53,805 nt of DNA from Sarea resinae. Its lineage: Eukaryota. This document shows, one piece after another, positions 1 through 53,805 of this stretch (positions are counted from its first letter, which is position 1; each line of letters opens with the position of its first letter). The position numbers and the translations under genes were made by a program. The DNA is taken from the NCBI GenBank assembly GCA_026026165.1, contig JAPEUD010000075.1, positions 62,001 through 115,805 on the forward strand. Reading direction: 5' to 3'. Under the pieces are notes generated by a model. The model was given only the letters and a program-made list of their open reading frames with translations. It searched no databases and was not told where the DNA came from.

Positions 1-328
1 CCGATATCCGTATCAGAAACTGATACGTCGAAAAAAGTAACGAAACGAGAGCGAAGGACTTCTCGTGCTTCACATAATCCAGCCACACTTTTGGGAGCTG
101 CATCAGGCTTGGATTGGAAGAAAGAAAAGGCCATGCGAGCTTTACAGCGAGAAGCACCAGGGCATGTACCTCTGTCAGAACAGGACACAGGATCTTTGCC
201 AATCAGGCGGTTACCAATGTCCAAATTACGTGCAGATAGTCCGGACTACACACTAGAGCCAACACATCCTCACCTCCGACCTTGACTGTCATGACCCTGA
301 AGGACGCGCGGTGGACCGCCAACAACTC

Positions 329-1198
329 TCACTTGTTGGCAGTCCACCACGCGACCTTCGGTCCCTCGGGTTCCCTGGTCTTCGAAGCAGCTCGACCCCT
401 TTGCCCCAGATCCATCTCTTCGCCGGTTGATTCCAGCTCTTCGACGACGTCATTGATCTCTGCCAGCTGCTGCCTAACCATACTTCTGACTCGGTCGGCA
501 CGACACATTGGTTCGGCCTGGCCCTGCTGAGGTTGCTGCTGATCCGGAAGACTTCTCACCGGCATTGGCCCCAATTCTATTTCTTCCATTCCGTTGTCAT
601 TCAACGAATACCCGTGGTCATAGCCAGGTATCACGATGGGAATGTGTCTTCCGCTTCCGCCGCCACGGCCTCTGGTAGAACTAGGGGTGGTGGTGCGTGG
701 GATGTGATGAGAAGCCCTGGTCGGGCTGGGAAGATGAACGATGGCAGAGTTAGGGATATGGCCGCCGGTGGTCCTGGTGCTTGTGAAGAAAGCCGTTCTG
801 TCTAGCGATGCGTTTCTCGCACCAAGGTCGTCGTTGGGGCCAGTCACGAATATCGGGTTGTTAGGATTGGGATCATTCGTCATCCCAGCCGAAGTTATAT
901 GATATAGTGGTCTGGGCGCAATTCCGGCATGAAGTGATCCGAAGGGATCTATCTCGGGACGAACATCCGCTAGAGTGTGGTGTCCGGCGTGATTATTTGA
1001 GAATATGTCGTGGTTGGCGGTGGCCGGTTGCGTAAGTGACGGAGTGAGAGCAAGAGAAATGCTGTCCCCATCGTGGTGGTCCTGGCGGCTGGCTTGTTGG
1101 CCAGCGCGTGCGTCTTCCTCAACGATGGTAGTCTGTGCTGCTTGGCGGCGGTCGTGACGGGCCTGGTTCCAGTCCCTGTTTGGTTGGTGATTAGACAT
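329..1198 (-). CDS. Hypothetical low-complexity protein; 3' end uncertain and may continue after an intron
   Basis: Long open frame (329..1348) with first ATG at 1198 (MSNHQPNRD...). The stop overlaps a GTGAGA donor-like site at 332. No recognisable domain. Confidence 0.5.
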   Translation of the reverse strand: MSNHQPNRDWNQARHDRRQAAQTTIVEEDARAGQQASRQDHHDGDSISLALTPSLTQPATANHDIFSNNHAGHHTLADVRPEIDPFGSLHAGIAPRPLYHITSAGMTNDPNPNNPIFVTGPNDDLGARNASLDRTAFFTSTRTTGGHIPNSAIVHLPSPTRASHHIPRTTTPSSTRGRGGGSGRHIPIVIPGYDHGYSLNDNGMEEIELGPMPVRSLPDQQQPQQGQAEPMCRADRVRSMVRQQLAEINDVVEELESTGEEMDLGQRGRAASKTREPEGPKVAWWTANK

Positions 1199-2084
1199 GT
1201 GAGGTAGAGGAAGATTTGCGGTTTCATGATAGAGCTGAGCTGATAGGAAAGAAATACGAAAGGGTGAGATCAAGATGCCTGAATCGTTCGCACGAGAAAA
1301 GGCCTCTTTCAGACTGATCTGAACTGATCTGAACGAAACAGAACTCAAGAACTTACTGGATCTACAACCACAAATGTTAGTCTCACACTTTCAAGATCTC
1401 AAACGGACGAAAGGAAGGGAAAGAAAGCAAATCAATGATAGACACGAGCAGTTCAAACACATACCTTCCAGGTGATCAACATTCCTATGGCAATCGCTAC
1501 TATCACACCTGCCAACGAGCCGACAATCACTTTAGACGTCATGTCAATCAAAAGACCAGTCATCTTGATTAACATTAGCTGTCTGCAGTCATATAGAAGG
1601 TCTGTATTGGATCACTTACTTTAATGTTATCGATCTGGGTGGTGGCTGTGATGGTTGTTCGATGTTGGTGCGAGATCGTTGTGGGGGTGAGATGCTTGTG
1701 CGAGAAAGAAGGTTCGTTTCGATCGAGGTGTGCGGGCTTTTGAAGTAGGGCATGATCGATTTGTGCAGTGTGCCCAAATGGGTCTTGATAATGGGGATGG
1801 CTGGAAGGTCATGACAGTGAATGTTGTGATGATTGAAGATGTTGGAAGTGAGCACATGATACCCGGAGGCAACAAGAAAGTTGAAAAGCATGGCATAGCA
1901 TGAGATTAGAAGGAGTTGAATTGAGAGATCCGCATCTCTTGGCAGCAATATAGACAGCAATGAATCAATTGAAACAATTCTGAACGTAAACCGTCATAGA
2001 AAGATGAGTACCCAGATCCAATACGCCAGGACTCTTGAGGGATCACCTTCTACTATACACTTTCCTATCCCATTCCCACTCTAA

Positions 2085-3497
2085 TCATACAAAATCCACG
2101 TTGAGACTCCAGCCTCCGTCCTGCCCTGATCTTCGAAATTCGACGCCATCACCGAAATACCCGGCATCATTCCACGACACCATAGTGAGTCCGTCGTAAG
2201 GTCCATGAGTTTCGCCTCCGTCGCGCGCATCTGACCAGCGATACTCCCATTGCTTGGTATCTCTAAGCCCATCCACTTCCTCTTCTAGAATATCGGCTTC
2301 GGGGGGATCAACCCAGTCGTCTCCTGTTTCTCGCTTGTATTGGCGCATAAGGACTTCACGCTCGGCTTCGTAGATGTCGGTCTGGCCGCGGGTGAGGAGT
2401 TGGTCTGCAGCATCTGTAATGGCTTCGACCTCTTCTCGTCGACGAGTCTCAGCTGGATCCTCCGCTGCTTTCTCGGCGTCAACGTCCATTTCGTCGTCCG
2501 CCTTTCGCTTATTTTTGTTCTTCTTCTGCTGCCACTTGGGCTTCTGCTTTTCGCGCCCTTTGCCTAATCGTGCCAAAGCTTCTAGGACCGTCTCACCCTT
2601 TTCCAATTTGGGGATCAGGTTTTTGAGGATGTCACTTGTTAGAAGTTGATCGTCTGCGAGGCTCTTCTGGCGTCGTTCTTGTTCCCTCTTCTCTTCAGCT
2701 TCTTTTGCACGCTTCAGATCTTTCTTGGAGATACCTTCGAGCCAAATATCGTGCCTAGCGTCCGGATCGGCGGCTTTCCTGACATAATTTCCTTGGGCGT
2801 CAAATTGCCCCTCCTCGAGTTCGTCCTTCATGTGAAATGCATCCAGTCGGGGAGCATGCGCCTTCTTGCCCCCAGCTCCAACCTCTTCGTCGACGTTATC
2901 ATCTACTCTCGCTCTCTTTTCGTCGTCATCCTCGCTCTCACTGCTGCTCTCCACCTCGGTTTCTCTCTGCTTCCCTTTCCCATTTAGCCCATTTAGGGAG
3001 AAATCGGCCTTGACGTGACCACCGGATTTACTTGCAAGGACCTGCCCTTCAATTTCCTTTTCATCCAGAAACCTCACGTCTTTCTTCTTTGTCTTGCCTT
3101 CCCGATTAAGCTCCTCGTCCTCATCTCCATCCTGTAAATCCTCCTCCAAGTCCGCAAATATGTCATTCTCGTCCTCAGCTTCGGTCTTGCCGCCATTTCC
3201 TTGATGCTTGGCTTCCCTTTCTTTCGCCTCCGCTCGAGCATCGAAGCCTTCGTTTGAACTATCCGACTCGTAGCCTTCTAGATTCACGGCATTTCGTTTT
3301 GTCTGCTGGCCCCCCTTTCCGATCTCGTCCAACTCCAGGATCAGGTCCTCTTCGGGTGCATCTGGAGCAAGTGTGGAAGGATTGCGAACGTCAAATCTGG
3401 CTTTCTTGGAGGAAGGTCCCTCGCCCTCGTCGTGGTGCACGCGGGCGAATTCCTCGCCGGCGCGTTTCGGGCGAGGTGCGGGTCTGCGGCCTGACAT
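2085..3497 (-). CDS. LIN1: U5 snRNP 52K / LIN1 (Snu40, CD2BP2)-like GYF-domain protein, 470 aa
   Basis: ATG 3497 (MSGRRPAPRPKR). Contains the 'LDAFHMKDELEEGQFDAQGNYV' and 'GETVLEALARLG' motifs and a C-terminal GYF domain (WEYRW...HGPYDGLTMVSWNDAGYF). Confidence 0.88.
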   Translation of the reverse strand: MSGRRPAPRPKRAGEEFARVHHDEGEGPSSKKARFDVRNPSTLAPDAPEEDLILELDEIGKGGQQTKRNAVNLEGYESDSSNEGFDARAEAKEREAKHQGNGGKTEAEDENDIFADLEEDLQDGDEDEELNREGKTKKKDVRFLDEKEIEGQVLASKSGGHVKADFSLNGLNGKGKQRETEVESSSESEDDDEKRARVDDNVDEEVGAGGKKAHAPRLDAFHMKDELEEGQFDAQGNYVRKAADPDARHDIWLEGISKKDLKRAKEAEEKREQERRQKSLADDQLLTSDILKNLIPKLEKGETVLEALARLGKGREKQKPKWQQKKNKNKRKADDEMDVDAEKAAEDPAETRRREEVEAITDAADQLLTRGQTDIYEAEREVLMRQYKRETGDDWVDPPEADILEEEVDGLRDTKQWEYRWSDARDGGETHGPYDGLTMVSWNDAGYFGDGVEFRRSGQDGGWSLNVDFV

Positions 3498-3984
3498 GAT
3501 GCAGATTTGGAGACTCCCAGGGCTGTCATTCAATTTGGAGGAGGGGGCAATAGCTGTAAACTGTTTCCTGCTGCTTCTGTACTCATCGTAAACGAGTTGA
3601 CTGCCTGTTATCTGTTGTCTCTGTTGCCTCACGAGAGTGAGGACGCGAATGAAGTTGGATGGCCCGATCGGGTTTAGCGCAGCCGAGCCAGTTGTATGAC
3701 GTCCCGCGGTGACCGTTCTACGCCTTCCATAGCAACACTAACACAGCTCGCAGCACAAAGACAGTGAAGCAAAGCATCTACGAACATCTGCGAACGCGCC
3801 AAAGCTCTCTCGAGCCCGTCGACGATAGAGGGCCTTCTCATGCGTCTTGTCCTGCTTCTTCGAGCCATCTACTAAGTTCAATATTGCCATCGACATCTCA
3901 TTCACTTGAGGCGTTCCGGTCACCGTCATCTCCCACTACTGATATCTATCTCTCTTTCGTCGCCATTCAAACCTCATCGCCATC

Positions 3985-5321
3985 ATGGTAAGCTTGCCTT
4001 TGTCTTCTCTGCTCAGCGGTACTCCTCTTGACATCTCACGGTAGTTTTCCCAAAACTTCTACGACGATAACGACCCGATGAGCATGTATCATGCTGCCAT
4101 GATGCGCAGGCCTGGCGCTACTCCTCGCCGCTTCGATGAATACTTTCGCTGCTATCCTGTTGTCATGATGCCCGGCCCAGAACGAGAGAGCGCCAACCAT
4201 GGAGGCAAAGTGTTCCTGCCAGCCAGTGCACTTGAAAAGTTGACAAGGCTTCACATCTCCTACCCTATGCTGTTCGAGTTGATCAACGGAGCAAAGGAGA
4301 GAACGACCCATGCCGGAGTTCTAGAGTTCACCGCAGAGGAGGGAAAGATCTATCTACCTTTCTGGGTACGTTCTTTGACCACGATCGAATTTACTGACGG
4401 GGGCCACTCGGCTTTCGGATTATCCTTCATACTGACGTGAAATAGATCATGCAAACCCTCCTACTGGAACCCGGTGATCTCCTCCAGGTCAAGTCCACCG
4501 ATCTACCCCCTGGAGAATTCATCAAGCTACAACCGCAGTCGACTGCGTTCCTTGACATTACCGATCCAAAAGCAGTGCTGGAGAATGCGTTCCGCAATTT
4601 CTCGTGTCTATCAAAAGGCGACGTGTTCACCTTTTCCTATAACGACCAAACATACGAGATGGCGGTGTTGGAGACAAAACCAGACACAGATAAGCATGCC
4701 ATCGGCGTGCTGGAGACGGATTTGTCGGTCGACTTTGCGCCTCCTGTCGGGTATCAAGAGCCAACACGGCAGAGTGGTGCAAGCACCCCTCAGAGTGGCG
4801 CAGGTGGCCTGCCATCCGGAGGTCTTTTGCACAACCAAGGAACCATGGCCCAAGCGATCAACTACACGTCAATTGCGCCATCTTCGTCAACGGCAGAAGC
4901 CGGGAGTAAGGCTGTCTCTTCGAATTTTCTCATTGGCGGTCAAAAGCTCTCATCAAAGAGGGGCAGCAAAGCGCCAACGCCGAAACCATCCACACCTGTT
5001 GCTGGCGTCTCTACCAACGCTGAGCCGAAGCCTTACGTGCGAAGGACAGCTGGACCCCAGCCCTTACGTCTACCTCCGGGAAAGCTTTTCTTCGGTTATG
5101 AGATTAAGCCGCTGAAAAAGAAGGGCGAAGAGGCCGAGATTGGCGACTCGCAGCAGACCTTCCAGGGCTCTGGCCAGACGTTGAGAGCGGGGAAGAAGAG
5201 AGGTGATGGTACCGGTGATGCGGCATCGAAAGCCAAAGAGAAGGATTCAGACGTCGAGATGAAGGATTCTGATAGTGGACCGCGCGCTGGAGGGCGAACG
5301 TTGAGAAGCACTCCGAAGTAG
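3985..5321 (+). CDS. UFD1: Ubiquitin fusion degradation protein Ufd1 (Cdc48 cofactor); exons 3985-3987, 4045-4365, 4446-5321
   Basis: 'FDEYFRCYP', 'GGKVFLPASALEKL', 'THAGVLEFTAEEGKIYLP', 'ITDPKAVLENAFRNFSCL' and the C-terminal 'FQGSGQTLR' SHP box. Two GT-AG introns restore the frame. Confidence 0.96.
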
Positions 5322-6228
5322 GCTTTGCATAATAGCTCACCACTCTATCAGGCATATTGGCGTTGATGGGTCGGCGTTAGGTGATGTGGCCACATCGCAC
5401 CGACATCTTTCCGTAATCATAGGAGCACTGACTCAGATTGACATCTCTATATCTGTGTCTGATATGAATAGTATTTATTTACGAACCCATTGCTAGCAAC
5501 TCTGCTCAAACAGTGCGTCCGATAGAGGCACGCTAGCAAGTGCAGAGCAGAATTCAAGACAGTCGTAACGGTCATAGTTGCTCATTGTCTCGATATGGTA
5601 TGTTGGCTGGACGGCCCTGCTTGGAGTTGCCATGTTATTTTTCGCTTCATACCATCCTCTACTTGCGAATCTTGAATTTCGTTGTCCCTTAGTCTTTCTT
5701 TCTAGTTTTGTTGTTCAATGTGCTTCCAATCTCTGCTGCTAATATCGGGGATGGCTTCATTGTCCCATGGTCAACGTGCGACAAAGAATTCCTTAGCCTA
5801 TAGGCTCGACTATGTTCCTATACCACTAACAATGCTGTTGTTCAACCCTTTCATAGCCTTTGCTTCCATATTCTCTTTGAACAGTACCTTTTAGAAAATC
5901 TTACTAATTTATATATGAATCTTTTTTTTCGCTAAAACCGATCTAGTCGTTTTCATGTTCACGCACCCATTTCTCATTTGATCGCGGAACAGGTTCTTTG
6001 TCTTCAATCTATCGTTGTTGTCGTTCGACGCTGGATAGGATTTTCAACAATGGGATTGTTCCGTTCTTCCGATACCAAACTGCAAAAATAGCCTCAAACC
6101 TCTTAATAGATCCTTTGTCCTCGTTCCTGAACTGTTCCCGTTTCCTCTACCATTCTTTCAAGTCTGACCTCAAACCTCGACTCCATCCCAAGGTCGCCCT
6201 CCTCCGCAATGGCATTCCTTCCCATCAG

Positions 6229-6237
6229 TATAAAAAG
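6229..6237 (+). promoter_or_regulatory. Candidate TATA box upstream of the kinase gene
   Basis: TATAAAAAG about 215 nt before the likely ATG (6444), followed by a GTAAGT donor at 6315 that suggests a 5'UTR intron. Confidence 0.4.
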
Positions 6238-6443
6238 GGTCCGACTCCCCATCTTCCACTCCCTATCAAGATTCTACTTGGTCACAAATGGTGCCCTGTT
6301 CAATTACAAATTGGGTAAGTCTTCCCTTCTGTGGCACCGCATTTCTGCTTTCATCCATCTACGTTTGCGTTTCATACTACTGTGACCTAAACAAAAGCGA
6401 GCTTAAAACCAGAAGAACCACCATATCTGTGCCGGTCGCAAAT

Positions 6444-8366
6444 ATGGAGATTCATCGCGACAACAAATCGAGCGGCGGCCCAGAGCTGGTAGGCAAATAC
6501 CACGGCCAGCCCTACTATCCGCAGCACGATCGCAACCACCGCGCCCGTGGCCCCGTTACCAAACGTCGTCATCCCTATCATAATGTCAAGGGAGTTGCGG
6601 CGCCTTTACCGAAGAAAGTTCGCAAGGGGCTTCGGGAACTGAAGTCCAAGGAGGCAGCCCAGATCGACAATCGCGAGAAACAGGTTCGTCATCGGTGCAT
6701 CGGCGGGCTCAAGGGGCTAGCCGATCGAGCAGCCAAACGGCGCAACAAGGCGCAGAAAGAGGTCGAGCGACTCGAGAAAGAGAAGCAGCACGAGGCCGAG
6801 ATCGAGCGGCAAGCGGAGATATTGCTCGCCGAATTCGAAAAGGCCGATGAAACTGAAGAGGAGGGCGAGATCTTTTCGGACGGAGAGGGTGAGTGTGAGC
6901 AAAAGGAAGATCAACCACAGTTGATCCTCTTCGACCCTCAATTTTCGTCTCTCCGCCCCGAGGACTATTTCGTCCCAGCTAATGAGCACAAACAGGCTCC
7001 TCCATGGCGGCTTTCTCTGGCGTCCAATCCTTTCTCCGACTACAAATTGCTGAGCCAATCCGAATGTTCGTTTACTGACCCGCTCGCAAATTGCCTCGCC
7101 CGCGAGCTCTCCGCCGCTCTCAAGAAACGCGAGCAGCCGCTTCGAGAGCCTCGGTGCCAATCAAAGCCCTCGCTCCCTTCCGAAGTCATCTCTCTCCCTC
7201 CCACGTCCACCAGAACAGGAGACTGGCACGCACTCTCGTCGCGCACCTTGCGCCAAGCCAACCCCTTCCAAGACGACCTCGAAGACGACGAAGCCCCACC
7301 ACTCCCGCGCCGCAACCGGCCCCTCTACATCGAATGGTCGCGCCTCGGCAGCGGCGGCCAAGGAACATGCGACCTAGTCCGGCAGCCGGGCCCGACGGGC
7401 GTCTTCCTCGTGCGCAAACGATTCCACGCCTCGCCGCACTCGACGACGTTCATCAAGACGCGCAACGCGCACAGCGGCGCCGACGAGACCGTGGACATGG
7501 AGACGTACATCCTGCGCGACGTGCTGGTGGCGCCGCACGAGAACATCGCGCGCCTGGTCGACAGCTTCTCGGACCCGCACCACGGCGCCACGGAGCTCTT
7601 CTTCGAGTACTGCGACGGCGGCGACCTGCACGGCCTCATCCGCCAGTACCGCGCCCGCACGGCCGTCGTGCCCGAGGCCTTTGTCTGGCACGTCTTCCTG
7701 CAGCTCGCGAAAGCCCTGGCCTATCTCCACTCGGGCATCGTGTTCGACGAGGGCGACGAATGCGCCACGGCGCGCTATCCGCTCGAGACCTGGCACGCCG
7801 TGCTGCACCGGGACCTGAAGCCGGCCAACATCCTGCTGAGCCTGCCCGCCGCGGGTATCACCAGCAGCGGCGGCGGCGGCGGCGGTGGTGGCAGCAAGGC
7901 CGTCTTATATCCGACGATCAAACTGGCCGATTTCGGCATGTCCTCACACACGGCGTCGAGCACGCACCGGCGCACCTTCCACGGCGGCACGGTCGCCTTC
8001 CAGCCGCCGGAGCTGCCCCTGACGACCGAGGCGTCCGACATGTGGGCGCTGGGGGCGGTGGTGCACGCGCTGTGCCACGGCGGGCTGCCGCCGATCGGGC
8101 GCCTGCCCAGCGAGTGGGACAGCTCGCCGGCCAACTGGCGCGCCTGGGAGGCCAACCCGTATGCGCGCGAGATGGAGCCGCTGGCGGCGTGCTACTCGGA
8201 CGCGCTGGACGGCTGGATGGCGCGCTGCTTGGACTTTGATCACGAGGCCAGGGTCAAGGCGTGGGAGGCCGTTGTCATGATGGGGCCTGAGGCGAGGGCG
8301 AGGCGTGAGAGCGGCTTCGTGGAGTTGGAGAAGTGGGGGGTGGAGGGCGGCGGGGTCGTGTGGTGA
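6444..8366 (+). CDS. Ser/Thr protein kinase, NIMA/NEK-like catalytic domain with a long charged N-terminal extension
   Basis: LGSGGQG, VRK, FEYCDGGDL, 'PEAFVWHVFLQLAKALAYLH', HRDLKPANILL, KLADFG, GT..FQPPE, SDMWALG. The start is either 6444 or 6288. Confidence 0.85.
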   Translation: MEIHRDNKSSGGPELVGKYHGQPYYPQHDRNHRARGPVTKRRHPYHNVKGVAAPLPKKVRKGLRELKSKEAAQIDNREKQVRHRCIGGLKGLADRAAKRRNKAQKEVERLEKEKQHEAEIERQAEILLAEFEKADETEEEGEIFSDGEGECEQKEDQPQLILFDPQFSSLRPEDYFVPANEHKQAPPWRLSLASNPFSDYKLLSQSECSFTDPLANCLARELSAALKKREQPLREPRCQSKPSLPSEVISLPPTSTRTGDWHALSSRTLRQANPFQDDLEDDEAPPLPRRNRPLYIEWSRLGSGGQGTCDLVRQPGPTGVFLVRKRFHASPHSTTFIKTRNAHSGADETVDMETYILRDVLVAPHENIARLVDSFSDPHHGATELFFEYCDGGDLHGLIRQYRARTAVVPEAFVWHVFLQLAKALAYLHSGIVFDEGDECATARYPLETWHAVLHRDLKPANILLSLPAAGITSSGGGGGGGGSKAVLYPTIKLADFGMSSHTASSTHRRTFHGGTVAFQPPELPLTTEASDMWALGAVVHALCHGGLPPIGRLPSEWDSSPANWRAWEANPYAREMEPLAACYSDALDGWMARCLDFDHEARVKAWEAVVMMGPEARARRESGFVELEKWGVEGGGVVW

Positions 8367-9177
8367 GTTTTCTCCCTCGTCTGTATTTGTTGCCCTTTTT
8401 GGCTTTTTTGGCTTTTTGGGCTTTTTGGGCTTTTTTTTTTTCGCTTTTTGCTTTGTAGGGACGGGCCTGGGCAGGTGAGTTTGTTTTTTTTTTATTACGT
8501 GTTTTTTTGTGCTGTCGGTTTTTTTTTTTCCTTTCGGGGGATTTGAATAGTTATGTTTGCTTTCGTTCCTACAGTAGACCACGCATTCGCATTTCCTCTA
8601 GCAATCCAGGATCCCCTTAACGCCCTCCTGGTTTTCCCTGGTGACTGTCATGTTTGCCGGTGCCCTTCTTTGTACTTTGCTATTCTTCCTATCCAGTCTT
8701 TCCCTTCCCTAACCTATCACACCTCGCCCCGCTTAAGAGACCAATTTCAAGTTTTCAGAAACTATCGTATGTTCCTCTTTTTCCATCTCTGGCCCTAAGT
8801 CTACTATAGAAAGAAGAGAGAAGAGAACAGAACAGAATACGAGGAGAGCAAGAGAAATCATTTCTTAGATCCATTGAATGGATTGATTTCGATGTAGTCT
8901 CTAGTGCTAGATCTCCCCCCCCTCGCGACCGAAATGACGACCTGATTAGCTTAACTACAGTGCGTTAGAGCTACCTACCTACCTTAGCTAGCTAGTTACA
9001 AGTAACGCCGGGGATAGAAGGCCGGAGAGGAAGGAAGGATGGAAGGAGGATGAGATAAGTAAGATAAGAAAGCCTCCCCATCGCCGCCGCCGCCACCTCC
9101 CTTTCCCCTTGAACGGCCAAAGCGCGATACCAAAGTGACAGACGAACAAACAACTTTTGTCCTCCTCATCTACTCGT

Positions 9178-11333
9178 CTACTCGTCGTCATCATCTTCGT
9201 AGTACTGATGCATTCCACCAGCCCCCGCACCGCCGCCGACGCCGCCGCCGACGCCGCCGCCAAGGGTACCAAACTGGAACAAGCCCGCGCCGCCGCCCGC
9301 GGCCGAATAGCCCGACGCAGAACCCGGAGCCCGAGACCAGGAAGACGAAAAGCCGACTCCGATCTCATCGTCGTCTCCGTCTCCGTCTTCATCTCCGTCT
9401 TCGTCATCATCGTCGTAGAGATTGTTGGTATTGCTGCTACTGCTGTCGGGCAATCCCAACACCAAGCCCATACCGCTCGCTCCGCCGCCGCTCATCCAGC
9501 CGCTGTTGCCCTTGATGGCCCCGACGGGTTTGACGCCGCTGATGTAGCCTGTGCCGTTGATGTCGTGGTCGTTGTAGGCGAGACCGCCCATGCTGTCGGG
9601 GGCGATGGAATCAGAGAAGGTTGCATGACCTGCGTTTCGCAGACCGTGAGCCAGGCCGTCGTCGTCGTCGTAGTCGTCATCGTCGTCGTAGGCGGCGACT
9701 GAGCAAGAGGCCGAGGAGCTGGAGTCGAGGAGGTTGAATTGGCGGCCGCGGGCCTTGGATGGCGTGGTGCTAGTGTTGGCGGTTTTGCCGCTGCTGTTGT
9801 CTTTCTTGGCCTGCGTCTGGGCTTGTCGCTGGGGCTGGCTCCTGGGTTGAGGGTAGCGTGGAAGCGCTCGTGATGTTGATGTGGCCGTCTCGTTGGCATC
9901 GTCTCCGGTTTCGTGGTCGTTCATTGCGATGTCGTCATCGTCGTCGTTCTCGAGGGCCGCGGATGGTCTAGTCTTGGTCGTGGCGTTCGTGATACGACCA
10001 CGGCCGCGACTGCGATCTTCGTCTTCGTGATTCTCATCGTCTTCATCTTCATTATCATCGAGGAGTTCGAGTTTGACGATACCGTTCCCCCTGGGTTTTG
10101 CTTTGGGCTTGGCCTTGGCTAGATTACCGGCCTTTGGCGTCAAACTGGTATTGGCGGGTTTAGTCACCCGGCCGCTTAGGACGCCTTGCGATGTGGAGGC
10201 GGAGGCAGTGTGCTGTCTCTTGCTACTCGCGTTTGCATTTCTGTTGGCGTTTTGATTACTGTTTGAGTGAATACTTGGGGGACTGTTGGTGATGGCAATG
10301 GTGTCAGCGTTGGCGCTACCGTTAGCGCTGCCGTCGGAATTGGCGTTGGCGTTGGCGTTGGAATTAGCGTTGGAATTAGCCCTGGGAGCTAGACCACGCA
10401 GTTGGCGCTGACCAAGGTGAGCTGTTGTTGATGTCGGTGGTAGGGGCGTTGATCGTTTTCGACTCGGAACCGGTAATCTGAAAGTGATGGCGTCTTCATC
10501 TTCCTCGTCTGACGAGATATATGAAAAGGGGATGGGGCTCTTCGGTAGAGCAGCAGCTCCAGATGTTGTCGCTGCCACGGCTCCAGATGTTGTCGCTGCC
10601 ACGGCTCCAGCTCTGCCGGCCTTTTTTCCAGCTGTCGTTCTCCCGGAACCAGCCTTGGCTTTAGCTTTACCAGCACCGCTTCCGCTGCCATTGCCCTTGG
10701 TAGGAGTGCCGCTGCCGTTAGGAGTCACTATGCCGCCACGGGGGGGAGCAGGAGCGCGGATCCCGTTTTCGATCTCAGCGCGTAGCTTGCTGGCTTCTTT
10801 CTTGATGATTCGGAAGCGGCCCTCGATGCTGTCGTAGGTGGCGCCCTCGCCGTACATGCTTGCGATGCGGCGGTAGTCGAGCTGACGGGGAAAAGAAAGT
10901 TAGTGGTGAGGGGTGAGATTGGAGGAAGAAGAGGTCAGGTGGAAAACCGGGCGATGCGCAGAGAACGTAAGTAGAGATAAAAGAGTAGAAAGTTAGAGGA
11001 AAAGGTAGAAAATAAAATAGATAAGAAAGAGAGTATATTCATGACACAAAGTAAACGAGTAGTTCCATTGGCACACCTCACACCAAAAGCTAGACAATGC
11101 GTAGTCTCCCCGGAGTGTGAATATATCACTGGAGGCGAAGGGGAGAACCAGACCGCCACACAGCTCATCAAACAATCAAACCCGCCCACACGACATCGTT
11201 AGTAGAGGTGAGAGATCGAAAGGCCTAGAAGATCGAAAAATAAAGACCAAAATACCTTCATCTCCGGCGCCGCGGCCACAATAGCAGCCAGGAGCCGTGT
11301 GAACGACTCGGTAGATTTCCAGTCGATAGGCAT
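9178..11333 (-). CDS. Cluster gene A: Myb/SANT-like N-terminal domain plus disordered tail, ~593 aa; exons 11333-11256, 10881-9178
   Basis: Spliced N-terminus MPIDWKSTESFTRLLAAIVAAAPEMK|LDYRRIASMYGEGATYDSIEGRFRIIKKEA. The 374-nt intron has GTATTT...CTAAC...CAG signals. Confidence 0.85.
10556..10610. repeat. 24-nt tandem duplication inside gene A (GAVAATTS x2)
   Basis: GCTCCAGATGTTGTCGCTGCCACG x2 plus a partial copy. Confidence 0.9.
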
Positions 11334-13710
11334 GGTTGCTTGCGATGTTTTGTCCGAGCAGATTGGCTCTTTCAGGGGTACAGGGAAGATGTAATAGGTG
11401 CTTCTTGGGTGCTGATGATGATGATGTTGTTATTGATGTTAATGGTGGTGGAGAGGTTGCTTCGCGTGGAGAGTGAGGTCAGGAAAAGTGAGGTGAGGTG
11501 GAATAACGACGAGGCCAGAGGAGAGAGCGAAGGTGAGACGAGGATGCAATGAATGTGGCCCTGTGTGTAGCATCAAGAGCAAGGCGGAAGACGAAAGCGA
11601 GTAAAGCGTGTGAATGATGTGTGTATGATCCGAGGTGTTATGCTCGAAACCCCGATAGCAAGCGGTAATGATCAATCACCGAGTGAGTGTACGAGGTAGG
11701 ATAGGTGCTAACAGAGAACATGATCAGTCTTTCTCATCAGAAATAGTATGCATTCACTTCGAATAAGCCGGCGCCATAAACTTTGACCTCGACATCGATT
11801 GAACAAATCCAACAGATAAGAAAGAATAGGTCAATTACCTCTGACACTTGCTACCGAGCAACACACTCCCACAGAGCACTCGATGCCGTCAATTGTAAGT
11901 GAGAGACTCCTCTAGCTCTTCAGAGCAAAACGTTGACCACAGCAGTCAGTCAAAACAAAGACGATAATAAAATCCCTCGAGTTCAACAGACAAGAACACA
12001 CGCGAACAGGGTGCTTTGCTTTCTTGCGACGAAAAGTACGGACGGACGGACGGTTACAGCAAAACATCAAAAACAGGGGCGTGGGCAGAGGCACAGATAT
12101 AGCACCTCTGTTTCGGTGCGGACGGCGTATGCAAATACGCTCGCATGTGCTCGCGGCATCGTTGGGACAGAGTGGCGGACAGAAAGACAGACAGGTGGGG
12201 GGGAAATAAGGCTTACTGCTGTCCGGGGGCGGGTGGAGGGAGGGAGAGAGAAGGGCAGGGAAGGGGGTTGGCACAGGCAACCGGCATTTGAAGTGAGGGC
12301 ATCAATCTCGATCCAGGGGACGAGGTTCATGTGTGGACCGAAGAAGAGAAGTGTGCAAGCTTGGGCGGATCTGCATATCTCCCTCCCTGCCTCCCTTTTT
12401 TTTTTCCTGTCCGCATCTTCTCCCCTTCAAATGCACGCGTGTCGTGTGCGAATACGTCAGGATGCCGGAAATGCGATCAACAGGGGCGCGTGTGTCCCCT
12501 CTCCTTCTTCTTCGAGCATCAAAGTGGCTTCTGTTAGATAGCCGTCGCACAACCCGGCTGGAGCCCTCTTAGAGAACCAAATAGCTACAATGACACCACC
12601 AGTATCAAGTCTTTTAAAACTACAGACTCAGCCGCGTCGAGTCGAGTCGCGTCCTGTGGTGTCGTGTTGCGCCATGCCATGCCGAATCCGATCACATCTC
12701 CGAAACCCTCAGCTCCGCTCACCGCATCAGCTTGGCCGCTGTCCGGATTGTGATATCTGAGATGTTCTGCCGTCGCGGGCGGGCCGCCGTCGCGTGGACA
12801 ACCATGACAACGACACCGACAATGACATGTCTCATAAGCTACCTACCTTACCTTACGCGGTACATGCGCGATACCGACGGTACTTGAAGGCAGGACAGAC
12901 AGGCTTAACTACGAGTCAAGTCTCCTAGGGGCCACACACCGCACACCGCACACCGCACACCACACCGGTGCACGGTACGAAGTATGTCGTTGGAAATGGA
13001 TGGATCCATCGTCGTTCCTGGCTAAAAGGGGCGCTAATGCGGCTACCAGGTAAGGGGCGTCAGGGCCAAGCCGCGGGCGTGGGCCGGGTACGCGAGAGTA
13101 CGGCCTGGTTGTCGATCTCAAACACCCGATCCACCTGTTATCCACTACTCGAGTATCATCCACCATCATCCGCCGGCGCAACATCGAGGCACGTCGCGGA
13201 GATACCCAGGCAGGCAGAAAGAACCTATTTATCACCCCCACTCGTAGTGTGATCGCGATGCAAGCACTTTAACATTACCTGCAAGCACTTTACGCGTCCT
13301 TGACGTCCGGCCCGGTCTTCATCCAGGGCGGCACCACCCACCAGCCACCTGCACTGACCAAGGTACTTTGTAACATAACATACTCCAGGCACCCAGCTCA
13401 TCATCATCATCATCATCATCATCACCTCACCGGACTCTAGGCAGCCATCGTCCTCAAGGGCCCCACCACACTACTCCTGCTCAACTCGTAGAGTACCTTA
13501 CTCTGCCTAAAGACGTTTTACAGCTCACCGACCTACTCTACTCATAGCACATCCATACACATCCATACACATCCCGTAAGAGTGCCGAGACCGACAACAA
13601 CAGTGACACCGCCAGTCAACGGGAGTGGTTGTCGCCCGAGGATCCAGAACACCGAGTCCCGCTCGCTCAGGGGTATGTATGTACGAGGGTTTTCGTAAAG
13701 TGGTTGCATG

Positions 13711-13757
13711 TGCATGGATGTGTGTGCATGGATGTGTGTGCATGGATGTGTGTGCAT
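13711..13757. repeat. 14-nt minisatellite (TGCATGGATGTGTG) x3.3
   Basis: Read directly from the sequence. Confidence 0.9.
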
Positions 13758-14671
13758 TTGTATCCATGGATACGGAGTAGAGTACGAAGTACATGTGCAG
13801 CAAACATCTGGGGGGGCGGGGGGAGGGGGGGGGGGGCGCTGGTAGATCGGTGCGAATCCCTCATTCTCATCACCTACCTTACCTAAGGTAGTCAACTCAT
13901 CTTATCACCTAGTCAACTCGTCGTATCATTATCCTATCTACCTCCCTACCGTACGCAATCCGCACTCGCACTGCATCAATACAACTCTAGTCCAGTCCAG
14001 TCCATCGTAGAAGACATCAACAGATCCAATCCATCCCTCCATTCATAAACATCTGACGGATCCATCCATCCGACGGAAAAACCAGCATGCCGATCGCCGC
14101 GGTCCGCGAACGTCCTGTTCGACGTTGGGACGTTCGGGGCGCACCGAGGGCCGGCTGCGCGGGCGCGGGGCGGCGGTCATGCCGGGGTACGCATCCATGT
14201 GAGAGGAGATGAGATGAGATGGCTTGTTGGATCGGCAGGTTGTGTGGATGAGGCGGTGATGGCGGTGTGGCGTTGCGCGCGCAGATGAGACGAGGGATTC
14301 ATCGAAGACGGGATTGGGGATGGGGATGCTGGGGTAGTGAGTGTCGTGTAGGCTCTTTGGATGGGGGGCGAGGGGGCGAGGGAGAGGGAGGGAGAGGGTC
14401 AATGATTCTCAAGGCATGTTCAAGTCAGCGGGGCTGTTCATGAGAGTCAACGTCCTAGAAGGGTAATCCCTCATTTCGACTAGGAAAAAAGCTAGCTAGA
14501 GAGTTGACAACCTTGGAGCGTCATCCGTCTCCGTCAGGCTCAATAGAATGTCTGGAAAGAAAACACCCGGCGCGCCGATCAAGCCCAGATCCCCATCCCC
14601 ATGCCCATACCCAATCGCACTATCCGAAAGACTTTGCGTTCACAGCTCGAAAGACGGCCCACCAGCCACGC

Positions 14672-15733
14672 TCAATCGTCGAACTCGCTGTCGTGTCCGC
14701 CGATACCACTGTTTTCTTCTCCGTAGCCGCCGAGATGTCCGTAAACGCCGTCAATGGCCTCGTTCTCCTCATCCTCCTCGGCGTCGAGGGCGGGATCGTA
14801 GGACTCCATCTTGACACGGATGATCTTGGCACGCTTGCTGGGTGTCATGTCGTTGATGCCTACGCCCCCTTCCTCGTCATCCTCGTAATCGTCGCCGAGC
14901 TTGAGCTGGTTACCGTCAGTGCGAGCGAGGCCGTTGCCGACGCCATCGCAGTCGTACGAGGTTGAGGTGCCGGTAGAATCGCGAGCGAACTTGAAGAGAG
15001 AGCCGTTGACACCGAGACCGTCGGACATGAGGTTTCGCGCTTCCCTAAAGGAGACATTGCCAACAGCGCCACCCGCGTATTCGAGCTCGTCCTCTTCATC
15101 CTTGGCCGAGGCTTTACGAGAACGGCCACGAGTGCCTTTGGTGGATGAAGGTGTCTGAACGCCGAAAGGGTCCTCGTCGTCGACAGAGAAACCGTTCGCG
15201 AACTCGTTCTTGACGGCGGAGCCTTCAGTCTTGAAAGACTTGGGCGTGGCAGTTTTCTTGGCTGGCGTCCCCTTTGACGTAGGAGTCTTCAGCAGGCCAT
15301 TGTTGGTGCGCTTGCGGGGAGTCGTAGGAGTAGAGCCCGACGTGCCCTTTCCGACGGAGAAGTTGCCGGCACCGTTGGCTTTGGCGTCCTTGCGGATCTT
15401 GACCAGACGTTCAGTGATGGCACGCGCTGTGGGCGTTTCGCGGTCACTGGCTAGAGGGAAGTTAGTGTATTGCAATATAGAGGGCACTGTGACCTGTCGG
15501 CTTGGGCGGGGTGAAGCGGAATACGCAGATGAGAAAGGCATCGACGAGAAAACAAAATTGATAGGACTTACGCCATGCTACGACGATCTTCTTGGGATCG
15601 ACGCTGATCTCGTGGGTCTCGAGGATTTTTAGAAGGAGCTGTTTGTCCAGTAAGCTTCAAGAGGTCGACACAATATGAGACGAGAGGGGAGACGTACGAT
15701 CTGGTCGACCTCGGGGGTCCACTTCACAGGCAT
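14672..15733 (-). CDS. Cluster gene B: Myb/SANT-like domain plus TP-rich basic/acidic tail, ~293 aa; exons 15733-15698, 15638-15572, 15450-14672
   Basis: MPVKWTPEVDQI|LLLKILETHEISVDPKKIVVAW(P)|SDRETPTARAITERLVKIRK. Canonical GTACGT and GTAAGT donors. Probable 5'UTR intron at 15821-15755. Confidence 0.88.
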
Positions 15734-17752
15734 CTTGAGTATTTCCCAGAGAAGCTGTGGGAAGAGTGAGTATTTGACATGTAGAAGAAGTAAAAGGTCA
15801 AAGGGCAGGGGAGCAACATACCAGGTTCGGATTGAGATGGTACGAGTGAAGGTTGGGTAAGATGAAAAGAACTTGGATAATTTGAGAGAAGTAAGTCCTT
15901 GAGTTGATAGGATCCAAGTGACCTTGAGTAAGTCAAGAGGGGTGAAGAGGGAAAGGAAGTGCAGTGTCAATGTATGTGTGAAGAGTGTGTTAGAGAAGGT
16001 CAGGCAAAGTGAACGGAGGATAGAAGAAACAGAGGCAGAGGTAGAGGCGAAGAGAAGAGAAGAGGCAATGGAAAGAGAGGTAGAGCGTCGGCAGGTCAGC
16101 ATCAATGCTGTGCTTCAATTAGTGTGCAGTGTTCTATGCAAGTGGCAGGATAGGACACTCGATACTAATGCTCCGTTCAGGTCCTCTGCCCGTGGGAGAC
16201 ACTTTGGGAGTGGTGATATCAACGGTGATAAGTTCTTGCACTGAAAGCTCAAGATAAGAAGAATGAAGGCCAATCCGGCATCTAATGCATCTCATGCATG
16301 CGGCAACATCTATCACTTTTGCCTTCTACACATACATTCATGTCCGTGAAAAGAGGATTTGTGCTCAATTGGGGGATCACAGTGACAGCCGGAGGATCAG
16401 GGAGGGGAGGAGAGAGAGGCGGGACTCGACATGGCCGAGCAAGGGCCTGGTCCCGGTACATTCCAAACCCCTGATCGACAGCCGTCATACCCTCGCGTGG
16501 CTAGGGGCAGCCCGCAGGGACGAGGTACCTGCATGTCGCTCGTCCTCCGGTCTCGAGTACCCCCACCACCCACCACCCGCCACAAGTACCCGCCCGTCGC
16601 CCTCACCCCTCTCCTCTCCTCTCCTCTCCTGCGCTTCTCACGACATCTTGTCGACACCATGTACAGACCACGTCCCCTTGCCTGGCACCAGGCTCAAAGC
16701 AGCGCCCCTCAGGAAATGAGAGGAGGCCCAAGATGTGAGCTGTGATCTCGGATTGTGAGCTGTGTGCGTCAAGGCTGCCTGGCGGGCATGACTCACGTAA
16801 ATGCACTCGAGTCTCACAGGAATCCGTTGCTGCAGCATCACTGCAGATCTGTGATTGACTTTGTTCCCCTGATGAGCCCCTGGACCGAGCATCCCAGAGG
16901 ATGGCCATGCTGGTCGGTACTTGGCCGCTACAGACCATCGTCCCGCTTTTCGCGGCGGTCGGCTCCCTCGTACGGATGCCTGCGGCTGATTGCCTTGTAT
17001 CAATGTGCTTGACCAACTACTACTACTCGGACTAGCATCTCCGGAGTGGAAGCTTCACGCACGGCGCTGCACCGCGATAACATGTCGAGTCCTCTCAGGC
17101 AATTCAAGCACGAGGGACCAAGAGGCGTTCATGCTGATGCATCAGGCAGCGAGTACAGGCATATGGCGACGATGTTGGAAAAGTTGGCTCGATGGCATCC
17201 GCATCCGTGCCCATTCAATTGACTCGACTCTTCAAGCCGTATTCACCGAGATCCATTGATGATTCTACTTCTGTACCTCTTGTTCGAATGTTATTCGAAG
17301 AGAGGCCAACTCTCTCGGAACCTGCTGCTCTTGCACTGTGACCACTTCACCACCGGTTGAGGTCTTCATATCTTGCCTCAACCTCTCTCTGTTCTTCTGG
17401 CCGATCTTTCTCTCGTCACTTGTTCCGCTTGTGACCTTGATATCCCTCCTCATACTGCCTCTCCTTTCTACTCTACCCTGCTACGTCTCTGACTCTTCGG
17501 CTTCTTGAAGAGTCGCCTACGTTTTCGTTCTGCTTGCTACCTCTTACTTACAACTTGTCTCCCGATCCTCGAATCGTTTCACTCTAAACACACGTTTTCA
17601 TCTCTTTGATCCCCGCTACCAGTTATCTGAACAGTGGTCAACAGAGGTATTGTCTCTCCCGTTCAGCCCGCCTGGTGTCATATGCCACTCAACTCTCACC
17701 CCACTGCTCACCCCTGTCACACCCAAGCTGACCGTTCATGCCAGATCTAAAG

Positions 17753-18822
17753 ATGCCGAAAGGACAAGCGATCATCCGCTGGGACGCAGCGAATGATGCG
17801 AAGCTGCTAAAGCTCATCTGCAAGCTCCAGGGAAACGACCTTAAGAAAGACGAGATCGCCAAGGCATGGGGTAACGAACCGTTTTCCATTCACTGCAAAC
17901 CTTACATGGCTTTCTTTACGCGTGACTGAAGCTCGCTTCTTTTTTTGATGTTCTTTCTGTCATTCAGCCCCCGCTAATGAGAGCAATACGCACAGGTCCC
18001 GACGTACCAACCTTTTGCATCTCCAAGCGTATCAACAAACTCAAAAAAGAAGACGCCAACGGCACAGCCGGCACTCCGGTCAAGTCGACCACGACCACGA
18101 ACAGCAACGGCAAGCGCGCGGCGAAGCCAGCCAAAGGAGCCGCAACCTCACGTACGAAGAAAGCCAAAAAGGAAGTGACCGATGAAGCCGAAAGCTCCGA
18201 TGGCGAAGATGACGTTGCCATGGCCTACAAACAAGAGGTCAAAGACGAAGATGGCTCTGGCGACGACCCTGAAGCCAACCCACTCAACGAGCTCATCGCC
18301 GCCGTAGGAGCCGCCAAGGCCACCAACCTCGGCATCGACGACGACGAGGACGACTACGATGAGGACTTTGCCCCGCGCACCCCGACGACCAAGAAGTCCA
18401 CCCCATCCAACACCACCCCATCCGGCCTCATCACGCCGCCGACGCTGACTCGGAAAGCGAAAGCGAGCGCGACTAGCGGTCGTCAGTTCACGCCGAGCCA
18501 CGCCAAGGCGAAGGCCCAGCCAAAGGCTCAACAACCCAAGCCGGTCGCTTTGACCAAACGCTCCTCGCCCCGCTCGGTCAAGAAGATCGACTACAAGCAG
18601 GCCTACGTGGACCTGGATGCCAGTGACGACTACGATGACTGCGATGACTTCGACGACGAGGTTCCGGAGAACAAGCTCGCTGGTTCCGGTTCCGGTTCCG
18701 GTCTTTGTCTCGGCGAGGAGATGGTCTCTGAGACCTCTGACGGGGCCGACGATGATTCTGACGCCTATGTCGAGGCGGACGACGACGTCGACGTCGAGGA
18801 CGACATGATGATGAGGGTTTAG
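17753..18822 (+). CDS. Cluster gene C: Myb/SANT-like domain plus disordered tail, ~314 aa; exons 17753-17870, 17996-18822
   Basis: MPKGQAIIRWDAANDAKLLKLICKLQGNDLKKDEIAKAW(G)|PDVPTFCISKRINKLKK. Intron GTAACG...GCTAAT...CAG. Probable 5'UTR intron at 17647-17744. Confidence 0.85.
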
Positions 18823-19422
18823 GGAGACGCTTTGGGCGTGGAGCCGAGGAAGCGCGGGAGAGTGAGCAAGCCTGGTCAGGCAATCTAGGGGTCAAGCACA
18901 GACTATGTATGATCTGCGGAGAGACGGAGGAAGGTTGTCTTATTCTTCCTTTCCCTTTTCCCTCCTCTTCTTCTTCTCCCTTTCCATGCTTTATTAGTCT
19001 CTCACCCTTTCTTCCTCCCTCCCTCTTACGTTATCGTTCTGCCTATTCTCTTTATCGCTGAATTACTATCAGCTAGCTAGCGAAGGTACCTTAGGCAAGG
19101 AACACAGTAGCGAATAAAATCAAAGAAACAGTAACAAATCCGTATCCGTCTTTCAGGCCTGGTATATATCCTCTTCTTCACTATCTGCTACTCTCCTTAT
19201 CCCTCAGACGACGATTAGCCACCTAACTACCTCTAGCGAGGAAATAAAAAGACAAGAAAAGACAAGAAAAGCACCTAAAGAGAGAAAAAGAAGAAAAGAG
19301 ATCAAGGACCTAAGGCGATGGTTACAGTTATAGTTATCTATACCAAATCTAAACACGTACACAGTGTGTGCAGCCTAGATCAAGGTAGGTATAGTTGACT
19401 TCCTCTCTGTTATTTTCTTATG

Positions 19423-19520
19423 TGCTCTTCTTCTATTTGCTTCTTCTTCTATTTGCTTCTTCTTCTACTTGCTTCTTCTTCTACTTGCTTCTTCTTCTAC
19501 TTGCTTCTTCTGCTACTTAC
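19423..19520. repeat. 16-nt minisatellite (TTGCTTCTTCTTCTAY), about 6 copies
   Basis: Read directly from the sequence. Confidence 0.85.
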
Positions 19521-19747
19521 TTACTTCTTACTGCTCTACCTTAAACGTCTTAGCATAGCAACATACCCTAGGTAGGTGACTAGAATGAATTTTTAGAACT
19601 CAGTAGAGAGCTAGAGAGTTAAAAGACTAAGGTAAGTAAGGTAGAGAATCAAGGTGATTAGAATTGTAATTACCTATGATAGAGATAAAGAGCTAAGAGG
19701 TAAGAGATAGGTTAGGGCTAGACTCTGTCTACAATATTCTCCTGCCT

Positions 19748-19750
<3 letters not shown>

Positions 19751-19805
<55 letters not shown>
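19751..19805. repeat. (TC)n microsatellite
   Basis: About 27 perfect TC units. Confidence 0.95.
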
Positions 19806-19808
<3 letters not shown>

Positions 19809-20362
19809 AAGGTATATAGGTAGATATCAAGATATAAGATATGAGATACACAAATGAATATCGCCTTTTCAACCAGACGAAAAATTAGGTAGGTACCTTA
19901 GGAGGTAGGAAGGAAAGATTTAGTGATTAAAGATCAAAGATCTTCTTTCTCTAGAGGTAAGTTTCTCGCTTGCTGTTGTGATTTTTGAGTTTGGCTTTAG
20001 TGGGGGTTATTGGGCGTTGGTTTTGTTTTCTTTCATTGGATTGGATTGGATATGATTGGATTTGATCTGATTTATACCGCTTGCTGAAGAGACTTGAGAT
20101 AAACTTAACTAAACCGAACCGAACCTCTTCCATCACCCATGCGTCCTGTTTGCTGTGTCATGATTTTGTTTTCCTTTCTTCCTGGTTTACCGTACCGGCT
20201 GGACGGGACTCCAATACCGTGGGCGCGATAGGGTACGATGGGATCAAACACGATAGGATGGGGGCCAACTTTTCAGGAAGACGGGAAAAGAAGGGGAGAA
20301 CGCAGGAAGCAAGCACCGCAGAGCCGAGCCGACCTCATTCAGGTTGAAAGCCAGACGAGGAC

Positions 20363-21431
20363 CTAAGCGGCGTGGTCAAGTTTGATCTTCTTCTCAGGCG
20401 AGCCGGCAGCGCCACCGTCGACATGGCCGTGCTCATCCTCCGAGGAAGCGTAGCCGTTGTCCCCGTCGGCCACCATGCCAGCGGTACAGTGCTTGCCACC
20501 GTCAGTGCCAGCGCCAGAGCCAGCGCCATCGGCACCAGACGCGTTGCCGTTGTCGTCAATGTGCTCCTCGGGGGCCTGGTCGGCGGCAGCAGCAGTAGCC
20601 AACATGGCGGCAGCCTGAGCCGCAGCTTCAGCCTCGGCTTTCTTGGCCGCGGCCTTGAGAGCCCGGGGACCCTGGCCCTTGGGAGCGCGCTTGCGTTTGG
20701 GTGTCTCGGCGACTGTGATGGAAGAGGGCGAGCCAGCGGCAGTAGAAGCAGCAGCAGCGGCTCCCTCGTCTTCTTCGCCGGCGGCGGTGGCTTTGCCCTT
20801 GGCTTTGGACGGGGTGGTGGCTTTGGCTCGGGGCTTGCGGGCGGCCTTGGCCTTGGTGGGAGTGACGGGCTCGGGGCCGGTGGTGGCGGTGTTGTCGTCG
20901 TCATTGCCGCCTTGGGAGTTGCTGCCGTTGGCCTCGTTATCGGCTTCGGCGCCCAAGCTGCGGATCTTGGCAATGCGATGGGTGATGGCCTTTGGGGTTA
21001 CATCTGCGATGTGTAAGCTGACTGGAAGTGACGAGAAAATAGGATTAAGAAAGCAGAGGTGAGGTAAAAGATTATCAGGCAGAACATGACTGGATGAGTG
21101 AATATCATGAACAAAGTTGGGACGATACGAGAGGCAAAACTGTTCAGAAAAAAGCAAAAGGAAAAGCAAAAGTGACAAGAAAGGCTCACCTTCGCCCATA
21201 GCAGCAGCAAGGGCCTTGTAGTCAAGCTTGACATTGTGGATCCTAAGGACGTGAGTGAACAGCTAGAGACAGAAGAGTCGGTCAGCAGTGCTAGGTCAAC
21301 ATCAAATGAAGTGACAGCGACAAAAGGGCCGAAATGAGACCAGAATCAAGATTGGAATAAAACTGCTGAAGAGATGGGCAGACAGAGCATAGACTTACAC
21401 GGAGATCCGCCTTTTCGTTCCAATTTACCAT
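20363..21431 (-). CDS. Cluster gene D: Myb/SANT-like domain plus K/A/T/P-rich (histone H1-like) tail, ~248 aa; exons 21431-21399, 21262-21190, 21003-20363
   Basis: MVNWNEKADLR|LFTHVLRIHNVKLDYKALAAAMGE(D)|VTPKAITHRIAKIRS. GTAAGT and GTGAGC donors; GCTGAC and GCTTAC branch sites. Confidence 0.88.
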
Positions 21432-24007
21432 CTTGGCCGTTGTCTTCTGGTTCAGAGTTCGTGGAGAGGGTTCGATGGTTTGGTGGTGGGGACGGTATGG
21501 AGAGGAAGAGGGATGAATCCAGGTGCGTGCGGTGCAGAAGGATGAATTTAAGAAATCAGATGGGGTCCACGAAGGCTCGAGGATGGGGCCGGGTCAACGT
21601 GGTGAATGGTGTCGAGCAAGCGAGTGTTAGGAGGGCTGATTGAGATGATTTGATTATCAACGTCGAGGGTATGCCATTCACTGTGTGTTATTCGTGTTTG
21701 GCGGCATCATCCACCGTGGTTGCGTGAGAATGGCGGAAGAGAGATGGTGAGAGACGACAATCAGTCTGATCCGTATCATGCTCCCGACCTAGAAAGGAAT
21801 CATCGCAATACTGTGGATGATTCCAGCATTCCTCTACATGGCTGATCATGACTACCGGCTTCGACACGTACAATACTGTTGTAATGAGTATATTGAGGAG
21901 CCTTGAGAGTGTTGCGATACCAAAAGAGTAGTCATGCGCGTGATATGGTTTCACTTAGTAGAAGCTCTCTATTACATCATTTCGCGGCGCCCAACGAAGA
22001 TTGTAAGGCAAAACAAGGCTGCGAAATAGGACTGTGGCCCGAACAGCAAGCCGCAAGGAAGATGATCATTTTGGGAAAAGATCTGAAATTCCGGCTACCA
22101 AGCCCGGTGGATACAATTAACGATTGTGGGTGCTGCCCGGCCAGCGGGGATTTCAGAGATGTCCTCAGTCTGGGGCGGGCTTTCGCTCCGAGCAATATAA
22201 AGACAAATAGCAACCTTCAACGGGGGCTAGATGGTTTTTCGAAAACATTGACTGGACATGCAATCATCATTCTGGATAATGGAAGGTCCGCTGGACTCTG
22301 GAGATCCCGTCCTAAGTTCAGAATCGTCAGAATGGACAGACTCGTCGCCGATAGAGTCGTTCCTTGGGTGATCATCGGTGTCCTATCGGTCTCCATACCC
22401 CTTTTGCATCACAGCTATTACAATAAGGTCTGGTCATCTTGGTGTGTCCTTGAAGTCGCCATTGGGACAAGCTGATAAGGCTTTCGTGGCTCCGGCGTCT
22501 TCGTAGCAAGCGGCTCATCCTAGAAGACCTCAGGAAGTTGAAATGTCAGTGTGTAGAGTCAAATCGAGTTGAGTATAGGGAGCATATAGAAGGGCGGGCT
22601 GGCTATCAATGTCTGGTTACTGGTATAACAGGTTTAGACATTGGTCTTCTGTGGCGTTGGGCGTGGTGAGCCGGAGTCTGCCACGCTTGAGAGTGGGGCA
22701 CCAAAAGGACTGATGGGCGACGACTTGCACGTATTAACGGCAGATAGATGATGAGAAATATCTCAGAAAGGGGTATTGCAGGCTTTTGACTAAGATACTG
22801 CAAAGACTGGAATCCAACGAGATTTGCCCCCCAAGACACTTTCCTTGTTCGGCTACATGTTATCTTCCGTAAGGAGACCAGCTCATCGGTGCAGAGGTCG
22901 AGGTCAAATAAAGTCGTCTGGAGTGTCATGGAAGTATTCGTGGACCCTCTTGACAGTAGCAGCAGTGCATTCATAAAAGGGGCAGCTTGAGCTATAGGTG
23001 AGGTATACGAGCCTACCTTGGCGTACGGAGACATACTTGAGGGTACTTCGATGCCATATTCATCAAAGAACTGATATCACTTCCGATCAATCCGGATAGC
23101 AAACATTCTGGCTTGCCGGTGGACATAGATCACAGTGTTCCGAGATGCGTCATGCAGCTCTGTCGGGGTTGGGATCAGGTTCACGTCAAGTTTGCACGGA
23201 TGCCGATCTTTCGTCGAGGGGGCTTTTAGGGGTCTCTCGGGCTTGTCCGGGGGGCTGTACTGTCATGTACCGGCGAAGTCTCCGATTGCAGGTGCCATGG
23301 CGATGGATGGCGAAGAAGACAGGGCGATATCAGATGGCCAGAATAGCGGTGTGACGGTCAGAATCCAGCGTTGGCTGTTGCTGTTGGCTGTCGACTGTTG
23401 TCGTGGCTTTCCCGTCATTATTCTTCTTTACTCCGTACAGTCGTCCATGCTTGAGCGTTCTTTGTTCTCTTGCAGCGATAAGCTTAAAGCCATGCATGGA
23501 TCTTTCCACCCTTCTATCTTCTAGCTTCTCGCTTCCGCCCTCCCGCTTCGCGCCGTTACCCGCCCCCGCAGCCGCAAGTCATTGTCCCCACCCTACTGCC
23601 ACCGCCGCCGATCAAAGCAGATCAGGATCTACGTCTCAGACTCCCCATCTAAGAAAACCGGCAAACGTCGTCGTACACCTGCAGCTCTTCCGTCCCTTCT
23701 GATCTGTTCGATTCTGACCTCCCGCACCTGTATCCGTAGAAGCAAACGGAAATGGAGCCTCGCACGGTTCACAGACCTCATTTATTTACACCTGGCCCTC
23801 ACCCACTTTCACCGTGCATCTTCAACGCTCGAACAGCCTTTCAGCCAAATTTAGCTGGTCAGACTGTGCAGCTCTCCCCTGGAACCAATTCGCTCTGATA
23901 CCTTACCTTACTCTTCGTGCTCGTCACCCCTTGTCCCTAAGCTCCAGTTTTTCTGGTCCGTTACCAAGAAACCAGACAATCTGGCGAGCCTCAGGAGGTC
24001 AAAGGCC

Positions 24008-24838
24008 ATGCCTACCGATGGTGCGACTGCCAAGTTTCTATACACCATACTCAAGCAACTGGACTTGAAATGTGTATGTCCAGCGAATGCCACGTTCCCA
24101 CTCTACAACGAAAAACCTTCCTCACTGACTCCATCACAGATCGATTGGAACTTGGTAGCCTCTCAACTTGAAATCACCAATGGCCATGCCGCCCGCATGC
24201 GCTTTTCACGCTTCAAGCAGCACATGGAAGGCGTGAATCCCAATCCCCGCCGCCGTGTCGCAGGCACAAGCCCTCCCGGCTCTTCCAACCGTCCCTCCAA
24301 AAAGTCCAAGGCCAAAGCCAAACTCGAAAAGAATGGAACGCCCCCTGCAGTCGCCAACACAGGGTCCGACTCTGAGACGCGCGACTGCAAGAAGAATATA
24401 CTAAAGGAGTTCCAGGGTAGTTCGGCGGCAGCAGCCGGTGACGCTGATGATGAGGCTGGGTCGAGAACAAGCGCTGGTGCTACAACGCCGGGAATGTTTC
24501 CTCCCGAACCCATGACTCCACCCCCCGCTTTCAACTTTGGTACTACCCTTCATGTCAAAGATGAGCATATGGAGGACTCCTTTGGATTTGGAAATCCTTT
24601 TGCTGGCGCCGAAGCCCAAGGTCCTTTCGATTTTACTGCCACACAGTCTCCTCTCGGACCTTCGGATTCCTCTCGCATGGTGGACCGCAGTGATTTTGGG
24701 CCTTTTGGTGGCAATTACCCTCCTGTTTCAATGGAGTCGGGTATGGCAATGCAGGAGATTGCGCAAGGGGTTGGGCAACGTGTTGGACTGATGCGCACGG
24801 GGAGGGTCAAGATCGAGCCTGATTGGGAAGAAGAATAA
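24008..24838 (+). CDS. Cluster gene E: fungal Myb-like domain (F-type), ~254 aa; exons 24008-24073, 24140-24838
   Basis: MPTDGATAKFLYTILKQLDLKC|IDWNLVASQLEITNGHAARMRFSRFKQHMEG. The 66-nt intron is GTATGT...CTGAC...CAG. Confidence 0.9.
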   Translation: MPTDGATAKFLYTILKQLDLKCVCPANATFPLYNEKPSSLTPSQIDWNLVASQLEITNGHAARMRFSRFKQHMEGVNPNPRRRVAGTSPPGSSNRPSKKSKAKAKLEKNGTPPAVANTGSDSETRDCKKNILKEFQGSSAAAAGDADDEAGSRTSAGATTPGMFPPEPMTPPPAFNFGTTLHVKDEHMEDSFGFGNPFAGAEAQGPFDFTATQSPLGPSDSSRMVDRSDFGPFGGNYPPVSMESGMAMQEIAQGVGQRVGLMRTGRVKIEPDWEEE

Positions 24839-26074
24839 GGCTTCTAGTCGTGCCTATTGGATTCATGACGTAGCCTTGATATTTGCATACACCTGTCGTT
24901 CTCTCTGTCTACTGTGTTCTGAAACTGGAGCTGGAAATGCAATATTTTACATTATCGTCATGATCTCACATCACTGGACTATCTCCACCGAACTACGAGT
25001 GTACTATGTCAAAGAGAACAAAAAAACATATGTCTGCCACATCGTGTAGAGCGCCCTGGAAATATACATACCCCGGACTTGATTTGGAAACACGGTGTGT
25101 ATCACATTTCCCATGGATCCCTGCCAGAATATCCCTGCCTGCATCATGCTTATTGAGCACAAGCTCAATCGGAACCGTCTGCCGGGCTAAAAGCCTGTTC
25201 ATCTGCTGTCTATCCCAGCAACTGCAGAGATCTCACCCTGGGATTGCATCGTCGTGCACGTGGGGGCGCCTTTCGGGTCTGACAGCTCTTGCGAAAAGAA
25301 AAAACCCCTTTTTCTTCCCCGCCTCTCTGCTCTGCCGTGCCTACCGATGATACAGGATGCTATTGCAACTGCTTGACTCCTCCTGCGCACGCTGCTACTC
25401 TGCATCTCCAATAGCAGCGAACGTCATCAGCGATACGTAGGCACATCAGGTATACGGTAGTCTTGCGGTGTATTGCTTCTTTCGTTGGAAGAAGACGACT
25501 CTTTTTGAGCAGTCGTATGTGATATGTAAGTGCAGGCTTGATCCATGCGCTTGACCAGTGACCACCTACGTTGCTGATAGATGTCTCTCAGTGCATTCAG
25601 CGACTGAGTCTCTCGTGCGTGGTGCCTATCTGCAAGTGTCAGATCAGGAACTGGATCTCGATAGCCGTCAAGTTGGGCTTGTAACTGCTATTGCAACTGA
25701 AAGCGGACCTTCTCACTTCGTTCAGTGTTGGCCTGCTCCATACCACGCATGTCTTTAACGCCCACTTCTTCCTGATGTCTGAAGATCGCCGAGTCTTCGC
25801 CGACATCACTTCTCTTTTCATCCACTGACTTTCACTCTTCACCTCCACGATTCCTTTTCCGGACCAAATCTTCGCACCTTCTATCATCGTGTCTTACCTC
25901 AACACTTTCGTCTCAAACAAGGCAAGAAAAGCTCCAGTTAGAGATCAGAACATCGAGTCAACAAACTGAAAGAATCTGACCGAAATGTAAGTGAGCTGCG
26001 ATAACCACGTCCCTGTTTCTTCAAATGATCATCACCGTCACTTCTTCTGAACCTCATTTGACTTCTCTATCAGA

Positions 26075-26872
26075 ATGGCATCTTCCGGCCCTCAGCAGCC
26101 GAGCATGCAAGATGGTCAATTCATGTTGTCCGTCATCCGAAACATGAAGAATAAACCTGATGTAAGTTGTATGTTCCTTTCGATTCGCTTTCGGATTTTT
26201 TGGCGGGTGTTCTGTTCAGTTCAGCGGCGTGTCACAGGGGGGGGTAGCCCTCGGTTCGGGAAGTACGAACACTCCCCGAGAAAGCTCAGCTTGACCACGG
26301 ATGTCTTTCAAAACTTCAAATCCTGTTATTCCATGCAATAAGGCTTTATTAAAAATACTGATTCAAGTCACCCATCGAACATCCTATGAGAGAGTCATTG
26401 TGTTATATGGAGGTGCTGATATCAGTCAATTTAGATCGACTTTGAAGCCGTTGCGAACGAGCTTGGCTACAAAAACGGGTCCACAGCCTCTGTTCGCTTT
26501 GGGCAGATCAAGAGAAAGCTTGGCTATGATAAGACGGCCGAGGGTTCCACCGCCGCATCTGCGAAATCTGGTATCTCCAGCAGCCCTAGCGGTTCTCCCT
26601 CAAAGGTGGTCAAGCCACGTAAACCCGTTACTCCCCGCAAACCTCGTGGGAAGAAGGCCATCGAAGCGTGCGAGCAAGCTCTCCGTGAGAACCAGAACCA
26701 AGCTATGGAGGATACCAACACTAAGCAGGAAATCAACGGTATGTCTCCACCCGTTCTCTTCCTGCAAATGCTGCGCTAAGACTTTCCAAAAGATAGCGAT
26801 GGTCTGGATGCGATGAAAAGCGAGATGAAATATGAAGATGACGTTTCCTTTGAGGACATCGAGACCGAGTAG
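26075..26872 (+). CDS. Cluster gene F: Myb-like domain (F-type), ~156 aa; exons 26075-26161, 26435-26738, 26793-26872
   Basis: ...QDGQFMLSVIRNMKNKPD|IDFEAVANELGYKNGSTASVRFGQIKRKLG, ending in acidic ...MKYEDDVSFEDIETE*. Probable 5'UTR intron at 25987-26073. Confidence 0.82.
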
Positions 26873-27356
26873 CTTTGATTTCGTACTTGGTGGAAGGTCA
26901 GCGATTCCGCATAGCAGTGAAGCTGGGTGTCTACTACGTCTTTTCGCGATGGGGTTCGGTCATGGATATGACAGGAATAGGTGTTTGGCTTGTATGGAAG
27001 GATAGCCAAGTCCTGTCCAGATCACTCAAGATAGGGCCATTATTTCTAAAAAAAGGAGCCATTATACCCACCTCGCTACGCTGCCACCGTGAATTCCTGT
27101 CTGGTTGATTCACAATGACCATTTTGGTTTGCCGAAACCCTCACTATTTATCAATCACTTGCTTTCGCTGTATCAATCCTTGCCATTCTCCAGCAACCTC
27201 TCTCTATCGAAATCCCACTCCATGTACATGACTGCTTTCTTCTGCAATACGACCGTCTAAAGCAAGATCTCAAGGGTTTGTTTTCTTCCTTGGCTGCTCC
27301 TGTCAGAAGCTAATTAACAAGAAGGCTAGCAACCATCGGCATTTCGGCTGATCCAC

Positions 27357-27912
27357 ATGGCTAGCATCGCCGAGCTCAGCGAACAGGTGGCCGAATTAAA
27401 AAGAAAGATCTACGAGCAAGAGAAAGATATAAGGTTCATGGACTTATGTCTGAGGTACATCAGCTTCGAGGTAAGTCCCATCTGACCCGGAATGGTTGGG
27501 TTCCAAAAGACCAACTCCTGTAACTTCCTTGCACGTAGTCCTGACTGGGAAATAGATTGGCCTTGACGAAGCCGCTCGAGAGATATCTCAATGGGCTGGG
27601 GACTCGCGAGAGTGGGGCTTTGCGTTTGAGACATTACCAGCACTTCGGATTCATGTCCGTAGCCAATTTGCCAAGGAGCACAACGAGCAGTGTATGGCCG
27701 CTTTCCTACAGCAGCTTCAAGATGCCGAGATTCTGTCACCCGACGATATCGAGGTTCTCAAGGAGGACTTTAAAAAAATGTTGGATGGAGCAGAGTCTTT
27801 GCGTCTAGATTCTAGCGATGAGGAGGTGCTTTTCGGACCGGCAGAGGCCACCAATCGCTTGTCCGACACTGCCGGTGAAACTGTAGAGGAGAGATCTTTG
27901 ACATCAGACTAA
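27357..27912 (+). CDS. Cluster gene G: small protein, probably a degenerate Myb-like paralog with an N-terminal coiled coil, ~156 aa; exons 27357-27470, 27556-27912
   Basis: MASIAELSEQVAELKRKIYEQEKDIRFMDLCLRYISFE|IGLDEAAREISQW... The intron GTAAGT...CCTGAC...TAG joins in frame to ORF 27694..27912. Confidence 0.6.
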
Positions 27913-28799
27913 CGGAGTGGGGGATACTACCTCAGCGAAGTTTGGTAGGGTAGAGAGTCACTACTGGTATGATTGGATATTATTGAGAGAAATAGTGGTA
28001 TAAAGGGGAATACTGAATAACAGAAAGCAAATCAGCAAGCTGCCTAAGCATCCCTCTTGCTCTTACGGATCACATTCTGCCTTTATATCTTCCGCTATAC
28101 TGCATCAAGCAACTTTATTGAAGAAAGCCCACGAGTCTACCAAGTAATCTGGTACAAGAAGGGGCCAATAATGTGCAGTCAATTTGTTCCTTTACTCTCA
28201 TATATCATGAACCTATACCCCCTTTTTACAACATGTCCCCCCAGCAGCTTATTGAATGAGAGGACGCAACCGCAGAAGCTTGACACAAGTTCTACCCCTT
28301 TTCCCAACCATAAAGACTCCGGGTCTAACTTATAGATGTCGTCCGGTCACTCTCGCTGACTCGTCGCTGACTCGTCCTCGCTGGCTCGCCGAGACATCCT
28401 CTCCGTTTTGCCCTAGGGCTTAGAAGGCACCCGTTTTGGCATTGAGCGTCACGATCTTCCCACGATGTCATGAATTCATCGACACACACAAGCGCAACGA
28501 TTCTCTCACTTCCTCTAGCCTAAATATCTAGTTGCTAGAATCTCTTCGGCTACTCGATCTTCTTCAACCTCCACCTCTACACACTATCCCACAACTATCT
28601 CACCACAACGCTTCCACCATCATTCTTCCTCCACCATATTTCCTCCACAAATCTCTCTCTTCATGATCCATAGCTCCGTCTATCAAGTTGTTTTCACATC
28701 AACTTCGAAAGCTAGCATCTCTACCGCGTACGTTCATGGGTGGTCCCTGACAGGTTTCTATGTACCATGCCTTGCTAACTTCGATCTCTAGACGCTAAG

Positions 28800-29753
28800 A
28801 TGTCCGACGTTTCTCTAACAAAGTCGGATGTCCGCCTCCTGCTGGCAGTGGTTAAGAACATCAATGGCGATGTAAGCTTAGCTGGCTTTCTTGATCTAGC
28901 TTTCGCGCCTATGTCCTCTCTTCTCATTAATCTTTCCTTTACCTCTTCAATTGATGTCAATTCCCTTCTTGCATGAAGCCTTTCATTATTGCTGAACGGC
29001 TTTGTCACTTCCACATCATGTACCACATCACGATTTGATCATATCACTGGTTCCGAAGAGATAATGTCTTTATCGTTTGAACGAGCAAGGTTTTTATCTC
29101 GATCTAGCAGCTAACGGATCTCACTGCCAAGATTGATTTCGATAAGGTTGCCACCCAGGTGCCTTACAAAGATGCCAAAAATGCTCGTGCCATGTGGGGC
29201 CGCCTGAAGAAGAAAATTACCAAGGAGGATGACCCGGAGGGGCCCGTCGGAGACTCAGGTGTTGGCAAAGATGACGGCAAGAAGGTCACCGGAACTCGTA
29301 AGAGGAAGGCGGACGCTGCCAACAATGAGGGCAACGACGCTGGGCCGGCAAAAGTAAGAAAAGTCTTTTTTATCAGCGCATGATGCTGATCTTAATTAGA
29401 AGTTATGTGCTCCGCGCCAGACTTCCACTCGGGCCTTGGAAGCCGCGACACCAGTTGATCCGACCATGAAGGTTCTTCACGACAACTTTTTTGACACAGT
29501 AAGTCTAGTCTAGCAAAGATGATTGAGAGATGACTGATGACATAAACAGGCTGGCAAGACTGGCATCAAGGAGGACACCCCAGTCCGCGACACTGGTTTC
29601 CACCGCGGTTTCCCTCAACAATCTGTGGAGCACCATGCCCTTGGCGGTCAGGATCTCGACGGCGAGGCTCTTCCTGGCGCGACTCAGCACTTTCAGAGCT
29701 TCGAAGGGAAAGAACGCAAATTCCTATTCCCAAACCTCCTCGATGAGGAGTAA
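28800..29753 (+). CDS. Cluster gene H: Myb-like domain (F-type), ~198 aa; exons 28800-28871, 29132-29353, 29400-29498, 29550-29753
   Basis: MSDVSLTKSDVRLLLAVVKNINGD|IDFDKVATQVPYKDAKNARAMWGRLKKKI. All four exons join in frame at canonical sites. Probable 5'UTR intron at 28728-28791. The 3' exons are less certain. Confidence 0.8.
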
Positions 29754-30510
29754 TTTTACCAGGATAGGTTTTTACAAAGCCTTATCAAACCATCTTTTCC
29801 ACTGGATTCAAAGGGTATGGGCAGGGCGTCTTGTTTTGAGGATTCTCCTGTCGCAAGCTAGTCAACGAGATAGAGATATTAGGCTTAGTCTCAATCAATG
29901 CTGTTGATTTGTCTAGTAATAACGTCGTAAACAATGAAGTCTGAATCTTGTCTGAGGGAGCTTGATGCTATACTTCGTCTCTACGATACTTGCAATGACT
30001 AGAAATTTCCATTTGCAGCCTCAAGGTGATGCTACGGCAGCATTTATCCGTGATTATTGAGCCCTGCATTTAAGAAGGTATGATATATGCACGCTTCCAC
30101 CCTCACCCTAGCTCTTTCAAGCCTCCATATGCACCTATTCCAAGCCCTTATGCAGCCACCACATGCGCGAACCTCTCTTGATCATATCCTTTGATGCAGT
30201 CCGCAGCACGTTCAGGGTTCATCATCTCTCAATATGCAGTTGCACGTTTGACTGGCAAGCCGCACCCAAACCTCTTCTCGACTTGTCCTGACACTTTCAC
30301 TGCCGTGATAATACCTGCGCAGTCGCACAATTCTATATCTGGCGACAACACCCACCGCGCTCATATACAGCTTGCTGTCTCACTTCACAACATCAGAAGA
30401 CTTCTCCCGTATCTGCCAGTGGCAAAGCTGTCTTCTCCAAACCATCCACCGGCTTCACTCTTCTCCGTCAACGCTTTTCACCAATCAATCAGTCAACCAC
30501 TACCTTCACC

Positions 30511-31278
30511 ATGCCTCCAGCAAGTAACGAAGAACAGTTCAAGTTCTTGATCAGCTGTATCCGCTACTCCAACAATGGCAAAGTGAGGCTCCAAACAGGA
30601 TGCCCATCGGCTTTCACTGAGAAGTATCGTGACAGGTTGATTTCGGCGAAGTGGCCAAGGAATGTAGCATCGTCACCAAAGGCGCAGCGTACGACGTCCC
30701 GTCTCCCCCTCATCTTGATTTTCGGCTCGATCGAGCCTCTAAGGCGATCACTAATTCTAAAATCTCTCCATAGTGCCAAACGCTATGAGCGGATGATGAA
30801 AGCCCATGGGATTTCTCCGGCCGGCCCCACCCCTCGCTCCACCCCGATGCCTTCTACTCCCACAAAGAAAACTCCCGGTTCAAGCAGCAAGAAGCGCAAG
30901 CTCGGCAAGTTCGACAAGATGTCCAACAGCAGCAACGATGATGAAGAAGGAACGCCCACCGGAGTAAAGGACGAGGCTGATTGTATGGGTATCAAAGAGG
31001 AACAGAAACAAGAAGCAGACGATGAGGATGTCTACACTGAAGGCCCACTTTCATTCTTCCCCAACTCCGTCTCTGGTGGGGACGACAACGCCGACGAGCA
31101 TCGCTTTGCTAGTCATGAGCAAAATACCTTCTCGGACCTCATCCAGCTGGGAGGCTATGGCGCAGGCTCCGGCGATTCAGGCATCGTTTCTCGCGAGATG
31201 GACAGCGACCACGGGTATCAGCGTCATGGTTCAGAGGAGCCGGACGGAAGCCCAGATAGCATTGTCATTGGCGATTGA
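30511..31278 (+). CDS. Cluster gene I: Myb-like domain (F-type), ~209 aa; exons 30511-30582, 30636-30688, 30774-31278
   Basis: MPPASNEEQFKFLISCIRYSNNGK|VDFGEVAKECSIVTKGA(A)|AKRYERMMKAHGI, with two canonical introns. Confidence 0.9.
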   Translation: MPPASNEEQFKFLISCIRYSNNGKVRLQTGCPSAFTEKYRDRLISAKWPRNVASSPKAQRTTSRLPLILIFGSIEPLRRSLILKSLHSAKRYERMMKAHGISPAGPTPRSTPMPSTPTKKTPGSSSKKRKLGKFDKMSNSSNDDEEGTPTGVKDEADCMGIKEEQKQEADDEDVYTEGPLSFFPNSVSGGDDNADEHRFASHEQNTFSDLIQLGGYGAGSGDSGIVSREMDSDHGYQRHGSEEPDGSPDSIVIGD

Positions 31279-33071
31279 AATGGGTCGTGTTGCTGCGATA
31301 GACATGTTATCGAGAAGCTTTGGGGCGCTTTTTGATCAAGGGTCGAGGATTTTCCTTTCTCGTTGATCTTCCATAGGTATCGATGGCTGGGATTGGAGTG
31401 CAACTATTAGAGCCTATCGGCTCATTTTCGTTTGCTTTTTCTCTCTTGAGATGATTTGTGCCCTTCACCTACTGAATCCTCGGCGAAATTCACGAAGCCA
31501 GGACGATGCTTCTCCTCTCACCTCCTCTAATACGCCTACATTCTCGTGGCTGTTAACACTTCGCATGCAAGTCCACTACCTTGAAAGTTGTCCAATAGCA
31601 AGCACGCCTATCGCAGCACCGCCATCCCCATTCCTGATAGCTGTGCACCAGTCTCCCCATGCTTTTACGTCTTTACCACCGAGTCGCATTCATGGATGTG
31701 TGCGACTAGATATGGATCCATGCAGGTGCCCGTGTAGGATGGCTGAAGATTAGATGTGCAGGACTGACGTTCCCCCACGTCTCGCCTCGCGTATCCATGC
31801 GTTGTGATCTACGTGCCTCGATCTCGGGGTCCACCGGGGAATCCGTGGCGAGCGGAAGCGAGGCCGGGAGCGGGAAGGGAGCGGGAATTCGGACGGGGGT
31901 GTTCTTCTTAGCGTGGCGATCCCTTTTCCACCCTGGCTCGCTTTTCCGATGGTACCTCCTGCAGCTCGCCTTCTCTGGGACTCGGGGCGGAGAGGAGAAG
32001 CCACATTGCTGCTGCTGCTTACTACGTAGACTCTTCCCATTGCCTACCTTCTACCGGGCTTACCGTATCTATATGTGCCTCCTGCATGGGCGGTGAACCG
32101 CTATCGACGAGCTCAATACCTGGGAGCTTGGCCGTGGCAACGATAACGGTAACGGTAACGGTAACCTTAATCCCCCTGGTCCCGGCGCAATCAAACAAAG
32201 ACCCCTCCCCTTTTGGTGTGTATTCGTCTACACAGTCTGGTGAAGGGAGATCATATCTCATATTTCTGAATCGAAAAGAGACATGGGCATCTAGAATTGC
32301 CACTAGGATATAGACGTTGGATAGAATGCTGTGCGCATCGTTTACTGGTCTTGTGATTTTGGCTGCTTGATGCCTGAGGCAAGAAGGAGATGGCACAAGG
32401 AAGGAGCGAGAGGCACCTGATGCGTCTCTGCTTTTGGTTGATGTCATATCTTTTTAACACGGTGGATGATGGCTTTGGTCGAACTCAAGTGAAGCTCAAC
32501 ACTAAAAAAGCGGATTCGGACTGGCACCGATCCTTCAGAGCCTCCTTATCATCCTGTGACTAGGCTGCTCTGGTCTGAATAACGCCCTATTACTTTCCAG
32601 CGGCTTGCCCGTGGCCTCTTTATTACTCGGCCTACTTACCACATCATCTGCGTGGTGCTCATCCCCATCCTGCCATGCTACGTTCCCGATCATAAGCTTC
32701 ACTCTAGTTCGCCGATGATCTACGGCTGATCATCTACCTGGCCTTTCCCTTACCTACCTCTTACTCTACGAGGTGTGACAGGTGGACTTGTCAACTCCTC
32801 AAACCCCTCGGCTCTGCACATTCAATCAAACTCTTCCACATACATCACCCTCTCACTTAGCACATCTCTGCTTCCTTCCTTCAGGTTCCTGAGTTCTGCT
32901 CCGTTGCCTCAAGACTGCCCTCACCTCTTCAACATCAAATCACACCCTTCGATCGATCTCGACCGAACAGTTTGAAGCTTGATAAGAGCTAGCTTCAAGC
33001 TTACTTGAAAGTCATTACTCGTTATCCTAAGCTCACTCCACCGCCGTCTTCCAGCAAAGTGATACTCTATC

Positions 33072-34248
33072 ATGGCTGGAGTCAAGAAGATGAACTGGGA
33101 CGGTAAGTGATCATTTCATCCCGACTCTCGACTTCTTCCATAGTCGGCAGCGTTCTACAGTACTCGGATGCTCTAACTGTTCTCTATTTGCTTCTATGCC
33201 TTCTGATGTTGGTGTCTGTTATCGTTCTTCGATTCATGTTGGTTGTGCGCATTTCTTCAATTTTGTTCACTTCCACCCTTCAAATGGCTCTCATCTCATC
33301 CTACGCACGTCTTGCAAGTCACATCTTACAATTCCCAGACATCAATCTGCTCGGTTATTTAATTCACCAATTCTACTCCTAAACTTTTTTCCGAAATTTG
33401 TATCTCTCGCAATATCAAAACTAAGAATCTTTCTTATAGCTACCGCCGACCAACAGCTCCTTCTCACCATTATCGGAACTCAATCGGTCAAAGTCGACAA
33501 TGAGGCCGTTGCTGCCCAGCTCGGTTGCACCCCCCGCTCTGTCGTCGAGCGCTTGAAGAAGCTTCGCAAGCAAGCCCGTGATGAAGGCTTCAATCTCAAC
33601 GGCGACGCTCCCTCGCCCAACGGCACTGACACTTCGGCCCCTGTGACACCCCAGAAGGGTCGTGCCAAAGCCAAGGCAACTCCCAAGAAAACCGCCGCCG
33701 GCACTAAAGGCAAGCCCAAGACCGAGCCTGGTAATACCGACGACGAGGACTTTGGCGGCGACGATGACAACGAAGTTGAGGCTCAGCCCCTTCCCAAGAA
33801 ACGCAAGACTGTGGCAGGCAAGACACCGCGCAAGGGAATCGCTGTCAAAAAGACTCCTGCTAAGCCGAAGCCGATCACTGGAGCCACCAAGCCCAGGACC
33901 AAGAAAGCAAGCGGAAAGAAGGGTCAAGCCAGCCTTTCAGCTGAGGCCGTTGAGCATTCGTCCGAGGAGGAAGGCGAGGTCAATGCCAGTGGCGATGAGA
34001 AGGGCAACGGCGGAATGCAAGGCACTGGCGCCGGCAACAAGCGAAGCCACGACGAGTCCCAGGAACACGGCGCTGTGGAGGCGACTGAGGAAGTCAAGGA
34101 AGAGGTCAACGAAGAGTTGGCTCCTACCGTCCACGGCGGCGAGGAGACTGGAACCGATGGCATCAAGGAGGCCGAGGACCAGGACCACGACTTGGAAATC
34201 CCTACCCCTGTGAAGAAGACAGAGAGCGATGAGGAGTACGTCCAGTAA
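33072..34248 (+). CDS. Cluster gene J: Myb/SANT-like domain plus TPxK-rich tail, ~279 aa; exons 33072-33102, 33440-34248
   Basis: MAGVKKMNWD(A)|TADQQLLLTIIGTQSVKVDNEAVAAQLGCTPRSVVERLKKLRK. The 337-nt intron is GTAAGT...CTAAG...TAG. Confidence 0.87.
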
Positions 34249-36049
34249 GTTTTCTTACAAGACTGCGACCTGCATCCAAGCTTTGGTATCGAATTCGTCG
34301 CGGATGAGGGCCTTTCGTTGAGAAGCGCAGGAGAAATCACGGGCGGATAGGCATAGGTGGTGGAAATGGCAAGGCGTGGTGATTCTTTCCGAGCTCTCAT
34401 TTCGTCCTCCATGGATTTTGATAGTGCACGTAACGCGGATGGATAGTAAACCCGGAAGTTGGCTTGATATAGTTAATGATCAAGTGGATTCTCCTACATA
34501 GTCGTTGTGCCTGTAAGAACAAGTTTGCGTGAGGTGCGAGTCTCGAACTGCAGTCCCACATTACCCCCCTTTCCACTTAACCCTTCGCCAAGTTCCCAGA
34601 CCTGTAGATCACCTCGGTAGATCTGGTCATCACATATGATTTCAATCGATGCGAAGTCTATAGTGTATGTCAAGTATTCAAATCTACTGCATTTCGACTA
34701 TCTCCTGTTCACTGAAAAAAGTACCGTACGAAGAAACGCTAAGGAAATTCGGATGATATAGAAACGGCCGAAACAGCGGCTTTGTCTCAGCCACCTTGGT
34801 GGAAGATCTAGACGCCCTGACCGCCTTACCTTGCAGTATACAAAAAGGCGGGTACGGATTTCGACGCCCGGACATCTCTATGTCTTCAAGATCTCAGGTA
34901 TCATGATGGGAGGGTTGTGGAGGCGGGCAAAACAAGGTCCTGCGGATGGGCCTTCAATGCCCTCAACAGAGTCACGATATCATCATCTTCACAGTAGCTA
35001 GCGAGCAAGAACTCATTGGGAAACGACGCATTGAATTGTAGGGACTGTTGCTTGAGAGAAAGAGATTGTATTGTGGATTGGGACCCCAATGGTCAATTCT
35101 GTTTCAGGCCTACTGAATCTCCACGCCTCGAGGGTCCGCAAAACGAGGTATGCATCGGTAGGTAGCTAGCCATGGAGTCAATTCATCCCACAACCTCCCA
35201 ATCAATGCACGACGTCCACCTCAGATCCTTTCCGTCCTCAATTCACCTCGCATGCCGTCAATACGTCAGTAGCCCTAACCCCACACGCACGTGTGTACAC
35301 ACGCGCGTTCGTGAGATTGCTCTTCACACCTTACCCGGAGTGTCATTCCCTCTGGTACCTGATGTGAAATTGATGCAGTGAATGGATGCAGTAAACAACA
35401 TTGGCAAAAGCATCCTCTTGCTATCGACTACTTCAAACCCTCACCCTCATCCTCAATTCCATCTTTCCACACACACATACACACGCAGACTCAATGACAG
35501 TTTACTTTGTGAACTGAACGACCCGCCAAGATCTTAATCCATCTTGAAACCGTCACTGATATCTTCATTCGCACCGATTTGAGCCTCTTTTCAAAAGAAT
35601 CGCTCGGTTTTTCTTTTCTTCGCATCTCCAGGACGCTCCAGATCATCTCCGATCATCTGGTATTCCAACTCAACATCAAGGTGAGCTCATCTCCTCCTCA
35701 GATCAGGCCTCGTCCATCGGAGCTTCCGAGCTTCGGCTGCTGTCCAGCAGAGCTTCAATCGAAGCTTACGGTCTGTAAGTCTTGAACTCCGTATGTTAAG
35801 CCGTCATCCGATCACCAGTGTACTCTCTTGGTCCCACGATTCAGGGGATTCTTCCGCAGAAACAGACTGCAATCAGGTACGATCATCCTTCCCATTATCG
35901 TCAGGTTCGAATCGCTAGAACTTCACCCCTGTCTCTTGATTGGATGAATGCTTCTGCGATTTGGCCATCGGGAAGATGTATCGGCTGATCTTATCTGCGT
36001 TTTATAGAACAAATTCTTGAATAATTAGCTTCGAAGCTGGTTGTTCGCA

Positions 36050-37834
36050 ATGGCGCCTCGCAAGAGCGTTAAGTCTGAGCCCAAGCGCTACCTTGTTCGC
36101 TGGACCGGTAAGTGATCGAATGCTAGTGATTGTAAGCTCTGGGATGAGCGATAAGCAGGCACCGGAGCGATACAGCCTTCATCGGAGGTAATCCGTGACC
36201 GGTCCTCCTTCCGCCTTGGATCCTCCCCTGAGGCCGTATCTCATCCCGGATCGCAATCACAAAGAGAGTAATTAGATGGAAACAGGCTGACAAGTAGAGC
36301 AGAGGACATGGACAATAAGTTGCTGCTGAGTATCCAGGCAGCTTGCAATGACGAAGGGGTTAAGCTCCCGTGGGATAAGATTGCCTCGTTCGTCGACGAA
36401 AATATCTCCGAAGGGGCTGTTATACAGCATCTTTCCAAGCTTCGTCAGAGAATGGTCGAACAGGGCCTATCTGTCCCTCAAGCCCTCAAACGCGGTGGGG
36501 CTGCTACCCGTCGTGCAAGTTCTGCTCGTGGTACTGGCACTCTTCCCTCCCAGGGAGCTACCACCACGCGTAGGGCTTCTGCTGCTGGGAGGCTCGAGGC
36601 AAACAAGAAAGCTGCAGGGGCAGGTACAAACGGTGATACGGGGGATGACGACCAGTACGAGTCTGACGAACAGGACGAAGGCTCGGATTACGGGTCCAGT
36701 CAAGCCAAGCGTAGTAAGAAGAAGCTCAACGAAAACAATCTTCCTGGCGGCGAGGTACCTAAACCTCCCAAGCGTGTCAAAGCCGAGGACTCATCTGAGG
36801 ATGAGAAGCCGATTTACAAGAAGCGCAAGGCCGTTCCGGCTCGCAAGGGTTATCAATTTAAGAAGCCTCCCGTGCCAAATAGGAGCCGCCGGTTGAGCAC
36901 AGTTCCCGCCAGTTCATCCGAAACCATGAACGAGCCGAGCGCCTCGGAAGCTTTTGATGGAGGCCAGAATGTTGACGAGGATCAAGACACTGAGGTGCAG
37001 CCTTCTGATCTGGATGAAGGCCAAACAAACGAGGACAAAGACACAGAGGTGGAGCTTTCTGATGCCGAATCTCAGTTTGAGGGCGAGTCTGCCGAGCAGA
37101 TTGACGACGATGCCGAGCAGGGCGAAGAACCTAAGCCAAGTAAGGTAGTTGTGCTACGCATAAGCAAGGAACACCGTTCTGATCGGTATCCTCTGGGTCT
37201 CGGACATTGGCCAGACACTAGTTTAACGAACCATTCGTCGGCTGGACAGGTGGAGGAATCGGACCAGTCCTCAGCAGACAGAACTGTGTCGGAGGGGAAC
37301 CAGCCGCAACCTCTTAGTATGGCCCCCTTGCAGCCGCAATTTGATATTTCGCACAACACCGTTCCTCTTCTTGAGGCACAAGCTCAGAGTCTTAGCGATG
37401 AGGAGTTTGCGAGGAATTTCGCGGCTAGTGCTGCGACAGGTTTCAACGACTGGGACTTCCCTGGGCTCCCCTCTTACCCGCAGCAACCGGGGGTCGGTCC
37501 ATTCTCTGAGGCCACTCATGATCAGAGTTCCTTCTACCCACAGCAGCCAATCATCGATCCTTTTTTCAACCCAACATATGGTCAGAGTTTTGGGGATATG
37601 CTCTCGATGGAGCTCCCTTCGCATTACATGTCGACGCCTGCAACTGCCGGCCCGCCAGATAATTCTTACTTGACATCTAACGATGCGGCTCAGTCCGGAC
37701 CGGATGCGGCTGCCCTTGACAATGAAATCATCAATGACCCATCTGAAAATGCCGAGGTCGGTATGTCGTTGGACTTTGAAGGTGAACCGGGCGGCTGGGA
37801 CCCGCAGTGGGACGAATTCATTAATTATCCGTAG
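36050..37834 (+). CDS. Cluster gene K: Myb/SANT-like domain, long acidic tail and an activation-domain-like C-terminus, ~529 aa; exons 36050-36107, 36303-37834
   Basis: MAPRKSVKSEPKRYLVRWT(E)|DMDNKLLLSIQAACNDEGVKLPWDKIASFVDENISEGAVIQHLSKLRQRM. The 195-nt intron is GTAAGT...GCTGAC...CAG. Probable 5'UTR intron at 35877-36007. Confidence 0.88.
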
Positions 37835-38820
37835 GCTGAATATCATTGGAAAGCCACCAGGGCGGAGAACAAGAACGAGTCGTTGTGCTCTCAAAATTTC
37901 ATAACAAGGATCGATTCTGATAAGTGGACGATACGTGGCATTTCTAGCTGCTCTTTTCTCTGGTTAGCAACGTCGTCCGAGGAAGGAGTGAGGCCTACCC
38001 AAGGGCTTTTCAATTCGGTGTCGCTAGTCTTGGAGTCTTTGTCCATCATTGGATATCGATCGACAAGATTTATCGATACCTCAACAACTGTTTTATAGTG
38101 TGGCGGCTCTTTGGTGGAAGGATATAGCGTTGGTGAAAGGAGCCAGCCTTTGGGAGGGAAGGTTTCTTTAGTGGAGAGGAAGAGAATTGATTGTGCGAAA
38201 AGGATGGAGTGTTAACCGATCTTTCTGTCCTCGCTTGAGATATTCACGGTTTTCATGATAGCAAATTCACGGTGTTGAAAAGCAAACGCCTGTCACAAAA
38301 TGAGTCCCTTGTCCCTCTAAGCGAGTTCAATGTGCAGTTTGTTCTAGAGCATGAAGAAGAAGTGAGGTTTGGTCAGGAAGATCATGGCTTAAAGCATAAT
38401 GCGGTTGAAAAGGATGTCATAGCTAACGCGATAGGGGCCAATGTTAATGAGTAGGAAGCCTAAAGGGGCACACGAGAAAAGGAAGTCAGGAAAGGACCAT
38501 ATGCTCCTGAGTCAGGTAGATATCAAGGGATAAGCTAAACTTGGCATTAGGAGGTCGCTTTTGACCTTGGGACGCTCTGTCAGATGTGTGCTGACTTCTC
38601 AAGCGCGTGGAGATGTCTGCCAGAGCTACGATAGGTATGAATTTCTTCGTATCTCACACTGACTGCAGTTGTCAGGACAAAACTTGGTGGTGAGCTTTGT
38701 CTCTCGGAAATACTTACCGAGGAAGCTGAAGCCGCCTATCCAGCGCCGGAGCTCCTTGCCGTGCGGACCGAAGTTGCGGAGAAGTTGCAACCGAAATTGT
38801 CATCTTTAGCCGATTATTGC

Positions 38821-38833
38821 TTCTCGTAGATTC
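38821..38833 (+). promoter_or_regulatory. Possible imperfect heat-shock element upstream of HSP60
   Basis: TTCtcGTAgaTTC matches nTTCnnGAAnnTTC with one mismatch, about 200 nt upstream of the HSP60 ATG. Confidence 0.3.
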
Positions 38834-39023
38834 GCTCTACAACTTCCCCAAATTTTCTCCAGAAACCTCATATTCTCTACATATCCATCCTTCATCCTTC
38901 CTCACCTCCAATCCCTCCATCCCATTTCTCATCTACGCGACTACGAATCTAATTTCTTCCATCTGTCGTTTGTACCCGTCGTTCTTGCCCTAATTGCTTT
39001 TCGTTCGAGCAGTGCCAGCTACC

Positions 39024-40984
39024 ATGCAGCGCGCACTAACTTCCCGAGCTCGGGCTTCGGTCCTTTCTTCCGCTACCTCATCCACCGGTGCCCTGCCAAG
39101 GTTACGGCCTGCCGCTGCTGCTGGCTTCAACCTTCAGCAGCAGCGATTTGCTCACAAGGTATGTTCACATCTGTAGCTGGTCACGGAGTTGCTCGGAGAA
39201 AGAAACGGGGAATAGAGCGAAGATCTACAACTGGTCTGAGGGACCTGAAGCTAATCCATTTGATTCTGTAGGAGCTCAAATTCGGCGTTGAAGGACGAGC
39301 TGCGCTCCTCAAGGGTGTTGAGACGCTTGCCAAGGCTGTCGCCACCACACTTGGTCCGAAGGGAAGGAATGTCTTGATCGAGTCGAGCTATGGCTCGCCG
39401 AAGATCACAAAGGGTGAGTCGAGCTCATCCTCATAATTGTATTCTTATCCTAACAGCTACGGTTCAGACGGTGTTACTGTCGCACGTGCTATTACGCTAC
39501 AGGACAAGTTCGAGAACCTTGGAGCCCGACTTTTGCAAGATGTCGCATCAAAGACCAACGAGACGGCTGGTGATGGTACCACCACCGCTACCGTCCTCGC
39601 ACGAGCCATCTTCTCGGAGACCGTCAAGAACGTTGCAGCAGGATGCAATCCCATGGATCTTCGAAGAGGAACCCAAGCTGCCGTCGACGCTGTTGTCGAT
39701 TTCCTGAAGAAGAACAAGCGGGACATAACCACCAGCGCCGAGATTGCCCAAGTGGCAACTATCAGCGCTAACGGTGATACCCACATCGGAGCTCTCATCA
39801 GCAACGCAATGGAGAAGGTTGGAAAGGAGGGTGTCATCACTGTCAAGGAGGGCAAGACCATCGAGGACGAGCTCGAGGTCACTGAGGGTATGAGATTCGA
39901 CCGCGGTTACGTCTCACCTTACTTCATGACCGACACCAAGTCCCAAAAGGTCGAGTTCGAGAAGCCTCTGATCCTTCTCTCTGAGAAGAAGATCTCTGCC
40001 GTCCAAGACATCATCCCCGCTCTCGAAGCGTCCACTCAACTGCGTCGCCCCCTGGTGATCATCGCTGAGGACATTGAGGGCGAGGCTTTGGCCGTCTGCA
40101 TCCTCAACAAGCTCCGTGGCCAGCTTCAGGTCGCCGCTGTCAAGGCTCCCGGCTTCGGCGACAACCGGAAGTCGATCCTCGGTGATATCGGTATCCTCAC
40201 CAACGCCACCGTCTTCACTGATGAGCTGGATATCAAGCTCGAGAAGGCTACGCCCGACATGCTCGGATCAACCGGCTCGATCACCATCACCAAGGAGGAC
40301 ACCATCATCCTGAATGGAGAGGGTAGCAAGGACAGCATTGCCCAGCGATGCGAGCAGATCCGCGGTGTCATGAACGACCCCACCACCTCTGACTACGAGA
40401 AGGAGAAGCTCCAAGAGCGACTTGCCAAGCTCTCTGGAGGTGTTGCCGTCATCAAGGTCGGTGGCCAATCTGAAGTTGAGGTCGGTGAGAAGAAGGACCG
40501 CATGGTCGACGCACTCAACGCCACTCGTGCGGCCGTCGAGGAGGGCATCTTGCCCGGCGGTGGCACTGCTCTCCTCAAGGCCGCTGCCAACGCTCTCAAG
40601 GACGTCAAGCCGGCCAACTTCGACCAGCAGCTTGGTGTCAGCATCGTCAAGCAGGCCATCACTCGCCCCGCTCGGACTATTGTGGAGAACGCTGGAGGCG
40701 AGGGTAGCGTCGTCGTCGGCAAGCTCATGGATGAGTTTGGTGCCGACTTCAACAAGGGTTACAACAGTGCTACGGACGAGTACGTCGACATGATTGCGGC
40801 CGGTATCCTCGACCCCTTCAAGGTGGTCCGAACGGGTCTCACCGACGCCAGCGGCGTTGCTTCGCTGCTCGGGACGACCGAGGTCGCCATCGTCGAGGCG
40901 CCCGAGGAGAAGGGACCTCCGGCCGGTGGCATGCCGGGTGGAGGCATGGGTGGCATGGGAGGCATGGGAGGCGGCATGTTCTAA
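39024..40984 (+). CDS. HSP60: Mitochondrial chaperonin Hsp60, ~597 aa; exons 39024-39158, 39272-39413, 39468-40984
   Basis: Mitochondrial presequence, '[16 protein letters not shown]', '[12 protein letters not shown]', '[15 protein letters not shown]', and a GGM-repeat C-terminus. Confidence 0.98.
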
Positions 40985-41832
40985 GCTAAAGCAGGCCCTC
41001 TTTCCTCTTCCGCCCTCTGTATTATGTCTCTCTTCCATTCGCCAGCCCGTGTACCTTTAATTGAACCATTGACTCCACCACTCTCCCCTCTCGCGTCATC
41101 TCTGTTTCTTTACATCCTGTCTTCGTAGCCGGCATTGCACCAAAAGCGAGTTTAGGTCCCGGTCATGGGGCGTGTGCCTACCATCTGTACGATAGTGAAT
41201 GCAATCTGTATTACTGAGAGATGTCGATCGCTGCAACGAGAGGACTCCACTCCCTACTTTGTGACTGTGTATCAAGCACCGGCGGCAATGGGTGATGAAG
41301 AGAGAAGATAAAAAATGAGAAGGACGCTAACCCCATGTGTTCGTCACGATGGGTAACGGGGAGGTATCTTCGTACTGCAGTACGAAGGGGGCGGTGGAGG
41401 TCGTGGTACTCATGCGGACCCCACCACGGCAGAGTACTTTGCACTACCTGTACCATGTACCATCCTTACTCTACTACCCCTCCAACACCACACCCGCTGT
41501 CGCCTGCCCGCCTGCTTGCCTGCCTTCCAAGTTGCCCTGAGATCTCCTTCTCTTCATCACACGCCCCCCCATCTTTGCATCTTCACATCACACTTTCGAC
41601 CCTCTGCTTCTGATATCTCACTCAACACCAACTCGTACGTGATCCTCTTCTTTCTCTTCTCTCTCTGTCATTGCTGCTGTACTCCTTTGCCGCAATCACG
41701 TCATAGTCGCCTTATCTGCTCTGCGACGCTCTTGGAGCCCGACCGTTTCTCGCTTACCCTCTCTCATACGGACCCACTGACGCCTGTTGATGATAGATTC
41801 CATCTTGCCATTCGCCCTCATTCCATCTCAAA

Positions 41833-42629
41833 ATGGTAGGACTTCCTCTTCCAAGACCCTGCTGGCATGTCCGTCATCAGCTAACTCGGTGTCTGTCAGA
41901 ATCAAACAGGGTACGTCTTCATCGATCCCCTACCCCGTCCGGGGGTCCTGCGCACTCGAGACCGCACACCTACCCGCAGTCTCCTCTCTACGCTGCATCA
42001 GTGGGAACGGCGTGCTGACGAATGCTTGGGGTGCGATAATGCAGTGTCTCCGTCTCGCCCGAGTGCATCAAGGTGTTCGAGGAGCTCAAGTTCCGCAAAA
42101 ACTCGCTCAAGTACATCATCTACAAGCTGTCGGACGACCTGAAGGAGGTGGTGGTGGACCAGACCTCCGAGGACTCCAACTACGAGACGTTCCGCGAGGC
42201 GCTTGAGAAGGCTAAGCACAAGGAGAGCGGCGCCGAGGGCACCGGCGCCCGCTACGCCGTCTACAACTTCGAGTATGAGTTGGCCAGTGGAGAGGGAAGC
42301 CGGTTCGTCTCCGAAGTCCAGGGAGAGGTAGCAGTAATTATGCGACTAACCATGTCATAGAGACAAGCTTGCGCTGATCACCTGGATACCCGATTCCACC
42401 CCCGCCAGGGCAAGTCTTACCCTGTCCATCCTTTTCTACCTGTCGCATGTGCAAATACTGACACTCCGTTCTCTCGATATAGCCCAAGTTCACGTACGCA
42501 GCCTCCAAAGACGCTCTGAAGAGCGCTCTGAACGGCGTCGGCAAGCAGATCGAGGCCGACCGCCCCGGTGACCTCGACCTCGACGTCGTGCTGAAGGAAG
42601 TCAGCAACGGCCTCGCCAAGCTCGACTGA
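41833..42629 (+). CDS. COF1: Cofilin/ADF, ~155 aa; exons 41833-41835, 41900-41910, 42045-42302, 42361-42409, 42483-42629
   Basis: MNQTGVSVSPECIKVFEELK...KYIIYKLSDD...RYAVYNFEYELASGEGSRDKLALITWIPD...KFTYAASKDALKSALNGV. The last intron is GC-AG. Confidence 0.92.
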
Positions 42630-43538
42630 TTGGCCCCGGTCCACCCGTGCGCGCACGTGCGCCCTCTCCATACAGCCTGAGGAAGAGGCGCAACAAGGTG
42701 GCAGAGCGAGAGAGGTTGTTTTTTTCCCTTGACATTGAAAATGTGGTTAGTGGGGGCGGTTTGTCAGGTACTTTTCTACTGCGAGAGAGGGGAGGTGCGG
42801 GGACGTGGATGATGATGTGGAAGAGGAAGAGGAAATTGGGAGATGGAGGTGCAGGTGGAAGTAGAGGTGGAAGCGGAGCTATAGCTGGAAGATTGAAAAG
42901 GGAGGAGGAATCCGGGTTGGAGCTCTTTTGTCGATCTATCTACCTTATGCTGTTGCCTACCCCCTTTTCCACATGCATTTTCCCCATAGACACAGACACA
43001 CACGCGCACGGAAGCATTGCTCATAACATACTATCTCTTTCCGGAGAAGTGGACGAGGAGCGGGGGGGGGGCGGGTCAATAGGGGGCTTTTTCTTTTCTT
43101 TTTCTTCATCGACAGTTCATCGACAGAGAGAGTAGTGGTGAGTGGAGTGCCTTTATGTTGTTGTTAACATGTGGAATGATAGGGGATATATTCAAATAGA
43201 TGAATGGAATAAATGAACCAACAAACAAATAAGCAAACAAGCAAGCAAACAGACAGATAGACAAAATGGGCTTCTGTATTTGAATTACTTTTCTTTTCTT
43301 TCTCTCTCTCTCTCTCTCTTCTCTCTGTCTCCTATTGTTGTAGAGTATTTGTAAGGTCTAGAACATACATTGTAGTAGTAGTAGTAGTAGTAGTAGTAGA
43401 GACACACCTGTTCCTTGTTGCTGTATACACTATACTACACTTGAAATTAAATGAAAAAGGAGAAAAGAGACTCCTTGCTGTGTATCTATCAATCTATTTA
43501 TTTATATATTATCTAGCTCTGTCTAGAGCGGTAGTATA

Positions 43539-43580
<42 letters not shown>
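43539..43580. repeat. Poly-G tract (42 nt) in a low-complexity intergenic region that also has (GTA)n, (TC)n and (GGTA)n
   Basis: Read directly from the sequence. Confidence 0.85.
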
Positions 43581-43581
<1 letters not shown>

Positions 43582-44144
43582 GGCTAGAGAGAAGAGAGAA
43601 AAGAGAAAGAGATAAAGAAAGGTAGAGAGGTAGAGAGAGAAAGAGAGGGGAAAAAAAAGTCGTAGAAACATTATCATTTTAGATTAGACTATTAGTATGT
43701 CTGTCTGTCTGTATATATACATGTCTGTATATAGCAGAGCAGATATAGGTGATATAAGTGATATAGGTAATGTTGATTAGTAGTAATAATAATAGTGATA
43801 GTGATAGTAATAATAACTAAAGATATTATAGGTAGGTAGGTAGGTAGGTAGGTTTAGGAACAAAGACAGAGATAGATAGACAGACAGACACAGTGATGAT
43901 ATAATCATAGTTTACAATTATAGTGGTAGAGCGCTCTGTAGGAAGAGAGCGAGGGAGATAGCTGACGCCCTTTTATTTGCTAGGTAGGTAGCTATCTGTC
44001 TGTCTGATCATCGGTTTGAATGTCTGCTTGACTGACTGACTCTTTATCGATCTCTATTCATCTACCAATCCCCATCCATCAACCTACCTATCTCCCTGCC
44101 TGCGCGCCTGCCTGCCTGCCTGCCTGCCTATCTAACTAGCCACA

Positions 44145-46622
44145 TTATTTCGACTTTGGTTTCGACTTCGACTTGGGCGTCGACTTCGACTTGGGCGTCG
44201 ACTTCGACTTGGGCGTCGACTTCGACTTCGTTTTCCCCTCCATCTTCGCATCCGCTTTTTTCGCCTCGTCCGTCTCTGTCCCTTTTTCCTTTCCATGTTC
44301 CTTTCCTTTCGCCTTCGACGAGACTGCCTTCGACGGAGACGCCGATGTTGTTATTTTTGTTGTTGTTGTTGTTGTTGTTGCCGAGGAGGCACCGGCTGGG
44401 GATGTAGATGTGGATGTGGAAGAGGGTTTGGAAGGGGATGGAGATTTCTTCGTCGTCGATTGGTGGGCGCTGTTGCTGCTTCTCGCCGTCTTCTCCGCTT
44501 CGTCTTCGGGCGTCGACTTCTTCCCGCCCTTGGCGGCCGCGGCACGAGCACGAGGGTCCAGGCCCTTCTTCCTCAAGCGCCTCCGTTCCGCCTTCTCGAG
44601 GAAGACGGCATCCTCGTCGCTATCAAAGCCGCCGAAGCCGGCTTCCTTCTCGGCGGCCTCCTCGGCCTCGGTCAAGATGGGTGCGCGGTCGACGAAAGCG
44701 TCGTCATCATCGTCGTCACCATCGCCAGCCTTTTTGCTTCCGCCGGCAGTGGCAGCTTTGCCGTGGCCGGCGCCGCCATTGAGGATCTTGCCGTGGACGT
44801 CGGTGGCCACGACGTCGGCGGCCTTGGTGGGCGCCGTCTTGCGGAACTTGGCGACGAAGAAGCCGTCGACGTTGAAGCTGTGCGGGTAGTAGCGCCGCGT
44901 CATCTTCATGCGGCCGTCAAACTGCTTGCCCATGTACGACACGAAGCCCTCTTTGCCAAACGAGAGGCCCGTCTCGACGAGCTTGACGTTGGGCCGCTTG
45001 TTGAGCGCGTACTGCACGACCTGCTCGTTCTCCTCGACCGTGACGCTGCAGGTCGAATAGACAATGTAGCCGCCCGTCTTGCTGGCCGCATCGACGCTGT
45101 CGATGGCCGAGAGCAGCAGCTGCTTCTGCAGATGCGGGAGCATGAGGAAGTCGCGCTCCGTCTTGTTGGTTTTGACCGATGCGTCTTTGGCGATGACGCC
45201 CGAGCCGGAGCAGGGCGCGTCGAGCAGCACGCGGTCGAAGCCGCCGAGGAGCTTGGGGAACGCTCGCGCGTCATGATTGCACACGATGGTGTTCTTGGCG
45301 CCCAGGCGGTGGATGTTGCCGATGAGACCCTTGGCGCGGTTCTTATTGGCATCGTTGGCGAACACCACGCCCGTGTTCTTCATGATGGCCGAGATGTACG
45401 TGGTTTTCCCTCCCGGCGCGGCCGCCATGTCGAGGATGCGTTCGTGCTCTTGCGGCGCCAGAGCCATGACCGGCAGGAATGACGACGCCGCTTGCAGGAT
45501 GTAGTGCCCGGCCAGGTATTCAGGTGTCGCTCCGAGCGGCACTTGGGACTCGAACACTTGGAGCCCGACTTTGGACCATTTGCCCACAGGCTCGAGAGTG
45601 ACGCCGCGGTTGATGAGCGCTTGGGCGAGGTCGCGGCGGTGGGTGCGGAGGGTATTGGTGCGGATCACAATGGGGCGGGGCGTCTCGTTGGCTTCGAAGA
45701 AGGCGAAAGCTTCGCGAGGAGGGAAGAGGTTGAACAGTTTCTCGGCAAGGAAAGGAGAGTAGCCGTAATAAGCAACGATATCTTTGAGCAGCTGCGTCGT
45801 GTAGTCTGCGCGGGAGCGCCCTTCCTCGGCGAGGTTAGAGAAGTCATCGAGGACACGGATGGTGTCTGTGATGCGGGTGCGGAGAAGCTGTAGATCCGGC
45901 GCTAGCAATGCAGAAGGCTGTTGCATGTCTTCATCTTCATCGTCATCCAGATCACCAAGAATCTTCGGTCGATCACCGGCGATGTTGGTCTGTAGAGCTG
46001 CTTCCTCCAATTCGGCCTGTGCTTCGGCCGCTTCATCGTTGATCTGCGCGTCGAGCCGTCTTGAGAGACCCTCAATGTTTGCCGCCGTGAGCTTCTCTTC
46101 GGCGTCTGACTCGTCTTCGTCTTCCGAGAACATGGCTTTTGGCTGCTGATCCTGATCGGAGTCGTAGACCGACGAATCCGACCCGAGGAAATCGTCCGGG
46201 AGAACATCGGCGTCCGAGCCATCGAGACCATCAACGTCGCCGAATTCATCATCCATCAAATCCGCCGCGTCAGAATCATCCGACCCATCAGCCGGCAGAG
46301 GAACAGGAGCCTTCTTCGATGGTTTCGCCTTGGCAGCAATTTTCCCGTTCTCAGCCTTTGCAGGCTTGCCGCCATTTACGACGGCCTTGGGCTTTGTGGC
46401 ATTTTTTCTTTCTCCCAGTGGGTCGCGATTGGGATTTGGCTTCGACTTCTTCGCCTTAGCCTGTGCGGGGCTCGTGGCTTTCAATTCCGTCGACGTTCTG
46501 CGCTTCTTCTCGCGGCCGTCCGCTCCAGCTTCACCAGCCTTGCGCTTTTTCAGCGACGAAATGCGAGACTCGTCGAGCGGGGCCGGAGGGCCCTGCTTCT
46601 TCATGCGACGACCGACACCCAT
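44145..46622 (-). CDS. NOP2: 25S rRNA m5C methyltransferase Nop2, ~825 aa, intronless
   Basis: MGVGRRMKKQGPP start, 'GATPEYLAGHYILQ', 'LDMAAAPGGKT', 'FDRVLLDAPCSGSG', 'VYSTCSV', 'DGFFVAKF'. Confidence 0.97.
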   Translation of the reverse strand: MGVGRRMKKQGPPAPLDESRISSLKKRKAGEAGADGREKKRRTSTELKATSPAQAKAKKSKPNPNRDPLGERKNATKPKAVVNGGKPAKAENGKIAAKAKPSKKAPVPLPADGSDDSDAADLMDDEFGDVDGLDGSDADVLPDDFLGSDSSVYDSDQDQQPKAMFSEDEDESDAEEKLTAANIEGLSRRLDAQINDEAAEAQAELEEAALQTNIAGDRPKILGDLDDDEDEDMQQPSALLAPDLQLLRTRITDTIRVLDDFSNLAEEGRSRADYTTQLLKDIVAYYGYSPFLAEKLFNLFPPREAFAFFEANETPRPIVIRTNTLRTHRRDLAQALINRGVTLEPVGKWSKVGLQVFESQVPLGATPEYLAGHYILQAASSFLPVMALAPQEHERILDMAAAPGGKTTYISAIMKNTGVVFANDANKNRAKGLIGNIHRLGAKNTIVCNHDARAFPKLLGGFDRVLLDAPCSGSGVIAKDASVKTNKTERDFLMLPHLQKQLLLSAIDSVDAASKTGGYIVYSTCSVTVEENEQVVQYALNKRPNVKLVETGLSFGKEGFVSYMGKQFDGRMKMTRRYYPHSFNVDGFFVAKFRKTAPTKAADVVATDVHGKILNGGAGHGKAATAGGSKKAGDGDDDDDDAFVDRAPILTEAEEAAEKEAGFGGFDSDEDAVFLEKAERRRLRKKGLDPRARAAAAKGGKKSTPEDEAEKTARSSNSAHQSTTKKSPSPSKPSSTSTSTSPAGASSATTTTTTTKITTSASPSKAVSSKAKGKEHGKEKGTETDEAKKADAKMEGKTKSKSTPKSKSTPKSKSTPKSKSKPKSK
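44163..44228. repeat. 18-nt tandem repeat encoding (KSKSTP) x3 at the Nop2 C-terminus
   Basis: CGACTTCGACTTGGGCGT x3.6. Confidence 0.9.
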
Positions 46623-47001
46623 AGCTAACGTATGGGATGTGTTTGGCACCACGGACAATCTGTAGAAAATCAAGTGGTGCGTGAGAATAGACTCGAGGGT
46701 CTATTGTCGTGTTGTTTGTCCGTTTCGAGGGGAGGTCAGGGTGGAAGTTTTGGAAGTTTTTCTTGACCGCCCAGATCAAGTAGGTCTAGCGCGCGGCAGA
46801 GCGAGACTACTCCGTAGACGAGACGAGATCCGGCCTTAGCGACTCGCATCTCTCGCATCTCACAGCTGACATCAACACCGTGGATCGTCCAGTCCGTACA
46901 ATCGCAGGACGCCTCACCTGCAAGATCAACGACCACACCTACCATAAATACCTCTCCTTCACGGCAAATCCTCAGAATCAACCATCATCCAATCATTCAA
47001 C

Positions 47002-47860
47002 ATGTCTGAACTAAGCTTCGCAAAGCAATTCCTCGGGACCCTGGACTCGAGGCCCATCAAGACTGCGTCCGACTATGCAGAAGACCCAAGACACTACCCC
47101 GCACAGCGAGCAGTGCGTCGTACCCCTCTTGCTTCTCAGATAAACCTCCCTCCTGACAGTGCATCTCAAATAGTACACGCTCCCCAAGCTCGCACGACCG
47201 ATGCACAAGCGGCAGAAGCTCGTGGCCCCAGGGTCCTCACGATCCGTGACGATCCACCTGAAATCACTACGGAACCCGCCGCTGAACCTCACGCTGACGT
47301 CGCAGCCATTGTCGACCTCGGTCCATGAGCTGAAAGCCCACGTGGCCGAGGCCACCAAGGCGCCGCCCCACAAGGTCAAATTGCTGCATAACAAGAAGCC
47401 GTGCGCGGACATCAGGACCGTCAGGGAGGTGCTGGGTCTCGATGACGAGACAGCAGCGGTAGAGGGGCCCGTGGAGTTCAGCGTCATGGTCATTGGGGGC
47501 GCGACGGCTTCTTCGCCCGCTACGCCTGCCCCTTCGTCGCCTGGCATCTCGACGCCGTCTGGCGTTGGAGCCGGCGTAGGATCGCCGAGAATAGCGACGC
47601 CCGTGATGGAGACGGCTCACTCGGCCGCTGATGTGAAGACGGACGCGGACCCTATGGACATAGACCCCAAGGTGCCATCACATTCTCCTGCTTCGGAAGT
47701 GCCCGTTGCTCAAGGTCCGCACGGTACTACAGTCCTAGCGTCTGAGCCCTTCTGGGATGACCTGAAGGGCTTCCTGCTGCAACGACTACGAGATGAGGCC
47801 GAGGGCCAGGAGGTGTTTGAGGTATTCCGGGATGCTTGGAGTCGGCATAAGAGCACGTGA
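47002..47860 (+). CDS. GET5: Get5/Mdy2-like ubiquitin-like protein (GET pathway), ~265 aa; exons 47002-47112, 47174-47860
   Basis: N-terminal 'SELSFAKQFLGTLDSRPIK..DY' (Get4-binding-like), a central UBL domain ('SVHELKAHVAE...KVKLLHNKKP'), and a C-terminal 'FWDDLKGFLLQRLRD' dimerisation-like motif. Confidence 0.8.
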
Positions 47861-48211
47861 GATGGAGTGATATGAGCAGTGGAATTAGTGTCATTTTGGG
47901 GATCGGTAATAAATGCGGGAAAAGCCTACTAGTACTATCCGAGAGGTTGTCAAACTAGATAACAGCGTGAATCGGAAATGGGAATCTCAACAACAGGAGA
48001 AAGATGGTGAAAAAATACTGTCATCATACTCCCATATGCTACGCTATGCAAACTCCCCATCCATCGATCTTCAAACCCAGGCAGTAGTGAGATCGCAAGT
48101 GAAAATGAGGAAATGAAGAAGATCTCTGGGTATACAAGCCGTTGCTCCACCTGACATACCACTTCAGCTCAACTCAACCTGGCTCAGCCCAGCCTTCTCT
48201 CGCCAGTGCCA

Positions 48212-51200
48212 TCACGACTTGAAAATCCTCACTGTAGCCAACACTTGCTTTCGACAGACCGGACAGTTCTCCACACATTTGGCACACTCCAAGCACGCAA
48301 CAACATGTCCACAATCGTAGAAGAGCGCATCCATCTCTTGCTCGTAGCAGATCTGACACAAGCGCTGATCTTCCTCCGCAACCTCGTAACACATGACGCC
48401 CTTGCCGTGGCGTTTGCCGTTCTTCCACCCACCCTCATAGACGTTGCCCGTAGCAGCATAGACAAATCGACCTTGCCCGGACATTTGGTCGTAACGCCAG
48501 CCACCCGTATATACATCACCATTGGCGTATTGCATGTTTCCGGTATCGCCGTGGCGGAGGCCAGAAACGAAGGGGCCCGTATAGACGTCACCGGCGGGGG
48601 AGATGTGGGTGCCAAGGCCGTGGGGCCGATTGTGGAGAAATGTGCCGCGATGATAGGGCGAGGAGAAGTAGGAGAGGGTGTGGATCTGTCCGTCGTTGAT
48701 GGTCATAGGGCTATCGGTGTGGACGGCGAGGTAAGCAAGGTAGGCGTCTGGAGTTGTGAAGTCGCCACGAAGAAAGATGTGATTCGTACTGCAGTGTAGT
48801 AAGTGGTTAATAGGATTGAACATAAGAGTTGAGAGTCCAATAGGAAGACAGGAGGCCGGATAGTGACTTACTCTTGCTCGCTGAGGACGTCCTGGTAAAT
48901 GATGATAGACGTACGGTTGCAAGGCTCTGTGCAGGGCTCGGTATCGAGAGTCTGGTTCGCAGAAATAGCCTTGGCATCGTTGACTTCTGTCTCCGCCCAG
49001 AGCTTGACTTCCTTGTCTTCAGGCAGGTCAAGCTTCTGACGGACAACATCCCTCACCTTGTCGCTTCCCTTGACAACATAGCTCCCGACGCCCACCAGTG
49101 TCTGTTTTGCGGCATCGAAGTGCTTGAGGAATAAGTAAACCTCATCAACGCGTGGCTCATGGGACCTAGAAGTATCCCAGTCTGATTGCCATTCTGAACC
49201 CCATCCTGCCGGTGGTGCTGGTGGTGGAGGAGGACGATCTGAAGTGCCTTCCATGACGACTTCAACAATCTCTGGAGGTGGTAGTGCTGGTGGATAATCA
49301 TGAGAAAGCCTTCCATCAACAAAAATTACTTGCTCGTCTAACGTTCTCGCGTCTTCCTCCATTTGAGTCTCGCCGACGAACGTGTTCGCTATAGGCGCTT
49401 CAGAGTGAGATAGTTGCTCAGTCCCACTGGCCGACTCTCCCATGGCGGTATCGTCTTCGGATGCATCTGCATGCGCCGAAGGAAAATGGTCCGATCCTCC
49501 TCGTGGATCCTCTTCGCCTTCGATTCTGTTGCTGCCTTCGCGACGGGGAGGTTGTGAGATGTCGATGACCACGACCTCAGAATCATCTGATGACGTCGAA
49601 TCAGGCCTTGATATAGAATTCCGTGATGGGTTCCTTGGGTCGGGCTCATTCCTGGTGTTCGAATCCCAACGAGCTTGGTCCGGTCCAGCAGGCGGCTGTA
49701 CTAGCACGACCCCACCACCAGAGTCTGTCGCAGGCACCGGATCTGACTCAGGCAAAAGTTCATCTGATGATATTAGATCAATTTTGGCAAGAATATCCAA
49801 GGAAGTTGCTCACCTGGTGGTACCACATGAAGCCATAGCATGCAACTTGGGTACTTGTCTCGAAGATCCCGTACTGAGCAAGCCTCTTGTACCATAGCAG
49901 GAAAGCAGAGATCAGCATCTTCAGTGGGATCAAGCGCCCAGAGGCGGCACTGCCTCGGATCCTCCACTCCGTCTACAATTGTCGCAAGTTCTTTACGAAC
50001 ATCATTCAATGTCGAATCAGGATTAAGATTGACGTGATAGATATGATCAGAATGGGTTTTCGGTTCGAAGACGTCAACATAGCCCTGCCCACGATGCCCT
50101 TTGAATATGTCTGCATTGAAGATTTGTAGCTCAACGGGCATGTCATCTTCACCCCTTAGCTTGTGAATGAGTTCCGTTCGAGCATTCACATGGAGTCCTT
50201 CGAGCTGTATTCGGTCATCTACAGAAAGTATTAATTCGAGGTGCGGAGACTAGCAGACTTCACGATCAGGGCAAACTTACGGAGCCATTGGGGATAGTCT
50301 TGCTCTGGGAAGCGTTCAAATGTGTCCTGGACCACGTCATCATGAACATACATTACCACATAAGCAACGGGCTCGGCGCCGTCACTGCTGTGGTCTGTTG
50401 GACAGCCCTCATGCGCATCAATGGCTTGTCTCCTAGTCAAGCATCGTACTTCGTGACCGGCTAATTTGAGCCATTTGGTGCCAGGGCCATAGGGGCGAAC
50501 CACCGGGTAGTAGTTCTTTGATTTTAAAGTGCCTGCATGCGCAATGAAGCCAAAGAGAGAGTAATTTTCCGTTATATCAGAATTCCGACACTCTATCTTC
50601 ACGTTCTCATCAAAGCATACTTTGTTCACAAGTTTCTTCCATTTCCGGGTGACAGTGTCAAAGACTTGGCGGTCCAATTCAATCTGCAGAAAGTGTGGTA
50701 CTTTCTTGAAATTTGTGCCGCCACCGAGCACCTTTTCCAGACCCTCTTGGATGCTACTGACTCCTTCGACGGGTATTCGGAAGCTCGGGCTACAGTTTGC
50801 TGCCAGGATTGTGGAGTAAACGGGGTCGTTGCAGATTGCGCCATCGAAAAAGTGGCTCAGGTCATGATCCACGGAGAAGCTCTTTCCGACAGAACTCTCA
50901 CGATCGTGCACCTCCTCTTCAAATTTGCGTCTCAAGATCTGCCAGAATTCAATTACGTCGATATCACTTGTGAGCTTGATTCCATAGTATTCGAGTGCGT
51001 CCGTGATAGGAGACAACGATATGACTGACTTGTCCGACTTGGCCGGAGTTTGCAACTGATAGAACACTCGCTGGAGGGCGGCAGCGAGGGGTGTTATTCT
51101 TATACGGGGCTCTTTGATTGGATCCGGAACAGGGAATTGAAAAATAGTTCTTCTGACAGGAGCCAGCAAGCTCCATACCCATATACTTGAAGTAAATGCA

Positions 51201-52892
51201 CTGCGTCGTTGATCATCTTTCAGGGCCCGAACCCCGGTCTTAGCAAAGCTATCCCATGGGTTCTCGAAGGTGGACTCATGCCACAAAGCGCCCGTCTCGT
51301 CGTCGATGAGCCGGATATAGGCAGTAAACGCTAGAGTATTGTTGCGAAGAAGAGCTTGCCGTTGACCGTATTGTCGTCGATGTATCTCGGAATGAGGCCC
51401 ATGAAAACGAGTCCAACCCCAGTCTGGTAATCCGGAACAAAATCGATGTTTGGTATGATGATGATAATGCACTCGTGGTTCAGCAGGGTTATAAAGAGTG
51501 CAGCCTATTTGTGCGGGTTGGTCAAAGATGAAGGTTTTCTTCGACGCGCTTTGTTGGGCGTTTGCAGTGATGACTCCATTGGCCGCAGAAGATGTGCCGT
51601 CTGTAGGCGTTAATGGAGAGGTGACTGCCGCTGCGGCTGGGGCATTCTCTGATGAAGGTGACGTAGATCCCCCCAAAGTAGGGTCTTTCGCTTCTCCATC
51701 CTGATCTGTTGTATTTGCCTCTCCGTCAGAGGGCGGTCTGGAGCATTCAATGTAGATGCTGAGCTTTTCCGTCCCATTCCCTTTCGGGAAGAATTTGATG
51801 TTCCAATCAAATCCTCCAATGCGAACAGCAGGCGATCGCCTAACAAGTTCCTCCTTTGGGTTGTCCTTAGTAGGGCGTACGTTGTTGACAATCCATTCTA
51901 TTCGCCCACAAACGCCAGGTCTATATTCCGGATCCTCAAGCTCTTCGAACGTCTCTTGTTCCCAATGATCATCTAGACATTATCAGTTACTGACTCGGAT
52001 GTGTTTGGGACACTTCGTCAGACTTACGGTCTAAGGCACTATATTCCTGGCCAAGGGTTTCTTGTATCTCTAACAATTCTTGCTGGCTCGGGACGGAGGT
52101 GTCTTCGACGATTTCTACCAATGCTGGTCCATCGTCATCAGGAGATTCAGACCGGCTATCCTCTTCAATCTGATCTGGGCGCCGCGAGCCGGGGATGTGA
52201 TCGTCGACAACATGAACCTCGTCCCCCCAGGGCGAGCCATCAAATTCAGGCGGCGGTGGTGGAATATTCTCCATATTGTGCACCCCATTGTAGGGCCCTC
52301 CAATGCCGTTACTTGGTATTTCAGTGGGCGTGTCCGATCCATTTTCCGTATCTACCATGGCGGCTGGACGTGATCGATCGATGTTATCTGTTGAATCTAT
52401 GCTCGAGCCATTGGATGTCACTCTGGTGAGGTGCGCCAATCTTGCAATAGGTCCGGCTTCCCCTGCAGTCTCGGGAGCTTCATTCTCCTGTGAGAAATGT
52501 ACAGATGCTGCCCTATTGCGCTCGGCACCATCTGAGTGGTTATCGGACGCAGAATTACTCTGGGTGCCATCAGGAGTCACATCCATGGCATCGATATCCA
52601 CGGGCTCAATACTCTGAGAGGTTCCAAGCACAGTAATGCCTAAGTTATGACCATTTGGCAACGTTTCTACATCCTCCATTTCAGAGTCTTGTCTATCGCG
52701 ACGCTGACCACTAGGTTGAGGTACGGTGGGGGAGGAGTCATGCTCCATACCTGGTGAGGGCGATGATAAGGCAAAGTAAGGTGGAATCGGGATGGAGCGA
52801 TCGTGATCGTGGCCCCTGGAAGCTGAGGATGGTGAAGTGTAAAGCGGTGAATGATGGTCCATGCTAACGGCGGAGCCTATAACGGCATCCAT
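48212..52892 (-). CDS. MATH + degenerate USP (UCH) + MORN repeats + C-terminal RING protein, ~1476 aa; exons 52892-52028, 51972-50281, 50218-49814, 49763-48872, 48788-48212
   Basis: MATH motifs 'IGGFDWNIKFFPKGN' and 'DWGWTRF', a USP-like core, MORN repeats 'YTGGWRYDQMSGQG' and 'YEGGWKNGKRHGKG', and RING 'CQIC...CGHVVACLECA...CPVCR'. Four GT-AG introns give one continuous frame. Confidence 0.87.
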
Positions 52893-53805
52893 GGTAAATT
52901 CAGTATCTTATGTGAGAAGGCAGAATCGTGTGCTCAGCGATCTGCGTGTCCATGATATACCATCAGTAAGCAGAAACTCGTAAGATGCAGCCCTCAGGAT
53001 TGGATCTATCTACCTTTTGATATGCTCCGTCGATCCTGAAAACGGAGCATAGAAGGTGAGTAATGAATGACAGCTGGACAGCTCAGCTATTGATCAAGAG
53101 CTATTGATCAACAGCTGTTCGCTGCTCTAGGCCAAAGCGTGGGCCCAGCTGCTTATCGATATCGGCTTCCGATCAAGCGAGAGGATAAGAGGCCGACTTG
53201 AGAGACTCAACAGCTAGCTATTTGAATTTCGGTCTCTTCTTCATATGGGAGAAGTGGAAGAAGTGAAGTTCAGCAACGTTCTCGCAATGAGATCGAGTGG
53301 GGAGCGAGGTAGGGAGCTTGAGCTTGTCAGAGTCGGAGTCAGATCATGAAGACAGCTGGAGAACGGACAGCTTCCACGGACGGATTGGCAGATTGACAGC
53401 TAGGTATCCGTCACACGAGGCTGCAGCCCCGGAACGGCGCAGCCAACGCGGCAAGTCACACACTAAGAGGTAGTCGATACCTTGCTCGACCCTCACCTAG
53501 ACCTTACCTTTGCCTCACCTTCTTATCACCTACGGTACCTAAAATACATAGTAGGTGCCTACCTTACCTACCTCTCTTTCCCAGGTTGCCTTCAGACGTC
53601 CTGTACGAATCAATACCTACCGTACGAAGGGCATCCATTCACTTGACTCCTCCTTTGTACACCTCATTCCGCAGTACTAGTAGTCACAGTATGCAAGCAG
53701 CCCTGGAGGTACTCCGTAGATATTCTTAGGTAGAGCTGTCGGCTGCCTGGAGTTAGGGAGCCGGTCTAAAGAACAGAAGGGAATAGCTGCCGCTCTACGA
53801 CCAGA

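Follow-up and report, generated by a model that had tools for sequence, protein, structure and literature searches.

A nested array of ten Myb-like paralogues in Sarea resinae, with a core order that recurs in other fungal classes

Why should paralogous genes lie in a genome sorted by subtype? The question is raised by a stretch of 53,805 nucleotides from Sarea resinae (contig JAPEUD010000075.1, positions 62,001 to 115,805; henceforth the window), in which genes whose products open with the tryptophan of a Myb repeat (W-types) flank a block of genes lacking it (F-types). A preliminary description of the sequence took this nesting to suggest ordered duplication, and possibly colinear function or partnership between the two types. 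Our analysis indicates that the locus is probably an old array of ten Myb-like paralogues in two clades, duplicated in place, whose nested order is mainly a footprint of duplication. Eleven spliced genes, A to K, make up bases 9178-37834 of the window, and open frames with GT..AG introns were obtained for all 11 models. They are listed here with their orthologues in related loci (numbered with the prefix L) and the paired support values of their groups in our tree.

Gene A, 9178..11333, minus strand: W-type; exons 11333-11256, 10881-9178; 593 aa; IDWKS at the N-terminus; orthologues in L007, L048, L050; orthogroup starred, 99/98.
Gene B, 14672..15733, minus strand: W-type; exons 15733-15698, 15638-15572, 15450-14672; 293 aa; motif VKWTP; orthologues in L007, L018, L033, L048, L074, both intron places kept; orthogroup 98/92.
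Gene C, 17753..18822, plus strand: W-type; exons 17753-17870, 17996-18822; 314 aa; motif IRWDA; divergent from B; orthologue in L007; orthogroup 95/85, Sarea C being a long branch.
Gene D, 20363..21431, minus strand: W-type; exons 21431-21399, 21262-21190, 21003-20363; 248 aa; motif VNWNE; orthologues in L007, L033, L037, on the opposite strand directly upstream of E; group support 85/64.
Gene E, 24008..24838, plus strand: F-type; exons 24008-24073, 24140-24838; 254 aa; orthogroup 97/88.
Gene F, 26075..26872, plus strand: F-type; exons 26075-26161, 26435-26738, 26793-26872; 156 aa; orthologues in L001, L025, L037, L063; orthogroup support 45/0.
Gene G, 27357..27912, plus strand: orphan; exons 27357-27470, 27556-27912; 156 aa; without the basic tail.
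Gene H, 28800..29753, plus strand: F-type; exons 28800-28871, 29132-29353, 29400-29498, 29550-29753; 198 aa; orthogroup 98/91.
Gene I, 30511..31278, plus strand: F-type; exons 30511-30582, 30636-30688, 30774-31278; 209 aa; orthogroup 97/97.
Gene J, 33072..34248, plus strand: W-type; exons 33072-33102, 33440-34248; 279 aa; MNWDA after splicing.
Gene K, 36050..37834, plus strand: W-type; exons 36050-36107, 36303-37834; 529 aa; VRWTE after splicing; orthogroup of 5 rows, 99/90.

The six tryptophan motifs of the preliminary description were all recovered at the genes named: those of A, B, C and D can be read in uninterrupted frames, and those of J and K emerge only through splicing of a phase-1 intron two residues past the tryptophan. 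An alternative acceptor 3 nt upstream would give K the motif VRWTA in place of VRWTE; its C-terminus is acidic and aromatic. Gene A has a single phase-0 intron of 374 nt directly ahead of helix 2, and intron positions are kept within orthogroups. The lengths of our E and J models (254 and 279 aa) equal those of NCBI proteins M1819_006502 and M1819_006507 of Sarea resinae, and in the NCBI numbering exactly four genes separate E (006502) from J (006507). As described before, the tryptophan is missing from E, F, G, H and I, which form one co-oriented block (24008-31278); D and E are divergently transcribed across a spacer of 2.6 kb. A tblastn search with more than 60 domain peptides revealed no family members in the window beyond A-K, and seven spacer ORFs had no Pfam match.

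An N-terminal Myb-like domain of about 55 residues and three helices is common to ten of the genes (A-F and H-K), and all ten domains align in register. Neighbours in the array are thus mutually homologous for 10 of the 11 genes, G being the exception. We rejected G as the F-type gene it had been taken for: it has no Pfam match, a profile of E orthologues gives it a negative score (E 0.13), and tblastn found no counterpart in 80 related loci (1e-2) or in 23 representative loci (0.05). An Atlas search with G returned no usable match. The gene sits inside the F block in the same orientation, though unrelated to it.

The division into two subtypes is well marked. Across 76 aligned rows of window genes and orthologues, the tryptophan column holds W in all 28 W-type rows and a gap in all 48 F-type rows; F-type proteins are without the short N-terminal segment that bears the tryptophan, and at the conserved hydrophobic position that follows, 28/28 W-type rows have L and 38/48 F-type rows have F. 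Conversely, the helix-2 motif I/V-D-W/F, proposed as a second mark of the F-types, does not separate them: A and D have L-D-Y there, orthologues of J have I/V-D-F, K has L-P-W, and the column is D in 19 of the 28 W-type as well as 46 of the 48 F-type rows. The two groups part in the tree on a starred branch (98/91), as the preliminary description had anticipated, and the branch retains an SH-aLRT of 88 when the tryptophan-bearing columns are dropped, leaving the 42 columns after the tryptophan. The tree comprises 52 columns and is unrooted, so it makes no statement on whether the W-type or the F-type is ancestral. It carries flags where long branches meet, including the join of the I group with W-type rows. 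Direct comparison of a W profile with an E profile (hhalign) gave a probability of 85.9% and an E-value of 5.2e-6 over 47 columns. The two subtypes are therefore real, yet homologous. Their tails are alike in character, being long, disordered and rich in Lys, Ser, Thr and Pro, basic first and then acidic; in the ten members they consist of 42-62% S/T/P/G/A/N, the net charge of the last 25 residues ranges from -1 to -11, and motifs resembling nuclear-localisation signals and the SUMO consensus (psi-K-x-E) occur.

Curated family models treat the two subtypes differently. PF22980 (Myb_DNA-bind_8; gathering cut-off 27 bits) claims E as a clear member (54.8 bits, E 5.9e-15) and exon 2 of F alone at the cut-off (27.1 bits). 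Partial exons of H (exon 2, 17.9 bits) and I (exon 3, 11.8 bits) fall below it, and a profile of 120 E orthologues matches F (1e-9), I (8e-8) and H (3e-3). J scores 14.3-15.2 bits, under the cut-off, and no Pfam match was obtained with the exon pieces of A, B, C and D or with exon 2 of K, which encodes helices 1-3. PF22980 matches 24 of 75 J/K-type relatives at E <= 0.1 (best 6.4e-8); the Myb/SANT family PF00249 matches two of these 75 (best E 0.0041) and no piece of the window. Hence, judged by profile scores, the F-types are members of PF22980, and the W-types, which stay below its cut-off yet show profile-profile homology to E, are fringe relatives and non-members by the curated rule. The family entry is silent on any gene array, and the W-types keep the tryptophan segment that the F-types lack.

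Both types have many relatives. A homology search with E returned 345 homologues, with PF22980 present in 120 of 120 among those listed, and an exhaustive search with the W-type profile yielded 978 representative clusters. A word-indexed protein search (exact 5-residue words) found 1 protein with the J domain and 6 with that of K, and the divergent E of L063 is described in the Atlas only as 'Ascomycota, PF22980'. Homologues of E carry the database names 'hypothetical' or 'Myb-like DNA-binding domain-containing', and W-type gene models are often mis-annotated, with the first exon missing or fused to a neighbour. The W-type branch is without a family model of its own, and orthogroup profiles would improve the annotation of fungal genomes. 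Nothing on the family or its array came up in literature searches by Pfam name and accession, by six E-orthologue locus tags, or among the papers listed for tandem Myb-like paralogues and synteny in Pezizomycotina; those listed for Sarea resinae dealt with taxonomy. No experimental record was found for any member.

Myb/SANT repeats are defined by regularly spaced conserved aromatics, one per helix. The family resembles them in its three predicted helices of about 14, 8 and 17 residues, in its basic third helix, in a second aromatic that opens helix 2 in the majority of members and, for the W-types, in a tryptophan that opens helix 1 and is followed by an acidic residue and Leu-Leu. It differs in that an aliphatic residue or Phe takes the place of the third conserved aromatic (that column holds mainly L, F or Y, and the second one W, F or Y in the majority of rows), and its spacing appears slightly longer than that of the canonical Myb repeat. 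The domain of J is predicted with assurance (AlphaFold pLDDT 90-98; helices 11-24, 31-38 and 42-58), and that of E poorly (60-75). Structure comparison produced no significant match for J (Foldseek, best E 0.58; VIA fold searches, Z <= 4.2); E had 0 Foldseek matches in the PDB and VIA matches with Z <= 3.3 and very large rmsd. Sequence searches of the PDB gave a best E of 0.28 with the W profile and 0 matches with the E profile. As no fold match is significant, the assignment to Myb draws on the sequence pattern and one Pfam family. Helix-turn-helix DNA-binding domains predominate among the weak fold matches listed for J, and those rows include no Myb or SANT chain, an absence that proves nothing. 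The third helix is rich in Arg and Lys in both types (conserved R and K/R at columns 77, 80, 82 and 83), and on this ground, together with the family name, the proteins are most likely nuclear DNA- or chromatin-binding regulators, in which this helix may serve for recognition.

How the nested layout arose is best approached through the F-types. They make up a single clade and lie next to one another among the family genes, with F as sister to the adjacent H (84/87); if the ten family genes were ordered at random, four contiguous F-types would be expected with a probability of 7/210 = 0.033. Tandem duplication alone would also yield contiguous F-types. The earlier proposal of ordered duplication fits the F-types and gains no such support from the W-types: in the free tree, J forms a grade and falls with A, B and C, away from the adjacent gene K. 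A J+K clade is unrejected (p-AU 0.082), a value for a group named after the tree was seen. We propose that the F-types arose once and then multiplied in place between D and J, a single origin and local multiplication that would produce the W / F / W picture. The layout had probably been established by the time several classes of Pezizomycotina last shared an ancestor. Since then the core D(-) / E F H I / J K would have kept its order and orientation, with A, B and C to its left inverted and shuffled and the array dispersed in some lineages, the Onygenales.

Comparison with other taxa bears directly on this history. Among 23 representative related loci, 15 contain further family genes, and their order is non-random, as had been predicted for other species. 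The order D(-) / E F H I / J K is kept in metagenome contigs and in named genomes of other classes; the orientation and order of A, B and C vary between lineages. In all 10 loci having an I, this gene is found on the strand of E and downstream of it; F and/or H stand between the two in 6 of these 10, I is followed by J and/or K in 7, and none has an intact W-type gene between E and I. W genes lie on both flanks of the F block in L007, L033, L037 and L050, besides Sarea. Starred branches that span taxa define seven orthogroups (A, B, C, E, H, I and K); E is the most conserved member, with 31 columns invariant across 23 orthologues, and I the second most conserved. Linkage is also apparent from gene numbering in Dirinaria (E, Q9191_003243; J, Q9191_003241) and, on one contig, in Pycnora (E, M1827_003497; K, M1827_003489), and fused J+K gene models occur in Xylographa, Squamulea and Chrysothrix. 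L048 might seem to place a W-type gene within the F block, but its K-like pieces between E and I proved to be decayed remnants, a single exon fragment copied three times, each copy in its own frame and with stops, and we rejected it as a counter-example.

There are exceptions. L031 and L072 carry three F-types upstream of E on the opposite strand, and L074 has a B-type gene directly after E. In the Onygenales, E and K are kept and their adjacency is not: they are 23 locus tags apart in Uncinocarpus, and their tags are far apart in Emmonsia and Trichophyton. The description as a tandem family with conserved microsynteny therefore holds for D/E F H I/J K and fails for A, B and C and for the Onygenales.

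It could be argued that the nested order is uninformative, a neutral leftover in a slowly changing region whose two subtypes are simply the deepest fork of the family. It is established that tandem duplication by itself sets close paralogues side by side, and the Onygenales dispersed the array and retained the genes. Furthermore, Ufd1 and a CD2BP2-like flanking gene have kept their linkage to E in L025 and L031, which are distant loci, so part of the conserved order may reflect a generally quiet region. Searches for a regulatory constraint point the same way: blastn (word size 9, 1e-3) of 12 intergenic spacers against the 23 loci found no conserved non-coding DNA, and counts of shared 7-, 8- and 9-mers were no higher in the 600-bp upstream regions of the ten genes than in 200 random sets from the window. 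Set against this is the background of fungal genome evolution. According to PMC3219968, fungal comparisons usually display no synteny or microsyntenic regions of <=5 genes, and within the chromosomes of filamentous ascomycetes the order and orientation of genes become randomised. In this array both are maintained across classes by a run of six or seven genes, and the adjoining A, B and C have been inverted. We accordingly regard the neutral account as rather unlikely, albeit deserving of serious attention, and favor the view of an old array duplicated in place. Six or seven ordered paralogues shared by Sareomycetes, Lecanoromycetes, Candelariomycetes and a Eurotiales-like lineage stand out from a scrambled background, and the retained order points to some constraint on the array.

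It is tempting to seek that constraint in physical partnership, with W-types and F-types joining as heteromers through their N-terminal domains and the array keeping partners such as D/E and B/C co-made. Divergent neighbours of this kind do recur: D(-)/E in Sarea, L007, L033 and L037, with another W-type gene in that position in L018, and B/C in Sarea, L007 and L048. Complex prediction for the one pair E(1-60) x J(1-65) gave a score of 0.35 against 0.01 for the best of 3 controls, graded 'weak support', and three runs shared at least 75% of their contacts with partner pLDDT >=63. In calibration, the mark was reached by 51/78 solved complexes and 2/108 mismatched pairs, and in eukaryotes by 39/65 solved pairs without a like older complex and 2/126 unrelated pairs. 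At scores <=0.60, however, it was reached by 5/78 solved complexes and by all 4 of the passing mismatches (of 180), so that, unless the pairing was probable beforehand, a pass at such a score is rated as wrong in the majority of cases. Moreover, folding was done without alignments, and a pass of this weakness cannot tell which family member binds. Numbers of the two types also differ between lineages, which gives no hint of fixed one-to-one pairs: L016 has E, I and K, L041 has E, I and J, and L025 has four F-types with no W-type seen, although these loci are truncated, so that W/F counts of 6/4 in Sarea compare with at least 1/at least 2 in L016 (a contig) and at least 0/at least 4 in L025 (20 kb). 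The loss of adjacency in the Onygenales, the composition of B/C as a W-W rather than a W-F pair, and the lack of a promoter word above background in the upstream regions likewise speak against co-made partners. Of the partnership first suggested, then, a weak prediction for E x J stands and matched gene numbers do not; we consider such pairing improbable.

A separate possibility is that the domain is a SANT-like adaptor for histone tails or other proteins, with the tails acting as chaperone-like scaffolds and the proteins as chromatin cofactors. Each protein has a single repeat, with no second DNA-contacting repeat; the long tails end in acidic stretches and bear psi-K-x-E motifs; and PF00249 is as scarce among the relatives as noted above. 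The E x J prediction would also suit a domain that binds proteins, as would the best VIA row for J, the Atg29 chain of 5jhf (Z 3.7, rmsd 3.5, 52 residues), which is tied with many others. The entry 5jhf is a protein complex, and Pfam ATG29_N is the Atg29 N-terminal domain. Histone-binding SANT domains tend to be acidic in helix 3. In contrast, that helix is basic in both types here, the weak fold matches are mostly DNA-binding helix-turn-helix domains, and the sole matching curated family is named for DNA binding, although a name is no test. We therefore hold an adaptor role to be doubtful, with only a small chance of being correct. A bolder synthesis would have mixed W-F complexes assembled on chromatin through the N-terminal domains, co-expression of D/E and B/C, and an order and orientation of D / E F H I / J K kept by selection on shared regulation since before the classes of leotiomyceta diverged; of all the readings considered here we give this one the least credence.

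The family is open to experiment. Its orthologues are present in Aspergillus, where genetics and binding assays are routine, so the family lends itself to direct tests.

Two well-known systems help to place the locus. The histone genes H2A-H2B and H3-H4 are partner genes transcribed divergently, and the head-to-head D/E and B/C pairs of several lineages recall them. The likeness is limited: the helix lengths of J misfit the geometry of the histone fold, and the weak predicted support for pairing concerns a different pair, E x J. Animal Hox clusters are conserved arrays of paralogous regulator genes. The fungal array belongs to another fold family and breaks up in some lineages, and it gives no sign of the colinear expression or shared enhancers of Hox genes. 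Nevertheless, it has in common with them a set of small helix-turn-helix paralogues in one orientation whose order has been kept over long distances. Were the bolder synthesis above correct, fungi would possess an analogue of homeobox-type clusters under order constraint, and this in a subphylum whose gene order is otherwise known to be scrambled.

The nested picture of the preliminary description, in which genes keeping the canonical first Myb Trp (W-type) flank a core of genes without it (F-type), is real. The eleven genes, A to K, lie in a eukaryotic window with short GT..AG introns, from a species of the class Sareomycetes (Pezizomycotina). They are flanked by housekeeping genes: Ufd1-like, HSP60-like and NOP2-like genes read from ORF translations, and a protein kinase recognised by Pfam. 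Models were built by three-frame reading with exon borders set by coordinates, and each was checked to be open and each intron to be GT..AG. The NCBI counterparts of E and J are M1819_006502 [Sarea resinae] and M1819_006507; our model lengths, 254 and 279 aa, are exactly those of the NCBI proteins, and the four genes between E and J in the NCBI numbering equal the number in our models. No additional family member beyond A-K was found within the window.

The genes of the array (window 9178-37834), in order
A, minus strand, W-type
B, minus strand, W-type
C, plus strand, W-type
D, minus strand, W-type
E, plus strand, F-type
F, plus strand, F-type
G, 27357-27912, plus strand, orphan gene
H, plus strand, F-type
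I, plus strand, F-type
J, plus strand, W-type
K, plus strand, W-type

All six Trp motifs claimed for the W-type genes are present, those of J and K arising only by splicing. E, F, G, H and I lack the Trp, as proposed; E, F, H and I do so because the short N-terminal segment that bears the residue is absent from them, and G is no family member. In a 76-row alignment the Trp column holds W in 28/28 W-type rows and a gap in 48/48 F-type rows. The position described as 'F' in the F-types is homologous to a Leu that never varies in the W-types (28 of 28 rows); among the 48 F-type rows, 38 have F there. The helix-2 motif put forward as a mark of the F-types is not specific to them: a hydrophobic-Asp-aromatic opening of helix 2 characterises the family as a whole.

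All ten domains line up in register across the three helices, and a profile of W-type exon pieces matches the E-orthologue profile over 47 columns (probability 85.9%, E 5.2e-6). E is a clear match to the Pfam family PF22980 (Myb_DNA-bind_8), F reaches the cut-off with one exon, and H, I and J match below it; a scan of A, B, C, D and K gave no match to this family. Among 75 J/K relatives from other fungi, 24 match PF22980 at E <= 0.1 and two match the classical Myb model. The F-type domain is a curated Pfam family, and the W-type branch is without a model.

The two subtypes separate in a maximum-likelihood tree, as had been predicted, on a single starred branch (98/91) that divides all W-type from all F-type rows. 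This tree covers 52 columns of 76 domains, of which ten are Sarea's and the other 66 were spliced out of related loci; it is unrooted and short, carries a long-branch warning, and excludes the partial rows L031_F_3437m and L072_F_3620m as well as ten weak, short or stop-containing peptides removed before alignment. Without the Trp-bearing columns the split retains an SH-aLRT of 88 (42 columns, quick search). Orthogroups join the Sarea gene with other lineages for E (97/88), I (97/97), H (98/91), B (98/92), A (99/98), C (95/85) and K (99/90, five rows); D (85/64) and F (45/0) are weaker, and J forms an unresolved grade.

Intron positions are conserved within orthogroups, across the Sarea models and related loci. 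E, F, H and I, and also A, carry a phase-0 intron just 5' of helix 2, and I has a second intron in phase 2. B and D have a phase-0 and a phase-1 intron in common, the latter also found in C; in both J and K a phase-1 intron falls two residues past the Trp. The short first exons of J and K precede introns of 57-337 nt, and annotation of such exons is unreliable in this family. Public gene models often run J and K together as one protein, and others begin K at exon 2 and miss the exon that bears the Trp (P0128, P0129 and P0190; also P0122-P0124, P0126 and P0127).

G failed every test of membership (Pfam, the E-orthologue profile, tblastn in related loci and the Atlas search) and has no basic tail. 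It encodes an acidic protein of 156 aa with a coiled-coil-like start and is co-oriented with the surrounding F block. No search returned a relative, and the syntenic loci have no counterpart. G is a lineage-restricted gene inside the F block, and looks like an insertion or a new gene.

The domain of J is predicted at pLDDT 90-98, with helices at 11-24, 31-38 and 42-58 and the remainder disordered; the structure model of E is weak. Searches by fold and by sequence yielded no significant match among solved structures; most of the weak rows are DNA-binding domains of the helix-turn-helix type. We infer that the proteins may bind DNA or chromatin through the basic third helix. E and I are the most conserved genes. 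The tails of the ten members contain 42-62% S/T/P/G/A/N, with K/R patches, psi-K-x-E motifs and acidic ends. E orthologues conserve a C-terminal V-K-x-E-P motif followed by acidic residues, and K orthologues conserve acidic and aromatic C-terminal residues. In the alignment of E orthologues (A1), columns 500-527 hold repeated psi-K-x-E(P), then the terminal V-K-x-E-P, Trp and acidic residues. The V-K-x-E-P at the end of the E tail resembles a SUMO-consensus site retained across classes. A, at 593 aa more than twice the length of most paralogues, has long low-complexity runs in its tail (window 9178-10857), among them Asn-Ala/Asn-Ser repeats, Asp runs and a Gly-Val-Gly stretch.

Two weak hints of likeness to the N-terminal three-helix domain of Atg29 also emerged. 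Exon 1 of C (window 17753-17869) gives a weak Pfam match to ATG29_N (E 0.23), and for the J model (AlphaFold, m7cfd26686efd) the Atg29 chain of 5jhf headed the VIA rows of the PDB search and ranked third in the wide search. The structural match (Z 3.7, rmsd 3.5, 52 residues aligned) is tied with many other rows, and the likeness is therefore probably due to chance.

The preliminary description raised possible pairing of W-type and F-type proteins. A complex prediction of E(1-60) with J(1-65) returned 'weak support', scoring 0.35 against 0.01 for the best of three controls, with at least 75% contact agreement between runs and partner pLDDT of at least 63. In calibration 51 of 78 solved complexes reached the mark, as did two of 108 mismatched pairs; scores of 0.60 or under comprised only 5/78 solved complexes and all four passing mismatches (of 180). 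A pass of this kind is wrong more often than right, barring a guess that was already likely. Nor does it identify which family member binds; the natural pair is D x E.

Gene order was followed in metagenome contigs scanned with the E alignment, which gave 80 loci in 50 near-identity groups, 17 of these reaching at least 12 kb. We examined 23 representatives by tblastn and a purpose-written splice-aware aligner, with a reach of +/-10 kb. Further family genes occur in 15 of them and E stands alone in eight, two of these with weak fragments. Order proved non-random: in each of the ten loci with an I gene, I shares the strand of E and stands downstream of it. F and/or H lie between the two in six of the ten, and J and/or K follow I in seven, the other three ending or showing nothing within about 5 kb past I. 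L018 carries a W-type gene head-to-head with E, as do L007, L033 and L037, where it is a D orthologue; weak traces occur in L048 and L065. W genes flank the F block on both sides in Sarea and in four related loci:

L007: A- C- B+ D- / E F I / K
L033: B+ D- / E F H I / J
L037: D- / E F I / K
L050: A+ ... / E H I / J K

The orientation and order of A, B and C vary across lineages, and a head-to-head B/C pair is maintained in Sarea, L007 and L048. Exceptions are L031 and L072, with three opposite-strand F-types upstream of E; L063 and L067, with E then F only; and L074, with a B-type gene 3' of E. Between E and I, L048:14778-15230 (+) holds three tandem decayed copies of one K-type exon fragment (helices 2-3 and the subsequent Pro-rich stretch) in three different frames with stops, a pseudogenised remnant inside one lineage's F block.

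The closest named protein to E of L018 is from Thermoascus (Eurotiales), and to E of L001 and L033 from Pleopsidium; for L007, L016, L037, L041, L048 and L050 the closest match is from Lecanoromycetes or a record without a name. Among named genomes, where adjacency read from tag numbers presumes that tag order follows the contigs, Dirinaria (Lecanoromycetes) has E and J at a distance of two locus tags, and Pycnora (Candelariomycetes) has E and K eight apart on one contig. Xylographa, Squamulea and Chrysothrix (Arthoniomycetes) have fused J+K models. In Uncinocarpus 23 tags separate E from K, and in Emmonsia and Trichophyton the two are far apart by tag. A word-indexed search found 345 E homologues, with PF22980 in all 120 among the matches listed. 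An exhaustive W-profile search gave 978 representative clusters at a threshold of E <= 1e-3, of which 239 also pass <= 1e-10; BLAST labels make most of the best 150 of the 978 either K-type (108) or J-type (36). W-types extend to Pezizomycetes (Ascodesmis), and to Phlyctema and Venturia, which we take to be Leotiomycetes and Dothideomycetes respectively. In two A-type proteins, P0130 and P0132 (from Phlyctema vagabunda and a relative), half of the domain has expanded as a repeat: a normal N-terminal domain is followed by about seven tandem helix 2-helix 3 units, whose '...G.DP' linker is conserved.

Ordered duplication, as first suggested, is supported for the F-types only, which are one clade in a contiguous block with F and H as adjacent sisters. 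This fits an F-type ancestor that arose once and multiplied locally in the interval between D and J. Among the W-types, kinship and neighbourhood disagree in the free tree, where J groups with A, B and C, but the AU test does not reject a clade of J and K (p-AU 0.082). The nested picture is thus old and largely a footprint of history. Left-flank orthologues lie within 10 kb of E at L025:1-2227 (Ufd1 and a CD2BP2-like gene) and L031:19027-20099 (Ufd1). Ufd1 and the CD2BP2-like flanking gene thus remain linked to E in two distant loci; these lineages are divergent and the flank genes of L031 stand on the opposite side of E, so the array-Ufd1 linkage is old and its orientation is not.

The five spacers at 11334-14671, 15734-17752, 21432-24007, 31279-33071 and 34249-36049 measure 1.8-3.3 kb, long for a fungus; none of their ORFs carries a Pfam domain, and their sequence shows no conservation against related loci. 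No common promoter word or conserved spacer was found for the array, and literature searches found no paper on the family or array. Filamentous ascomycetes, according to the abstract of PMC3219968, randomise gene order and orientation, with conserved runs usually of five genes or fewer; against that background, a run of six or seven genes whose order and orientation persist from class to class suggests constraint.
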